A stretch of DNA of 62,828 nt, the filler included, from Candidatus Woesearchaeota archaeon (GTDB lineage: Archaea > Nanobdellota > Nanobdellia > Woesearchaeales > GCA-2687795): the NCBI GenBank assembly GCA_030753365.1. It is 7 parts of 7 records of this genome, joined end to end, with 100 filler letters (N's around TTAATTAATTAA, not from the genome) between each part and the next. Parts side by side here need not be neighbours in the genome. Positions count along the whole stretch, not along the records: positions 1 to 4,572 come from JASMCJ010000032.1; positions 4,673 to 7,942 come from JASMCJ010000033.1; positions 8,043 to 16,802 come from JASMCJ010000034.1; positions 16,903 to 26,254 come from JASMCJ010000035.1; positions 26,355 to 37,323 come from JASMCJ010000036.1; positions 37,424 to 45,406 come from JASMCJ010000037.1; 1 more part is not named here. One strand, written 5' to 3'. A model generated the notes under the pieces. That model saw only the letters and a program-made list of their open reading frames with translations. It did not search any database and was not told the origin of the DNA. Shown here piece by piece: positions 1-62,828 of this stretch. Position 1 is the stretch's first letter. Each line of letters opens with the position of its first letter. The position numbers and the translations under genes were made by a program.

Positions 1-824
1 CTTGCTGTTGAGATTTGTGAGAATGCTTCTGAGAGGGTTGCCTGGTCGAGCGCATGATAATAGTTGCCACCAGTGCTTTCGGCTATGTTTAAGAGTTCCT
101 GCCCGGATATGGAGAGCATTACATTGGCTAAGTCTAATAGGCCTCCTTCTTCTGTTCCTATGCCTATTGTGTGGATTGTTACTTCGTTGAGGTTGGCGTA
201 ATCAACTGCTTCTTCCACAGGTGTGCCGGTTGTGCTTCTACCATCTGTTAATAGTATGATTGCTTTGCCTTTTTCTTCGTTTACAAAAAGGTTTGAAGCA
301 GAGATGATGGCTTCTCCTATGTTGGTGCCTCCAACTGGCCTGACTACGATGGAGTTTAATACTTCTCGGATTGTATCATAATCATTTGTTAATCTTTGTT
401 CTATAAAGCTTGTTCCTGCAAAGGAGATTATACCTATTTCCATGCTTGGAGGAATGTTGGTTAAAAACTCATTGAGTATTTGCTTGGCAGATTCCAACCT
501 GTTGGGCTCAAAGTCTTCTATGAGCATACTGGAAGATGCGTCAATGGCAAGAACAAAGTCATAATCAGAGCTGTTGCCTTCATACCAAACTATTGTGCCT
601 GCTACAGCAAAGATTAAGAGTAGTACAGCTAGTAATCTTATCCCTAATAAGACATAGTTTGTTGATATGGGGGCTTTTTTTGCTATCCTTTCTAATGCTT
701 TGTAGTTTGCAAATTCTATGGTTCCTCTTCTTATGAATTTTAAGGATAAGAAGTGTACTATGGCTAGGATGGGGACTGTTATTAAGAGCCATAATAGTTG
801 GGTGTTTATGACAACTACTTCCAT
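1..824 (-). CDS. BatA-like membrane-anchored vWA-domain protein (3' end runs off the window)
   Basis: Not in ORF track. Manual translation from ATG at 824: MEVVVINTQLLWLLITVPILAIVHFLSL...FVLAIDASSSMLIEDFEPNRLESAK. Two TM segments and a DxSxS MIDAS motif; follows MoxR and DUF58. Confidence 0.85.
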   Translation of the reverse strand, partial: MEVVVINTQLLWLLITVPILAIVHFLSLKFIRRGTIEFANYKALERIAKKAPISTNYVLLGIRLLAVLLLIFAVAGTIVWYEGNSSDYDFVLAIDASSSMLIEDFEPNRLESAKQILNEFLTNIPPSMEIGIISFAGTSFIEQRLTNDYDTIREVLNSIVVRPVGGTNIGEAIISASNLFVNEEKGKAIILLTDGRSTTGTPVEEAVDYANLNEVTIHTIGIGTEEGGLLDLANVMLSISGQELLNIAESTGGNYYHALDQATLSEAFSQISTA

Positions 825-825
825 T

Positions 826-1731
826 TTATTTGAACCTCATAGTTCGTTTCCTGAATAATTCAATAAAAGGCTTTATGAATTCCTTGTCTGTTCTTAGCTT
901 CATGAAATCTGCGTTAGATTCATAAAATACTTTTTCTACCCAAGCATCGTCTTTTTCTGCCTGCTTGTTGTATAATTCTCTTATATGGTTGGGCTCAATG
1001 AGCATTTTCTTTTTTGAGAAAGGATCAGCAAGGGCAACTCTTCCGTTTACTTTGGGCATGTAACTGTCTAAAGGGTCTTTTATCATTATTCCTATGACTT
1101 CAAACTTGTTGATTACAATAGGAAGATAGCTTGCCCAGTCTTCACGTAGAGGTATGAAGTCAGAGACTATGATTAATAAGGATCTTTCTTTGAGAAATAC
1201 GAAAAGGTGCTTTAATGCTTCTGCTAGATCAAATGTGCCACCATAATAGTTTAGGTCAACTAGTGCGTTAGAGAGTAGGTAGAACTGCCCTATGCCTTTT
1301 TTGAAGTCTACTCTTTTGACTATCTTGTCACTGAACATGGAGAGCCCAACGCTGTCTCCTGATGATAAGATTGCATATGCCATTGAAGCTATTACTTCAG
1401 CAACGTATTCTGCTTTTAGCTTTTCTGTGGAGCTTAGAAGCATGCTGCTGCTGACATCAACAAGAAAAAATACTTCAAGCTCTCTTTCTTCAGCGAACTG
1501 CTTTACCATCATCTGGTTGGATCTTAAAGAGGCTTTCCAATCTATCTGGTAAGCATCATCATCTTGAGTGAACGGCCTGTAGCCCATAAATTCAAGGCCT
1601 TTGCCTTTGAATACGCTTTTGTATTCACCAATGAATTTACTCTGGATTAGTGTTTTGGTTACAACTTCTAGCTTTTTAATAGAAGGAGCAAATTCCAGTT
1701 TTAATTTTCGATTATCAGTTTTATCTGCCAT
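826..1731 (-). CDS. DUF58 family vWA-like protein
   Basis: GEYKSVFKGKGLEF..YRPF...DD...IDWKAS motif, VDVSSSM; in MoxR operon. Confidence 0.9.
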   Translation of the reverse strand: MADKTDNRKLKLEFAPSIKKLEVVTKTLIQSKFIGEYKSVFKGKGLEFMGYRPFTQDDDAYQIDWKASLRSNQMMVKQFAEERELEVFFLVDVSSSMLLSSTEKLKAEYVAEVIASMAYAILSSGDSVGLSMFSDKIVKRVDFKKGIGQFYLLSNALVDLNYYGGTFDLAEALKHLFVFLKERSLLIIVSDFIPLREDWASYLPIVINKFEVIGIMIKDPLDSYMPKVNGRVALADPFSKKKMLIEPNHIRELYNKQAEKDDAWVEKVFYESNADFMKLRTDKEFIKPFIELFRKRTMRFK

Positions 1732-1768
1732 GGTTACAGTTGGTTCAGCTCCTTAAAGAGGTTAATGT

Positions 1769-2746
1769 TTAAGGGACTTTTATTTTAGAAAGGATTTCTG
1801 TGATGATATCGTCTGACTTAACACCTTCTGCCTGTCCTTTGTAGTTTAGTATGACCCTGTGCCTCATTACCTCGTGCGCAACATCTTTTATGTGCTGAGG
1901 CGTTATAAATGTGTCACCTTTCATGAGAGCATCTGCTTTTGCGGCTATGAATAGCCCAATACAGGCTCTTGGTGAAGAACCCCATTCCACATAGTCGCCT
2001 AGCTTGATGTTGTACTTTTTAGGATGCCTTGTTGCTTCTACTATGTCAACTATATAGTCTTTTATTTTGTCAGTGTGTCCTATTTCTTTAGCAATATTCT
2101 GCATATCAATTAATTTTTGAGGGTTTAGTATAGGGGCGATTTTATAATCTTCAAATTTTTTCAGTGAAATGTTCCTTTCTATGATTAACTTTTCTTCTTC
2201 TTTTTTGGGATAGCTCATTTCAAGCTTGAAAAGGAACCTGTCAACCTGAGCTTCAGGAAGGGCATATGTACCTGATGTTTCAATTGGATTGATGGTTGCC
2301 ATGACTAAGAATGGTAAGGGTGTGGGGATGGTTTCTTTGCCGACAGTTGCCTGCTTTTCCTGCATTGATTCCAATAGAGCTGATTGGGCTTTTGGAGGAG
2401 CCCTGTTGATTTCGTCTGCTAATAGGAAGTTTGTGAATATTGGGCCTCGTACAATGAAGAATCCTCTTTCTTTTTCATAGCCCGTAACTCCTACTATGTC
2501 TGAGGGTAGGAGGTCTACTGTAAACTGGATTCTGTTGAATTTACAGCCGGATGCAGTGGCTAATGCCTTTATAGCCAGAGTTTTTGCTATGCCAGGAATA
2601 CCTTCTACTAATACATGGCCGTTGGAAATTATTGAGCGTAGTAAGCCATTTATTATTCTAGTCTGGCCTACCACTACTTTAGCAACTTCTTTTTTGATTT
2701 TTAATAAATCAGCCTTGCATTGCTTTACCTGCTTTTCGTCAATCAT
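1769..2746 (-). CDS. moxR: MoxR family AAA+ ATPase
   Basis: HVLVEGIPGIAKT, RIQFTVDLLPSD, LLADEINRAPPKAQSALLESMQE, LPEAQVDRF. Confidence 0.95.
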   Translation of the reverse strand: MIDEKQVKQCKADLLKIKKEVAKVVVGQTRIINGLLRSIISNGHVLVEGIPGIAKTLAIKALATASGCKFNRIQFTVDLLPSDIVGVTGYEKERGFFIVRGPIFTNFLLADEINRAPPKAQSALLESMQEKQATVGKETIPTPLPFLVMATINPIETSGTYALPEAQVDRFLFKLEMSYPKKEEEKLIIERNISLKKFEDYKIAPILNPQKLIDMQNIAKEIGHTDKIKDYIVDIVEATRHPKKYNIKLGDYVEWGSSPRACIGLFIAAKADALMKGDTFITPQHIKDVAHEVMRHRVILNYKGQAEGVKSDDIITEILSKIKVP

Positions 2747-2810
2747 TATACTGATGTAAAGATTTATTTTTATAAATGTGTTGTTTTATTATAGAGTAGT
2801 AAATAGAGAA

Positions 2811-3953
2811 TTAGCCTTCTACAACATCTTCAACTATTTCTTCTGTAGGAGTGTTGGATGAATCATCTTTGGTTTCTTTAGGCTCTTCTTGGACTTCTTT
2901 CTGTGGTTCTTCTGGCTTTGGTGGTTCTTCGGTTTTGGTTTGTTCTGTGTTCTCTTCTGTTCCTTTGTTGTTTTCTTCTAATCGCTTTATTTCTTCAGAA
3001 GGGTTAGGAGAAGGAAATACCTGGCTGCAGACGAATTCCAGCCTGTTGAACATGGTGTTGTTTGATACTCTGCCTATGATTTTAATTTGGTTGCCTAAGA
3101 GCTCTGTTTTAATTTCTTCGAATTTGTCAGGTGATTCCTTATAACTTAGGATTTTATCTTGTGTTTTGTTTAATAGCTGTTCTACCTGGTTTCTAAAGCA
3201 GACTATCCTTATGTTTTCTGTGCCATCATCAATATGCACATTCAGGACATAAGAGTAGGCAGGGGTTACTTTGTTATGAGTAATACATTCAAAGCTGTCA
3301 TCTTTTGGCCTTGCTCTTTTGCCGCATTCTGGGCAGACTTCAAAGAATCTTATATCAAAGACCTGGACAATTGTGCCAAGGAGTTCTGCATCATCATCGT
3401 TTTCCCTTAAATCTTTAATGTTTTTTCTTGTTGATGTGCCTAGCTTAATGTCTCCTATGGTTTCGTCTGGAGGGTTTATGATAAGGGTGCCTTTTTCACT
3501 GATATGCACTTCTTTTTTTCCCTGATTGTCTTTTGAGTAGCCGTCTTTGATTTTTATGATGTCACCTTCTTTGATAGAATTAAGCTTGTCAGCCTGCTCC
3601 TGCCAGAGTACTATTCTTATGGTGCCGGTTTCGTCGCCTATTACCATAGAGCCGAGCTTGCCTTTTCTATCTTCTTTCTGGAATTCATGGATGTCGAATT
3701 TTTGAGTGACTTTCCCAACGGTTTCTACGCTTCTCATGCCTGGCAGAATGTTTTTTATCTGGAGCTTTCCAGATACCTGCTCGATTACTTTGACTCCAAG
3801 CTCGTTTGCGATTATATGGGCTGCCCCTTCTTTTGAGATTAGGCCAGAGAGCTGGTCAAGCTTGGTTTTTATTTTAGTGTTGATTTCTTCTTCTGATATG
3901 CCTGCTTTTTCCTTAATCTTGGCAATCACGTCTTCTAATGGTATTTTGAACAT
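2811..3953 (-). CDS. rpa: Replication protein A-like ssDNA-binding protein (OB folds, Zn finger, acidic tail)
   Basis: IGDETGTIRIVLW and IDDGTENIRIVCF OB motifs; CPECGK..C..H zinc finger. Confidence 0.85.
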   Translation of the reverse strand: MFKIPLEDVIAKIKEKAGISEEEINTKIKTKLDQLSGLISKEGAAHIIANELGVKVIEQVSGKLQIKNILPGMRSVETVGKVTQKFDIHEFQKEDRKGKLGSMVIGDETGTIRIVLWQEQADKLNSIKEGDIIKIKDGYSKDNQGKKEVHISEKGTLIINPPDETIGDIKLGTSTRKNIKDLRENDDDAELLGTIVQVFDIRFFEVCPECGKRARPKDDSFECITHNKVTPAYSYVLNVHIDDGTENIRIVCFRNQVEQLLNKTQDKILSYKESPDKFEEIKTELLGNQIKIIGRVSNNTMFNRLEFVCSQVFPSPNPSEEIKRLEENNKGTEENTEQTKTEEPPKPEEPQKEVQEEPKETKDDSSNTPTEEIVEDVVEG

Positions 3954-4020
3954 TTTTTTGTGTTTCTTAGAATGATTATGTTAGTAATTGATGTAATGTG
4001 TTTGTTTATATATTTTTATG

Positions 4021-4144
4021 TTATCAAGAACCACTATGTTAAATAATGGTGGTTCTTGAGTATGCTCAGAATTTTCCAGCTTTCTGACATCAGAAGCAAG
4101 TGGAACTTGCCATTAATCAGATACTTGGTGGAAAATTCTGACAT
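4021..4144 (+). repeat. Double-hairpin dispersed repeat, copy 1
   Basis: TCAAGAACCAC..GTGGTTCTTGA-GTATGC-TCAGAATTTTCCA..TGGAAAATTCTGACAT; homologous to copies at 9689, 10070 and 39288. Confidence 0.9.
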
Positions 4145-4160
4145 GTCAAGAATAGGTGTT

Positions 4161-4572
4161 TTATTCTATTTTTAAACCAAATCTGATGATTATATCATTA
4201 TTTTCTACTTGGTCAGTGACTTGATTGTAGGTTAGAAGCTGGCTTTTGGTGTTTACGCAGAGCTTGAAGTTGGCTTGTTCTGAGTCTTGAGGAAGGTAGT
4301 CTTTGATTGATTTTAAAATGTTGTCCATTAGTAAAGGCCTGTCTCTTCTTGTGAAAGAATAGTTTATACTTATAGCTGAACTTAAAAGATTGCTTTTATG
4401 TATTAAAAAATCATATTTTAACTCAGGAGGAAGTATTACAGACCCTGCATCAAGATTAATGCTGGTTAGTAAATTGGTTTTGAGATTGTTTGCAAGTTCT
4501 TCACTGTCAGAATAAGGGTAATAATTTAGAAGCAACTTTTTATTGTTTTCTTCGTTGGCATTCAAATATATG
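4161..4572 (-). CDS. Hypothetical protein, 5' truncated by contig end
   Basis: Frame stays open into the linker; no recognisable motif. Confidence 0.6.
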
Positions 4573-4672
4573 NNNNNNNNNNNNNNNNNNNNNNNNNNNN
4601 NNNNNNNNNNNNNNNNTTAATTAATTAANNNNNNNNNNNNNNNNNNNNNNNNNNNNNNNNNNNNNNNNNNNN
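4573..4672. other. Artificial contig linker
   Basis: N44-TTAATTAATTAA-N44 (stops in all six frames). Confidence 0.98.
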
Positions 4673-5383
4673 ATAGCTCATATCAAACCTATAACTTCCA
4701 TCTTTCTTTATATCAATAACCTTCCTTAACTTACCATAATAATGATTCTTTTCTTTATCCCCCAATCCATAAGGGCTCAGCCCCATAACCTTGTACTCTG
4801 AATTATTCACGCTAAACCCCAAATAAGCAGTAATTGCAGAATACAGCAATCCAAGGGAATTAGGAAACTTAATCTCTTTCATTAGATGTATACCATTCCC
4901 TTCCCCAACACCATAAGCAGTAGTAGTCCACTCTCCCACACCATCAATCGTTACAATCGCAGCCTTTTCAAAAGGGCTTATAAAAAACGAGCTTGCCGCA
5001 TGAGCCATATGATGCTCTATAAACAATATATCTCCTTTATACCTTAACCCTTTTTTAACTGCTCTTGTAACCCTCAGTTTTTCATTAATCCATGAAGGAG
5101 TAGAGCTTAGGAACACTTTCAGGCTCTTAGGAAAAGTTTCTAAATGTTGGCTAAGCACCCTTTCAAACTTTAAGAAAGGCTTTTCATAATAACCCACATA
5201 ACCAACATCATTAATACTGATATTCTGGCTCTCCAGGCAATACTTCACCGCATTCACTGGAAAAGAAGTATCATGCTTCTTCCTTGTAAACCTCTCCTCC
5301 TGAGCAGCAGCTACCAAAACACCGTCCTTCAACAAAGCGGCAGACGAATCATGATAATAACAGCTTATTCCTAACACATACAT
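4673..5383 (-). CDS. Carbamoyltransferase (NodU/CmcH family), N-terminal part; 3' truncated
   Basis: MYVLGISCYYHDSSAALL..AAAQEERFTRKKH, EHHMAHAASSF, TIDGVGEW, EYKVMGLSPYG. Confidence 0.92.
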
Positions 5384-5394
5384 ATTTTTCAACC

Positions 5395-5646
5395 TCAAAA
5401 CTGCCTATAATATTCTTCAATAGGCTTCTTCTTCAGGTCCAAATCTGACCAATAACTATTTCTCTTCTCTGAAACCTTAGTATTCAGAAATCGCTTCCCT
5501 AAAATTTTTGCAAGCAATGATGTAAAACCCACTCCTATCACATAAACTGCCAACAACAAAACAGAATTAACAATAATGCTTACATTATGGCTAAACTTGC
5601 TTAACCCTTTCTTCACACCAATAAAAAACAGTTTCACTTTTTTCAT
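5395..5646 (-). CDS. SxtJ-like small membrane protein
   Basis: TM helix followed by ..SYW..EEYYRQF C-terminus, typical of proteins encoded next to carbamoyltransferases. Confidence 0.6.
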   Translation of the reverse strand: MKKVKLFFIGVKKGLSKFSHNVSIIVNSVLLLAVYVIGVGFTSLLAKILGKRFLNTKVSEKRNSYWSDLDLKKKPIEEYYRQF

Positions 5647-5852
5647 TTCAGAACTCTCTTAACAGCAGTTCCAACAAGAACAACCACTGTAGTAATTATC
5701 ATTATGTGAACATATGACCATGAAACAGGAATCCTTCTAAGAAAAAACAACACAAAATAAAGCACAGTTGTGAAAAGGAAATATCCTGCTATAAACCCTA
5801 CTTTCTCTCCAACATTTTGAATAGATTTATCCTGTTGTAGTATCATATACAC
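5643..5852 (-). CDS. Small two-TM membrane protein
   Basis: Two hydrophobic segments; ATGA overlap with the next gene. Confidence 0.65.
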   Translation of the reverse strand: MYMILQQDKSIQNVGEKVGFIAGYFLFTTVLYFVLFFLRRIPVSWSYVHIMIITTVVVLVGTAVKRVLK

Positions 5853-5992
5853 TAAGGAGAAAGGAAGGGCATTTATAAACTTTTTTAGCTTTTAGGCTTC
5901 ATACGCATTTCAGCAGGCAAACAGCCTATTTTACTGCTCTACCCCCTTAATTTAACAATCATTATATAAATATTTAACAAATTATTAAGCAA

Positions 5993-7087
5993 ATGAACGT
6001 ACTATTTATCACAAGAAAATACCCTCCTATGGTAGGAGGCATGGAAAAGCAAAATTATGAGCTCATAACCAACCTATCTTCACTGGTTAACAAGAGTCTT
6101 ATCGCTCTAAAAAAGTCTCAAATAAACCTCATATGGTTCCTACCCTATGCGCTAATCAAATCCATTTTTACAATAACAACAAAAAGGATAGACATCATCC
6201 ATTTAGGGGACGGTTTATTAGCTCCTATAGGTCTTATTCTCAAATTCATATTCAACAAAAAAGTGATAGTAACAGTACATGGGCTGGACATAACCCTTAA
6301 CAACAGATTCTACCAGTTAATCGTACTATCCAGTCTAAGAAAGCTTGATAAAATAATTTGTGTAAGCAACTCTACACGACACGAATGCTTAAAAAGAAAA
6401 GTAAACCCAAACAAATGCGTCTTTATTCCCAACGGAATAGAATCAGGCAGGCTCTCTCTCAAAACCAGCCGTGAAACACAAATCAAATCCATAGAAACTG
6501 AATTCAGAATTAACCTCAAAAACAAAAAAATCCTCCTTTCTGTAGGCAGGCTTGTCAAAAGAAAAGGCGTTTACTGGTTCATAGACAATGTCATGTCCAT
6601 GTTAGGCAATAACACCATACTCATAGTAGTAGGAGACGGGCCTGAAAAAGCAAGAATAGCCAGAATAGTAAACAAAAAAAAGCTTAAGGACAATGTCTTC
6701 TTACTAGGCAGGATTGAGGAAGATTCTCTCAAAAATCTCTACAACGCAGCTGACATATTTGTAATGCCCAACATCAAAGTCAAAGGCGACATGGAAGGCT
6801 TTGGAATCGTAGCAATCGAAGCAGCCTCTCTAGGCATACCAGTTGTAGCCTCAGGAATAGAAGGCATAAAAGATGCAATCCACAACGAAAAAAACGGCTA
6901 CTTAGTCAATCCCTACGATGCAAAAAGTTTTACTGACAAAATAAAATACATCTTTAAAAACGAAAAAAGAATGAAAAGTTTTAGTCTATCTTCAAAAAAA
7001 TTCACTCATGACAACTATGACTGGAAAAGAATAAATCAGCTTTATTATCAGGAATTCAAAAAAACACTAGGTGAAACCAAAAAATGA
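5993..7087 (+). CDS. Glycosyltransferase family 4
   Basis: YPPMVGGME, SVGRLVKRKG, EGFGIVAIEA. Confidence 0.93.
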   Translation: MNVLFITRKYPPMVGGMEKQNYELITNLSSLVNKSLIALKKSQINLIWFLPYALIKSIFTITTKRIDIIHLGDGLLAPIGLILKFIFNKKVIVTVHGLDITLNNRFYQLIVLSSLRKLDKIICVSNSTRHECLKRKVNPNKCVFIPNGIESGRLSLKTSRETQIKSIETEFRINLKNKKILLSVGRLVKRKGVYWFIDNVMSMLGNNTILIVVGDGPEKARIARIVNKKKLKDNVFLLGRIEEDSLKNLYNAADIFVMPNIKVKGDMEGFGIVAIEAASLGIPVVASGIEGIKDAIHNEKNGYLVNPYDAKSFTDKIKYIFKNEKRMKSFSLSSKKFTHDNYDWKRINQLYYQEFKKTLGETKK

Positions 7088-7942
7088 GAATATTCATCAT
7101 AACCACTTATCCAATCAAGCTGCCTTATGATGATGCAGCAAAAAACCTTGCAATTGGCTTAGTCAAAACTCTGAAAAATCACAAATTCACTCTCATTGGT
7201 TCAGGCAAGAACTTCTTAAAATCCCCTAATGTGAAATGGCTAACGCTCCCCTTTCCAAGAAAAAACGTTCAGGACATGCCCCTTCTGCAAAGAATCTTCA
7301 TCCTCCTAAACATAATCTTCTTTCAAATGCGCAGTACAGACATATTTCATTTCATAGTCACACCTGAACAACACTCTTCATCCCTCTTCAGGATAATATT
7401 CAGATTATTCAACAAGAAATCCGTTCAGACAGTCACATCAATCCACACCTTAGAAATAAAAAGGAAACACAAAAACCTAAGCAGCCTATTCTTCGCGGAC
7501 AAGGTCATCTGCCTGTCAAACTATTCAGAAAGTAGGCTAAAGAAAAAAGGAATCCATAATCTAAAAAGAATCTATCCAGGAGTTTCCTTAACAAGGTTTG
7601 ACCCTGAAACAGTTCAAATGAAAAACCTAAGGCAGGGAGCAAAGCATGTCATCATATATCCTGGTAATTATAAGCTAATTGACTCATGCTACAGCTTCAA
7701 CAAATTTTGTAAAATCATCAGTCTCACCTTAAAAGAGTTAGGCGATATAAGATTCATAATGGCCTGCAGGATAAGATCAACCATCGATATAAAGCTTGAG
7801 AAGAAATTTAAAAAGGTCGCCGCCTCATGGAACATACTAAACAACATAACCTTTCTAAATTCAGTTGAAAATATGCCATCCTTGCTCAACAGCTGCGACA
7901 TAGGAATCTATCCTTCAGAAAAAAGAATGACAAGCGTTCTTG
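7084..7942 (+). CDS. Glycosyltransferase (GT4-like), 3' truncated
   Basis: GT-B features (ADKVICLS, IYPGV, LLNSCDIGIYP); coupled to upstream GT4. Confidence 0.7.
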
Positions 7943-8042
7943 NNNNNNNNNNNNNNNNNNNNNNNNNNNNNNNNNNNNNNNNNNNNTTAATTAATTAANN
8001 NNNNNNNNNNNNNNNNNNNNNNNNNNNNNNNNNNNNNNNNNN
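7943..8042. other. Artificial contig linker
   Basis: N44-TTAATTAATTAA-N44. Confidence 0.98.
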
Positions 8043-8461
8043 CTATTACTTCTTTTGTGATAGGATTTATGGTAATTGCTTCTTCAAGGTTGGTTGAGAT
8101 TATAACGGACATTTCTTCACAGGTTGTTATATTGTTGATGCTTTCTATATTCTTTCTGTTGCTTGTTGGGTCGTTTTATAATGCTGAAGATTTCAAGGAT
8201 GGCGTGTTTTTGAATAAACCATGGAACATAATTTTTATGATAATTATGTTTATTGGGATTATTACAATATTTTTACAGGCTATTAAGACAAAAAGCGGAG
8301 AGAGTTGGCTTGAATGGTTCTGGAGATTTATGTCAACTCATTGGAGCAGCAAGGCTGTTGCTTCTGTTATACTTTTAGTGGTTATTATAGGGTTTATGTT
8401 TTATATAACTAAAGGTGAGAAGAAACCTAAATCATCAAAAAAGGAAAAAAAGGAGGATTAA
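8043..8461 (+). CDS. Multi-TM hypothetical membrane protein (5' truncated), paralog 1
   Basis: Hydrophobic helices resembling the next two ORFs. Confidence 0.8.
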
Positions 8462-8464
8462 AAA

Positions 8465-9046
8465 ATGGTGAGTTTTAAAGAGTTTTTTATAACATTAGAA
8501 GGGTGGGGTATGTTAGATGCTTTGTTGCCTTTTCTGTTGATATTTACTGTGATCTTTTCTATTTTGCAAAAGACTAAGGTGATTGGAGGAGATAAAAAGA
8601 ATATTCATGTGGTTATTGCATTGGTGATTTCATTGCTGGTTGTGATACCTCATGTTATGAACCCAGGAGGCCCTGCTGATGTTGTGAATATAATTAACCT
8701 AGCTATTCCACATGTTTCTGTGGTAATTGTAGCAATAATAATGTTACTGATATTAATAGGAGCTTTTGGCAAGGATATAGAGTTTATGGAGACAAGCCTT
8801 GCAGGATGGATTGCGATTGCTGCATTTGTTGCTATAATTTATATATTTGGAGCAGCTGCAGGATGGGGCTGGAAGATACCAAAGCTGTTTGAAGGCTGGC
8901 TGAATGATCAAACAATGTCTATTGTGTTGGTGATTCTTGCGTTTGGAATTGTGATATGGTGGATTACAAAGGAACCTAGGGATAAGAAGGATAAGATAGG
9001 GTTAGGGAATATTATTAAGAAAGTAGGAGACCTTGCCAAGAAATAA
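8465..9046 (+). CDS. Multi-TM hypothetical membrane protein, paralog 2
   Basis: LLPFLLIFTVIFSILQKTKVIG motif; GGAGG SD upstream. Confidence 0.85.
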   Translation: MVSFKEFFITLEGWGMLDALLPFLLIFTVIFSILQKTKVIGGDKKNIHVVIALVISLLVVIPHVMNPGGPADVVNIINLAIPHVSVVIVAIIMLLILIGAFGKDIEFMETSLAGWIAIAAFVAIIYIFGAAAGWGWKIPKLFEGWLNDQTMSIVLVILAFGIVIWWITKEPRDKKDKIGLGNIIKKVGDLAKK

Positions 9047-9048
9047 AA

Positions 9049-9627
9049 ATGGCTACACCTCTTGATGTGGGATTGGTAAAGCAGTTTTCTATTATTTTAC
9101 CTTTTCTTTTGACTTTTGTTATTGTTTATGGAAGCTTATTGTATACAAAGTCATTTGGAGAGAATAAAAGCTTGATAGGAGCGATTGCAGTGATAGCAGG
9201 TTTTGTTGTAATCATATCACCTACAATAAGAGAAATGATAGATACAATGGTTCCATGGTTTTTGTTTGTGTTTATTTTTATTTTCTTTAGCTTAATGGTG
9301 TTTAAAGTGTTTGGTGCTACAGATTCGGATGTGATGAGTCTGTTGCATGCGCGTGAGGGCAGAACTATTGTAACATGGTTTATTACAATCTCGGTTATAA
9401 TTGGGATTGGTTCTTTGTCATATGTTTTAGGGCAGAAAGGCGGCACGCCTTTTGGATATGATGAAGATGAAAATGTAATAGAAACCGGAGATCCAGGAGA
9501 TATAGGAACAAAGGGGAAAGGAGCTTTTTTTAGTACGCTTTTCCATCCAAAAGTTTTGGGAATAGTAGTAATATTCCTTATTGCAATGTTTACTATAATG
9601 AGGCTAACTTACTCTTATCAGGGTTAG
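9049..9627 (+). CDS. Multi-TM hypothetical membrane protein, paralog 3
   Basis: ILPFLLTFVIVYGSLLYTKSFG motif shared with paralog 2. Confidence 0.85.
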   Translation: MATPLDVGLVKQFSIILPFLLTFVIVYGSLLYTKSFGENKSLIGAIAVIAGFVVIISPTIREMIDTMVPWFLFVFIFIFFSLMVFKVFGATDSDVMSLLHAREGRTIVTWFITISVIIGIGSLSYVLGQKGGTPFGYDEDENVIETGDPGDIGTKGKGAFFSTLFHPKVLGIVVIFLIAMFTIMRLTYSYQG

Positions 9628-9642
9628 AAGCTCCAAAATGAA

Positions 9643-9658
9643 TAAAAACATTTATAAA
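9643..9658 (+). promoter_or_regulatory. Archaeal BRE/TATA promoter for the repeat + histone transcript
   Basis: AAAAACA-TTTATAAA about 30 bp upstream of repeat copy 2. Confidence 0.55.
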
Positions 9659-9688
9659 GTTTATACTTATCCTACTCTTTAAGAGTAC

Positions 9689-9822
9689 ATGTCAAGAACC
9701 ATCGTCATAGACCCGATGGAATGACCAGTGGTTCTTGAGCATGCTCAGAATTTTCCAACTATTTAAGTCAAAAGCAAGCGAAGCTTGCTACCAGTCAAAG
9801 ATTGGATGGAAAATTCTGACAT
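9689..9822 (+). repeat. Double-hairpin dispersed repeat, copy 2 (probable histone 5' leader)
   Basis: ATGTCAAGAACCAT..GTGGTTCTTGAGCATGCTCAGAATTTTCCA..GCAAGCGAAGCTTGC..TGGAAAATTCTGACAT. Confidence 0.92.
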
Positions 9823-9849
9823 TTTAAAAACGAAACAAGGTGATATAAA

Positions 9850-10026
9850 ATGGGAGAAGTTTTAGTTGTAGCAAGTAAAGTAAAGGATATAGTTAAGGGC
9901 GCAGGTTGCAATACCGGCGGAAATTTTGTTGGAGCTTTAAGCGCTAGTGTTGAGTCAATGATTAATAGAGCTGTTGAAAGAGCAAAAGGTAATGGCAGAA
10001 AGACTGTTCAAGCAAAGGACGCTTAA
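9850..10026 (+). CDS. Short histone-fold protein (alpha3-truncated, DUF1931 / Bd0055 / face-to-face type), 58 aa
   Basis: Below ORF-track cutoff. MGEVLVVASKVKDIVKGAGCNTGGNFVGALSASVESMINRAVERAKGNGRKTVQAKDA; histone-fold RAxxxGRKTVxxxD signature; AGGTGA SD; T-rich terminator after the stop. Confidence 0.9.
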   Translation: MGEVLVVASKVKDIVKGAGCNTGGNFVGALSASVESMINRAVERAKGNGRKTVQAKDA

Positions 10027-10069
10027 GATTATCTGAAGATATATTTTATTTTTTTCTTTTTCTGTTTTT

Positions 10070-10222
10070 TTGTCAAAAACCACCCTGCTAAAGCAAAGTG
10101 GCATGTTTGAAGCTATCTCACTTCAGAGTGGTTTTTGAGCATGCTCAGAAATATATCACTTTCCAAAACTATATGATGGATTTTGTCCACTAGTTTGGAA
10201 ACTAGTGGTATATTTCTGACAT
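10070..10222 (+). repeat. Double-hairpin dispersed repeat, copy 3 (diverged arms)
   Basis: TTGTCAAAAACCAC..GTGGTTTTTGAGCATGCTCAGAAATATATCACT..AGTGGTATATTTCTGACAT. Confidence 0.88.
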
Positions 10223-10267
10223 ATTAATAATGTTTAAATAGTTCTCTTTATTATTAGTTTTGTAAAC

Positions 10268-10352
10268 ACGGCAGTGGTCCAGTGGCAAGACATCACCCTC
10301 CCATTAATGTAGGTGAAAGGTGATTACCCGGGTTCAAATCCCGGCTGCCGTA
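10268..10352 (+). tRNA. tRNA-Gly(CCC) with 14-nt intron at 37/38 (10304-10317)
   Basis: Acceptor ACGGCAG/CTGCCGT, anticodon stem TCACC/GGTGA, loop CT-CCC-A|A, T arm CCGGG-TTCAAAT-CCCGG. Confidence 0.88.
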
Positions 10353-10391
10353 TTGAAAAATTTTATAAACTATTAAAATAGAATTAAGTAA

Positions 10392-10736
10392 ATGGCATTG
10401 AAACAGGTTATTTTGGTTAGGAAGGATTTAAAGTTACCAAAGGGAAAATTATCCGTTCAGGTAGCTCATGCTTCTACAGATTGCGCTTTGAATAGTGATA
10501 AGAAGGTTGTTGAAGAATGGAAATCATTGGGAATGAAGAAGGTTGCGCTTAAGGTGGAGAACCTTGATGAACTTTTGAAGCTTAAGAAGCAGGCTGAGAA
10601 GCTTGGATTGGTTAATTCTTTGATTAAGGATGCAGGGCATACGGTTGTTGAGCCTGGCACTATTACATGCTTAGGGATAGGGCCTGATGAGGAAGAGAAG
10701 ATTGATAAGGTTAGCGGAAGTTTGAAGTGCGTTTGA
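10392..10736 (+). CDS. pth2: Peptidyl-tRNA hydrolase 2
   Basis: KQVILVRKDLKLPKGKLSVQVAHAS, IKDAGHT..EPGTITCLGIGP. Confidence 0.96.
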   Translation: MALKQVILVRKDLKLPKGKLSVQVAHASTDCALNSDKKVVEEWKSLGMKKVALKVENLDELLKLKKQAEKLGLVNSLIKDAGHTVVEPGTITCLGIGPDEEEKIDKVSGSLKCV

Positions 10737-10774
10737 CTATAAGATTTATATAGAATTCTTGGTTTTTCTATAAT

Positions 10775-11566
10775 ATGATACTATTAAAAGCAGGTTTTTC
10801 AGGTGGTAGTCTTGGCAAGAATAAAGGTACTGAGAAGGCTCCTGATAAAGTGTTGGAAAGGGTTAAGAAGTTTTACCTTAATGAGAATGGTGTATTGCCG
10901 TTTTTTAATGTGAAGGATGTTAAAGTTGATGAAGGAAATATAGAGGAGACTAATGTTAATATTTTTAATGCTGTTAAGGGCTGCATGAAGGAGACTAACA
11001 AAGTTATGCTGCTGGGAGGTGACCATTCTATTACTTTTTCAGGATTTAAAGCTTTTGCTGAAGGGTTTGATAACCCTGGATTGGTTGTTTTTGATGCGCA
11101 TCCTGACTGTGTGAATAATTTTGAGCCGCCTACGCATGAGGATTATTTGAAGGTGCTTATAGAGAAAGGTGTCTTGAAGAAAGAGAATGTGATTATTGTA
11201 GGTTTAAGAAACTGGCATAAGGAAGAGTATGCTTTTCTTAAGCAGAATAGGATTAAATTTTATTCTATGAAGGAAATTTCTCAAGAGGGTGTTAGAGAGG
11301 TTAGTGAAGCAATTATGTCGGTTGCTAAGAATTTTGATGGTTTGTATGTTTCTATGGATATTGATGCTGTTGACCCAAGCTCTGCTCCAGGAACTGGGTA
11401 TATGGAGCCTGGAGGGTTGAGTTCAAGGGAGATATTGTATTTCCTTCATAGGCTGAAGTTGTTGAGAAACCTTAAGATGCTGGATTTGGTGGAGATTAAC
11501 CCTTTGAAGGATGTTAATGAGATGACAGTTAGTTTAGGGGCTAAACTTGTGGTAGAATCATGCTGA
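10775..11566 (+). CDS. Arginase/agmatinase family ureohydrolase
   Basis: GGDHS, FDAHPD, SMDIDAVDP..APGTG metal motifs. Confidence 0.92.
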   Translation: MILLKAGFSGGSLGKNKGTEKAPDKVLERVKKFYLNENGVLPFFNVKDVKVDEGNIEETNVNIFNAVKGCMKETNKVMLLGGDHSITFSGFKAFAEGFDNPGLVVFDAHPDCVNNFEPPTHEDYLKVLIEKGVLKKENVIIVGLRNWHKEEYAFLKQNRIKFYSMKEISQEGVREVSEAIMSVAKNFDGLYVSMDIDAVDPSSAPGTGYMEPGGLSSREILYFLHRLKLLRNLKMLDLVEINPLKDVNEMTVSLGAKLVVESC

Positions 11567-11626
11567 AAACAGGTTTTGTGCTAAAAAAGCATAATGTTTA
11601 TAAGTAATCTCTATATCTTGTTTAGT

Positions 11627-11815
11627 ATGGGAAGAATTAAAACAAAACTAATTAAGAGAATCACTCATAAGCTTGTTAAAGAGAATAAGGATGCTTTTAA
11701 AGGTGACTTTAAAGAGAATAAAGTACTTGTTAATGAGTTAGCTATTATCCATAGCAAGAAGATTAAAAATATTATTGCCGGATATGTAACAAGATTAACT
11801 AAAAGCAAGAAATAA
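11627..11815 (+). CDS. rps17e: 30S ribosomal protein eS17
   Basis: MGRIKTKLIKR..DFKENK..SKKIKNIIAGYVTR. Confidence 0.95.
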   Translation: MGRIKTKLIKRITHKLVKENKDAFKGDFKENKVLVNELAIIHSKKIKNIIAGYVTRLTKSKK

Positions 11816-11863
11816 AGCAAAACAACTTAGTATGTTTTGCTTAAAACAAGGAGGGTGAGAAAC

Positions 11864-12145
11864 ATGGCTGAAGACAATAGTATCTTTATTGGTGGGAAGC
11901 CGTTTATGAACTATGTAACCGCAGTTGTGATGCAGTTTACCACCAAGAATGCAGATGAAGTGATTGTGAAGGCAAGAGGGAAGTTTATCAGCAGAGCAGT
12001 TGATGTGGCTGAAGTGGCTTCTAAAAGATTTCTGGAGGAACAGGTTGGAGTTAAGGATATTAAGATTGACTCTGAAGGGTTCCAAAATAAGGAAGGAAGA
12101 GATGTTAGAGTTTCCTCAATAGAAATCTTTTTGAAACGAAATTAA
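11864..12145 (+). CDS. albA: DNA/RNA-binding protein Alba
   Basis: IFIGGKPFMNYV..VKARGKFISRAVDVAE..VSSIEI. Confidence 0.96.
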   Translation: MAEDNSIFIGGKPFMNYVTAVVMQFTTKNADEVIVKARGKFISRAVDVAEVASKRFLEEQVGVKDIKIDSEGFQNKEGRDVRVSSIEIFLKRN

Positions 12146-12207
12146 TCTGAATTACAGAAAAAGTTTAAATACTCTTTTTCTTTTTTTAATTAGAAGTATA
12201 TATTATT

Positions 12208-12294
12208 GGGCCTATAGCATAATGGATAGTGCGATTGGCTTCGGTTGTCAGAAGTGGATACCGATTGATCCGGGTTCGAATCCTGGTAGGCTCA
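12208..12294 (+). tRNA. tRNA-Arg(TCG) with about 15-nt intron at 37/38 (12245-12259)
   Basis: Acceptor GGGCCTA/TAGGCTC, anticodon stem ATTGG/CCGAT, loop CT-TCG-G|A; intron GAAG can pair with CTTC. Confidence 0.88.
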
Positions 12295-12432
12295 TTTGGT
12301 TGTTTTGGTGGTGAGTAGGGATGGGGATGTTTGTTTTATTGAACTTTACTATGTAAAATAATTTTATTAAAAAACAATTTGAAAATTCTTCGATTTTAAA
12401 AAGAGAGGGTTATATATTGTTACCACCCCTCG

Positions 12433-13353
12433 ATGAAGATGATTCAAAGAATACCAGAAACACCTTTAAGAGAAATAATGCTCGATGCACATGAAGTAGA
12501 AGTTAAATCTATTTATAGTATATCAAAAAATAAAAAACTGCATTATAATGAAGAATCAACACAGATTTGTGTGAATGGTGTTCCAATCTTTGATTGTTTA
12601 GCAGATATGTTATTTGATTCTGGTTTTGTTTCTGAAATTGCTCAACTTAGAACAGATAGAAGAAGAAAAATTATAGATGCACATTCTAAACCACAAGATT
12701 ACTCTCCAGAAGACTTATTTCATCTCCAGTTTGACTATGAATTATTAGCTATTGATCATTTAGTAAATACAGAATTGGTTGGTAGAATAGCAAGCAATCT
12801 AGATTCTAAAATTGATAGACACTATGCACAAAGATATTTTTTAACTTCATCATCAGGAAGGACTTTTTTTGAAGAAGTACTTCTAAAAGAATTTGAATCA
12901 TTAGGACATCAGTTATTGAGGTTAAATGGTTATTGTTCAGAGAAAGATTTCTTTTTTGAAGATAAAGGATTTCATTGTTTTCTAAAACATACAATGACTA
13001 GAGATAAACTAATAAGAATAATTTTGGACTATGATTCAGTTGTTTCAAGATTAAAAGAAAGATATGATTCCTTGTTAGAAGATAACCAACAGTTCGAATC
13101 TCCTTCAGAGGTATATGATAAAATTAAAGAAATTAGAGTTGAACAAATGAGATGAAGAGGAACATGGCGATTACTTTCTTCCAAATTAAGTTCTAAAGAG
13201 CAAACTTATATAGGTTTTGTAGGAAATGCACTCGATTTCAATGAAGACAATAGGCTTTTGAGGAGCATTAGTTTTTATTATGTTATGGAAGACAAACAAA
13301 TTGGAGAGAGATTCTACGAATTAATTGAATCTAGAAAAAATGGCAACAGATAA
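12433..13353 (+). pseudogene. Hypothetical protein interrupted by in-frame TGA at 13153-13155
   Basis: Frame stays open 65 codons past the TGA (RGTWRLLSS..ESRKNGNR) to TAA at 13351-13353, overlapping the next start codon. Confidence 0.6.
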
Positions 13354-14327
13354 GATTCCATATTTAACAATTGCAATAACAAATAGGTGTAATTTTCATT
13401 GTTATTATTGTAGTCCTGATGAAGATGGTGGGATGGGGGAAGCTTATGGCACTTCTACAAATTCTATTGATATAAAAGATTTAGAAGAAAAAATACTTAT
13501 TGCAGAAGAAGAAGGAATGACAAAAGTAAGATTCTCTGGAGGAGAACCTCTTCTTATTCATGATATTACTGATGTATTCAGATTTATAGAAGATAATACT
13601 ACTCTTGAATATGCTCTTGCGACAAATGGCTCTATAGTAGATAGATTTGTAGATGATTTCGAAGGATTATCTAGACTGGACATTAGAATTAGTTTAGATA
13701 CTTTGGATAGGGGTCAATTTTCTGAAATATGTGGTTGTTCAAAAATTCAATATGATAAAGTTATAGCAAATATAAAGGTCATTATCATCAAGAAATATGT
13801 TAAACCGAGTAGCAGCAGTTGTTACACAAGACAATATTAATCAAATTGGATATTTCATTGATTTTTGTGAGGAGTTAGGTATAAATCTAAAATTATTTGA
13901 TATGTATGCAACTCCAGAAACTAAAGAAATATGGAATCAACATTATGAATTTCTCAACCAAATGAAAAAGGAAATTGAAACAAGAGCCACATCGATAAGA
14001 CAGATTACATATACTCAATCATTTGGTATTCCATCTTTGGAATATCAAACTAAAGGAGGAATTACTGTTAGAGTTAAGGATAGCATGTCAGGAACACGAT
14101 ATAATAGAAATTTATGTTCTGAATGCGTTTCTTTACCCTGTCAAGAAGGATTATATACAATATTATATAGTTCTAACCAAAAATTAATTCCTTGCAGATT
14201 ATCTCCTATTCACTTTGAAGCAGATACTCCTGAAGAATTTAGAGAAAACCTAAAGTATTTAATAGGAGTATTCCAAAAAGCAGATCATGAAAACAAATTC
14301 TGGGAAAATGGAAAACAAAAATTATAA
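13340..14327 (+). pseudogene. MoaA-like radical SAM protein with twitch/SPASM-like C-terminus; +1 frameshift near 13775
   Basis: CNFHCYYC, VRFSGGEP, ATNG, RISLDTLD in frame 1. SLSSRNMLNRVAAVV..CSECVSLPCQEG..IPCRL in the next frame after one extra base (ATAAAGGTCA). Confidence 0.8.
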
Positions 14328-14718
14328 AATAGGAAAAGCATTTTTTGAAAAAGAATGGAATGATGAAAAAATTAAAATTCATTCTGAATGTGTTATAGAG
14401 GCGTGTATTAATATGTCTCTTAGTACTGATTTAAATCAAAATATTTTTATTATTGCAGGGTGGATTCATGATTTAGGAAGAAAGATTGATAAAGATTCTC
14501 ATCATGTACTTAGTTTAGATTTCTTAAAAGAATTTCTAAAAGAAAATACAAATTTTACTGAAATAGAAAAAGAGCTAAAAGATTGTATTTTGAATCATAG
14601 AAGTGAGGGAAACCCTGAAACAATATATGGCTTAATTTTTAAGTGTGCAGATAAAGTGGCATTACATAATAATAAATGGTTAGAATATAAAAAAAACAAA
14701 AAGTCTTCTTGTTCTTAG
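14308..14718 (+). CDS. HD-domain phosphohydrolase
   Basis: H..(IHSECV), WIHDLGR, HH, ILNH, ADK. Confidence 0.88.
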   Translation: MENKNYKIGKAFFEKEWNDEKIKIHSECVIEACINMSLSTDLNQNIFIIAGWIHDLGRKIDKDSHHVLSLDFLKEFLKENTNFTEIEKELKDCILNHRSEGNPETIYGLIFKCADKVALHNNKWLEYKKNKKSSCS

Positions 14719-14734
14719 TGTGTAAGGTATCCTT

Positions 14735-16270
14735 TCAATAAACATCCTTAAACTCTCTCTTAGTCTCTGCAAGGAATATAAGGAACCCAACAACATATAA
14801 GAATAGGTTTGCTATGTAGAATGTTATGAGGAAGAAGCCTACAAAGAAGTCAGGTGAAGATAATAATGCTGGTATGTTATAGAAATAGTATCTGGATATG
14901 TCTTTGAAGAAGAGATAGATGTAGTAGCCGAAGAAGGCATTGATTGTTATAAGGCCTAATATTAGTAAAAGTTCTTTTAGTTTGTGGCTGAAGCTGAGGA
15001 TATAGACAATAATACCAGTTACTAATGAGAGAATGAAAGGAATAAGAAGGCTTTTTCCTGATTCTAATATAGAATGTGTTTGGATGTCTACGCCTACTAA
15101 GCTATAGCTTTCGCTGTTGATGGAGGTTATGTTGAAGGCTGGCATTAGGATGAATACCATTACTGAACAAAAGAATAATGCAAGAGGGATGTGATGGACG
15201 TTTATGCCTCTTCTGTGATATAGCTTGTACCAGATGAAGCCTGGCAGGATTAGTAAGAAGAGCAGGGCAAGGATATTGAAGGAGTATACCCATACTAAAC
15301 CTAGCTTGCTTAGCCCGGTTACTTTTAGAATGTCAGTTAATAAAAGAGAGATTACTGGCGTATGGCCTGCTGCTCCAAGCTGTTGGAAGTAGAGCAGATC
15401 TTTTTTTCCTATGATGTAAGGTATTATGAAATTTCCAACATCCGTGAGCAGATGGAGCACTAGCATTGCTGATACGCCTAAGAAGATGGTTTCTTTGTAA
15501 TGGAATAACCTAATGAAATGTTCATAGAAGCTTTCTCCAAAGTTTCCTATTTTGTAGATGAAATTTTCAGTGCTGAACTTTTTATGGTGCCTTATTATTA
15601 TGAAAATATAGAAGAGTATGCCTAGCATTAACAAGGGTGCATCAACTGCCATTGCCAGCCATTCTAGCATTAGGTTGAAGACTATTACAAAGAAGCTTAT
15701 TAAGATAAAAAATATTGATAGAAATCTTAGGGTTAACTTGCCTATATGTTTTGGAGGCAATCCTTCTTCATGGAGGATTGACATTAAGGAAGGTTTTTTG
15801 ATTTCAAATTTCAATAAGTAGAAACTAATCAAGATGATTAAGATGCCGCCAATATAAAAAAAGAGTTTGTCAAGCACAGGAGCAATTGCAACTATTTTTA
15901 CTACAAACCATTCAAAGAGGTCTATTTCTCCCACGCAGATTAATTCTCCTGCTAATGCTTTTGGCTCGCATAGAGTTATTGCATAGTTTGTGAGGTTTTT
16001 TACAATTAATGAGAAGTAAGCGGTTAGGATTGTTAAGTCAATGAGCTTGTTTCTTGCACCGAACATCATGCCGCCAATGGTTTCTTTTCTGCCAAACATG
16101 ATGTTTGTCAGGTCTACTTTGTAAAGAAGGTAGCCGAGCAGTATCCAGGATATGATCTTTTTTAGAAAGTCTATGTCTCCGGGAAGCTTTTCAAGGAAGT
16201 CTAATACGTTGAGTAGTATGAGTATGATTAGAATGAATTCTTCTATCCTGTGACTTATTTTGGATGCCAA
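14735..16270 (-). CDS. Polytopic hypothetical membrane protein
   Basis: Many TM segments; probable TTG start at 16270. The ORF-track extension to 16435 runs through an intergenic element. Confidence 0.8.
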   Translation of the reverse strand: MASKISHRIEEFILIILILLNVLDFLEKLPGDIDFLKKIISWILLGYLLYKVDLTNIMFGRKETIGGMMFGARNKLIDLTILTAYFSLIVKNLTNYAITLCEPKALAGELICVGEIDLFEWFVVKIVAIAPVLDKLFFYIGGILIILISFYLLKFEIKKPSLMSILHEEGLPPKHIGKLTLRFLSIFFILISFFVIVFNLMLEWLAMAVDAPLLMLGILFYIFIIIRHHKKFSTENFIYKIGNFGESFYEHFIRLFHYKETIFLGVSAMLVLHLLTDVGNFIIPYIIGKKDLLYFQQLGAAGHTPVISLLLTDILKVTGLSKLGLVWVYSFNILALLFLLILPGFIWYKLYHRRGINVHHIPLALFFCSVMVFILMPAFNITSINSESYSLVGVDIQTHSILESGKSLLIPFILSLVTGIIVYILSFSHKLKELLLILGLITINAFFGYYIYLFFKDISRYYFYNIPALLSSPDFFVGFFLITFYIANLFLYVVGFLIFLAETKREFKDVY

Positions 16271-16343
16271 TTTGATTGCCTTTGCTTGTTTTTGGAGAAG
16301 ATAGTATTTATTATTTTCTAATGGAAGCGTAATTACTGTTTTA

Positions 16344-16509
16344 GGCTTCATCCAAAAACTCGCATAGCTCGGGTTGCCATCGGGCTCGCTTTCTGATTGT
16401 TTAATTCGAAGTGTTGGGTTCCCCGTGAGGGACAACCCCCTTCCAACCTAAATAATGCGAATCGATAAAGCTCACATAATTGATGGCAACCTTCTCTTTG
16501 GATGAAGCC
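16344..16509. mobile_element. MITE-like element
   Basis: Perfect 13-bp TIR GGCTTCATCCAAA/TTTGGATGAAGCC; inner IR GGTTGCCATC/GATGGCAACC; flanking near-direct repeat CTGTTTTA/CTGTTTTT. Confidence 0.6.
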
Positions 16510-16557
16510 CTGTTTTTAAAAAGATTTAATAAGATAGAATATGAAGAAGTAAATATT

Positions 16558-16802
16558 ATGAAAAAAAGGGGCCAGTATAATGCGGTGCTGCTTATTATCC
16601 TAACTTTGTTAACTATGATTATAATAATTGTTTTTGGATATTATGTTATTCAAGCTAACTTAAGCAGCCAGTGTTTAGTAAAGCATAGTATCTTTAGTGA
16701 GGGTGTTAAAGCAGTTATAGAGGAACTGGCTCATAGAACTAACTCTATTGAAATATATGAGTATAAAGAACTTTGCGATGTTACAAGGGTTTATTTTGTT
16801 GA
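16558..16802 (+). CDS. Class III signal peptide (pilin-like) protein, 3' truncated
   Basis: MKKRG/QYNAVLLIILTLL.. followed by a long hydrophobic helix. Confidence 0.65.
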
Positions 16803-16902
16803 NNNNNNNNNNNNNNNNNNNNNNNNNNNNNNNNNNNNNNNNNNNNTTAATTAATTAANNNNNNNNNNNNNNNNNNNNNNNNNNNNNNNNNNNNNNNNNN
16901 NN
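16803..16902. other. Artificial contig linker
   Basis: N44-TTAATTAATTAA-N44. Confidence 0.98.
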
Positions 16903-18874
16903 CACCTACTCTTGTGAAGATTCTGTCCACTATGCCTATGCTGGCTTCTTTTGCAGGGACAAAGCAACCTATTTGGGCTAATAAAACTATTAAAGCTGTT
17001 TGGCGCATGAAGCTGCTTTTTCCACTCATGTTGGGACCGGTTATTACCATGAACTTGCTTTGGTTGTTGATGGTGCAGTCGTTTGGCACAAAGGGTTCAG
17101 TGATAATGTGTTCTATTACAGGGTGTCTGCCTTCTTTGATTATTAGTTCGTTGGTGTCGCTGATGATGGGCTTGGTGTAATTGTTTTCCGCAGAGATAAT
17201 TGCAAATGAGAGAAGGGTGTCTATCTCAGCAAGGATTTTTGAGATTGTTTGGACTTCTTTTGCATTACTGGCTACATCTTTTAATACCTGCTGGAAGAGG
17301 TCGTATTCTAAACTGAATATTTTTTCTTCTGCACCTAAGACTCTGTTTTCCTGTTCTTTTAGTTCTTGGGTGATGAATCGTTCAGAGTTGACTTGGGTTT
17401 GTTTTCTTATGTAGTTCTGAGGCACTAGGTGGAGATTGGATTTTGAGATTTCTATGAAGTAACCGAAGACTTTGTTGTATTTGATTTTTAAGGATTTTAT
17501 GCCTGTTGTTCTTTTTTCTTTTGTTTCTAAGTCAGCTATCCAGGATTTGCCGTGTTTGGTTATGCTTCTTAGAGTGTCTAACTCCTGGTTGTAGTCTGGT
17601 TTGATTAGGTTGCCTTCCCTTAGGATTAAAGAAGGTTCTTCTTTGATTGCTTTGGTTATTAAATTAGTGATAGTGGTTAGGTCTGAAGTGTTTTTTATGT
17701 TGGTTAGAAGCATGCTTTTGCAGTTGGTTAGAAGGAGTTTAATATCAGGGATTAATTTTAAAGAGTTTCTTAGAGAGATTAGGTCACGGGCGTTTGCGTT
17801 GCCGTAGGTTACTCTACCAATTAACCGTTCTATGTCATAGACTGATTTTAGTTTTTCTTTTAGCTCTTCTCTTAAGAGAGGGTTGGTGAAGAGTTCATGA
17901 ACTGAATCCAGGCGTTGATTGATTTTGGTTTTGTCTAGCAGAGGGGTTAATATCCAGTTGTGTATTAGCCTTGAGCCCATAGGTGTTAGGCATTTGTCAA
18001 TGACTTCTAACATGGTTCCTTTTGGGCTGTTGTCTCTTATGTTTTTTACCAGTTCAAGATTTCTTAAGGTTGATTTGTCTAGCACCATGTGTTGGTTGAT
18101 TGAGTAGGTATGGATGGAGTTGATATAGTTTACATGATTTTTTTGGGTTTCTTGCAGATAGGATATTAGGGCGCCGGCTGAGCTTATGCAGAGCTCTTTG
18201 TTTTCGCAGCCATAGCCTTCAAGACTTAGGACGTTGAAGTGTTCTTTGAGAGTTTGGTTGGCTTTTTCCTGCCAGAAGAATCTGTCGTCAAAGGTGTGGA
18301 CTATGAAGTCTTCTTTTTTTAAGAGTTTTACGAAGTCAGAGTTTTCAAGGCTTAGAGGGATGATTATTTCTGAAGGGTTGAATTTGGTTAGCTGGTTGGT
18401 TAGGGAGGAGTAATCGTTGATTTCTGAGGTTAAGAATTCTCCTGTTGAGATGTCTGCTAATGCGATTCCGAATTTGTCTGCTTGCTTGGCTATGGCCATT
18501 AAGTAGTTGTTTTTTTTGTCATCAAGGATGATTGATTCTACTACTGTACCAGGAGTGATGATTCTTACAAGGTCTCTTTTGACAAGGCCTTTGGCTTTTT
18601 TGGGGTCTTCTATCTGTTCGCAGAGTGCTATTTTGTAGCCTTTTTTTATGAGCTTTGCAATGTAGGGTTCTATTGCATGATAGGGTATGCCTGCAAGAGG
18701 AGCTTTGGTTTCGCCTTTGCCTCTGGAGGTGAGGGTTATTTCTAGTTCTCTTGAAGCAGTTTTTGCATCTTCAAAGAACATTTCATAGAAGTCGCCCATC
18801 CTGAACATTACTATACAATCTGGATGCTTGTTTTTGATTTGCATGTATTGCTGCATGCCTGGTGTTAGTTTCAT
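16903..18874 (-). CDS. mutS: DNA mismatch repair protein MutS (MutS1), 3' truncated
   Basis: LTPGMQQY, FRMGDFYEMF, GRHPVIE, ITGPNMSGKSS, DRIFTRVG. Confidence 0.97.
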
Positions 18875-18976
18875 GGATACCCCCAAAAAAAGGAATTGTA
18901 GGATGTTTAAATAGGTTATGTTTAGATAAAATATATATAGAAGATGTTATAGACTGTTTTTAAGTTGGAGGTTAAA

Positions 18977-19237
18977 ATGGAACCAAAGAAGAGTTTTACA
19001 GATGAGGAAGCTAAAGAGGTTGGGGAGAAGATTGGGATTAAATGGGATAAGTTTGATGTTGACCAGTTTAGAATGGGTATGGATGTTGAGTTGGAGCATG
19101 GGTTGGTAGATCCTAGTACTAATGTTACTGATGATGACCCGGTGATTACAGGGAAGATTGCTCTTGCGCATTTGAATGAGATACCTGATTATTATGATAG
19201 GCTGAAGAGGATGGAGGAAGAGGCTGAGAAGGATTAG
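18977..19237 (+). CDS. DUF5661-like protein
   Basis: FRMGMDVELEHG..GKIALAHLNEIPDYYDRL. Confidence 0.75.
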   Translation: MEPKKSFTDEEAKEVGEKIGIKWDKFDVDQFRMGMDVELEHGLVDPSTNVTDDDPVITGKIALAHLNEIPDYYDRLKRMEEEAEKD

Positions 19238-19282
19238 TTGTCATAATATTTATAAACAGATTTATATTTTCTTTTTGGTATT

Positions 19283-20350
19283 ATGGATACTAAAGGATTA
19301 TTAAAGAAGTATAAGAAAGATATTGATAGTGAATTAAGAAAGTTCTTTGATTCAAGGATTAATAGGGTAAAGAACATAGATGTTTCTGCATTGGAGCTTA
19401 TGGAGATTCTTAAAGAGTTTACTATGAATGGTGGTAAGAGAATTAGACCGATTCTGGTTATTTTAGGATATAAATGTGTTGGAGGCAGGGATGAAAGAGA
19501 GATTATAAAGGCAGCATTGTGTGTTGAGTTGATGCAGTCTTTTCTTCTGATTCATGATGATATTATTGATGATGATGAACTGAGGAGAGGGAATCCTACA
19601 GTGCATAAGGTTTATGAGGACAGGTATAAAAGAGATTATCCTGCTATTGATAGTAAAAAGTTTGGCAAAGATATGGGGATTATAACAGGAGATATAGGTT
19701 CCATATTGGGCTCAGAGGTTATTCTTGAGACTAAATTTTCTTCTCAGTTAAAGGTTAGGGCTTTGGAGAAGTTTAATAGGGTTGTTGTTAATACAGCGTT
19801 TGGAGAGATGCTTGATATACTTTCAGGGGTTAAGCAAGAGATTAATGAGGAGGATATTCTTAAGATTCATAAGCTTAAGACTGCGCTTTATACTATTGAA
19901 GGGCCTTTGCATATTGGAGCTATTCTTGGAGAGGCGAGCAAGGAGCAGATGGATGTGTTGTCAAAGTTTGCTATTTCGTTGGGGCAAGCGTTTCAAGTAC
20001 AGGATGATATTCTTGGGATGTTTGGCAGTGTGGAGACTATAGGAAAGCCAGTTGGCTCTGATCTTAAAGAGGGTAAGAAGACTTTGCTGATTAAGAAGGC
20101 GTTGGAGAAGGCTAATAATAAGGATAAGAAAGTTGTTATGAAGAGTTTGGGGAATAAGAATGTTTCTAAGAAGGATGTTGAGATGGTTAAGGAGATTATA
20201 GTTAAGACTGGCTCTTTAGATTATAGCAAGGAGCTTGCTAATGAGATGGTGATGAAGGCTAAGCATTTCTTGTGCAATGGAGACCTGAAGAGAGATGGAA
20301 AGGAGTTCTTGTTAGGATTAGCGGATTATGTGGTTAAGAGGAAGTGTTAG
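19283..20350 (+). CDS. Polyprenyl diphosphate synthase (GGPP synthase-like)
   Basis: GGKRIRP, FLLIHDDIIDDDELRRG (FARM), KTA, FQVQDDILG, GSDLKEGKKT. Confidence 0.93.
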   Translation: MDTKGLLKKYKKDIDSELRKFFDSRINRVKNIDVSALELMEILKEFTMNGGKRIRPILVILGYKCVGGRDEREIIKAALCVELMQSFLLIHDDIIDDDELRRGNPTVHKVYEDRYKRDYPAIDSKKFGKDMGIITGDIGSILGSEVILETKFSSQLKVRALEKFNRVVVNTAFGEMLDILSGVKQEINEEDILKIHKLKTALYTIEGPLHIGAILGEASKEQMDVLSKFAISLGQAFQVQDDILGMFGSVETIGKPVGSDLKEGKKTLLIKKALEKANNKDKKVVMKSLGNKNVSKKDVEMVKEIIVKTGSLDYSKELANEMVMKAKHFLCNGDLKRDGKEFLLGLADYVVKRKC

Positions 20351-20407
20351 GATTATTTGTGGAAAGGATATTGGAAATGGGCGTTATACAATTAAAACTT
20401 GGCAAAA

Positions 20408-20716
20408 TTAGCTGTTCATTATTGATCCGCCTTTAGCAACGAATTCTTTTTCATCAACGTTTATATAAACTGCTATTTTAAGAAAAGTCTTTGATTTACT
20501 GGCCTTAAGATTAATTTTCTTAATTCTTTTAAAATCAAATGAAGAAGGTAGTCTTTTCTTAAAAAAAGCAACACACATTTTACTTAAACCATCGTTCTCT
20601 TCAAGAATATTAATGTCAGTAGGAAAAGATATATCTTTAAAATAACCAAACCATATTTGATTATCTAGATGACTAATTAAGTCATTTGCTATTCCTTTAA
20701 AGACTGTTAATTTCAT
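20408..20716 (-). CDS. Small hypothetical protein (cassette-like)
   Basis: 102-aa ORF, AT-rich, enclosed by inverted repeats. Confidence 0.7.
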   Translation of the reverse strand: MKLTVFKGIANDLISHLDNQIWFGYFKDISFPTDINILEENDGLSKMCVAFFKKRLPSSFDFKRIKKINLKASKSKTFLKIAVYINVDEKEFVAKGGSIMNS

Positions 20717-20745
20717 AATGAAAAAGAATTCTTACTGCTTTAAAT

Positions 20746-20920
20746 ATTTTACCAAGTTTTGGTAAAGTCAAGTAAAGTGTCTTGGAAAAATTTAGTTTAA
20801 ATATGCTTTTTAAACTCAGCAAACTTTTTGCCACTTAACTTGACTTAACCCCAAGTTTTAATTCTTCGTCATTTCGTTCCTCGTCCTCTCCACTTCGTAG
20901 CTCGAAGCATATAACAGCGA
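20746..20920. repeat. Nested inverted repeats / attC-like stem-loop remnants
   Basis: 20765-20779 pairs with 20832-20846 (14/15); 20851-20863 is the exact reverse complement of 20390-20402; ATATAAC at 20909. Confidence 0.5.
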
Positions 20921-20935
20921 TTCACGATATTAGTT

Positions 20936-21187
20936 TCAATTGGAATTAATCCCTTGATTTTCTTCTTTATATCTCTTCATGTGATTAGGACATTTCTTTT
21001 TAATTTCTTCAAAAATTCTTTTTGAACTATCTTCTGATTTACCCATCTTTCCACCTTGCATAATATGAAAAACATCCCAATATAGGCATTCTTTGTCTTC
21101 ATTTTCCACATAATGCTTTGCACAGTAAGTATGTTTTCCATCTACTTTAATGTCCCAATCCTTACCGCAAATTTCACATTTATCCAT
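20936..21187 (-). CDS. Small Cys/His (Zn-finger-like) hypothetical protein
   Basis: CEICG..YCAKH, CPNH. Confidence 0.65.
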   Translation of the reverse strand: MDKCEICGKDWDIKVDGKHTYCAKHYVENEDKECLYWDVFHIMQGGKMGKSEDSSKRIFEEIKKKCPNHMKRYKEENQGINSN

Positions 21188-21426
21188 ATCAACAAAGAAA
21201 ATCTATAAGTATTTAATTCTTATGGCGCTAATTTTAACTTTGAACTTTTTCCTCCGTTTCGCTACGGAACGTTGCACTAAATTCAGCCCTAACAGGGGAT
21301 ATAACAACAATTTCTATGTTATCAGCTCGAAATTGCTTTTAAAGCAAAACATACTCATTTCATTCGTAGCTTTGCTTTCCTTTGGAAAGCAAAACATTTA
21401 TATTCTATTTAGGCTGTGATTATAGC

Positions 21427-24048
21427 ATGGCTTATGATATTATCCTTGGAAGGAATGCAAAGGACAGAGAGAAGTATGGTACTAAGGGAGCTGTTCTTCT
21501 TGGGAAGCATTATGTTAAGATGGGGCAGGTTACTTCGCTTTCTAATAAGGTTTTCATGGATGTTACACAGTCACATGTTGTGTTTGTGTGCGGTAAGAGG
21601 GGAGGGGGAAAGTGCCTGTATGGGGATACTTTGATAACATTGAATGATGGCAGCACTGTTCCTATTAAAGATTTAGAATCTGATGACCATGAAATTTTAA
21701 GTCTGAATAAAGAGCTGAAGGTTAAAACTGCGCAGAAGTCTGATTTTTTTAAGAGAAAGGTTAATGAGCTTTTGCATATTAAATTAAGAAGCGGGAAAGA
21801 GATTAAACTAACTCCTGAGCATCCGCTTCTGACAATTAATGGTTGGGTTCCAGCTGAAGAGATGAAGATTGGCTCAAGGATTGCTACACCCAGAGTGATA
21901 GATACTTTTGGAGAAGAAATACTTGAAGAAAATAAAGTCAAACTGTTAGCTTATCTTATTGCAGAGGGACATATGGGTAATAGGTTTGTACTGTTTGCGA
22001 ATAAAGACGAAGTAATCATAAATGATTTTAAAAGGGCTGTAAGTGATTTTGATTCTTGCTTAATTATTAAGCAACATAGCAACGAGTTTTGCTTTAGAGT
22101 CTCTGCAAATAACAAAAGGAATACTGAGAAAGCTATAAGAAATGAAAAAGGACAGTTTGGAGAAGGCAGTAAATTTCATCATAAAAGCTCTCTAAGGTTA
22201 TGGTTAGATAAAACAGACATTTATGGGTTAAAATCCAAAGAGAAGGTTATTCCAAAGATTGTATTTAAATCATCAAAATCCAATATAAAATTGTTCTTAA
22301 ACAGGCTGTTTAGTTGTGATGGTTCCTTATATTTTGAAGAGAGTAGTAAGAGTTGGAGAGTTTCCTATGGTTCTTCTTCAGAAAGACTTATCCATCAAGT
22401 ACAGCACTTATTATTAAGGTTTGAGATTTTGTCCAGAATAAGAACAAAGACAGTAAAATTGAATAGAAAGAGCTTTGGCACTTATGAGATAGAGATTAAA
22501 GGAGAGAATGTGTATAAGTTTATCCAAGATATTGGCTTCTTCGGAAAGAAGGAAGAAAGACAGAAAAGAGCTTTAAAGGAAACAGAGAATGGAAAAAGAA
22601 ATCCTAACATAGATACAATACCTAAAGAATTATGGGATTCTTATAGACCAGATAGTTGGGTAAAAGCAGGCAGAGAATTAGGTTATTCTTCTCCTAAGGC
22701 AGCAAGAAGTAGCATTAATTATGCACCGTCAAGGCAGAAGCTTCTTCAGATAGCTGTTGCTGATAATAATGAACTTATTAAAGCATTGGCTGCATCAGAT
22801 ATCTTCTGGGATGAGATTGTTTCTGCTGAGAAGTTAGAAGGAGATTTTACGGTTTATGATGTTTCTGTTCCAGAAAGCCATAATTTTGTTGCGAATGATG
22901 TTATTGTGCATAATAGCTACACCATGGGTGTTATAGCAGAAGGCATGACAGACCTGCCTAAGGATATATCAGAGAACCTTGCGATTATTATGCTGGATAC
23001 TATGGGAATTTACTGGACTATGAAGTATCCTAATATGAAGGATAAGGAGTTGCTTGATGAATGGGGATTGAAGGGTAAAGGACTTAATATTCAGATTTAT
23101 ACACCTACAGGATATTATAAGAAGTATAAGGAAGAAGGGATTCCAACAGATTTTCCGTTTGCAATTAAACCTGCTGAGCTAAGCCCTGAGGATTGGTGGC
23201 TGACTTTTGAGTTACAATCTTCTGAACCTTTAGCAATTTTTATTGAAAGGATTGTGCTTGACATGAAGAAAGAGGGCAAGAACTTTTCTATTGATGATAT
23301 ACTGGATGTTATAAGGAAGGATGATAAGGTAGAAAAGGTTGTTAAGGATGCTGCTGAGAATAGGTTTAAAGCTGTTAAGGATTGGGGCGTTTTCAGTGAG
23401 AAAGGAACAGATATTAATGAGCTTGCTGCAGGAGGCCAGGTTACTGTGCTTGATGTGAGCTGTTATGCTACTATGCCTGGAGGCTGGAAGGTTAAAGCTT
23501 TGGTTATAGGAATTATAGCCCAAAAGCTGTTTATTGAGAGAATGATTGCAAGGAAGAAAGAAGAGTATGAGTCTGTTTCAGCTTCTACAGAATATTTTGC
23601 AGAAGAGAAGGAAGAAAAGCAGGAGACGCCTTTAGTATGGCTGGCTATTGATGAAGCGCATGAGTTTGCGCCTTTGAAAGGGAAGACTGCTGCTACGGAT
23701 GCTATTATCACAATCCTTAGAGAGGGCAGGCAGCCAGGTATGTCTTTGATATTGGCTACACAGCAGCCTGGCAAGATTCATACGGATGTTATGACACAGT
23801 CTGATGTTATTCTTAGCCATAGGATTACTGCAAAGCTTGATACTGAAGCTTTGGGGATGCTGATGCAGAGTTATATGAGAGATGGGCTTGATAAGCAGCT
23901 TGATAACCTGCCAAGGGTTAAAGGGTCAGCTATTGCTATTGATGATATGAATGAGAGGATGTATGCAATGAGGGTTCGCCCCAGGTTTACATGGCATGGC
24001 GGGCAGGCTCCTAGTGCTATGAAAGAAGAGAAGAAGAAGGATTTCTAG
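21427..24048 (+). CDS. HerA/FtsK-like P-loop ATPase containing an intein
   Basis: CGKRGGGK/SYT Walker A (split by intein), AIDEAHEF Walker B, ILREGRQPG, LATQQP. Confidence 0.9.
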   Translation: MAYDIILGRNAKDREKYGTKGAVLLGKHYVKMGQVTSLSNKVFMDVTQSHVVFVCGKRGGGKCLYGDTLITLNDGSTVPIKDLESDDHEILSLNKELKVKTAQKSDFFKRKVNELLHIKLRSGKEIKLTPEHPLLTINGWVPAEEMKIGSRIATPRVIDTFGEEILEENKVKLLAYLIAEGHMGNRFVLFANKDEVIINDFKRAVSDFDSCLIIKQHSNEFCFRVSANNKRNTEKAIRNEKGQFGEGSKFHHKSSLRLWLDKTDIYGLKSKEKVIPKIVFKSSKSNIKLFLNRLFSCDGSLYFEESSKSWRVSYGSSSERLIHQVQHLLLRFEILSRIRTKTVKLNRKSFGTYEIEIKGENVYKFIQDIGFFGKKEERQKRALKETENGKRNPNIDTIPKELWDSYRPDSWVKAGRELGYSSPKAARSSINYAPSRQKLLQIAVADNNELIKALAASDIFWDEIVSAEKLEGDFTVYDVSVPESHNFVANDVIVHNSYTMGVIAEGMTDLPKDISENLAIIMLDTMGIYWTMKYPNMKDKELLDEWGLKGKGLNIQIYTPTGYYKKYKEEGIPTDFPFAIKPAELSPEDWWLTFELQSSEPLAIFIERIVLDMKKEGKNFSIDDILDVIRKDDKVEKVVKDAAENRFKAVKDWGVFSEKGTDINELAAGGQVTVLDVSCYATMPGGWKVKALVIGIIAQKLFIERMIARKKEEYESVSASTEYFAEEKEEKQETPLVWLAIDEAHEFAPLKGKTAATDAIITILREGRQPGMSLILATQQPGKIHTDVMTQSDVILSHRITAKLDTEALGMLMQSYMRDGLDKQLDNLPRVKGSAIAIDDMNERMYAMRVRPRFTWHGGQAPSAMKEEKKKDF
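21613..22914 (+). mobile_element. Intein with LAGLIDADG homing endonuclease (434 aa) in the Walker A loop
   Basis: N-terminal CLYGDT, LTPEHP block B, LLAYLIAEG and FLNRLFSCDG blocks, C-terminal VHN followed by Ser. Confidence 0.95.
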
Positions 24049-24067
24049 TTAGAATTAAAAAAAATAG

Positions 24068-24169
24068 AATAAAAAATCCCAATCGCAGCAAGCTGCGGGG
24101 TATTTTTAGTATTTAGTTTGCGTATTAAGCCGATGCAAGCATCGGGGTATAAAACCCAAACTAAATAAT
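24068..24169. mobile_element. 102-bp palindromic non-autonomous element, copy A (IS200/IS605 PATE-like)
   Basis: Identical to 31654-31755; two hairpins CGCAGC-AA-GCTGCG-GGGTAT and CCGATGC-AA-GCATCGG-GGTAT. Confidence 0.75.
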
Positions 24170-24181
24170 TAAAAGAAAAGA

Positions 24182-24805
24182 TTAAGCTGCTTTCTTTTCT
24201 TCTTTTTTAACTGGCTCATATTTCTTTGTTCTTTCTTTCACGCCTTCAACGATTCCCATGTGGTGCTGAATTAAACTCTGATAGCTTTTTGCCAGTTCTT
24301 CTGCACTTTTCTTTTGGAATTTTGCAGGCAATAAACTACCGTATTTATCCATATATTGGTTAACAAAATCAACATGTGCATTAAAGTCTTGTGGGTCAAT
24401 TTTTAAGAATTCATTATTCACATAGTTAGCTCTCTGTTCACTTTCCATTGAAGTTGCCAGGGTTTTAATAATTTCATCTAATTTGCCTTTACGAGCCATG
24501 TCATATGCTCTAAGAAAGCCTCCTGACCTTTGACCCTGAGGAGCTAGTTCAGATTCAAGTATTTGCTGGGCTTTACCAAAAGCGTCTTCTTCACTTAATT
24601 CCCCACCAATTGTTTCCTTATGATGGTGTTTCACATAATCAATGATTTTATCTCTAAAGCCACTATAATCAGAAACTTTGATTTTGTCTAGTTTGTACTT
24701 GTGATGCGCTTCTGCATGAGGCATTTCAATCCTTTCATTTATTTTGTCAGGATCAAGATTTTCAGTTATTTCCTCTAAACTAATTTTTTTCTTCTTTTCA
24801 GCCAT
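24182..24805 (-). CDS. Hypothetical helical protein
   Basis: 207-aa ORF with AGGTGA SD; no recognised motif. Confidence 0.8.
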   Translation of the reverse strand: MAEKKKKISLEEITENLDPDKINERIEMPHAEAHHKYKLDKIKVSDYSGFRDKIIDYVKHHHKETIGGELSEEDAFGKAQQILESELAPQGQRSGGFLRAYDMARKGKLDEIIKTLATSMESEQRANYVNNEFLKIDPQDFNAHVDFVNQYMDKYGSLLPAKFQKKSAEELAKSYQSLIQHHMGIVEGVKERTKKYEPVKKEEKKAA

Positions 24806-24886
24806 TTTTCAATCACCTTTTGTTTGATGATGTTAATCAGTCACCACTATAATATAAACATTTCTATTATTTGATATAATGTTTAC

Positions 24887-26200
24887 TTATTCATTAGAAT
24901 ATTCAACTTCCCTTCCTTTTACTTCATCATTAACCTGCCCGGAGTTGTAGATAATGTTTCCGTTGATGATGGTTGTTACTGGCCAGCCTTTGAGTTCTCT
25001 GCCATGGAAGGGGTTCCAGCCGCATTTGGTGTTGAGCTTTTCATTGTTTACTTTCTTTTTAAGTTCCATATCAATTATTACCAAATCTGCATCATAATGC
25101 TCTTTGAGGAAGCCTTTATTTTTGATTTTGAAGCGTTTTGCAGGGTTGTTGGCTGTTAAACGGACTATATCGTCTAATTCTAATTGCCCTTGATTTACTG
25201 CGTCTAATAGTAAAGGCAACATTGTGCTGACTCCGGGAACGCCGGATGGAGCTTTCCAATAAGACTGTTCTTTTTCTTTTTTTGTGTGAGGCGCATGGTC
25301 GGTTGCGATTGTGTCTATGCTGCCTTCTCTTATGGCAGTCCATAAGGCTGTCTTATCTTCTTCAGACCTTAAAGGAGGGTTGATTTTGCCATAGTTGCCT
25401 AATTCTTTAATATCTTCTTTTGTGAGAAATAAGTGGTTAGGGGTTACTTCGCAGGTTATGTCCTGCTTTTCTTCTTTTGCCCGTTGGACAAGGGCAAGGC
25501 CTTCTTTTGTGGAAAGGTGGCAGATGTGCAGCCTGTTTCCAAAATGTTTTGAGAATAAGAGCATTTTTGTGATGGCTAGCTCTTCACAGAGGTTGGTTCT
25601 GATTTCATGATGGATTTCTGCGCTGTCTTCTGCCCTGTGCATTTCTGAGAAGTATGTTATGAGGAAATCGTCTTCTGCATGGACTGTTACAAGGTTGTGG
25701 TTTAAGTTAGATAGTATTTCAAAGAGTTCCCTGCTTTTGCTTATTAAGAGAGAGCCTGTTGAAGAACCCATATAGATTTTTATAGAGGCGGTTTCTTTTT
25801 CAAGGTCTTGTATGTTGTCTATGTTTGTTAGTGTTGCGCCTAAGTGAAAGCCGTAGTTGACCAAGCTTTTTTTGGAGGCAATTTTTCTTTTTTTCTTTAG
25901 GTCTTTCTTAGAGATAGTAGGAGGTGAGGTGTTGGGCATGTCTAACACTGTGGTTATGCCGCCTGATGCTGCGTTGGCTGAGCCAGTTTTCCAGTCTTCT
26001 TTGTGCTTCATGCCAGGCTCTCTGAAGTGGACATGGGAATCTATGAGACCGGGAAGGACTATGTTGCCTTTGGCGTCTATGTTTTTGTCGGCTTTGACGA
26101 ATGGGCCTATATGGTTGATTTTGCCGTCATCAATGTAGATGTTAGTGTTGATTAAAGTCCCTGCTTTGAGGATTCTGCAGTTTTTTATTGAGAGGCTCAT
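24887..26200 (-). CDS. pyrC: Dihydroorotase (type I amidohydrolase)
   Basis: PGLIDSHVHFREPG, DMPNT, VHAED, HICHLS, KINPPLR, TDHAPH. Confidence 0.9.
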   Translation of the reverse strand: MSLSIKNCRILKAGTLINTNIYIDDGKINHIGPFVKADKNIDAKGNIVLPGLIDSHVHFREPGMKHKEDWKTGSANAASGGITTVLDMPNTSPPTISKKDLKKKRKIASKKSLVNYGFHLGATLTNIDNIQDLEKETASIKIYMGSSTGSLLISKSRELFEILSNLNHNLVTVHAEDDFLITYFSEMHRAEDSAEIHHEIRTNLCEELAITKMLLFSKHFGNRLHICHLSTKEGLALVQRAKEEKQDITCEVTPNHLFLTKEDIKELGNYGKINPPLRSEEDKTALWTAIREGSIDTIATDHAPHTKKEKEQSYWKAPSGVPGVSTMLPLLLDAVNQGQLELDDIVRLTANNPAKRFKIKNKGFLKEHYDADLVIIDMELKKKVNNEKLNTKCGWNPFHGRELKGWPVTTIINGNIIYNSGQVNDEVKGREVEYSNE

Positions 26201-26254
26201 ACTGTATTTTTTAGAAAAGAGATGGTATTTTAATGTTTTTATTTGGATTTTCTT

Positions 26255-26354
26255 NNNNNNNNNNNNNNNNNNNNNNNNNNNNNNNNNNNNNNNNNNNNTT
26301 AATTAATTAANNNNNNNNNNNNNNNNNNNNNNNNNNNNNNNNNNNNNNNNNNNN
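26255..26354. other. Artificial contig linker
   Basis: N44-TTAATTAATTAA-N44. Confidence 0.98.
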
Positions 26355-27240
26355 TATTGCTATTATTCTTATCATAACTATTCCATTTATCTTTGTCCTG
26401 AACAGCATTATAAAAGAAGCTGCTATAACAAGCGTAATTGCCAGCCAAAAGATTTCTACGGGAAATATATTTGGTGTAAGATGTACAGACAAAGAGAATT
26501 TTCTATGCGGACTATCAGAACGCGTAAAAAACTTTGCATCAGACCCTAAAAAAAGATATTATATTGATTCTACCATAAAAGGCATCTCCTCATTCGTAAC
26601 CGGACAAATTTCAGGGTTCATAATCGCAGTGCCAAGAAGGATTTTTGACATAGTTGTGCTATTTTTTGTCATGTTTTATCTGTTTAGAGATAAAGACATG
26701 TTTATCAAGAAAATAAAAGATTTGTTGCCCATTAAACAAGAATACAAAGAACAAATTCTTAAGCAGATTAATGAAGTTACTTCCGCCATTATTTATGGAT
26801 ATTTAATAGTAGGAGTAATACAAGGCGCTATATTAGCCATCTTATTTTTTGCATTCGGACTATCCAGCCCAATCCTTTGGGGCATTCTTATGATGATACT
26901 TTCAATCCTTCCAGTTATAGGTCCTACAACCATCTGGATACCTGGCTCTTTTATCTTATTCATATCAGGATATTTAGATAGCAACACAGGACTTGCTATC
27001 AAAGGCATAATCCTTCTATTATTTGGACTGTTTATATTTACACCTATAGACAATATAGTAAAGCCTAAAATGATAGGAAACAAAACAAAGATTCATTCCA
27101 CTTTTATTATAATTGGCTTGATAGGCGGCATTATTATGTTCGGCTTCATAGGCTTTGTTATAGGCCCTCTAATTCTGGCTTTATTGGTAACTTTCATAGA
27201 TATCTATGAAAAAGAGAAGCAATGGTTTAAGCAAGGATAA
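26355..27240 (+). CDS. AI-2E family transporter, 5' truncated
   Basis: FYLFRD, GVIQG, LPVIGP, DNIVKPKMIG, GFIGFVIGP. Confidence 0.9.
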
Positions 27241-27248
27241 CGAATACT

Positions 27249-28742
27249 ATGAAATTCAAAGTTAAGGCTATGGATATAACAACAGGCAATACTCTTGTTG
27301 CCATCTTAAACTCTAAAGACGCTGCCAAGTTTGATTTGCATGTTCTCGATAGGATAAAAATAAGAAAAAATAGAAAGAATATAGAAGCGGTACTAGACAT
27401 AGGAAAAAGCCTTAAAGCTATACCCTCAGGAAGCATAGGCCTTTTCGAAGAAACTTTAGAAGCGCTTAATGCAAAACAGGGAGACATCATCAACATTTGC
27501 CTGGCAAAAAAGCCTTTATCCCTTCAATACATAAGAAAGAAGCTTGATGGAGGAACACTTTCTAAAAAAGAGATTGAAGAAATCATCAATGATATAGTTA
27601 ACAATAGGTTAAGCAGTATTGAGCTCACATATTTTGTTTCTGCATGCTATACTCATGCCCTTGACACTAAAGAAACCATCATGTTAGTCAAAGCTATGGT
27701 TAATTGCGGAAGTACCCTTAAACTCAATAAATATCCTATAATAGACAAGCATTGCATTGGCGGCGTTCCAGGGAACAGGACAACAATGATTATAGTGCCA
27801 ATTATAGCTGCTGCAGGCTTAACAATTCCAAAGACAAGCTCAAGGTCAATAACAAGCCCTTCCGGAACAGCAGATACAATGGAAGTTCTTACAAATGTAT
27901 GCCTAAACCTCAATCAAATGAAGAGAGTAGTCAATAAGACAAATGGTTGTATTGTATGGGGTGGCTCATTAAACCTTGCTCCTGCTGATGACAAGATAAT
28001 AAAGGTTGAAAGGCCCTTAGAAATAAATGCTGAAAGCCAGTTCCTTGCTTCTATAATGGCAAAGAAAATGAGCGTTTCTTCAACACATATTCTTATTGAC
28101 ATTCCGGTTGGAAAGAGCGCCAAGCTGGAAGGCATGAAGCTTGCAAAAAACCTTAAAAAAGACTTCATAAGGCTTGCAAAAAAATTAAAGAGAAAAATTA
28201 AGGTTATGATTACAGATGGCTCACAGCCTATAGGCAACGGCATTGGCCCTGCTCTTGAGGCAAGAGATGTTTTATATGTGCTTCAGGGAGATTACAGGCA
28301 GCCTAATGACCTCAGAAAGAAGTCTATTGAAATGGCTGGGAAGATACTTGAAATGGGAAAGAAAGCAAAGCCTGGCCAGGGGAAGAAGAAAGCACTGGAA
28401 ATATTAGAGTCAGGGCAAGCCTACAAAAAGATGAAAGAAATTATCAAAGCTCAGGAAGGATGTATTACAGATTCAGAAAATATAAAATTAGGCAGGTATG
28501 CCTATGATGTAACTTCAAAAAAATCAGGCAGAATAAAGTATATAGATAATAAGATTATCACAAGAATAGCAAGAGTAGCTGGCGCCCCTAAAGATAAGAA
28601 AGCTGGCATATATCTATATAATCATATAGGTGACAGGGTTAAAAAAGGCGATAAGCTTTTTACAGTTTATTCTGATGGCAAAGAACAGTTGAAGTTTGCA
28701 AAAGAAGTTGTGAAGGAATCAAGTGCAATAGTTCTCAAGTAA
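27249..28742 (+). CDS. deoA: AMP phosphorylase (archaeal thymidine phosphorylase family)
   Basis: N-terminal double-psi-barrel-like extension, DKHCIGGVPGNRTT, PKTSSRSITSPSGTADTMEVL, GIGPALEARD. Confidence 0.93.
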   Translation: MKFKVKAMDITTGNTLVAILNSKDAAKFDLHVLDRIKIRKNRKNIEAVLDIGKSLKAIPSGSIGLFEETLEALNAKQGDIINICLAKKPLSLQYIRKKLDGGTLSKKEIEEIINDIVNNRLSSIELTYFVSACYTHALDTKETIMLVKAMVNCGSTLKLNKYPIIDKHCIGGVPGNRTTMIIVPIIAAAGLTIPKTSSRSITSPSGTADTMEVLTNVCLNLNQMKRVVNKTNGCIVWGGSLNLAPADDKIIKVERPLEINAESQFLASIMAKKMSVSSTHILIDIPVGKSAKLEGMKLAKNLKKDFIRLAKKLKRKIKVMITDGSQPIGNGIGPALEARDVLYVLQGDYRQPNDLRKKSIEMAGKILEMGKKAKPGQGKKKALEILESGQAYKKMKEIIKAQEGCITDSENIKLGRYAYDVTSKKSGRIKYIDNKIITRIARVAGAPKDKKAGIYLYNHIGDRVKKGDKLFTVYSDGKEQLKFAKEVVKESSAIVLK

Positions 28743-28754
28743 AAGAAAATAAAA

Positions 28755-28867
28755 CGCCGAGGGGGAGACTTTCAATCATTTTCATATGAAAATGCTTTTG
28801 AACTCCCGTGCCCCGAAGGACATAGGATTAGCAATCCTACGCTATGGCCAGACTAAGCGACCTCGGC
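28755..28867 (-). tRNA. tRNA-Ser(GCT) with 28-nt intron in the T-loop (59/60; 28769-28796)
   Basis: Acceptor GCCGAGG/CCTCGGC, loop TT-GCT-AA, long variable arm. Splicing at a BHB (TTCA/TGAA helix) restores TTCAAAT. Confidence 0.9.
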
Positions 28868-28957
28868 ATGAACAGAAGATATTCTCGTAGGTTTATAAAT
28901 ATTATGGCTTCTATTACACAACAACCTTTAAATAACTACATTCTATACCTTTAACTC

Positions 28958-30055
28958 ATGCTGCATCCTATCCACATTACTGAAGGACTGAGAATGTTCA
29001 GAAGGCGCTTAAAAGTCAGCCTATTCGGCATCAAGAAATATAAAGGAAATCCTATAGAAATAAGCAAACAGATTATAGAAGATTGTTGGAATAATAGATA
29101 TTTCACAACAAGCACAGGACATTTCAAAGAATTCTGGACAAGAGATTTTGGGATTTGCACAGAATCTTTATTAAAATTAGGTTATAGAAAGCAGGTTTAT
29201 TCAACATTAAAATACGCTTTAGATATATTCAAAAAGCACAGAAAAATAACAACCACTATCACGCCTTACAATGTTCCTTTTAATTTCCCAACATATTCTC
29301 CTGATTCATTGCCTTTCCTTATTAGAAGCTTAAAGCTGTTAAACAACAAAGAACTAATTAATCAATATAAGCCATTTCTCAACAAAGAAATAAACAAATA
29401 TTATAACATTGTCCTAGACAAGGAAACAGGCCTTGTAAAGAAAGGAAAGGTTTTCTCTTCAATGAAAGATAATGTAATGAGATGCTCATGTTTATATGAC
29501 AATACAATGGTTGCCATGCTGAATAATGATTTAAAGGAAATAAAACTATTAGACAATCCTTTAAAAAATTACAATTTCAAAGAAATCATAAAATCAAATT
29601 TCTGGACTGGAGAATATTTCCTTGACGATTTATCTGGGAAAAAATATGTAAGCGGAGATGCTAACACATTTCCTTATTACACAGGTGTTTTCACTTCAAA
29701 GTCAATGATGAAAAGCTCAATGAGAAAACTAGAACAAGAAGGGTTAGACAAGCCTTTCCCTTTGAAATATACCAAAGCACTTAACCAAAATAAGCATTTC
29801 TCTTTTATGGAGATAGTAGCTCCTAACTATGAAGGCAACACTAACTGGATACATTTAGGATTATGTTATATTAATGTGGTTAACAAAGTTGACAAGCAGA
29901 AAGCAGGAAAGTATATTGAGCAGTATACACAAATTATTAAAAGGCATAAAAATTTCTTAGAGGTATTCAATCATAACAAAAAACCTTACCAGAACATGTT
30001 TTATTATTGTGATGAAGGGATGTTATGGGTGGCTAATTATTTAAATATGATTTAA
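28958..30055 (+). CDS. Six-hairpin glycosidase-like protein
   Basis: FWTRDFG motif and YEG..W near the C-terminus, as in (alpha/alpha)6 glycoside hydrolases; family uncertain. Confidence 0.6.
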   Translation: MLHPIHITEGLRMFRRRLKVSLFGIKKYKGNPIEISKQIIEDCWNNRYFTTSTGHFKEFWTRDFGICTESLLKLGYRKQVYSTLKYALDIFKKHRKITTTITPYNVPFNFPTYSPDSLPFLIRSLKLLNNKELINQYKPFLNKEINKYYNIVLDKETGLVKKGKVFSSMKDNVMRCSCLYDNTMVAMLNNDLKEIKLLDNPLKNYNFKEIIKSNFWTGEYFLDDLSGKKYVSGDANTFPYYTGVFTSKSMMKSSMRKLEQEGLDKPFPLKYTKALNQNKHFSFMEIVAPNYEGNTNWIHLGLCYINVVNKVDKQKAGKYIEQYTQIIKRHKNFLEVFNHNKKPYQNMFYYCDEGMLWVANYLNMI

Positions 30056-30058
30056 AAA

Positions 30059-30994
30059 ATGAGAATTAGCATAGTAATTCCAACTTTAAACGAAGAAAAA
30101 GACCTGCCCAGGCTATTGCAAAGCATAGAAAACCAAACATTCAAGGATTATGAAATCATCATAGCAGATGCAGGCTCAAAAGATAAAACCTTAGAAATAG
30201 CTAAGCAATATAATGCAAGAGTTGTAGAAGGCGGCATGCCTGCAGTGGGCAGGAACAGCGGAGCAAAGGCTGCAAATGGAGATTTTCTATTCTTTTTTGA
30301 CGCTGATGTTAAATTACCTGAAGATTTTCTCAAAAAAGCTTATCTTGAAATGCAAAAGAGGTATCTTGACCTTGCAACTTGCAAGTTCAATCCTTTATCA
30401 GAGAAAAGAATTGATAAAGTAATGCATGAAATTACCAATTTAGGAATTAAGATTTACCAATTTACAGATCCTCATGCTTTTGGATTTTGTATTTTCGTAA
30501 GCAGAAGGCTTTTTAACAGAACTCGAGGATTTGACGAATCTATCAGGTTTATGGAAGACGCTGATTTTGTTAAAAGAGCATCAAAGTACAGGTCATTGAG
30601 AGTGCTAAGAACTACAAGCATATATGCAAGCATAAGAAGGTTTGAAAGAGAAGGAAGGTTTAGGATGCTTATGAAATTCATGCAAGCAGAGATATATAGA
30701 AAATTAAAAGGAGAGATAAGAAAAGATAACATAGGATACGAGTTAGGCAACTATGACAAAAAGAAAGAGAGATTGTTAGAGCCAAAATTAAGGAAACTTG
30801 AAGAGAAACTAATCATGCTTAATCAGGATTATAAAATATTTACAAAAAAATACTTTCGCACAGGAAGGCTTGCTAGAGGTTACCCAAGACAACTAAACAA
30901 ATTAAGAGAAAGGTTTAATAAAGTGGGTAACTCTTTTAGAAAGATAACTCATAAAAGAAGGCAGATAAAGAATGAGCAAATCAAAAGTGAGTAA
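30059..30994 (+). CDS. Glycosyltransferase family 2
   Basis: SIVIPTLNEE, IADAGSKD, FFDAD, GFDE..MEDADF. Confidence 0.93.
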   Translation: MRISIVIPTLNEEKDLPRLLQSIENQTFKDYEIIIADAGSKDKTLEIAKQYNARVVEGGMPAVGRNSGAKAANGDFLFFFDADVKLPEDFLKKAYLEMQKRYLDLATCKFNPLSEKRIDKVMHEITNLGIKIYQFTDPHAFGFCIFVSRRLFNRTRGFDESIRFMEDADFVKRASKYRSLRVLRTTSIYASIRRFEREGRFRMLMKFMQAEIYRKLKGEIRKDNIGYELGNYDKKKERLLEPKLRKLEEKLIMLNQDYKIFTKKYFRTGRLARGYPRQLNKLRERFNKVGNSFRKITHKRRQIKNEQIKSE

Positions 30995-31286
30995 GCCAAA
31001 GGCAGCAATCACAAAAGCAAAGCTTGACAAATATTTTACTGTTACAGGAAAAGCTATCAAAAAGGTTAAGCTAGTCAGTAAAGGTAAAGTTGATTTTAAG
31101 AAAGCTGGCGAAGATTTCTTAGACATGGCAAAAAGATATTATGAAGATGCTCATTACTTCAGTAAAAAAGGCGACTTAGTTACAGCATTTGCTGCAATTA
31201 ATTATGCGCATGGTTGGTTGGATGCTGGCGCAAGGTTGGGCTTGTTTGACGTTGGGCATGATAATAAGCTGTTTACTGTTGATTAA
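30972..31286 (+). CDS. DUF357 family protein
   Basis: FLDMAKRYYEDAHYF..GDLVTAFAAINYAHGWLDAGARLG. Confidence 0.88.
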   Translation: MSKSKVSKPKAAITKAKLDKYFTVTGKAIKKVKLVSKGKVDFKKAGEDFLDMAKRYYEDAHYFSKKGDLVTAFAAINYAHGWLDAGARLGLFDVGHDNKLFTVD

Positions 31287-31330
31287 ACAAGAAAGATATT
31301 TAAATCAAATCAATTCTTCAGTCTATATAT

Positions 31331-31470
31331 GGGCTCATAGCTCAGCCTGGTTAGAGCGATCGCCTCTTAAAATCAAGGTTTCTTTGATTTACTCAGAAAT
31401 CCTTAATTTCAGACAGCGATAGGTCGCGGGTTCGAATTATTGAAGAATAACGAAAGTCCCGTTGGGCCCA
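31331..31470 (+). tRNA. tRNA-Lys(CTT) with two introns: 37/38 (31370-31414) and T-loop 59/60 (31437-31456)
   Basis: Acceptor GGGCTCA/TGGGCCC, anticodon stem ATCGC/GCGAT, loop CT-CTT-A|A. T-loop BHB TTCG/CGAA restores TTCGAAT. First intron junction is only a relaxed BHB. Confidence 0.82.
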
Positions 31471-31555
31471 TTTTTTATTATTTATCAAATTCTATAAAGT
31501 ATATATTCAGTTTCCAAAAAATTTATATATTAGCTTATTCATACTATAAGATTAA

Positions 31556-31643
31556 GGTTGGTGTAGCAACTTAGTAAATAATAGCAATATTATTTAAGAA
31601 ATTTTCTTCGGAATTTTTCAACTAAGCTATGTCACCAATCGCC
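31556..31643 (+). ncRNA. Candidate structured small RNA / long hairpin
   Basis: GGTTGGTG..TAGC..CTTAGT pairs with ACTAAG..CTA..CACCAATC; C(TTCG)G tetraloop; AAAAATTTATATA TATA-like box about 25 bp upstream. Confidence 0.35.
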
Positions 31644-31653
31644 TTTTCTTATC

Positions 31654-31755
31654 AATAAAAAATCCCAATCGCAGCAAGCTGCGGGGTATTTTTAGTATTT
31701 AGTTTGCGTATTAAGCCGATGCAAGCATCGGGGTATAAAACCCAAACTAAATAAT
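31654..31755. mobile_element. 102-bp palindromic non-autonomous element, copy B
   Basis: Identical to 24068-24169. Confidence 0.75.
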
Positions 31756-31777
31756 CAAAAAACCTAAGAATCTAAGC

Positions 31778-32797
31778 TTATTCTTTCAATCTTTTCTTAA
31801 AATCTTCAACAGCTTTAACTGGTGTAGGATCCACTTTATATTTCAAAGCTAAATAATACGATGCCCAATCACCTATATAGATTGCAGAAAAAATCTTTGT
31901 TAAAGTACTACTTCCTTTAAGCATTATCTCCGTTACAGGAATTCCTTTCTTCTTTATAATGTCCTTAGTTATCTCAAACCTTTTCTTAACTCTCATATGA
32001 TCATCTTCGTCTTTTACAAGTATAACATGATAATCTCCTTCTATAGTTGTATACCCTACCATTTCATTATGGTTCAATTCAGGAAACATATTGCAGAAAG
32101 CATGCACTTTACTGTTCTCATTAAAGTTTATCTTCCATTTGTAAGCAACAGCAAACATCCTGTCAGAAGAATAAATTAAAGGTATCTTTCCCTCAAGCTT
32201 TCTTGCTATCTCTTTTGCCCTTTCCTCAAAGATAGGCTTCTTCAGAATATTCATAGTCATTTCTATTTCATGTGACATATCACCTATTATCTTTGAGTTC
32301 ATAAGCACATTCAGTATAGGAAAAAACAGGTAAGCATAGCCAGACCTTGGTTGTATACCTGAAGGAACTTTAATAAATATCTGCCTTTGCTTTGTGCTAA
32401 GCTCTTCCAATTTCCCGCCAGAGCTAATAGCAACGATTCTTGCTCCTTTTCTTAAGGCATTTCTGTATGCATAGATTGTCTCTTCTGTATTGCCTGAATA
32501 AGATATCACAAACACTAATGATCTCATATTAGTAAATTCAGGCAAAGTATAACCCTTGTTGACAAATATAGGAATACTTGTAGAATAAAAAAATGATTTA
32601 AGTATCTCCCCTGGAAGCGCTGATCCTCCCATGCCAGTGATTATGATATTATCAATTTTATCAGTAATCTTAACATCTTTTCCTAACTTGGCAGCTTCCT
32701 GCATCTGCTTAGGAAAATTCTTAAGAACGCCATACATATCCTCTTTATCAATAGTTTCTATGTCAAATTCTTCTTCTTGTTCTTCCATTTCTTCCAT
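31778..32797 (-). CDS. Bifunctional phosphoglucose/phosphomannose isomerase
   Basis: GMGGSA, SYSGNTEET, NENSK, FPELNHNE, DPTPV. Confidence 0.93.
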   Translation of the reverse strand: MEEMEEQEEEFDIETIDKEDMYGVLKNFPKQMQEAAKLGKDVKITDKIDNIIITGMGGSALPGEILKSFFYSTSIPIFVNKGYTLPEFTNMRSLVFVISYSGNTEETIYAYRNALRKGARIVAISSGGKLEELSTKQRQIFIKVPSGIQPRSGYAYLFFPILNVLMNSKIIGDMSHEIEMTMNILKKPIFEERAKEIARKLEGKIPLIYSSDRMFAVAYKWKINFNENSKVHAFCNMFPELNHNEMVGYTTIEGDYHVILVKDEDDHMRVKKRFEITKDIIKKKGIPVTEIMLKGSSTLTKIFSAIYIGDWASYYLALKYKVDPTPVKAVEDFKKRLKE

Positions 32798-32861
32798 TTT
32801 AAAATAGTGAATGAGATAACCTATTTAATATTTTCTAATTATTGACTCAACCTCAATAATC

Positions 32862-34283
32862 TTAATATCTATAATGTTCTGCCTTATAAGGCCCTTCAAC
32901 CTTAACACCTATATATTCTGCCTGCTCAGGGCTTAGTTTAGTCAGCTTAGCTCCTAATTTAGCCAAGTGCAGCCTTGCAACCTCTTCATCTAATTCCTTT
33001 GATAGCATAGAAACTCCTAGTTTATGCTCCTTTGTCCACAAGTCTATCTGTGCAAGTGTCTGGTTTGTGAACGAATTGCTCATCACAAAGCTTGGATGGC
33101 CTGTTGCGCAGCCTAAATTAATCAGCCTTCCTTCAGCAAGGAGATAAATTGAATGCCCATCTTCAAAAGTATACCTGTGTACTGGACATTCGCTGCCTTT
33201 AATCTCTTCTTTCTTAATCCCTGGCCAGTTCTCCAGTTCAACAACCTGTATTTCATTATCAAAATGCCCAATATTGCATACAATAGCCTGGTCTTTCATC
33301 TTGCTCATATGCTCTGCTGTTATAATCTCTTTATTTCCTGTTGTTGTAACATATAAATCAGCTTCAGGCAAAGCATCTTCCACAGTGCATACTTTAATAC
33401 CTGCCATGCACGCCTGCAATGCGCAGATAGGATCAACCTCAGATACCATAACTCTTGCTTTCTCATTTTTCAAAGATTCCGCTGAACCTTTACCAACATC
33501 CCCATAACCGCAAACCATTGCAGTCTTGCCTGATAAAAGAACATCCATTGCTCTCTTAATGCCATCAACCAAACTATGCCTGCAGCCATACACATTATCA
33601 AACTTAGATTTGGTTACAGAATCATTAACATTGACAGCAGGGAACAACAATTTTCCTTCTTCCATCATCTGATAAAGCCTATGGACACCGGTTGTTGTTT
33701 CTTCAGAAACTCCTTTAATCTCTTTTGCAACCTTCTGCCATCTTTCTTCATCTTTATTGTACTCTTCTTTAAGGCAGGCCATTAACTCTCTAAAATCTTC
33801 TCCTTCATCGCTATAATCCTTATTCAATAAAGAAGACTCTTTTTCAATATCAACTCCCTTATGTACCATTAAAGTAGCATCTCCGCCATCATCAACAATT
33901 AGGTTAGGCCCTTTGCCATCTCCAAAGTTAAGCGCTTTTTCTGTGCACCACCAATAATCTTTAAGACTTTCTCCTTTCCACGCAAAAACAGGCACACCAG
34001 ATTTAGCTATTGCTGCCGCAGCATGATCCTGTGTTGAGAATATGTTGCACGAAGCCCATCTGACATCAGCTCCTAATTCAGTTAATGTTTCTATAAGAAC
34101 TGCAGTTTGTATTGTCATATGTAAAGAGCCTGTTATCCTTGCGCCTTTCAGCGGCTTGTCTTTTCCATACTTTTTCCTTGTAGCCATTAGGCCAGGCATT
34201 TCTTTTTCTGCTATTTCTATCTCTTTCCTTCCAAAGTCTGCAAGATTGATATCTTTTACTTTATAATTTTCAGTTTCATCCAT
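32862..34283 (-). CDS. ahcY: Adenosylhomocysteinase
   Basis: [45 protein letters not shown] end. Confidence 0.98.
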
Positions 34284-34358
34284 TTTAGTATCACCTTTAT
34301 GTTTATTAAAAAAGTTAATCTGATAACATTTATATATTCTTTTTCAAATAAACAGTAA

Positions 34359-34419
34359 TTTGTCCATTAATTTCAGAATAGTTTGGACAAAATAGATATA
34401 TTTAAATAATAATTGGACA
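34359..34419. promoter_or_regulatory. Candidate operator between divergent ahcY and Lrp genes
   Basis: TTTGTCCA (34359) and TGGACAAA (34384) inverted pair plus a third TGGACA at 34414. Confidence 0.35.
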
Positions 34420-34430
34420 TACATTAACAA

Positions 34431-34850
34431 ATGCTCTCTAAAAAAGACCAAAAGATAATAAGCGTACTAAAAGAGGATTCAAGAAAATCCATTAGAGACA
34501 TTGCCAAGCTGACAAAGTTAAGGCCATCCACTGTTCATTTAAGGCTTCAAAAGCTGAAGAAAGAAGGTATTATAGAAAAGTTCACAGTAAAGTTAGACAA
34601 CAAAGCAGTAGACGAGAACTTCATAGTGTTCTTATTCGTAACAACAGAGGATAATCTTTCCAAAGTTTTCCTCAACACTCCAAACATAAAAGAGGTGTTT
34701 GGCATAACAGGAGAATACGACTTACTGTTAAAGCTAAAGTTCAAAGATATTGAAGAGTTCAACAAATTCCTCATAAACCTCAGAAAGAACAAGAACATCA
34801 GGAAGACATTAACAATGGTAAGCACTGTTAATGTTAAAGAAGAGGCATAA
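34431..34850 (+). CDS. Lrp/AsnC family transcriptional regulator
   Basis: HTH (DSRKSIRDIAK..STVHLRLQKL..GII) and RAM domain (ITGEYDLLLK). Confidence 0.93.
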   Translation: MLSKKDQKIISVLKEDSRKSIRDIAKLTKLRPSTVHLRLQKLKKEGIIEKFTVKLDNKAVDENFIVFLFVTTEDNLSKVFLNTPNIKEVFGITGEYDLLLKLKFKDIEEFNKFLINLRKNKNIRKTLTMVSTVNVKEEA

Positions 34851-34852
34851 TT

Positions 34853-35204
34853 TTATTTAATCCTGTCTAACCCATCAAATTTTGGAGTTTTATCATTAGG
34901 ATCAAACACATCAACAACTTTATATTTACCTCTTGTAAACATTTCTTTTCCTTCTAAAAAATGAGTGGCTTCTAATATAATTACGCTTGCAATAGGTTTC
35001 CCCAATACTTGATTGCCTTTTGTTTCTCTTAGAGGAATCTCTCCAAACAACCAATAATTTCTTTGGTCTTTCTTCAAGAAATCAAAGACTTTTCCAGCTT
35101 CGAGATTTTTAGGAATACATTCTTCTTCTTTTCTGTTTCCCTTTTCAAACTCAGAATAATCTCTCAATGCTAAATCCGGATTAAATTCAAACTACTATGC
35201 CCAT
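34853..35204 (-). pseudogene. Conserved hypothetical protein with apparent +1 frameshift near the start (35189-35191)
   Basis: ATG GGC ATA GTA GTT T GAA TTT AAT CCG: removing one T gives MGIVVEFNPDLALRDYSEF.., with the ATG 1 nt after the upstream stop. Confidence 0.6.
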
Positions 35205-35205
35205 T

Positions 35206-35631
35206 TTATTTCACCTTGCTTAAATCTTTGTTTATGATAACATCAACCAATGCTTTTACTTCGTCAACATAGGGAACTTCTTCAGGAATTGGATTTAATA
35301 AAAATATCTTTTTATCATTAACATGAGCAAAACCCATTTCTAGTAATACATTTCCACCTATATAATTCTCAATTCCATCTTTATCAAAATTACAGACAAG
35401 TAATGCATCACCGCTTTTTATTAAATCATGCCATGCCTTAAAGATATCGTATTTTCTTTTCATTGCACCATGATCTTCTGCAATGTCTTTAATCAAATCT
35501 TTTGCAGAACCATCAGCAATTCCAAACATATGATCATGCATTAATGGTTCATGGCCTAGCTCTCTTATTTTTTTTGATATTTCTATTATTTCTTTGGCAA
35601 ATTTTAAACTTCCAACAATAGTTATTTTCAT
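35206..35631 (-). CDS. Nucleoside 2-deoxyribosyltransferase-like fold protein
   Basis: KITIVGS, IKSGDALLVCN..YIGGNVLLEMGFA..KKIFLLN. Confidence 0.6.
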   Translation of the reverse strand: MKITIVGSLKFAKEIIEISKKIRELGHEPLMHDHMFGIADGSAKDLIKDIAEDHGAMKRKYDIFKAWHDLIKSGDALLVCNFDKDGIENYIGGNVLLEMGFAHVNDKKIFLLNPIPEEVPYVDEVKALVDVIINKDLSKVK

Positions 35632-36203
35632 TTTTCAAACTCTTTAAGCATTTCAACCATTACTTCTAATGGAATGCCTCTTGTGAAGTTATTATAGCTC
35701 CCTTCAATTTTCTTAACAAAAGTTGAGCTGTAATAGCTTAAAGGGTCATATCCTAAAGCATAAATATTGAAATTAGGGTCTTGCTCAAGATATTTATTTA
35801 TTTCTGGCTCTGTTAATTCCCTCATAAAAAGTTCTGTTTTTATAACTCTTGAAATGCTTTTGCCTGTAGCAGTGTCAATCATGAAAATCCCAGTATAAAA
35901 TAGATGATTATTTCAGGATAATAATTTTAATCTATTAAATGCTTCTTCCTTTGAGCTTGGCTTTTCTAATATTTCATTATTAAACCATCCAATGGAATCA
36001 AAACCAATAACAATTCCTTCAGAATGGTTTTTTGCAACAGATTCCGCTTTTAATTGGGCTAAATGCTTCACTAATTCCTTTGGATTATCAGGTCTTCCAT
36101 CAAAATATTCATCAACATTGCTACCTTCTGCAATAAAATCTAGACCAAGAAATTTAAATGCTTCTTGCCTACAAAGTGATTTAGTAGCTAAAACAATTTT
36201 CAT
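35628..36203 (-). pseudogene. maf: Maf family nucleotide pyrophosphatase with in-frame TGA at 35913-35915
   Basis: IVLATKS..R, LAQLKAESV, IGFDS, LEKP, then LKLLS*NNHLFYTG (canonical LSGxxHxVxTG), IEGSYNN..GIP, all in one frame. Confidence 0.85.
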
Positions 36204-36949
36204 TTTATTTTAGGTATCATATTAACAATTAACTCTGTAACCTTCTCAACATTTGCTTTGAATATTTCAAGCACACCTTCCCAGGTTACAGGCTCTTCAT
36301 CCTCTTTCCAACAGTCATAATCTGTTGACATAGCAACAGCAGCATAAGGAATCCTTGCTTCATTTGCAAGAGCAGCTTCAGGAGCAACGCTCATATTAAT
36401 CACATCAGCTCCCCAGATTCTGAACATATTAGATTCTGCTTTAGTAGAAAACCTAGGACCTTCAATCGTGATTACTGTTCCTTTCTCATGTATAAAAAGA
36501 TTAAGCTCTTTTGCAGTTTTAATTAATAAATTTCTCATATCCTTTGAGAAAGGCTCAGCCATTGGCGTATGAACAGGCTTATCCGGCTCAAACTTTTCAT
36601 GAAACGATATTTGCCTATGCCTTGTAAAGTCTATAAATTGGTCAAGTATAACTAAATGCCCTCTATCAATCTCTTCCCTCAAGCTCCCGCATGCTGTAGT
36701 AGCTAATATATGCGTGCAGCCAGCGTCTTTCAAAGCCTGAATATTCGCTCTAAAATTAACCTGCGTTGGCGGGATTGTATGTCCTCTCCCATGCCTTGCA
36801 ATAAGAACAACATCAATATCTTTTATCTTACCAACCTTAAGAGAAGAACTTGGCTTGCCATAAGGTGTATCAACTTCTACGTCCTTTGCATCTTCAAGAA
36901 TATCAGGATTATCTAATCCAGATCCACCAATTATACCTATTTTTACCAT
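36200..36949 (-). CDS. mtnP: S-methyl-5'-thioadenosine phosphorylase
   Basis: IGIIGGSG, ARHGRGH, IEGPRFSTKAES, INMS..PEA, TDYDCW. Confidence 0.95.
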   Translation of the reverse strand: MVKIGIIGGSGLDNPDILEDAKDVEVDTPYGKPSSSLKVGKIKDIDVVLIARHGRGHTIPPTQVNFRANIQALKDAGCTHILATTACGSLREEIDRGHLVILDQFIDFTRHRQISFHEKFEPDKPVHTPMAEPFSKDMRNLLIKTAKELNLFIHEKGTVITIEGPRFSTKAESNMFRIWGADVINMSVAPEAALANEARIPYAAVAMSTDYDCWKEDEEPVTWEGVLEIFKANVEKVTELIVNMIPKIK

Positions 36950-36993
36950 TCTTATAATTAGTAACTCTTCTTTCTTTTAAGAAATTTGCTTTT

Positions 36994-37323
36994 TTAAAGC
37001 TCCTTCTTCACAGCCTTATCAGAGATTATAGCAGAATTCCCAGATTTATCTTCTATGATAATCTTAATTTTTTCCTGACCCCAAAGCACTTTATTAACCT
37101 TCTTCAACAATTTCTTAGCTTTTTTCTTAGCTGCAGGATCATCTTCAGCTTCTTTTGCAATCTCTATAGCCGCTTTAACTCTATTCAGAACCCCTTCAAC
37201 ATTAGTAATATACCCATTAGAGCTTGGACCAGGCTCAATTGTCATTACATGAGGTATTTTTACTTTTCCTTCGCTTGACTTAACAACCCTTACTTTCAGG
37301 TCATCTTCTGATTCAACCTCTAT
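36994..37323 (-). CDS. ZPR1 zinc-finger family protein, C-terminal part (5' truncated)
   Basis: DDLKVRVVKSSEGKVKIP..IEPGP...GYITNVEGVL..IIEDKSGNSAI. Confidence 0.85.
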   Translation of the reverse strand: MEVESEDDLKVRVVKSSEGKVKIPHVMTIEPGPSSNGYITNVEGVLNRVKAAIEIAKEAEDDPAAKKKAKKLLKKVNKVLWGQEKIKIIIEDKSGNSAIISDKAVKKEL

Positions 37324-37423
37324 NNNNNNNNNNNNNNNNNNNNNNNNNNNNNNNNNNNNNNNNNNNNTTAATTAATTAANNNNNNNNNNNNNNNNNNNNN
37401 NNNNNNNNNNNNNNNNNNNNNNN
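37324..37423. other. Artificial contig linker
   Basis: N44-TTAATTAATTAA-N44. Confidence 0.98.
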
Positions 37424-39496
37424 AATCCATTCTATATAATCAATTAAACTGTTATTGTTAGTATCAAACTTATCAATATCAACCTCCTGCCTTGAACCAT
37501 TCACAAGCCAGTAAAGTCTTACGGCATTCTCTTCAGCCTCAACAGGAAGTTCAGTATAACTCAATATATCCTCATAATGAATATCAGATGAAACAACAAT
37601 CCTCTTCTTATAATCAGAAACAATAATTTCTTCAGCAGTTGGCCCTTCTGTATAATATTCAACCTCAACCTCTTCAACCACTTCTTCAATAATAATCTCT
37701 GTAACATTCTCTTCTTCACTTGAAGCTAATCCTATTACAGCCCCAGTAATAAAATTCCTTTCTTTAGGCTTTCTCTTATCCTTTTTCTCAGTCTCATACT
37801 CCTCCAATCCTTTAACCCTATTATCCTCAACAACCTTAATCTTTGATTCATCCACTTTAACATTAGTTGTAACATCCTTCACAGAAATATTGAATGCTCC
37901 CTTAGTAACATTAACCTTAGCAACACCCTTAACTTGCTTAACCCTCTTCACCCACTTAACAGGCTTTCCAATCACAACCTTAGGTTTAACCTCAATAACC
38001 TCTGCCTCACCGACACTAACCTTAAATACATTACTAACCCCAACAAGAGAAGAATCATTAGCAATAAAGAACATGCTTCTAACTCCAACTAATTCTGAAG
38101 CAGAAATAACAGCAATATCATCATCAATCTCAACAGAAATCCCTTCAGTCTCATAATAAGAATAAGCTAAAACATCGCCGTCATCATCAAAGAAATACTT
38201 GCTTAAATTAATAGTATAATTATCAACAATACTAACGTCAGAAATATTTTTAACCAATTTAGGAGCATTATTCACAACATTCTCATTCCCTACAGTATAA
38301 GAAACGCTCTCAATCTCCAATGTACCATTCTCCACTTCAAAAATAAGAAAATAACTGGAAGCATTAAGGCCTGGCAGCAGGCAGGTTTCCAAACAGAAAT
38401 CGTTAATCTCAGTTTTGGGGGTTGAGAACTTCACGTTCTTGTTGGAAACTCCGCTGTAAGCCACCTCTGCCTCCAGTTTTTTAAAATCGTAATAAGCATA
38501 AACAATCTGCGCAGAAATTATATTCTCATACCCTGCACCATTCATCTCAAAATAACTATAATAAACATCATCCCACTTAGAAGAATCACTCTCTAATCCA
38601 ATAAAAGAACAACAATTATTACTTCCATAACAAACATGATCAACACTTCCTTCATCAACATCATTAACAGTCCATCTTGTGCATAAATTGCTTAAGTTAA
38701 CATCAAAGTTAAATTCAGTATCCTTCACAGTTAAGTCAACAATACCATCAATAGTTTCAACACCATCATTGTTAGTATCATAGTTGCTTTCATTATAATA
38801 ATCTAAAACCAACTTTATTGACAAGTCCTCTACTGATGTATTAACTAATGTTTCATTCAAAACTGTTAAGTTTTGAATGTGCTCAGAAATGTTAATTTCT
38901 GACATGTTCACTATAACCTGCTCTGCTAACGTTCCATTAACCTCTGTTTGATTAGTCTCATTAACACTCTCATTCAAGACAGCAAACCCAGTAACACCAG
39001 CCAACCCATTTTCTTCTTGAGAAGAATCAAACACAAGATAATCAACATCATTATGCCTCAGATAAACTTTAGCAAAACCATCACCTGAAAACCTTGCATC
39101 AATACTAACCCTCTTCAAGTCCCCTTCATTCATCAAAGACCATGAATAACTGCTTGATTCATTCACTTCCAATCCTAAATACTCTGTATAATTATTCATC
39201 TCAGACACACTAATATAACCAGTAAAAGCAGGCTTAATAAAAAGGACAACAAGCGCTAGCATAGCTAATACAAAGGCCACTACAAAAATGTCAGAATTTA
39301 ATCTCCAGTTTCTGACTGGTGGCAAGCTCCGCTTGCTTTTGATGTCAGAAAGCTGGAAAATTCTGAGCATGCTCAAGAACCACCTTGATGGATGGGATGG
39401 TAACTCGTAGGAATTGCCACATTCCACCCGTCTATGATAGGTGATTCTTGACATCTCTAATATCCTAATTCCTCTTTTGCCTTTACTTCTTTTCAT
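37424..39496 (-). CDS. Large acidic secreted/surface protein (3' truncated) with an in-frame repeat insertion in its N-terminus
   Basis: GAGGAG SD; basic N-terminus, TM helix and xTG motifs; many N-x-S/T sequons; cadherin/Ig-like segment (NNAPKL..INLSKYFFDDDGDVLAYS). Confidence 0.85.
39288..39454 (-). repeat. Double-hairpin dispersed repeat, copy 4 (intragenic, in-frame)
   Basis: Minus strand ATGTCAAGAATCACC..GGTGGTTCTTGAGCATGCTCAGAATTTTCCAG..AAATTCTGACAT. Confidence 0.92.
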
Positions 39497-39773
39497 ACTC
39501 TCCTCTTTTCTTAATCAACCCCAAAATAACCTCTTCATACGATTGTCTAGGATGAATCTTTAACTTAGAAAGAACACTCACTGTCCTCTTCTTCAGCTTA
39601 ATAGTAGTAATCCCCTTAATTCCCTTAGATCCTCTACTAATCTGCACATTAGAATCCTTACTATTCAGTTCAAGAATAACCTCTTCATAACTTTGTCTTG
39701 GATGTATCTTTAGTCTTGACAGAAGTCTAACTGTGCTTTTCCCTAATTTAATAGTCGTAATATCCTCTTTCAT
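39483..39773 (-). CDS. Small DNA-binding protein with duplicated RHH/antitoxin-like domain
   Basis: ITTIKLxKxTVxxLSxLKIHPRQSYEEVIL occurs twice. Confidence 0.75.
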   Translation of the reverse strand: MKEDITTIKLGKSTVRLLSRLKIHPRQSYEEVILELNSKDSNVQISRGSKGIKGITTIKLKKRTVSVLSKLKIHPRQSYEEVILGLIKKRGEYEKK

Positions 39774-39777
39774 CAGG

Positions 39778-39825
39778 TATACTTAAGTATATAATCTTAT
39801 ACTCAGGTATACTTATATAAAAAGG
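39778..39825 (-). promoter_or_regulatory. TATA box with two palindromic operator candidates TATAC-N4-GTATA
   Basis: TATACTTAAGTATA (39778-39791) and TATACTCAGGTATA (39798-39811); minus-strand TTTTTATATAA just upstream. Confidence 0.55.
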
Positions 39826-39898
39826 TTGCTGTTTTTTAACGCAAATTTTTCATAAACAATTAACCTTTTAAAATCAGGAATATTCCATCTCTATTAAC

Positions 39899-40573
39899 AT
39901 GAAACTCACTGAACTAAAACAGCATGGAATCCCAGACTTTGTAATAGACAATCTCACCAAAAAAAATATCTCCAAACTAAACCCTGGCCAGGAGAAAGCC
40001 ATAAAAGCAGGAATCCTAGAAGGAAAAAACGCACTAATCTGCACCCCTACTGGCAGTGGAAAAACAGCAATAGCTACCTTCACCTTAACAAAAATATTAA
40101 CAGAAAAGCCAGGCTCAAAAGTAGTCTATCTTGTCCCCTTAAAAGCATTAGCCAACGATAAATTCAGAGAATACCAGGAACTCTTAAAAGACACAGGCTT
40201 AACAGTAATCCAAAGCACTGGAGACATAGACTCAGGTTCAGACTGGTTAGGAAAATATGACCTATTAATCCTAACAGTAGAAAAAATGGACTCCTTGCTA
40301 AGGCACCACTGCTCCTGGCTTCAGCAGGTAAGATGTGTAATTTGTGACGAAGTCCATCTACTAAACGACACTCACAGAGGTCCAACACTAGAAATCCTCT
40401 TAACACTTTTAAAAGACCTATCCAACATCCAGATAATCGCATTATCCGCAACAATCGGCAATCCAGAAGAACTAGCAGAATGGCTTAATGCAGAGCTAGT
40501 CTTAGACACCTGGCGCCCAGTAAAACTCAACAGAGGAATCTATCATCAGGGAGAAGTAGAATTTTATGATTAG
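39899..40573 (+). CDS. Stand-alone Ski2/Hel308-like DExH ATPase domain (RecA1 only)
   Basis: Q motif LNPGQ, PTGSGKT, VPLKALA, TVEK, DEVH, LSAT, WRPV; clean stop after 224 aa. Confidence 0.88.
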   Translation: MKLTELKQHGIPDFVIDNLTKKNISKLNPGQEKAIKAGILEGKNALICTPTGSGKTAIATFTLTKILTEKPGSKVVYLVPLKALANDKFREYQELLKDTGLTVIQSTGDIDSGSDWLGKYDLLILTVEKMDSLLRHHCSWLQQVRCVICDEVHLLNDTHRGPTLEILLTLLKDLSNIQIIALSATIGNPEELAEWLNAELVLDTWRPVKLNRGIYHQGEVEFYD

Positions 40574-40608
40574 AAGAGTTTAAATAAAATAAAAATATTT
40601 ATGAATTT

Positions 40609-40777
40609 ATGATAAAGAAAGAACATATAGCAAAAGGAGAATATCTGGAGAAACTTGATAGGATTAGAAAACAGAAATTTATTCACATTGGCAGTTTAGA
40701 GAATTTTAAAAGAAGATATAAGATTAAATAAGTTAACAATACTTATGGATTATGACCATCATGATAAAATCTATTAA
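40609..40777 (+). pseudogene. Probable antitoxin/RelE-like toxin remnant
   Basis: 40-aa ORF 40609-40731 (..EYLEKLDRIRKQKFIHIGSLENFKRRY..) followed by the orphan fragment LMDYDHHDKIY*. Confidence 0.45.
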
Positions 40778-40786
40778 AACAACATC

Positions 40787-41974
40787 TTAAACAAACTTAG
40801 CAATCTCTTTAACCTTCTCCACAAATTCTTCGCATTCCTCTTTAGTATTATAAACATACAAAGAAGCTCTTGCACTGCCATCCATCTTATTAGCATTAAA
40901 CCATGAATGAACACAATGCGCTCCTGATCTAATCATAATATTAGAACTCTCACTCAGCATAGTAGCAATATTATGAGGATTCATACCCTCAATATTGAAA
41001 CTGAACACTCCTCCTCTCTTATCAGGTTCTTCAGGTCCTATAATCTTAAGGCCTTTCACATCTTTTAAACCTTCAGTAATAATCTTATTCAGCATAACCT
41101 CATGTTCATGTATCTCACTCAACCCAACCTTCTTAAGATACTTAACCGCCTCACCCAATCCAATAATGCCTGCATAATTCTGCAATCCTGCCTCAAACCT
41201 CTCAGGAACATCCTCCAACTCATGGCTTGAATAAGTAGTCTCTTTAACAGTATCCCCTCCAACCAAAAAAGGATTAAGCCCTTCCAAAAGCCCAAGCTTC
41301 CCATACAAAACTCCAATCCCGCTAGGTCCCAGCATCTTATGCCCTGAGCATGCAAGGAAATCAACATCAATATCACGAACATCAACCTCTTTATGCGGAG
41401 CAGACTGCGCAGCATCCAGCATAACCAAAGCACCATTCTCATGAGCAATCTTAATCATCCCTTCAACAGGATTAGAAGTCCCATCTAAATTAGAAGTATG
41501 CACCATAGAAACCATCCTAACACCCTTAACCTTCTCCTTAAAATCTTCAACATCTCCAAACCTAAATATGCGATGCTCAATCTTATCATTAACCTGCCAA
41601 GGCAAAAGGTTAGAGTTATGCTCTTTATCAGAAGTAAGCATAACATCATTTTTGTCAAACTTAAACGACTTAGCAATCAAATTAATAGCTTCTGTAGTAT
41701 TCCTTGTAAAAATAATCTCCTTCTCAGACTTAGCATTAAAGAAATTCTTAACCTCTTTCCTACTCTTTTCAACCTCTTCATCAACCTGTTTCCCAAGCTT
41801 ATGGATACTCCTTCCACCGCATGCAGGAAACTCATTATAATACCTATTAATAGCCCCTATAACCTGCCTAGGCTTCATGCTAACACAGGCAGAATCCATA
41901 TAAACAATAGGCTTCCCTTTAATCTCCCTATCATAAACAGGAAAATCCTTCCTTATTTTATCAACATTAATCAT
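40787..41974 (-). CDS. sufS: Cysteine desulfurase, SufS type
   Basis: YMDSA, EHNSN, LDAAQS, SGHKMLGPSG, EAG, RSGAHC, RASLY. Confidence 0.93.
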   Translation of the reverse strand: MINVDKIRKDFPVYDREIKGKPIVYMDSACVSMKPRQVIGAINRYYNEFPACGGRSIHKLGKQVDEEVEKSRKEVKNFFNAKSEKEIIFTRNTTEAINLIAKSFKFDKNDVMLTSDKEHNSNLLPWQVNDKIEHRIFRFGDVEDFKEKVKGVRMVSMVHTSNLDGTSNPVEGMIKIAHENGALVMLDAAQSAPHKEVDVRDIDVDFLACSGHKMLGPSGIGVLYGKLGLLEGLNPFLVGGDTVKETTYSSHELEDVPERFEAGLQNYAGIIGLGEAVKYLKKVGLSEIHEHEVMLNKIITEGLKDVKGLKIIGPEEPDKRGGVFSFNIEGMNPHNIATMLSESSNIMIRSGAHCVHSWFNANKMDGSARASLYVYNTKEECEEFVEKVKEIAKFV

Positions 41975-42897
41975 TCTTTCAACTCCTCATCAATAACCTT
42001 AGTAAAAGCTCTTATGGGCTTAGGACCTGTAATTCTTCTATCATTTATAAAGAATGTAGGTGTTCCTTTAAGCTGAGCCTTAATTCCATCTTCAAAATCA
42101 TTCATAACTTCTGCTTTATGCCTTCTTGAATCAACACACTCATTAAACCCCTCCATATCAAGTTCCAACCTCCCAGCCAGCTTCCTTAACTCCAAAATAT
42201 GATCCTCCTTCTCACTGCACATCTCCTGCATATCAAAAATCCCTTCCCTATACTCCCAATACATATCCTGTTCCAATGCGCAGTTAGCAGCCTCTGAATA
42301 CCAGTCAGCATCAGCATGTTTCTTTGACAAAGGAAAATCCCTATACACAAACCTTATTCTGCCTTCATAAATACTCAACAAGTTCTGAACAACAGGCTCA
42401 GCCTCCTTAGTATACGGACACATCATGCATCCAAACTCTATCACTGTAACCTTAGCATCCTCTGGTCCAATACTAGGATCATCATCAACATCAGGGAAAA
42501 CAACAGGACCAGTATAACTGCCATCATACCCTGACGAAGTCTCACCTTCAAAAATTGCAAGTGGGCAAAACGCATCAGACTCTGGACCATAACAATTGCC
42601 ATACACAGCATAATTATAAGCAGCATAACCAGAATAAATCATGCTGGAAAAAAACACTATCAACAGTGTCCATGAAATAATCTCAAAATTCTTAAACACA
42701 ATCCTAGCCAGTCTGACATTCTTCCTCATCAATCTGCCAGTAATCTGGCTCTTCAGCCTTTGGTCAAGATTAGAAGTGCACTTCCTAAACGTAACCCTCC
42801 TAAACACGCAATCAAACGCCTCAATAGCAATCTTCCTGTGAGTAGCGCTGAATATTCCAAGCACGCTGAATACAATTAAAGCTATTACACATATCAT
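41971..42897 (-). CDS. Membrane-anchored DsbA-like thioredoxin-fold protein
   Basis: GPEDAKVTVIEFGCMMCPYT, FVYRDFPL, GTPTFFIN; Cys-containing TM N-terminal domain. Confidence 0.88.
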   Translation of the reverse strand: MICVIALIVFSVLGIFSATHRKIAIEAFDCVFRRVTFRKCTSNLDQRLKSQITGRLMRKNVRLARIVFKNFEIISWTLLIVFFSSMIYSGYAAYNYAVYGNCYGPESDAFCPLAIFEGETSSGYDGSYTGPVVFPDVDDDPSIGPEDAKVTVIEFGCMMCPYTKEAEPVVQNLLSIYEGRIRFVYRDFPLSKKHADADWYSEAANCALEQDMYWEYREGIFDMQEMCSEKEDHILELRKLAGRLELDMEGFNECVDSRRHKAEVMNDFEDGIKAQLKGTPTFFINDRRITGPKPIRAFTKVIDEELKE

Positions 42898-42939
42898 ATA
42901 AAGAATTATTGTAGATTGGTATTTAAAGTTTTAGTATAA

Positions 42940-44508
42940 TCAAACCTTCCCAAACAACTCTGCAACCTTCTTCTTTCCCACAGTCAGAATAAAGCTAGCC
43001 AGCCTTGGTCCTCTCTCTTTGTTCAACAACACCAAATAAGCTGCCTTAAAGAACTCTCCAGGTTTCATCTCAAGTTCCTGGCAAATATTATAGAACTTCT
43101 CATGCAACTCCTTATCATCCTTAACACTCTTTTTCAACACTTCAGCAGCCTTATGCAAAGCCTCCTTCTGCTTATCATCCAGCTTAACATTAACCTTTTC
43201 CTGCACGCTGAACTTAAACTCCTCAGGCGCATACTTCTCCAGCCAATTCAGAACACAATTACACCTAACCTCAAATCTCTCCTTATCCTCTTTAGTCTTA
43301 AGATCTTCCTTAAAAAACTCAGCAGCCTTCTTAACATCCTTCTCATAAACCTGCAACACAGTAGTCAAATGCCTAAACCCTGGCTGGAAAGGTATCTTCT
43401 TAGGAAGCTCCACAGAAGACAACTCATAAATCCTCTTCTGCTTCCCAAGCTCCTTCTCATCAACCTCTTCCTTCTTAAAATAAATCCTCTCACACCTATC
43501 AAAATCCTCATAATACTTAAGAACATCCAGGTCAAAGCTAATATCAAACTCAGCAGTCGGCCTAGTAGAAGCAAAAAACCATCTTATAATATTAGGCTCA
43601 TAAACCTCCAACATCTCCTTCAATGTAATAACCAACCCTGAAGAGCTGGCAAATTGTCCCTGCCCTTTAATAGAAATCCATTCATACCTTATACCAGACG
43701 GCCCATCATAATCATAAACTTTCTTACAAATCTCCTTTGAAGAAAAAAAGCTGCCACCTGCAGCAAAATGATCCTTCCCTGCAGACTCAAAATTAACCTT
43801 CTCAAAATCCCATCTCATAGCCCAGTCAGTTCTCCACCCCAACTTAGCAATCCCTTTCTTTCTAAAATCAAAAGTATCCTTATGCCCACACTCGCACTCA
43901 TAATAAAGTGAAAAATCACCTTTATACTCAATCTTGCTAACAGTATCCTTGCCGCACTTCTCACAAAAAACAGACACCGGCAGCCAATCCTTTCCCAACG
44001 GCTCCTTCCTGGTCTTATCAAGCACTGCCTTAATTTTATCTTTACTCTCTAGTGCCTTCTTAATACCCTTAGCATACTTGCACTCTCCATACATCTTTGA
44101 CTGTTTAATAAACTCTGGGCTTATCCCAACCGCTGGCAAATCCTTCTCCAGCTCAATCTCATTATGCCTTGCATAATTATCATGATTACATCCAAAAGTA
44201 TCCGGAACAGTTGTAATAGGCTTCCTCAACAAGCTCTTAAGCAATTCTTTCTTAGGCATATTCTTAGGAACTTTCCTAAACACATCAAAATCATCCCATG
44301 AATAAATAAACCTCACCTTCTTACCCAATGATTCCAACCCTCTCTTAACAAGCTCTTGTGTAATAATCTCCCTAAAATTACCCATATGAATAGTACCAGA
44401 AGGAGTAATCCCTGCAGCTACAGTATACTTATCTTTATCACCATGCTCCCCCACCACCTTCCTGGCAGCCTGGTCAGCCCAGTGCAGAATCTCTGAATCT
44501 TGTTTCAT
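42940..44508 (-). CDS. lysS: Lysine--tRNA ligase, class I
   Basis: HWAD, GITPSGTIHMGN, GKDH, GPRLA. Confidence 0.97.
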   Translation of the reverse strand: MKQDSEILHWADQAARKVVGEHGDKDKYTVAAGITPSGTIHMGNFREIITQELVKRGLESLGKKVRFIYSWDDFDVFRKVPKNMPKKELLKSLLRKPITTVPDTFGCNHDNYARHNEIELEKDLPAVGISPEFIKQSKMYGECKYAKGIKKALESKDKIKAVLDKTRKEPLGKDWLPVSVFCEKCGKDTVSKIEYKGDFSLYYECECGHKDTFDFRKKGIAKLGWRTDWAMRWDFEKVNFESAGKDHFAAGGSFFSSKEICKKVYDYDGPSGIRYEWISIKGQGQFASSSGLVITLKEMLEVYEPNIIRWFFASTRPTAEFDISFDLDVLKYYEDFDRCERIYFKKEEVDEKELGKQKRIYELSSVELPKKIPFQPGFRHLTTVLQVYEKDVKKAAEFFKEDLKTKEDKERFEVRCNCVLNWLEKYAPEEFKFSVQEKVNVKLDDKQKEALHKAAEVLKKSVKDDKELHEKFYNICQELEMKPGEFFKAAYLVLLNKERGPRLASFILTVGKKKVAELFGKV

Positions 44509-44554
44509 ATAACAATAAAAAGTAACGGATTATAAAAAGATTGCTGTAAAATCT

Positions 44555-45298
44555 TCAACCACCCAAAACAATCTTAGTAACAAACATAAACACAATCCCA
44601 ATAATAAAAAACAAAAACGAATTCAGCGACTTCTTCAAATCTGGCTCCTTATGCAACTCAGGAATCAAATCCGAAGCAGAAATATAAATAAACCCTCCAG
44701 CAGCAAATGGTAGGATAAAAGGGATAACTCCTTCAATAGAGCCAGCAAGGAAATATCCAATAACTCCTCCAACAACACATATAATCTGTGAAATAAAATT
44801 ATAAAATAATGCCTTAAACTTGCTAAACCCTCCATAAACCAAAGCGCCAAAATCCCCCAACTCCTGCGGAATCTCATGTCCAATAATAATCAGGCTGGTA
44901 ACAATCCCAAAGGGTACGCTAACAAAAAAGCTTGCAGCAATAATCAATCCATCAATAAGGTTATGAATCCCATCTCCAAACAGGATTAAATAAGTAAACG
45001 GATGCGTCTCACACCTCCCATTATGGCAATGATGCCAATGCAAAAACCTTTCAACAATAAAGAACAATACAAATCCAACTAATAAATAACCAAATGCCAT
45101 AGTAGCAGACAACTCCTCCAGCGACTCAGCCAAAAGATGAAACAATGCACCGCTCAGCAAAGCCCCAGCAGAAAAAGCCACCAAAGCCATCAGCATCTTT
45201 CTAAGAAACTTCTCCTTAACCCACAAAGACACAACACCCACTAATGAAATCAAGCCTACAACAGACGTCATCAATAAAATCCATAACAAAATGCTCAT
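44555..45298 (-). CDS. ZIP family metal (Zn) transporter
   Basis: HWHHCH, GDGIHNLIDG, HEIPQELGDF, DLIPELH. Confidence 0.94.
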   Translation of the reverse strand: MSILLWILLMTSVVGLISLVGVVSLWVKEKFLRKMLMALVAFSAGALLSGALFHLLAESLEELSATMAFGYLLVGFVLFFIVERFLHWHHCHNGRCETHPFTYLILFGDGIHNLIDGLIIAASFFVSVPFGIVTSLIIIGHEIPQELGDFGALVYGGFSKFKALFYNFISQIICVVGGVIGYFLAGSIEGVIPFILPFAAGGFIYISASDLIPELHKEPDLKKSLNSFLFFIIGIVFMFVTKIVLGG

Positions 45299-45406
45299 TC
45301 TTCACATCTTTGGCTCAAACCCAGCCCCTCCATTCTTCATAGCCCCGCCGCACTTAGGACACTTCATCCCACCACAGCTAACACCTTTCGGAGCAGGCAT
45401 GCTAAA

Positions 45407-45506
45407 NNNNNNNNNNNNNNNNNNNNNNNNNNNNNNNNNNNNNNNNNNNNTTAATTAATTAANNNNNNNNNNNNNNNNNNNNNNNNNNNNNNNNNNNNNN
45501 NNNNNN
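45407..45506. other. Artificial contig linker between two contigs overlapping by 141 bp
   Basis: 45266-45406 is identical to 45507-45647. Confidence 0.97.
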
Positions 45507-45542
45507 CGTCATCAATAAAATCCATAACAAAATGCTCATTCT

Positions 45543-45689
45543 TCACATCTTTGGCTCAAACCCAGCCCCTCCATTCTTCATAGCCCCGCCGCACTTAGGA
45601 CACTTCATCCCACCACAGCTAACACCTTTCGGAGCAGGCATGCTAAACCCACACTTAACACAAACGCAACTCCCAATATTATCATCCAT
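45543..45689 (-). CDS. 48-aa Cys-rich zinc-ribbon-like microprotein
   Basis: Not in ORF track. MDDNIGSCVCVKCGFSMPAPKGVSCGGMKCPKCGGAMKNGGAGFEPKM; AGGTGA SD; start overlaps the rnfD stop; stop lies just before the ZIP start. Confidence 0.8.
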   Translation of the reverse strand: MDDNIGSCVCVKCGFSMPAPKGVSCGGMKCPKCGGAMKNGGAGFEPKM

Positions 45690-46614
45690 TTTTATTCACC
45701 TTTTTAACATAGCCAAACGGTCTCAACCTAGTCCATCTCTCAATCAAAGGGCTAAACCCATTCATAAGTAAAATAGCATAAGTAACACCTTCAGGCATCC
45801 CGCTATAAAGCCTGATAATAACAGTAAGCAAACCGCATCCAATCCCAAAAATAACCCTCCCTTTCTTAGTCAACGGCATTCCTTCATACCCAGTAGCCAT
45901 AAAAAACGTTCCCAACATAACTCCTCCAGCAAGCACATGAAACACAGGATCTTCACCCAAAACAAACATCAACAAAGATAAACTACCAATATAAGCCAAA
46001 GGCACTCTCCAGTCAATAACCTTAGTAACCATCAAAAACAATCCGCCAATCAATAACAAAAGCGCAGAAGTCTCTCCAACACTTCCACCAACATTCCCCA
46101 TGAACAATTCAAAGTAACCTGCAGTTTTAATCCCACCAATCTTCAAAGCTCCCAACGGCGTAGCTCCTGTAACACCATCAACACCTCTCCAAATTGTCAT
46201 CAACGCAGGCCATGCAGCCATAAGAAAAGCTCTTCCAGCAAGCGCAGGATTAAACATAGCATATCCAAACCCTCCAAACACCCATTTCACAATAGCAATC
46301 CCAAAAAAAGCTCCAACAACCGGCATCCATAACGGAACCGTAGGCGGTAAAATCATCCCCAACAACAAGCCCGTAACAACACCAGAACCATCAACTTTCA
46401 CCTTCCTCTTAACCAAAACTTGCATCAATATCTGTGTCAAAACAGCAGAAACAACGCTAACAATCATAACAAGCAACGCTCTAACTCCAAACAAAAAAAC
46501 ACCATACCCTGCTGCCGGCAGCAAAGCTAGCAACACAAACAGCATAATCCTCTTCTTAGAGCTTCTCTCAAAAATATGAGGGCTTCCACTAACGTTTAGG
46601 TTTTCCATTTTCAT
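45682..46614 (-). CDS. rnfD: RnfD-like membrane flavoprotein
   Basis: SGSPH, VVTGLLLG, FGGFG..FNPALAGR, DGVTGATPL (FMN-Thr), GSVGETSA, FFMAT, PEGV.YAILLMN. Confidence 0.93.
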   Translation of the reverse strand: MKMENLNVSGSPHIFERSSKKRIMLFVLLALLPAAGYGVFLFGVRALLVMIVSVVSAVLTQILMQVLVKRKVKVDGSGVVTGLLLGMILPPTVPLWMPVVGAFFGIAIVKWVFGGFGYAMFNPALAGRAFLMAAWPALMTIWRGVDGVTGATPLGALKIGGIKTAGYFELFMGNVGGSVGETSALLLLIGGLFLMVTKVIDWRVPLAYIGSLSLLMFVLGEDPVFHVLAGGVMLGTFFMATGYEGMPLTKKGRVIFGIGCGLLTVIIRLYSGMPEGVTYAILLMNGFSPLIERWTRLRPFGYVKKVNKNG

Positions 46615-47884
46615 TAATCTTCCCCTTGGCATACTTAATCCATTTAACCAATGGTATCTTGCTCGGGCAAACATACGCGCAAACTCCGCACTCAAAACAT
46701 GCATTAGCATAATAATCCTCAGCCTGCTTTATCCTATCTGCTCTCCCAAACTTTGCAATCGTAACAGGCATAAGATTCATAGGACAATAATCAACGCACT
46801 TCGCACACCTAATACACTCTCTCTCCTCAGGCTCTTCTACATCATCAAGAACCAAAACCCCAGAACTGCCTTTAATAACAGGAACATTATCAGAACTCTG
46901 TGCAATCCCCATCATCGGTCCACCCATAATAACCTTCTTAGGCGTTCCCTTATAACCACCACACTCTTTAATCAAATCCTTAACTAACATCCCCACTTTA
47001 ACCATAACATTCTTCGGTTCATTAACATCCCCAGTAACAGTAACAACCCTCTCAATCAATGGTTTGCCAAAATAAACCGCATCATGCACAGCCTTCGCAG
47101 TGCCAACATTATTAACCACCACACCCACATCCATAGGCAACCCTCCCAAAGGCACAACCCTACCCATAAGAGCCTTAATCAGCATCTTCTCAGCTCCTTG
47201 CGGATACTTAGTCTTAAGCTTAACAACCTCAACACCATTTGCTGCTTTCCTCATCACATCAATAGCATCCTTCTTATCATTCTCTATGCCAATAAATCCT
47301 TTCTTCGCTCCAACAACTTTCATCAAAATCTTAAGCCCTTTAACAATCTCAGAAGAAAACTCCATCATCAGCCTATGATCAGTAGTCAAATAAGGCTCAC
47401 ACTCTCCACCATTAAGAATAACAGTATCAATCTTCTTCTCCTTAGGAGGTGAAAGCTTAACATGCGTAGGGAAAGTAGCCCCCCCCATACCAACAATGCC
47501 AGCCTCTTTAATAATCTTTAACAACTTCTCTCTACTCAACTTCTCAACATTCTTATTCTCTTTAAATCCATCATCCTTACCATTTCCCTCAATCACAACA
47601 CTCAACACCTTCTTTCCCAAAGGATGCAGCCACTCTTTAATCTCAACAACTCTTCCAGAAACGCTTGAATGCACAGGAGCAGACACAAAACCCTCACTCT
47701 CTCCAATCTTCTGCCCAACCTTAACACTATCTCCAACTTTAACAACTGGTTTGCACTCTTTTCCAATATGCTGTTGTAAAGGAATAACAACCTTCTTAGG
47801 CATCCCTAAAGCCTCTATCTTACTCTTCTCAGTAAATTTCCTATGAGGTAGAACAAATCCTTTGCGGAACGAAACAGTAGCCAT
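46589..47884 (-). CDS. rnfC: RnfC-like NADH/FMN/2x[4Fe-4S] subunit
   Basis: PLQQHIG, AGIVGMGGATFPTHVKL, NGGECEPYLTTD, YPQGAEK, GGPMMG, CIRCAKCVDYCP, CFECGVCAYVCP. Confidence 0.95.
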   Translation of the reverse strand: MATVSFRKGFVLPHRKFTEKSKIEALGMPKKVVIPLQQHIGKECKPVVKVGDSVKVGQKIGESEGFVSAPVHSSVSGRVVEIKEWLHPLGKKVLSVVIEGNGKDDGFKENKNVEKLSREKLLKIIKEAGIVGMGGATFPTHVKLSPPKEKKIDTVILNGGECEPYLTTDHRLMMEFSSEIVKGLKILMKVVGAKKGFIGIENDKKDAIDVMRKAANGVEVVKLKTKYPQGAEKMLIKALMGRVVPLGGLPMDVGVVVNNVGTAKAVHDAVYFGKPLIERVVTVTGDVNEPKNVMVKVGMLVKDLIKECGGYKGTPKKVIMGGPMMGIAQSSDNVPVIKGSSGVLVLDDVEEPEERECIRCAKCVDYCPMNLMPVTIAKFGRADRIKQAEDYYANACFECGVCAYVCPSKIPLVKWIKYAKGKINENGKPKR

Positions 47885-47994
47885 AAACATTAGTTGAATC
47901 AATCAAATTTAAAAAGGTTTTTATATTAGGACAATTACAAAACTTTCATATAATATAATTAACAATCTATTGATTTAAAAAGGAGGAATTAAAA

Positions 47995-48921
47995 ATGAAC
48001 AAAAAACTATTATCTTTTATATTATTATTAGGATTAGTTATTGCAGGTTGTGAAGAAGGAACCACAGAAACATCCTCTGTTTCTCCCTTCATAGAAGGCA
48101 GCAAAGGCATTGTTGCAGAATTTCAGGATATGGGAATCAGAAACACTGAAACTGGATTGAACGAAATCTTTGAAGGAGAAACCTTCCCTATTGAAGTGGT
48201 ATTAAAAAATAAAGGTGAATATGAAGTTGCAGTAACAGAAGCTACAGTTTCTCTTATGGGTATTAACCTCGCAGATTTTGATAATATTGATGCTGATGGA
48301 ATCATAGAAAGCACAGCCCTTATTGAAAAAATATCTGAATTCAATGAAGAAGGCGGGCAAATTACTCTTGATTTTACAATTGGCGTAGAAGATGCCAAAT
48401 ATAAACTTCCTCTAACAGGCTCAAGTTATACAATAGACTTATTCGCTTCTGTTGAATATTCTTATGAAACTGATGTAGCTGTCCCTAAAGTATGCTATAA
48501 AGGAGACCCTAACGACCCTTCAGTCTGCGAAGTTGAAGAAGTCAAAGATGTATTTTCTTCAGCAGCCCCTGTCCAAATCCAAACTGCAGAAGAAAAAAGA
48601 GCTGGCGCAGGGCTTATAGCAGTTATACTTGAAGTAGAAAACGTTGGCAGCGGTAAAGTAGCAAAATCAGGCGGAGTATTTGACTCAAGATACGATGAGT
48701 TCAGCTTTGAAGTAGCCGCATCTGATGCAGCCAACTGGGAATGTAAATCCGGCGGCAAAGTCAATGAAGGAAGATTTGACAGCAGTGGCAAGGCAACAAT
48801 AAGGTGTCTATTAAAAACACCTATTGTGGCAACCGATGTTTACACAAAACCTTTAGTCATGACCCTTAAATACAAGTATAAAGACATAATACAAGACTCA
48901 GTATTGATACAAGAGAGCTGA
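47995..48921 (+). CDS. Secreted/lipoprotein-like acidic protein
   Basis: MNKK-hydrophobic-IAGC lipobox-like signal; paired cysteines. Confidence 0.8.
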   Translation: MNKKLLSFILLLGLVIAGCEEGTTETSSVSPFIEGSKGIVAEFQDMGIRNTETGLNEIFEGETFPIEVVLKNKGEYEVAVTEATVSLMGINLADFDNIDADGIIESTALIEKISEFNEEGGQITLDFTIGVEDAKYKLPLTGSSYTIDLFASVEYSYETDVAVPKVCYKGDPNDPSVCEVEEVKDVFSSAAPVQIQTAEEKRAGAGLIAVILEVENVGSGKVAKSGGVFDSRYDEFSFEVAASDAANWECKSGGKVNEGRFDSSGKATIRCLLKTPIVATDVYTKPLVMTLKYKYKDIIQDSVLIQES

Positions 48922-48933
48922 TTAGCTCTTTTT

Positions 48934-51486
48934 TTATTTTATATTAACCAAAGCAACCTGACTCAGCAATGCTTCTAGTTGAATAAACTCATCAGAACCC
49001 TCAGTCATCCTAAACTCTATCTCACCGCATTTATCAATAAGAACCATCTTTTTACTGCTATCAATCTCAAGATTAAGAATCTCTGCCTGAACCTGCTTAA
49101 TAACATCCAGACCTGAAAGCCCATATCCAAGCATAATATCCAACATCTTATTCCTTGCATCCATAAACTTATTCTCCAATGCCAGCTTCAACGCTTCATT
49201 AATCTCCTTAGGCTTTGCAACCGATGCAAGCGTATAAATAGTCTCTTCCTTAATCTCTTTACCCAGTGCTGCGCAGCTCTGCAATATATTCTCAACCCTT
49301 CTGCAATCTCCGCTGCTAACCTCAAACAATGCCTGCTTTGCCTTATCATCTATAACAAGCTCTTCTTCCTTCGATATCTTATCAATAACCTCAAGAATAT
49401 CTTCTTGTTTAAGCGGCTTAAACTTAAACACAGCGCACCTGCTCTGTATAGGGTCAACAATCTTGCTTGACCAATTACAACTAAGTATAAATCTAGTAGT
49501 TTTAGTATAATTCTCCATAGTTCTCCTAAGAGCCTGCTGCGCTTCCCTTGTCAACGCATCGCAATTATGAACAACAATGTTGTTCGCTACAAATCTTCTA
49601 TTTTCAGTTGAAAGACAATATACATATTTAGGATCTTCTATCTTCTCAATAGATGTCAGATAATGATATGCAGAATCTCCTACTTTTAGATTTTCTTTCC
49701 ATTCTTTGAAGTGAGGAGTAGGTCTAAATTTATATACATACTTACCTAAGCCTTTTTTCCATTCCAAATATCTTATTACATCTTTAGAAGTGTTTTTCTT
49801 ATAGGAACAATACCTGTATCCTACTTCTGTAAGAAATTTATATATGTTTTCCGTAGAATTAGTTATCCAAATTCTTCCTTCAACTGTCTTTGTTTTATCT
49901 TTCCTTATAGATTTATAACCTGGGCATATCCTATATTTGGTTTTTATACCAAAGTCATTGAATAATTGTTCAATTTGTTTTAAGTATTCGATTAAATTAG
50001 CCTTTAAATCTTCTCTTTTGGATATACCAACTGTAATGGGTTTGACTGTCCTTCCTTGAAACTTGGGCTCGTACCCATCTCCACCCAAAAATGCTGCTAG
50101 AAATTCCGCTTTGATTGAATTATCTCCTTCCATTATCCATTGAGGTATTTTTACAAGATTATCTGTTTTTTTACCTACTGGTGCACCTAAAGAATAAAAT
50201 AAACTTAACAATTCTAATTTATACGCGCCAAATGACCAACACTCGCCGTTCTTCCATTTTGAATGCCTTATATTGCCTAATGCATAATATCCTAGCTTAT
50301 TAATATCACTTTTTATCTCCCTCAGATCTTCATCTTTTCCAGAAAAGAAAAGCTGTTTTGCTTTAAGAGTTAAACACCCATCACTGAAAAGGTGACCAAG
50401 AATTCTTGCGCAAATTTTAGCTTTTTCTATCTTTAAAGGATACAGTCCTTTATTCTTTAATTGAGTTAATATATACTCTTGGTTAGAATTATTTTGGATT
50501 CTTTTTACCATATAAAGTTTGTCTAGTGAACTCGCTATATCATCTTTTTTTAAAGTGTACTTGTTTTCTTCCTTTTTTATAATTCCGTGTTTTGTTAATG
50601 GAATATAGTATGGATTATCTTTATTGCTTAGAATTGAAGTTATCTTCGAAGTGCTGACTTTGCTTTCTTTAGTTATTTCTTCTCTTGTTAGTCCTTGAGG
50701 AGATTTACCTAATAATTCGATGATCTCTTTTTCAGGGGATTTTGCTATATACTTTTCTTTTTTCTTTATTTCCTGGCATAAACCTATTAGATTATAATTA
50801 ATTACCTTAAGTTCAGAATGATTTAAAGCTTTAAGAGTTGGTTTAACCTGAGGGCATAATACTAACTCTTTTATTTTAAGCTGATCAACTCTTTTCCATC
50901 CATCTATTGTTAAAAATTCGTGATTTCCGGTTGCTAGAATTTCTTTATCATGAATTTTGATCTTATAAAATCCTTGACTTGATTGGTGTGGTATTTTCAT
51001 AACATTCAATATATTCTGGAAAATAGTATCACCATTATCACCTATTGAAAGAATTTTGTACTCTTCAAAATCATAATTAGTAACAAAATCACCTATTTTA
51101 ACATTTACATTCTCATTTTTTGATTTTACAACTATTTCTGAATTGTAATCTAAACACTCATCAAGATAAATAATCTTAAAAGGCACATCTCCAATAGCCC
51201 TTGTCCTTGCAAAATCCTTAACTTGATTCCTTATAACGTCAATACCTCTCTGGTCACTTGCATTCAACTCCAAGAAATTCTGCTTCCAATTCCCATCCCC
51301 AAACATCTTCTTAGCTATAACAAGCGAAAGCGATGTCTTTCCACAGCCTGCAGGCCCTGAAAACATCAAATGCGGCATATTTCCCTGTTCAACAAACGCC
51401 TTTACTTTGCTCACTATATCATCCTGTCCTTTAATATCAGAGAAATCAGAAGGCCTATACTTTTCAGTCCAAATAGTGCTTGTCAT
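48934..51486 (-). CDS. rfcS: Replication factor C small subunit containing an intein
   Basis: WTEKYRP, GPAGCGKT, ELNASD, IIYLDE/CDALT (split), PIQSRC. Confidence 0.96.
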   Translation of the reverse strand: MTSTIWTEKYRPSDFSDIKGQDDIVSKVKAFVEQGNMPHLMFSGPAGCGKTSLSLVIAKKMFGDGNWKQNFLELNASDQRGIDVIRNQVKDFARTRAIGDVPFKIIYLDECLDYNSEIVVKSKNENVNVKIGDFVTNYDFEEYKILSIGDNGDTIFQNILNVMKIPHQSSQGFYKIKIHDKEILATGNHEFLTIDGWKRVDQLKIKELVLCPQVKPTLKALNHSELKVINYNLIGLCQEIKKKEKYIAKSPEKEIIELLGKSPQGLTREEITKESKVSTSKITSILSNKDNPYYIPLTKHGIIKKEENKYTLKKDDIASSLDKLYMVKRIQNNSNQEYILTQLKNKGLYPLKIEKAKICARILGHLFSDGCLTLKAKQLFFSGKDEDLREIKSDINKLGYYALGNIRHSKWKNGECWSFGAYKLELLSLFYSLGAPVGKKTDNLVKIPQWIMEGDNSIKAEFLAAFLGGDGYEPKFQGRTVKPITVGISKREDLKANLIEYLKQIEQLFNDFGIKTKYRICPGYKSIRKDKTKTVEGRIWITNSTENIYKFLTEVGYRYCSYKKNTSKDVIRYLEWKKGLGKYVYKFRPTPHFKEWKENLKVGDSAYHYLTSIEKIEDPKYVYCLSTENRRFVANNIVVHNCDALTREAQQALRRTMENYTKTTRFILSCNWSSKIVDPIQSRCAVFKFKPLKQEDILEVIDKISKEEELVIDDKAKQALFEVSSGDCRRVENILQSCAALGKEIKEETIYTLASVAKPKEINEALKLALENKFMDARNKMLDIMLGYGLSGLDVIKQVQAEILNLEIDSSKKMVLIDKCGEIEFRMTEGSDEFIQLEALLSQVALVNIK
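49564..51156 (-). mobile_element. Intein (531 aa) in the RFC Walker B motif, with LAGLIDADG endonuclease and an extra HTH-like insert
   Basis: CLDYNS start, ATGNHEF block B, ILGHLFSDG and FLAAFLGGDG, VVHN followed by Cys. Confidence 0.95.
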
Positions 51487-51539
51487 AAAAAAGAAATATC
51501 AGGGTTATTAATAAATATATAGGTAATAAAAAAATAAAA

Positions 51540-51803
51540 TTAAATAATATCTTCCTCAGAAATAACCATAAAATCTCCAGTAGCCAGAACAGCGCTGAAA
51601 GGAATCAAGATTTCTCCATCCTTATTCTTCTCAAGCTCAAGCTTGTCGATATAAGTTGTAGGGCTGCTTAATACAATATGAATAAGCTCACCGCTCCTTG
51701 TCTCAAAAATAAGATCTCCCACTTCACCAAACCTTTTACCGGTCTTACTCACAACCGTTTTCCCTATAAGTTGTTTTGAAAACTTTTTTTCTTCTTCTGC
51801 CAT
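51540..51803 (-). CDS. PRC-barrel domain protein
   Basis: LIGKTVVSKTGKRFGEVGDLIFETRSGEL..IPFSAV..GD. Confidence 0.9.
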   Translation of the reverse strand: MAEEEKKFSKQLIGKTVVSKTGKRFGEVGDLIFETRSGELIHIVLSSPTTYIDKLELEKNKDGEILIPFSAVLATGDFMVISEEDII

Positions 51804-51894
51804 ATTTCCCCCTCTCCTGTTAGTTAAATAAATGATGAACGAATTTATATATAAACTTTTCTATAGTAAAGGCTTCATCAAAATAACCTATCAT

Positions 51895-52959
51895 CTAATA
51901 ATTCACCTTATACCTCAAAATAGCCCCTATACCACCCAAACCATCAAGTTTCTTCCCAGCTTCATTATCACTGCTAATAATAAAAACCTCTCCCTTAATC
52001 TGCTCTGTAACCTTCATCAACTCTTCAATTTCCTGATACTTATCATCTTGCCTGCTCTTCTGTATCAATGAATCAGTAACCATCAGCATAGCCACAGCTC
52101 CGCTATTAACAGCTTCCTTAACCTCTTTCAAACCATATGCAGCCAGATTATCCTTTGAAATCTCCTTAAAAAGTTCTTCAACAAGTCCTAGCTCCTTTGC
52201 AACCCTCTCCTTTTGTAATATACCTCTCACTTCTGCTCTCTTTAAAACCTCATTAACCCCGGATTTGCCTGTGTCAGAACATGTAGCCAGAACAATCTTC
52301 TTCTTAATCTCCTCATCCTTAATCACCTTAAAAACATCCTCCTTCCAGAAAGCAGGCGATGCAAGAACAATATTCCTTGCCTTATACCTTTCATTATACT
52401 CTTCAATCTTGCTTACAATATCTGCATAAAACGTATTCTTCACATTAACTCCTTCAACCTTCTTGCTAACATCACCCTTCAAATGGCTAAGCATCCTATA
52501 CCCCTGCTTCTTAAGCAACGCAAAATCCGCTTCCTCCCTATCAAACACACAAATAAGAACATCCGGAGACTTCTTCTCTTTAGCCTCCTTCAGCCTGTCA
52601 AGCTGAAACTTAGGCCAATTCTCTTTAATAATAGACACCACCTTATTCTCTTCAACATTAAACGTATGATAACTACTCTTCTGCACAATCTCTGGTCCCT
52701 CAACAATCGTGCCAGAAACCCTCAAAATATCAGAATACTTATGAAACTCAATCTTTTCAACCTTAATAGAAATAAGCACTTGCTTCTTTGAAACCTTCTG
52801 CGTTCTATCTTCAGCCTCGCCAATCTTTATCTTCCTAACAGTTCTGCCTTTAACAATATCTCCTGGCTCAATCATCTGGCTAAGATACCATAAATCATCC
52901 AAGGTTTTAACCTTAACAGTAACCAATCCTTTCCTAAGATTCTGTGTAATTATGTCCAT
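51895..52959 (-). CDS. pelA: Pelota / aDom34 ribosome rescue factor
   Basis: DDLWYL, LRVSGTI, YHTFNV, AAYGLKEV, LDGLGGIGAILRY. Confidence 0.96.
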   Translation of the reverse strand: MDIITQNLRKGLVTVKVKTLDDLWYLSQMIEPGDIVKGRTVRKIKIGEAEDRTQKVSKKQVLISIKVEKIEFHKYSDILRVSGTIVEGPEIVQKSSYHTFNVEENKVVSIIKENWPKFQLDRLKEAKEKKSPDVLICVFDREEADFALLKKQGYRMLSHLKGDVSKKVEGVNVKNTFYADIVSKIEEYNERYKARNIVLASPAFWKEDVFKVIKDEEIKKKIVLATCSDTGKSGVNEVLKRAEVRGILQKERVAKELGLVEELFKEISKDNLAAYGLKEVKEAVNSGAVAMLMVTDSLIQKSRQDDKYQEIEELMKVTEQIKGEVFIISSDNEAGKKLDGLGGIGAILRYKVNY

Positions 52960-53009
52960 TTTTCTATAAAACAAAAGCTTTATATATAAAATTATTTACT
53001 AAACAACTA

Positions 53010-54215
53010 ATGTTCAGCAAAAAAAGAGCCCAAGTAAGTCCTGGAGGGCAAGCTGCCACGCTAGTTGGACTAATATTAGTAATAATTCTCTTTTATATAG
53101 TCTTTCTTCCACCCTCAGAAAGGGAAGCTTTGTTAGAAAGCAAAGGAATAGATGATACTGATGAAGACCCCGATGATGAAGACGGAAACATAACCATTCT
53201 TTCAGAAGCGGTTGGAACTCTCTCTTATTTAGGCAAAGGTAAAGTAGAAACCACAATCCCAAACATCTACCTCTCTGAAACCACAAGCGCAGAAGAGCTT
53301 GTAACATTCAACCCATTCTATATAAGAAACGGCTGGTTTGACAAAAAACCTAAAACCATAGACTTCAAGCTAAGCAATCTGGAAAACACTGCTAATGTCA
53401 TACTATCCTTCAAAGCAAGAACTCACAGGGGCATCTTAACAATAAAATTAAACGATAGGGTAATCTATGATTACAATGTTGCTAGGCTTGACGTTGAACC
53501 TATAAAGCTCAACAAAGAATACTTAAAAGCTGAAAACATTTTAGAATTCACTGTATCTCCTGTAGGCATAAAATTCTGGAGAACAAACGAATACAGTTTG
53601 GAAGGCATAAGAATCCTTGCTGACATAACAGATCTAAGCAGGCAGAAATCCCAAAACATCTTCACTCTCACAAGCGGAGAATACCAAAACATAGAAAAAT
53701 CAACAATAAGGTTAATACCTTACTGCGATGTCCAGGAAGATGTTGGCATCTTAAACATAGACGTAAACAACCACAACATCTATTCATCCACCCCAGTATG
53801 CGATGATCCTATAGTACAGGAATTTTCCTCTGACATAGTAAACATTGGCGAAAACAATATCATCTTTAAATCTAATAGAGGCTCATACTCAGTTGAACAG
53901 GTAAGACTAACCTTTGACCTAAAAGAAGCCAAATCTGTAACATACTTCTTTGAGCTTGAGCAGGAAGACTATGATGACATCAACGATGAAGAGAAAAGTG
54001 CATGGTTAAAGCTAAAATTCGTTGATGATGAAGAAAACAAGGAAGCTGAAATCAGCATAAATGGTCACAGAACCCAAGTTGACCAGACAAGGCAAACCTA
54101 CACAAGAAGAATAGACCACTGGGTAAAATCTGGCAACAACTATGTCACCATCAAGCCAAAAAGCCTTCTAAAGATAGTAAGTTTGGATATATACACAGGA
54201 GACTTTGAAGAGTAA
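53010..54215 (+). CDS. Hypothetical membrane-anchored extracellular protein with class III-like signal
   Basis: MFSKKRA/Q, TM helix, LPPSEREALL, beta-rich repeats. Confidence 0.8.
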   Translation: MFSKKRAQVSPGGQAATLVGLILVIILFYIVFLPPSEREALLESKGIDDTDEDPDDEDGNITILSEAVGTLSYLGKGKVETTIPNIYLSETTSAEELVTFNPFYIRNGWFDKKPKTIDFKLSNLENTANVILSFKARTHRGILTIKLNDRVIYDYNVARLDVEPIKLNKEYLKAENILEFTVSPVGIKFWRTNEYSLEGIRILADITDLSRQKSQNIFTLTSGEYQNIEKSTIRLIPYCDVQEDVGILNIDVNNHNIYSSTPVCDDPIVQEFSSDIVNIGENNIIFKSNRGSYSVEQVRLTFDLKEAKSVTYFFELEQEDYDDINDEEKSAWLKLKFVDDEENKEAEISINGHRTQVDQTRQTYTRRIDHWVKSGNNYVTIKPKSLLKIVSLDIYTGDFEE

Positions 54216-54899
54216 TCAATCAATCACAGTACCTTTAAATACTTTATCTTCTAAGAAATTATTAAAATTATCCAACTCAGTCCCTTTCATAATCACAACT
54301 TTAAGCCCAACCTTCTCAGCCTCCTTAGAAGCAACCGGATCAAAAGGCAAATTCATTCCCGCCTTCCACTCATTCCCAACAATCTTTCTAAACTCTTTCC
54401 ATGAAACCTTCTCCAGCTTCCTAGCATCCTTAAACTTATTAGGATCTTTATCATAAACATACTCAATATTAGACAAGTTAACTAAAGTATCAGCCTTCAC
54501 ATTCTTAGCAAACAGCACAGCATCCATATCAGATGAACATCCTGGCTGCCATCCGCATCCAACAATAATCCTCTTATCAGTATCAACCTTCTTAGTAGGA
54601 TTAACTGCAACCCTCTCATAAGCATGTTCAGAGAAGATAGCTCTCACAAGCTCAGCATTCAATCTTGTAGCCATAATTCCAACCCAATCATTATCAATAG
54701 CTTTAACATCAGTAATCTTTCCTGCAGACTCAATATACCTTCTGCACACCTTCCCTCCACCAGTAATAATCACAACTTTATTATCTTCCTTAACATAGTC
54801 AAGCATAAGCTTCCTAAACCTCTTAAGAAAACTTTCATCAATCTTATCAGGCACAATAATTGAGCCACCAAGTGAAATCACAAGCGTTTTATTATCCAT
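54216..54899 (-). CDS. pyrH: UMP kinase (archaeal type)
   Basis: ISLGGS, TGGG..R.YI, ATRLNA, VYDKDP, PFDPVA. Confidence 0.95.
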   Translation of the reverse strand: MDNKTLVISLGGSIIVPDKIDESFLKRFRKLMLDYVKEDNKVVIITGGGKVCRRYIESAGKITDVKAIDNDWVGIMATRLNAELVRAIFSEHAYERVAVNPTKKVDTDKRIIVGCGWQPGCSSDMDAVLFAKNVKADTLVNLSNIEYVYDKDPNKFKDARKLEKVSWKEFRKIVGNEWKAGMNLPFDPVASKEAEKVGLKVVIMKGTELDNFNNFLEDKVFKGTVID

Positions 54900-54986
54900 A
54901 AAATTCTAATTAATCTTTTTTTATAAAAACTTTTCTAACTCAGCTCAATAACAACCTTTTTATATTCACCTAGATTGCTTTTTTTC

Positions 54987-56687
54987 ATGCAAGACCTACT
55001 AAAAAAGGTAGCCAAAAAAACAGAGGGCAGCGAATTCTACAACTACATCCCTGAAGGCTACACTCCTGGCAAAACCAAATACATCATAATCACAGGCTCA
55101 GTAATCTCCGGCGTAGGCAAAGGCACATTCAGCTCCTGCCTGGGCAGTATGCTAAGACTATTCAACAGCTACGAAATAGTCCCCTTAAAATTTGAATGCT
55201 ACGTCAACTACGACTCAGGAACCTTAAACCCCTTCAGGCACGGCGAAGTCTTTGTGTTAGATGACGGCACAGAAACAGACCTTGATTTAGGAACATACGA
55301 AAGAATGCTCAACAAAAACCTCACAAAATCCAGCTTTGTCACCATGGGCAAAGTCTTCAAAACAATCATAGACAAAGAGCGCGCAGGAGACTACCTTGGT
55401 AGAGACGTAGAATTCATCCCTCATGTAACCGGCGAAATAAAAAACTTCGCAAGAAAACTCGCCCTAAAATCAAAATCTGACATAGTCCTAATAGAAATAG
55501 GCGGCACAGTAGGGGAAATCCAAAACTCCATCTACCTTGAAGCAATGAGAGAACTAGCTTATGAAGAAGGCAGAGAAAACGTCTGCTTCATCAATGTAAC
55601 CTATGTCCTCCAGCCAAACTCTCTGGGAGAACAAAAAAGCAAAGCCGCCCAATTAGGTATCAAAGCTTTGATGAGCATCGGCATCCAGCCGGACATAATA
55701 GTCTGCAGGTCTGAAAATCCCATCACAGACAAAATTAAAGAAAAAATCAGCATCTACTCAAACGTCCCAGTCTCAAGAACCATCGGCTTCCATGACACAA
55801 GAAACATCTACAAATTTCCTTTAACCTTAAAAGAAAAAGGCATAGACTGTGCAATCTTTGACATCTTAAACCTCAAACCAGGTCAGCCTCACTCAGATAT
55901 AAAAGACTGGAAAAACCTCCTAACAAAGATAGACTCTCCTAAAAAGCAACTAACAATAGGCATAGCCGGCAAATACACAAACGTGCACGACTCTTACATG
56001 AGCATTCTAAAAGCTTTAGAACACACCGCCCCTTACAGCAACGCATCCATCAACATCAAATGGATAGAAACCATGGACATAGAAACCGGTAAAACCTCAG
56101 TTGAAGAAGCCATGAAAGATATTGACGGCATGATAGTCCCTGGCGGCTTCGGAAAAAGAGGCGCAGAAGGCAAAATAGCATGCATAAAATATCTAAGAGA
56201 AAACAACATCCCTTACCTAGGCCTATGCTTCGGCTTCCAAATGGCAGTCATAGAATATGCAAGAAACGTATGCAACATACAAGAAGCCAACTCAACCGAA
56301 ATTGAGCCAGACTGCAAAGACCCAGTAATAGACATCCTCCCTGAGCAAAAAGAAATAGAAGGTCTTGGAGGTAACATGCGTTTAGGTTCTTATCCTGCAA
56401 TCCTAACCAAAGGAAGCAAAATCTTCAGTCTATACAACCAAGAAAAGATAGACGAACGCCACCGCCACAGATATGAAGTAAACAACAAATACTTAGAAAT
56501 CTTAGAAAAAAATGGTCTTATCTTCTCAGGCAAATCACCAAAAGGAAGCCTAATGGAATTCCTTGAACTCCCCAACCACAAATTCTTCATAGGCACTCAG
56601 GCCCATCCCTGCTTCAAATCAAAGCCAACCAGTCCAAGCCCTGTCTTTCATGGGTTCATCAAAGCAGCATTAGAACATTCTAACTAA
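54987..56687 (+). CDS. pyrG: CTP synthase
   Basis: GSVISGVGKG, HGEVFVLDDGTETDLDLG, PGGFG, GLCFG, ERHRHRYE. Confidence 0.97.
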   Translation: MQDLLKKVAKKTEGSEFYNYIPEGYTPGKTKYIIITGSVISGVGKGTFSSCLGSMLRLFNSYEIVPLKFECYVNYDSGTLNPFRHGEVFVLDDGTETDLDLGTYERMLNKNLTKSSFVTMGKVFKTIIDKERAGDYLGRDVEFIPHVTGEIKNFARKLALKSKSDIVLIEIGGTVGEIQNSIYLEAMRELAYEEGRENVCFINVTYVLQPNSLGEQKSKAAQLGIKALMSIGIQPDIIVCRSENPITDKIKEKISIYSNVPVSRTIGFHDTRNIYKFPLTLKEKGIDCAIFDILNLKPGQPHSDIKDWKNLLTKIDSPKKQLTIGIAGKYTNVHDSYMSILKALEHTAPYSNASINIKWIETMDIETGKTSVEEAMKDIDGMIVPGGFGKRGAEGKIACIKYLRENNIPYLGLCFGFQMAVIEYARNVCNIQEANSTEIEPDCKDPVIDILPEQKEIEGLGGNMRLGSYPAILTKGSKIFSLYNQEKIDERHRHRYEVNNKYLEILEKNGLIFSGKSPKGSLMEFLELPNHKFFIGTQAHPCFKSKPTSPSPVFHGFIKAALEHSN

Positions 56688-58101
56688 CCTTCTTACCAAC
56701 TCTTTCTCTCAACACAACTTTTGCAGCGCTAATAAACTCTTCCTCCTTCTCAAAAGGAATAATCGCGCCTGCCGCCAATGGATGCCCTCCAGCCTCTCCA
56801 AAACCAACCCTCTCAACAACATCCGTAACAACCTGTCTCAAATCAACACCTTCGTGCTCATCTTTTCCCCCAATCCTCAAAGAAACCTTTGTATTATTCT
56901 CCTCCTTCGTCCTAGCCAGCCCCATAATATAAGTCCCCTCTTCAACATCATTAGACCTGGACAAAATAGAAGCAATAGTCCCAATAATCGTATAAAGCAC
57001 TTCATCCTTTGCATTAATAATCATAAATCCTTTCTCTCTAAAAACATCCTTAGACTCCTTACTCCCTTCATACCACTTCAACGCTTTAACAATCTCTTTC
57101 TTATAATCAGTAAGATTCTTAATCGCTCTCTTCTTAGACTTCTCATCCCCCAAACAAACACCAATCCCCAAAGAAGCCTTGCTAAGCCTGCCACACGAAT
57201 TCAACAGTGTAGAAAACTCCTTAGCATCCCTCAAAGGAGACTCATCAACCTCTTCAACAAGCGTATACACATTACCCAAAACATCAGATGGGTTCTTCTC
57301 ATTAATTCTCTTCATAATAATCCCAGACACCAGCCTCTTCATCTCCTCCTCATTAAGATGAATAATCTTCTTCCAATCCTTCCCATTCATAGGCTCAATC
57401 CCCATCTCATTAAGAAACTGAATAGTCCCTGACTCAGAGCCAGTCACATCAGGAATATATGGATTACTGCAATACTCCAACACCTTATGAATCGGTTTAG
57501 TCTGTATTCCAAAAACTCTCAATCCTCTACTCACCTTAATCTTATTATTCAACAATGCAACCTCAAGAATACTATTATTCAGTTCAAGAAAACCATTATC
57601 CTCCTGAACATCACCGACTGCACCAATCACTGCAACATGCGCCATATCAGACTCTATCTTCTTACTCAACAAAGAACAAAAAAGATAAACCACTCCTGCT
57701 CCTGAAATCTCTTTGCCTCCATCAATACCAAAAAGATTAGGATTCATATGATTCACCGCAATCTCCTTCTCTTCAATCTCATGATGATCTAAAACAAAAA
57801 ACTTCTTATCTCCTAACAACTCTTTAATATTACTAAACTGCGCACTCCCTAAATCAGTAAACACAAACGTATTATAATCCTCCTTAGCAAGTTCCTTTAA
57901 CACCTTCTCATTCAACTGCTGTATAATAGAAACAGAATACCTCCTATTCTCAGAAGTCAACAATTTTATTAAAATAGAACATGCACAAATGCCATCACAA
58001 TCCAAATGAGAAACAATCCTTACAACATCATTATTATCTAGTCTCTTAAATTCTTCAGCGCCTTCCTTAAGATGCTCCTTAAAAAGTTCGTACTTATCCA
58101 C
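56680..58101 (-). CDS. DHH/DHHA1 phosphoesterase (archaeal RecJ/GAN-like)
   Basis: SHLDCDG, FTDLG, LDHH, GAVGD, GGHPLAAGA; adjacent to uS15. Confidence 0.9.
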   Translation of the reverse strand: MDKYELFKEHLKEGAEEFKRLDNNDVVRIVSHLDCDGICACSILIKLLTSENRRYSVSIIQQLNEKVLKELAKEDYNTFVFTDLGSAQFSNIKELLGDKKFFVLDHHEIEEKEIAVNHMNPNLFGIDGGKEISGAGVVYLFCSLLSKKIESDMAHVAVIGAVGDVQEDNGFLELNNSILEVALLNNKIKVSRGLRVFGIQTKPIHKVLEYCSNPYIPDVTGSESGTIQFLNEMGIEPMNGKDWKKIIHLNEEEMKRLVSGIIMKRINEKNPSDVLGNVYTLVEEVDESPLRDAKEFSTLLNSCGRLSKASLGIGVCLGDEKSKKRAIKNLTDYKKEIVKALKWYEGSKESKDVFREKGFMIINAKDEVLYTIIGTIASILSRSNDVEEGTYIMGLARTKEENNTKVSLRIGGKDEHEGVDLRQVVTDVVERVGFGEAGGHPLAAGAIIPFEKEEEFISAAKVVLRERVGKKVS

Positions 58102-58126
58102 TTTACCTTATCTCATCTAACTATAA

Positions 58127-58582
58127 TTATTCAATATACAAGTTAATCTTCTTTGGCTCAAACTTCCAGCTAAAAGGCAGCTTCTTAGTTCTCTTATAAT
58201 ACTTAACCAATCTCTTAATCTTAGACTCAGTAAGCTGCAACCCTCTCAATGCACTCTTATCATGCTTATTATTCTCCATATGCTTCTTTTCCTTTATAGC
58301 CTTCTTAATCAAAGCCATTAAATCTTCTGGAAGCTCTTTCAATAACTTATTCTCTTCCAATATTTTAGTAATCTTTTTCTTTGTAACAATAGAAACATCA
58401 GGAATTCCATAAGTATCTCTAAGTATAATACCTATCTTAGAAGGGCTATTACCTTCCTTAGCAAGCTTCTTAACCAGTATCTCAGCTTCCTTAGCCTTAT
58501 ACTTTGACCATGTAGGTATAATCTTCTTTGAAGGCTTAGTAGAGCCTGCTTTTCCCAGTTTTCTTGAATGCATACGTGCCAT
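58127..58582 (-). CDS. rps15: 30S ribosomal protein uS15
   Basis: MARMHSRK.G, PSKIGIILRD.YGIP, LPEDL, GLQLTESKIKRLVKYYK. Confidence 0.97.
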   Translation of the reverse strand: MARMHSRKLGKAGSTKPSKKIIPTWSKYKAKEAEILVKKLAKEGNSPSKIGIILRDTYGIPDVSIVTKKKITKILEENKLLKELPEDLMALIKKAIKEKKHMENNKHDKSALRGLQLTESKIKRLVKYYKRTKKLPFSWKFEPKKINLYIE

Positions 58583-58729
58583 TTTCAAATCAATTATATT
58601 ATAAGGAAACAAAGAAATATCTTCTTGTCTCCAGTATAGGTCAGTTGTTAAAACCATCCTATCTCTCGATAAATATTAAAAAACCAGCCAGCCTTTATAA
58701 AGATTTTGGTATAAACATATCTAAAACCC

Positions 58730-60211
58730 TCATCTAAAAAAAGGTTCAACCACAAAAAGTTCAATAAACTTCTCCATCTTCACACCCACCTTGCCATACG
58801 TTGACAAAGCCTGCTCCGGAACCAGCGCCCCTCTAAAAACAGCAAGAGCCTTAGCCGCAGAATCAAACATCGTTCTCTCCAGCTGAGACTTATGGCACTT
58901 AATAGCCTCCATCTTTCTCTCCATCTCTATCTCTGACAAAGGCACAATCGTATTAAACTTCTTAGTATTAAACAAAGACCACACGCTCTCATAATTCCAT
59001 AACTCAACATGTTTGCCATTCAACTCACTATCTTCAAGCGCTCTAATCACAATCTCTCTTGACGCAACATGAGTAGGATGATCATCATCTTTATGTGGTA
59101 GCATAATAATATCCGGCTTCAAAGCTCTAATTTCTTCCTCAATAATCTTAACATCCTCCTCAACCATTGACAAATCATCATAAAACTTCAGCCTGCAAAA
59201 ATGCGGCACACACTTCAACAAACCACAATCCTCTTTACTTTCCTTCTCTCTAACAAGCATCCTCTCTTCAGGAGAACTCTTCCCACTAATCACTGCATGA
59301 TGCCCTGCAGTCATAACAAACACATGAACCTCATTATCAGAAGACAGTTTTGCAATCGTGCCACCTATATTTATGGAAGAATCATCAGGATGAGGGGAAA
59401 CAACCATAATAGTCTTATCCTTTGGCACCAAAGAATTCATAACAACATTAAACCCTCTCAAAGACATCATCCTCTTCAACTCATCGCTCTTCAGCAACCC
59501 TGCCGCCTCCCTATCCAAAATCAAAGTGCAATCAGTATGATACCTCAGCAACGATGCCGGGCATCCCAAACCAATATCACCTTCAACCATAGCCTTCACT
59601 GCAGCAGCCTTTTGTTTCCCGCTAGCCAGCACAACAATCCTCTTAGCATTAAAAATAGTTCTCAACCCCATACTAAGAGCAAACTTAGGAACCTCTCCAA
59701 TTGATTTAAAAAACCTTGAATTATCCTTTATAGTATTCTGCGACAATTCAACCTTATGCGTCAGGCTATTAAAAGGAGTATCAGGTTCATTAAACCCAAC
59801 ATGGCCATTCGAGCCAATCCCAAGAATCTGTAAATCAATCCCTCTCTTATTAATCAACTCTTCATACCTTCTGCACTCCACTGCAGCATCCTTAGCAAGT
59901 CCGTCAAGAAGGTTAATATTCTCCTTCTTCAGATTAACACTATCAAAAAGATTTTCATGCATAAAATAAGAATAACTCTGTTCATCCTTCTTCTCAATAG
60001 GATAATACTCATCAAGGTTAAAAGTAGTAACCTCATAAAAATCTCCCTTTCCACTTTTACAGGCAGAAATCAACTCTTTATACATCCCAACAGGAGTTGA
60101 ACCAGTAGCAAACCCTAAAACCATATCCTTCTTAGAAGCAATATCTCTAAGAACAATCTCTGCAACCTTCTTTGAAAGCTCCTCATAATCCTCTGCAACA
60201 ATAATTTTCAT
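58730..60211 (-). CDS. nagB: Glucosamine-6-phosphate deaminase fused to a PIG-L/LmbE deacetylase
   Basis: GFATGSTP, FNLDEY, GIGSNGHVGFNEP; then SPHPDD, DDHPTH, CHKSQ. Confidence 0.92.
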   Translation of the reverse strand: MKIIVAEDYEELSKKVAEIVLRDIASKKDMVLGFATGSTPVGMYKELISACKSGKGDFYEVTTFNLDEYYPIEKKDEQSYSYFMHENLFDSVNLKKENINLLDGLAKDAAVECRRYEELINKRGIDLQILGIGSNGHVGFNEPDTPFNSLTHKVELSQNTIKDNSRFFKSIGEVPKFALSMGLRTIFNAKRIVVLASGKQKAAAVKAMVEGDIGLGCPASLLRYHTDCTLILDREAAGLLKSDELKRMMSLRGFNVVMNSLVPKDKTIMVVSPHPDDSSINIGGTIAKLSSDNEVHVFVMTAGHHAVISGKSSPEERMLVREKESKEDCGLLKCVPHFCRLKFYDDLSMVEEDVKIIEEEIRALKPDIIMLPHKDDDHPTHVASREIVIRALEDSELNGKHVELWNYESVWSLFNTKKFNTIVPLSEIEMERKMEAIKCHKSQLERTMFDSAAKALAVFRGALVPEQALSTYGKVGVKMEKFIELFVVEPFFR

Positions 60212-60238
60212 TACATGCTCACTTCATTCACAACAAAA

Positions 60239-60311
60239 TAGCCCTGCCAGGATTCGAACCTGAGTCGCAAGGCCCAGAACCTCGCATGCTTGGCCGCTAC
60301 ACTACAGGGCT
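60239..60311 (-). tRNA. tRNA-Gln(CTG)
   Basis: Acceptor AGCCCTG/CAGGGCT (archaeal A1-U72), loop TT-CTG-GG, TTCGAAT T-loop. Confidence 0.95.
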
Positions 60312-60409
60312 GTATAACACTAAGAGTATATAATTGATTTATAAATCTTTATAATGATTTTATGATTTTAATCACAACATTATTATACAAACAACCCTTA
60401 TTCTACCAA

Positions 60410-60742
60410 ATGCCACGGGGAAGACCATTAACATCTCAAATCAGAAAAAATCTAATTGAAATACTCTACTTTCTTGGAAAAGGCTACGGCTATAACATCT
60501 ACAAAACCTATCTCGCCATCTACCCAAAAGTAACCCTAAGGTCAATCTACCATCACCTAAGAAAAGGCGCTGACTTAGGAGAATTCAAAATAGAGAAAAT
60601 CGCTCCAGAAAAAGGCTCTTACAGCTGGGGCGACCAGGCAGAAAAAATCTACTACCGCTTAGGCCCAAACGCAGAGCCTACTGGCGATATAAGAGTGAAG
60701 AAGTTTTTAGAGAAAGATTTTAAAACACCATCTGATTCTTAA
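60410..60742 (+). CDS. Hypothetical winged-helix-like protein
   Basis: MPRGRP..IEILY..GYGYNIYK..VTLRSIYHHL..KIYYRL (PadR-like pattern). Confidence 0.7.
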   Translation: MPRGRPLTSQIRKNLIEILYFLGKGYGYNIYKTYLAIYPKVTLRSIYHHLRKGADLGEFKIEKIAPEKGSYSWGDQAEKIYYRLGPNAEPTGDIRVKKFLEKDFKTPSDS

Positions 60743-60748
60743 CTAATA

Positions 60749-61312
60749 ATGAAACTTGATGAGCAATTAGAAGAAAGATTAAAGTCTGAAGCAATAAAAT
60801 ACTTAGAACAAGGAAAACCTGACTGGGACATTCCTCACACCCTTGCTACTGTACATTGGATGAGACAACTAATAGAAAAAGAAGGCGGTGATGAACGGAC
60901 TCTTGTAACAACAATGTATCTTCATGATGTAGGATACCCTGAATTAAAAAAAGGTTATGACTTTGATGACTTAATGAAAAGTAAGAAACATCATGCACAA
61001 AATGGGGCTGAGATAGCAGAAGAAATACTCACAAATTTAGAATACTCTCCAACAGAAGTTAAAACAATTATAAAACTAGTTGGTGACCATTATAATAAAG
61101 AAAATATTAACACACATGACTTACAATTAGTTATAGAAGCAGATGGCTTAGCAAAAATAGATTGGGAAAGAGTAACACCTAACTTTGACAAAGAAAACTG
61201 CTTAAAATATTTAGATTATTTCAAAGGTAGAACAGCACCACAGTTTAGAACAAACACAGGAAAAAGATCACTAAAAGAATTATTACAGAAAGCTGAAAAC
61301 TATTGGAAATAA
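60749..61312 (+). CDS. HD-domain protein
   Basis: PHTLATV, YLHDVGY, HAQNG, EADGL. Confidence 0.88.
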   Translation: MKLDEQLEERLKSEAIKYLEQGKPDWDIPHTLATVHWMRQLIEKEGGDERTLVTTMYLHDVGYPELKKGYDFDDLMKSKKHHAQNGAEIAEEILTNLEYSPTEVKTIIKLVGDHYNKENINTHDLQLVIEADGLAKIDWERVTPNFDKENCLKYLDYFKGRTAPQFRTNTGKRSLKELLQKAENYWK

Positions 61313-61315
61313 CCA

Positions 61316-61882
61316 CTAAGCATCCACAAAAATCCTATGCTTCTCTTCACCTTTAAGCTCATTCATAATCCTATGAATAATAATCTTCTTAGGGTCCGGC
61401 AATAGCTTAACCCTCTTCTTCAGATCAACAAAATCCTTAAAAGGCTCCACTCTCCTTTCCTCTATAATCTCCCACATATGCTTCTTGCCCAATCCTGGCA
61501 ATAGCTCTAACTGATGCATCCTTGTACTCAAAGGAGTAGAATTATTAAAAAAGTCAACAAACCTTTTCTCACTCTCATCAACAAGCTTCTCCACTGAATA
61601 TATAAGCTCAGCCTTTGCAGTGCCCGTAAGCCTTTCCAAAGGAAGCTTCCCAAGAATATGATGAATCTCTTCTCTTTTACCTTCTCCTATATATATAACA
61701 TCTCCTGGCTGCAGCTGTCTTATCTCCTTCTTTGGCACAAGCTCAAGCAGCACAAAGTGTTCTTTTCCTAAAACCTGAACAATAGCATTCTTTCTATGTG
61801 ACGGTGTATTATCAAACGGATACCCGTTAGGCAGGTAATCCAGGACAATTGCTTTTTCCTCTTTTATTACTTTATTAATCAT
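61316..61882 (-). CDS. DUF655 family putative RNA-binding protein
   Basis: VLDYLP.G, LLEL, RMHQLELLPGLGKK; conserved rpl21e-rpoF-DUF655 order. Confidence 0.92.
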   Translation of the reverse strand: MINKVIKEEKAIVLDYLPNGYPFDNTPSHRKNAIVQVLGKEHFVLLELVPKKEIRQLQPGDVIYIGEGKREEIHHILGKLPLERLTGTAKAELIYSVEKLVDESEKRFVDFFNNSTPLSTRMHQLELLPGLGKKHMWEIIEERRVEPFKDFVDLKKRVKLLPDPKKIIIHRIMNELKGEEKHRIFVDA

Positions 61883-61903
61883 TACTCTTCCCCCAAAAAA
61901 CTT

Positions 61904-62251
61904 TCACTTCTTCTTCACAAACTCTTTTACAGTATCTAATATCTTCTTAAGATTATCATTATTTATTGTAATAGTATATGCCTGAAGCAGTGATTTAAGT
62001 TCTTCCATTGAAGCAGGCAATATATCAACAATCTTGCATATATGCTTCTCTTTCAGCCTTGGTACATCAAGCTTTGTAAGCTTTTCAACCAATGTTTTGC
62101 TATCTTTATATGAAAGCTTAGCAAACTGGTTCAAGTATTCTACTGTCTTATTAACCCTTATATTAAGTTCGTCCTCTTTTACTTTTGACAAACTTTCCTT
62201 AACTTCAGCCATTGTAAGAGGATTCTCTGAGATTATGTTTTTTGTATGCAT
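61904..62251 (-). CDS. rpoF: RNA polymerase subunit Rpo4 (F)
   Basis: LTMAEVK, EYLNQF, KIVDILP; gene order. Confidence 0.88.
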   Translation of the reverse strand: MHTKNIISENPLTMAEVKESLSKVKEDELNIRVNKTVEYLNQFAKLSYKDSKTLVEKLTKLDVPRLKEKHICKIVDILPASMEELKSLLQAYTITINNDNLKKILDTVKEFVKKK

Positions 62252-62268
62252 TTTGTGTGCCTCCTTGA

Positions 62269-62565
62269 TTATACCTTCCTCAAATGAACAGGATGTATCA
62301 TCAATGTTTTTTGCTTGCCTTTTTTCATGTCATTAATAGACACAGTATAACAATTCCCTTTCTTTCCTTTAACTACTCCTATTTTTGAATGGAATCTTCT
62401 AAAATAAACTCCTTTCTGTATGCTTGGCTCTACTTTCAAAAGAACTTTTTCTCCTTCCTTAAATTCCTGAAAATACTTCCTAAGGCTTATTTTACCCTTC
62501 TCTCTTATATTCTTACTAAACTTGTTTCTAGTCTTTCTTCTTGCTCCGCCAGTTCTTTTAACCAT
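62269..62565 (-). CDS. rpl21e: 50S ribosomal protein eL21
   Basis: RRKTR, FKEGEKV, PSIQKG..RFH...G.V, HPVHL. Confidence 0.95.
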   Translation of the reverse strand: MVKRTGGARRKTRNKFSKNIREKGKISLRKYFQEFKEGEKVLLKVEPSIQKGVYFRRFHSKIGVVKGKKGNCYTVSINDMKKGKQKTLMIHPVHLRKV

Positions 62566-62775
62566 TTTTAATATTCCCCCAACTATTTAAACTCTATAAG
62601 TAGCCCTATTATAAAAATCTTTTTATTGTATCTATATTATTTTGATGATTTCAGATTATATAAAGCTAAATTAACTTATCTCCTAGTTTCATATCTTAAT
62701 CCTTTACAAAAAGCGAAAGATATATAAATGAGCTTATGTTCAATTGTTTATATATTTCTCTTTATGGTTTTACAA

Positions 62776-62828
62776 ATGAAGGAAGAAGAACAACTTAAAA
62801 CAGGAACAACCACTATTGGTTTAGTTGG
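62776..62828 (+). CDS. psmB: Proteasome beta subunit, 5' fragment
   Basis: MKEEEQLKTG/TTTIGLV propeptide and catalytic Thr motif. Confidence 0.75.
   Translation, partial: MKEEEQLKTGTTTIGLV

Follow-up and report, generated by a model that had tools for sequence, protein, structure and literature searches.

A putative small mobile repeat with a double-hairpin fold in Woesearchaeota-type archaea, and a hairpin base that predicts its target flank

The window, that is, the whole stretch of 62,828 nt of DNA that was analysed here, contains four copies of a double-hairpin sequence that we take, with a probability of about 0.7, to be a non-autonomous, gene-less mobile DNA element, or 'small mobile repeat', from a single order of tiny marine DPANN archaea of the Woesearchaeota type. 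The element is inserted and lost as an exact TGTCA..TGACA block without target duplication. New here is its conserved 3′ flank, together with one base of its second hairpin (hairpin 2) that predicts flank base +2.

Copies of the element in the window

The four copies proposed in an earlier, sequence-only reading of this DNA were all found at their loci, with true ends 1-2 bases further inward. The termini then given, ATGTCA..TGACAT, take in one flanking base on either side: empty sites and the family alignment assign the outer A and T to the flank, and leave TGTCA..TGACA as the element. These four are not the only members in the window, as had been supposed, since a minimal copy, an element-like insert and a truncated hairpin are also present:

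4022..4143, plus strand: copy 1, 122 nt, with a short hairpin 1 and a type A hairpin 2 (arm GGAAAATTC)
4144..4167, plus strand: truncated extra unit resembling hairpin 1, TGTCAAGAATA..TATTCT
9690..9821, plus strand: copy 2, 132 nt, with a type A hairpin 2 and 3′ flank TTTTAA
10071..10221, plus strand: copy 3, 151 nt, with a type B hairpin 2 (arm GGTATATTTC) and 3′ flank TATTAA
31371..31415, plus strand: element-like insert, 45 nt (24 bits, E = 0.0003 in the window)
38854..38904, plus strand: diverged minimal copy, 51 nt (43.6 bits with the family model)
39289..39453, minus strand: copy 4, 165 nt, equal to 55 codons

Copy 1, which has a degenerate 5′ end (TATCA) and one mismatch in its centre (TGAGTATGCTCA), is intergenic and lies upstream of an RPA-like gene (2811-3953, minus strand). 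The truncated unit abuts its end head to tail, and the resulting junction, TGACA/TGTCA, is also present in tandem arrays of relatives. Copy 2 is likewise intergenic, with a 58-aa ORF beginning 28 nt downstream, and is missing at the orthologous place in the same-genus genome G001, in a region that is not alignable base for base. Copy 3 is flanked by the same 58-aa ORF and by tRNA-Gly, and G001 has a LAGLIDADG_3 ORF at that place. Copy 4 lies within a long ORF that runs in its own direction (start 39496; 691 aa, contig-truncated): it follows codon 14, keeps the frame and brings in no stop codon. It is joined to both flanks on contigs from four other metagenome runs. The minimal copy lies within the same ORF; its orthologue in G001 differs at one stem pair that changed on both sides, from T-A to C-G, and carries a further 60-nt two-hairpin insert exactly at the centre. 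The 45-nt insert, whose likeness to the element is greatest in hairpin 2, sits in an uncalled gene resembling tRNA-Lys(CUU) (31331-31470), behind its anticodon loop, and probably serves as a tRNA intron. The 12-nt central palindrome, TGAGCATGCTCA, occurs three times exactly in the window and once with one mismatch, against a calculated chance expectation for the exact 12-mer of about 0.008 in 2 x 62.8 kb.

Anatomy, folding and covariation

The constant unit of the family is a double hairpin of 50-57 nt, TGTCA-stem1-TGAGCA/TGCTCA-stem2-TGACA, with one bulged base per hairpin foot and with a pseudo-twofold symmetry, because of which both strands fold to the same shape. The loops tolerate insertions, and hence branched forms of 120-173 bp arise, such as the large copies of the window, which have extra branched inserts in both loops. 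The termini TGTCA/TGACA are inverted repeats in nearly all of 83 copies. The proposal that either terminus may base-pair to one half of the centre, with a single base left extrahelical, is borne out: this arrangement, with a G or C bulged, is the minimum-energy DNA fold. Covariation does not distinguish the alternative folds, since the core is invariant. For copies 1 and 2, both strands gave z values of -6.2 to -7.3, and none of 200 shuffles folds as well.

The compensatory changes noticed in the stems were confirmed on 18 minimal members. In these, 98.2% of cells are paired, as compared with 24-47% in slid controls; eight pairs are changed on both sides; and doubly changed cells number 28 versus 5.9 in shuffles, none of 500 shuffles matching this figure. 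Two other structural claims had to be abandoned. First, the inner triloop is not always GNA, as it is AAA in relatives. Second, G-T wobbles do not favour one strand over 83 copies: the top strand folds better in 38 and the bottom in 39 with RNA energies (p = 0.62), and in 42 versus 33 with DNA energies (p = 0.38), with 217 predicted G-T pairs on the top strand versus 179 on the bottom. Fold energies are equal on both strands, and no single active strand can be discerned.

Distribution and novelty of the family

Further copies, which it had been suggested to look for, are abundant. The genome carrying the window copies (G000; 0.9 Mb) has 11 full copies, a 12th with an insert, and diverged, partial or solo units. 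With at most one mismatch allowed, 16 of 61 related genomes contain the 16-mer core, at most 42 copies being present in any one of them, and none of the 61 contains its reversed-pattern control. The exact 16-mer is present in 24 of 218 same-order genomes versus 0 of 83 genomes of other orders, and occurrence across families within the archaeal order is patchy. The full architecture was recognised in 56 of 121 genome_contigs loci and in none of 18 viral loci; 42 of the 43 titled full-architecture loci are DPANN or archaeal, the remaining one being bacterial and chance-looking. Between copies of one genome the divergence is about 15% or more, so that activity may be old, and nested as well as tandem insertions of the element are seen in relatives. 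Read depth at the core was 7-10 times higher.

The family had not been recognised in the sequence-only reading, and we also found no published family to which the double-hairpin element belongs. Rfam gave no gathering-level match for it, the only matches in the window being three tRNAs; the best sub-threshold match, MIR4378, is a chance one (19.7 bits against a gathering score of 90, E = 0.74). Full-text literature searches, by topic and with the core 12-mer, returned nothing relevant on this element.

Insertion without target duplication

Empty orthologous sites, which had been named as the means to define the ends, were found base-exact at two places in G001. First, where G000 has the 165-nt block of copy 4, G001 reads ..CTACAAAAA followed directly by TCTCTGA... 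Second, where G000 has a 163-nt block, ..GTTGCAAT is followed directly by CATTAAAA.. in G001. An odd flank base, C, is already in this second empty site, and thus the flank is target and not element. Target duplication is absent at both sites. A third empty site is approximate only. Across four metagenome runs, the empty allele was not seen at the one locus compared, that of copy 4.

A conserved 3′ flank and a base that predicts it

The element sits immediately 5′ of a conserved flank, T-W-T-Y-A-A, with an information content of 1.66 bits at +1 and 1.35 bits at +3; the 5′ flank is unconstrained, with at most 0.49 bits at any position. Base +1 is T in 80 of 83 copies, and -1 is A in only 30 of 82.

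In the large forms, base X of the hairpin 2 arm GG-X-A, located two bases outside the conserved inner CCAC/GTGG foot, predicts target base +2. Of the 29 copies with arm GGTA, 28 have A at +2, whereas the 27 with arm GGAA have T there in 23 cases and A in 2 (Fisher p = 2e-12; 56 copies, all with unrelated flanks). Subtypes that differ only at X switch target, GGTAAGTTTC adjoining TAT (3/3) and GGAAAGTTTC adjoining TTT (4/4), and where a single genome has both X subtypes, each holds to its own target. Among minimal copies the same hairpin 2 can adjoin TAT, TTT or TAA, and the guide rule is therefore shown for the large forms only. The conserved 3′ flank and the association between X and +2 suggest that the target is chosen through base pairing, in the manner of IS200/IS605.

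Search for the enzyme

No cognate enzyme for the element was found in the window, in agreement with the earlier reading, or elsewhere. Y1_Tnp (PF01797) is present in 5 of 16 element-bearing versus 10 of 45 element-free genomes, so there is no co-occurrence among these 61 genomes. Copies flanking a transposase gene had been thought worth looking for; the element core or ends were absent from all 11 Y1_Tnp loci examined in nine genomes. Y1 was also missing from four of the five high-copy genomes re-searched at E up to 5 (G010, G050, G058 and G204, with completeness of 91%, 95%, 63% and 95%, respectively). Both negative results are weakened by gaps in MAG assemblies, since many Y1 matches lie at contig ends. 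The three PF01797 matches of G000 have no element motif nearby, with no repeat-flanked RAYT gene, and TnpB is absent from this genome. The enzyme that moves the element is probably not the Y1 transposase of these genomes. As for the handling of the element as single-stranded DNA by an HUH-type enzyme, proposed from its hairpins, the lack of duplication, the one-sided target and the covarying base support it indirectly, whereas its REP/RAYT and IS200/IS605 versions are not supported, given the 11 Y1 loci and the high-copy genomes without Y1.

Alternative explanations

The strongest competitor, which we nevertheless regard as unlikely, is a site-specific recombinase (tyrosine or serine, possibly of the housekeeping Xer type) that acts on dyad cores and integrates the element beside TGTCAA-like sites. 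Suitable dyads exist, since the centre, TGAG-CATG-CTCA, and the unit-to-unit junction of a circular or tandem form, TGA-CATG-TCA, are both perfect around CATG. An imperfect core repeat would account for the resemblance of the target, T-W-T-Y-A-A, to the first six bases of the element, TGTCAA; exchange at the centre would fit the free combination of hairpin types on its two sides and the occurrence of solo hairpins; and tyrosine recombinase genes are present in 52 of the 61 related genomes. However, the base that predicts the target is 10-13 nt away from the end, too far in for any plausible crossover region; the number of integrase genes does not track copy number (1 in G038, 2 in G010, 0 in G002 and 0 in G058); and an att or dif site of the usual kind would be less degenerate than these targets.

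It is very improbable that the copies are structured small RNA genes, cis-regulatory RNAs or terminators kept for host benefit. Such RNAs would account for the strong covariation, the very stable folds, the many copies that precede a start codon by 20-60 nt or lie no more than 20 nt from a stop codon, and the pairing kept through a double change in the orthologous copy at 38854..38904. Against this, copies are oriented at random with respect to adjacent genes (the four arrangements occur 13, 15, 13 and 16 times), they have no upstream promoter at constant spacing, the strands fold equally well, presence differs between same-genus genomes and is patchy across families, copies occur inside ORFs and inside one another, and Rfam gives no match. 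Of the two initial alternatives, a mobile element is supported by the empty sites, and a regulatory one is not supported, given the random orientation, the lack of a fixed promoter and the absence of copies at orthologous sites.

A conventional MITE, shortened from a TG..CA-ended insertion sequence of the DDE type, is the least probable reading of all; it would explain the short inverted-repeat termini (TGTCA(A)GAA and TTCTGACA) but not the lack of target duplication at two base-exact empty sites, the target conserved on one side only, or the lack of a transposase-like ORF between neighbouring copies, as judged from the ORF listing alone in three regions.

Comparison with known systems

The mobile element favoured here appears to work like SMR-A of Haloquadratum walsbyi, a likeness by description alone that does not imply membership (HqIRS42/43/55). 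In the account of SMR-A (PMC3119063), its mobilisation is called 'enigmatic'. Shared features are the archaeal host, a size of about 110 bp that leaves no room for a transposase gene, prominent inverted terminal repeats unrelated to known transposons, no target duplication, a strong target preference and frequent insertion into palindromes of other repeats (PMC3119063). SMR-A differs in phylum and habitat, and the present element has its own conserved 12-nt central palindrome, a 50-nt minimal form, a one-sided T-W-T-Y-A-A target and a base covarying with it.

IS200/IS605 elements and their gene-less derivatives, the PATEs, share with our element hairpins at both ends, no target duplication and insertion beside a short one-sided sequence; its target, too, may be read by pairing with element DNA beside a hairpin foot. 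In the model element IS608, a guide adjacent to the foot of the hairpin pairs with the target and so recognises it (CL = TTAC, GL = AAAG), and the target is reprogrammable through GL (PMC3201880; PMC5934647). In contrast, the hairpin feet of the present element reach the very termini, and the proposed guide lies in a stem. PATEs and IS605-type elements are without terminal inverted repeats (PMC3119063), which the present element has; for this reason, and with 0 of 11 Y1 loci carrying its ends (a result weakened by MAG assembly gaps), an IS200/IS605-derived PATE is not supported.

REP, BIME and REPIN sequences are also short, dispersed, imperfect palindromes in pairs, multi-copy, mostly intergenic and in either orientation, with structure conserved more than sequence. 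REP elements have a conserved 5′ tetranucleotide, which was not seen in the present element. A REP/REPIN-RAYT system is not supported, as no repeat-flanked single-copy RAYT gene was found; the host lineage here is archaeal. Rickettsia palindromic elements sit in frame inside protein-coding genes, and so do, stop-free, copy 4 and the minimal copy; unlike them, the family has no bias to multiples of three (length mod 3 of 44/42/26), and most of its copies are intergenic and carry stops in every frame. Integron attC sites, which have R and L boxes and form cassette arrays next to an integron integrase, were rejected on the grounds that copies are dispersed singly, that the window has no integrase, and that integrase counts are unrelated to copy number.

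Proposed mechanism and implications

For the small mobile repeat, we envisage that the element's own DNA would recognise the target through base pairing, flank T-X′-T-Y against arm G-G-X-A, which would resemble the guide/cleavage-site pairing in the 'peel and paste' single-strand transposition of IS200/IS605. The hairpins would be protein-binding handles, and pairing would for this reason be kept while sequence drifts. It is tempting to go further, albeit with considerable doubt, and to speculate that the double hairpin is the substrate of an undescribed archaeal transposition system, with an enzyme that would be neither a Y1 HUH protein, nor a TnpB partner, nor a known DDE enzyme; that its target would be programmed in cis by the base or bases of its own hairpin arm; and that, through precise excision or tolerance, it might give rise in DPANN genomes to new introns of tRNA genes and to insertions that stay in frame within proteins.

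The small genomes of DPANN archaea are thought to be streamlined, yet in one order this element reaches dozens of copies per megabase-scale genome, in intergenic spacers, within genes and, apparently, inside a tRNA gene. Its repeats break MAG assemblies, and standard callers miss tRNA genes because of them. Very few other hints exist as to how small mobile repeats of archaea move without duplicating their target, and the single base that ties element to target offers a concrete, testable handle. If this is true DNA-guided targeting by a new enzyme, the principle of reprogrammable integration known from IS200/IS605 would extend to a new protein family.

Element anatomy and folding

The window consists of seven contigs, separated by runs of N, from a genome of 0.897 Mb in 78 contigs; GC content is 35.8%. 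All four copies listed by the sequence-only reading are present in it, and a covariance model based on minimal relatives added further diverged ones. In the genome under study (G000), contigs C8, C28, C32, C34 (two), C37, C39, C47, C59, C65 and C69 carry 11 full copies in total; copies with internal deletions, solo hairpin 1 units and mini hairpins are also present. The copies located in the window, and a twelfth elsewhere in G000, are as follows.

Window 4022-4143 (+): copy 1
Window 9690-9821 (+): copy 2
Window 10071-10221 (+): copy 3
Window 39289-39453 (-): copy 4
Window 38854-38904: diverged copy, covariance model
Window 31371-31415: diverged copy, covariance model
G000 contig C56: twelfth copy, carrying an insert

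The four copies follow a common plan, namely, TGTCA, hairpin 1 (foot A-R-AAC / GTT-Y-T), the palindrome formed by TGAGCA and TGCTCA, hairpin 2 (foot GAA / TTC) and TGACA. It had been proposed that each terminus can base-pair with one half of the centre and leave a single extrahelical base; this pairing is possible, the bulged base being G in hairpin 1 and C in hairpin 2, and is exactly the arrangement adopted in the minimum-energy DNA fold (z from -6.2 to -7.3 on either strand for copies 1 and 2). Since the element is symmetric, the reverse strand shows the same architecture. The G-T wobbles, which had been thought to favour one strand, do not translate into a difference in folding, as the top strand folded better in 38 cases and the bottom strand in 39 (p = 0.62).

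Two types of hairpin 2 occur in G000: type A, with arm GGAAAATTC and inner stem GCAAGC-GNA-GCTTGC, and type B, with arm GGTATATTTC. Relatives have further types, and hairpin 2 types and hairpin 1 types are combined freely. Other genomes have this core as a bare double hairpin of 50-57 nt with loops of 3-5 nt, and thus the large copies of the window are minimal units whose loops acquired hairpin modules. The proposed covariation of the stems was borne out by 18 minimal copies, in which 98.2% of cells are paired, as compared with 24-47% in slid controls. Both sides changed in 8 of 22 stem pairs, and doubly changed cells numbered 28 against 5.9 in shuffles, a value that none of 500 shuffles matched. 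Orthologous copies within a gene in G000 and the same-genus genome G001 also differ in stem 2 by a double change, T-A to C-G. Covariation does not distinguish between the alternative folds, because the core columns are invariant.

Tiny hairpins, GAAAATC-loop-GATTTTC or AGAAATC-loop-GATTTCT, are found repeatedly, alone or in series, in the loops of large copies, and look as if a still smaller unit were multiplying inside them. A second repeat family has hairpin 1 (TGTCAAAAACC..GGTTTTTGAGCA) in common with the element, after which CACAAAATTCC.. replaces the palindrome and hairpin 2; it is present in G001, where the double-hairpin family studied here is absent.

Extracted loci L022, L187 and L213; G000 C39:14599-14771 and C56:~7430-7716: tiny loop hairpins
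G000 C61:~12740-12813, C63:6086, C22:747 and C39:7103; L240 (G001 C21); L225 (related genome G038, C5): second repeat family

Empty sites and copies inside genes

Alignment with G001 provided two exact empty sites, which place the ends of the element at TGTCA..TGACA and leave no target duplication. First, at the copy 4 locus, G001 reads ..CTACAAAAA followed directly by TCTCTGA.., where G000 has a block of 165 nt whose limits carry a one-A ambiguity. Second, at the C65 locus, G001 reads ..GTTGCAAT followed directly by CATTAAAA.., where G000 has a block of 163 nt. At both sites the block is exactly TGTCA..TGACA, with no duplicated bases. A third site (C28) is empty in G001, yet diverged; copy 2 is missing from G001, in a region there that cannot be aligned; and the C8, C39, C47 and C69 loci gave no further empty sites, G001 being rearranged or having other genes at these places. 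In relatives, the element also forms head-to-tail arrays, with TGACA joined to TGTCA, and one unit may be found inserted into the loop of another.

Other features of the two genomes were noted as well. The place of copy 3 (window 10027-10267) is occupied in G001 by a 321-aa LAGLIDADG_3 open reading frame (ORF; L036:1902-2867, C33), which extends into the 5' end of a tRNA-Gly. Copies 2 and 3 are separated by a 58-aa ORF (window 9850-10026), which has a strong ribosome-binding site and no Pfam family and is kept in G001 at ~87% DNA identity. Finally, a two-gene cassette, encoding proteins starting M..ERIVTIPRMGFYTD and then, as judged by eye, an acetate/sugar-kinase-like ATPase, lies directly 3' of an IS200-type tnpA in G000 (L001, C47:2931-6311) and adjoins the empty site of the C65 copy in G001 (L239, C3:8500-11900); it has apparently moved from one species to the other.

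Copy 4 follows the first 14 codons of a long same-strand ORF, to which it contributes 55 stop-free codons, and the upstream ribosome-binding site and start codon are kept in the insert-free G001. The C65 copy takes the place of the final 10 codons of a 76-aa ORF. Overall there is no bias towards in-frame lengths (length mod 3, 44/42/26 among 112 copies). Copy 4 is not an assembly artefact, since four other marine metagenome runs yielded contigs in which the element is connected to both flanks; no joint skipping exactly the element was found at this ORF in contigs of four DNA runs, and thus no empty allele was seen there. No RNA data set was listed for window 38600-39700. Sequencing depth rises from ~5 in the flanks of copy 4 to 34-52 at the core in three runs and 12.6 in the fourth, which fits a multi-copy repeat. 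Public unitig-type contigs end at this core (window 39340-39376), where three of the four runs show a depth 7-10 times the flanking value; the element family is one cause of fragmentation in these metagenome-assembled genomes (MAGs).

Target choice

The two flanks of the element behave differently. In the 5' flank, no position exceeds 0.49 bits among 111-112 copies. In the 3' flank, information content is 1.66 bits at +1 and 1.35 bits at +3, the consensus being T-W-T-Y-A-A. These 3' bases pre-exist insertion, because they are found in the empty sites, also at the C65 site with its unusual +1 base, C.

The identity of the base at +2 follows a variable base of the element itself, X in the hairpin 2 arm GG-X-A. 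Copies with arm GG-T-A have A at +2 in 28 of 29 cases; those with arm GG-A-A have T in 23 of 27 and A in two. This association (Fisher p = 2e-12, 56 copies) comes from insertions that are each independent, since all flanks are unrelated. Moreover, subtypes that differ only in X change target: GGTAAGTTTC is followed by TAT (3/3) and GGAAAGTTTC by TTT (4/4), as GGTATTC is by TAT (3/5) and GGAATTC by TTT (5/6). Both arm subtypes may share a single genome, each retaining its own target. As an exception, a type B copy with a mutated X still has TAT in its flank, which is how a change of X after insertion would look. Minimal copies, which do not have this arm, do not show the rule. It may be that the flank T-X'-T-Y pairs with the arm G-G-X-A, through the four pairs A-T, X-X', G-T and G-Y.

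Distribution

With up to one mismatch, the core 16-mer occurs in 16 of 61 related genomes, the richest having 42, 34, 23, 18 and 12 copies, and is absent from G001; a reversed-pattern control gave no matches in the 61 genomes. Among 301 high-quality genomes, the exact 16-mer is present in 24 of 218 from the same order versus none of 83 from other orders. Species-representative genomes (596 Gb scanned) gave at least 121 loci, and among the matches listed both hairpins and both ends are found in 56 of 121. Of these 56, 43 are titled, and 42 of these titles are archaeal (Woesearchaeota, Nanoarchaeia/Nanoarchaeota, Pacearchaeota, Aenigmatarchaeota, 'uncultured Methanosarcinales' or 'archaeon'); the one locus with a bacterial title looks to have passed by chance. 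The remaining loci among the matches listed, including the other bacterial-titled ones, are bare 16-mers, as expected by chance in a database of this size. The element architecture was not found at any of the 18 IMG/VR matches to the 16-mer.

Both ARAGORN and the Rfam tRNA model miss a tRNA-Lys(CUU)-like gene at window 31331-31470, which has two inserts: an element-like one of 45 nt, past the anticodon loop, and another, of ~20 nt, in the T-loop. As G000 gave only 13 RF00005 matches, 11 of them over the gathering score, many of its tRNA genes are probably hidden by inserts.

Alternatives at the RNA level

Removal from transcripts by the tRNA splicing endonuclease, as a bulge-helix-bulge intron, would account for the copies inside genes. 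On anatomy, however, this is unlikely: the foot bulges are of 1 nt rather than a 3-4-3 motif, and covariation links the flank to hairpin 2 rather than to the 5' end, the part that would pair with the 3' exon in such an intron. A promoter-carrying element is suggested by TATA-like AT-rich runs in and after hairpin 2, but is unlikely because orientation to flanking genes is random (13, 15, 13 and 16 for the 57 of 83 copies with both neighbours); no promoter-like sequence was found at a fixed upstream distance. C/D box, H/ACA and ribozyme motifs gave no fit when compared by eye with consensus motifs, and comparison with Rfam returned no match. In its behaviour, the element is unlike an RNA gene or a regulator.

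Mechanism, candidate enzymes and known elements

The sequence-only reading had proposed a mobile or regulatory element, acted on as single-stranded nucleic acid. The former part is favoured by the absence of duplication, the one-sided, element-specified target and the covariation, which fit a mobile, structure-dependent substrate of the single-strand type; the regulatory option is disfavoured by random orientation. Because nothing is duplicated, the target is one-sided and one of its bases is specified by the element, three features that together typify IS200/IS605 single-strand transposition, we think that the element works like a substrate of this type. In IS608, as described in PMC3201880 and PMC5934647, a guide adjoining the hairpin foot pairs with the target (CL TTAC, GL AAAG). 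The element differs from IS200/IS605 members, however, in having terminal inverted repeats and in hairpins that extend to its very ends.

The core was at none of 11 loci of the HUH transposase Y1 (PF01797, Y1_Tnp) in nine genomes. PF01797 is present in 5 of 16 element-bearing versus 10 of 45 element-free genomes, and four of five further high-copy genomes had no Y1 match at E values up to 5; because many of the Y1 matches are at contig ends, gaps in the MAG assemblies weaken these negatives. TnpB was not found in G000, and extra tyrosine recombinases showed no association with element copy number. Regarding an autonomous copy, ORF listing of three of six between-copy regions (in related genomes G038, G010 and G144) gave no obvious transposase.

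The nearest archaeal analogue, by its description in PMC3119063, is the SMR-A class of Haloquadratum walsbyi, whose members are ~110 bp long, have inverted terminal repeats with no relation to transposons and cause no target duplication; according to the same source, SMR-A strongly targets the palindromes of other elements, and its mobilisation is 'enigmatic'. PATEs, as described there, are without the inverted terminal repeats that our element has, and the definitions of REP/RAYT and of DDE-type MITEs do not fit it either. The full-text literature on DPANN/Woesearchaeota repeats or on the core 12-mer gave no published description of the family; a prokaryote-wide MITE survey reports a density of 105 MITEs per Mb in one Woesearchaea genome (PMC11602168). 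The element is selfish DNA of a known general kind, whose architecture is apparently undescribed, and which encodes a targeting rule that is testable.
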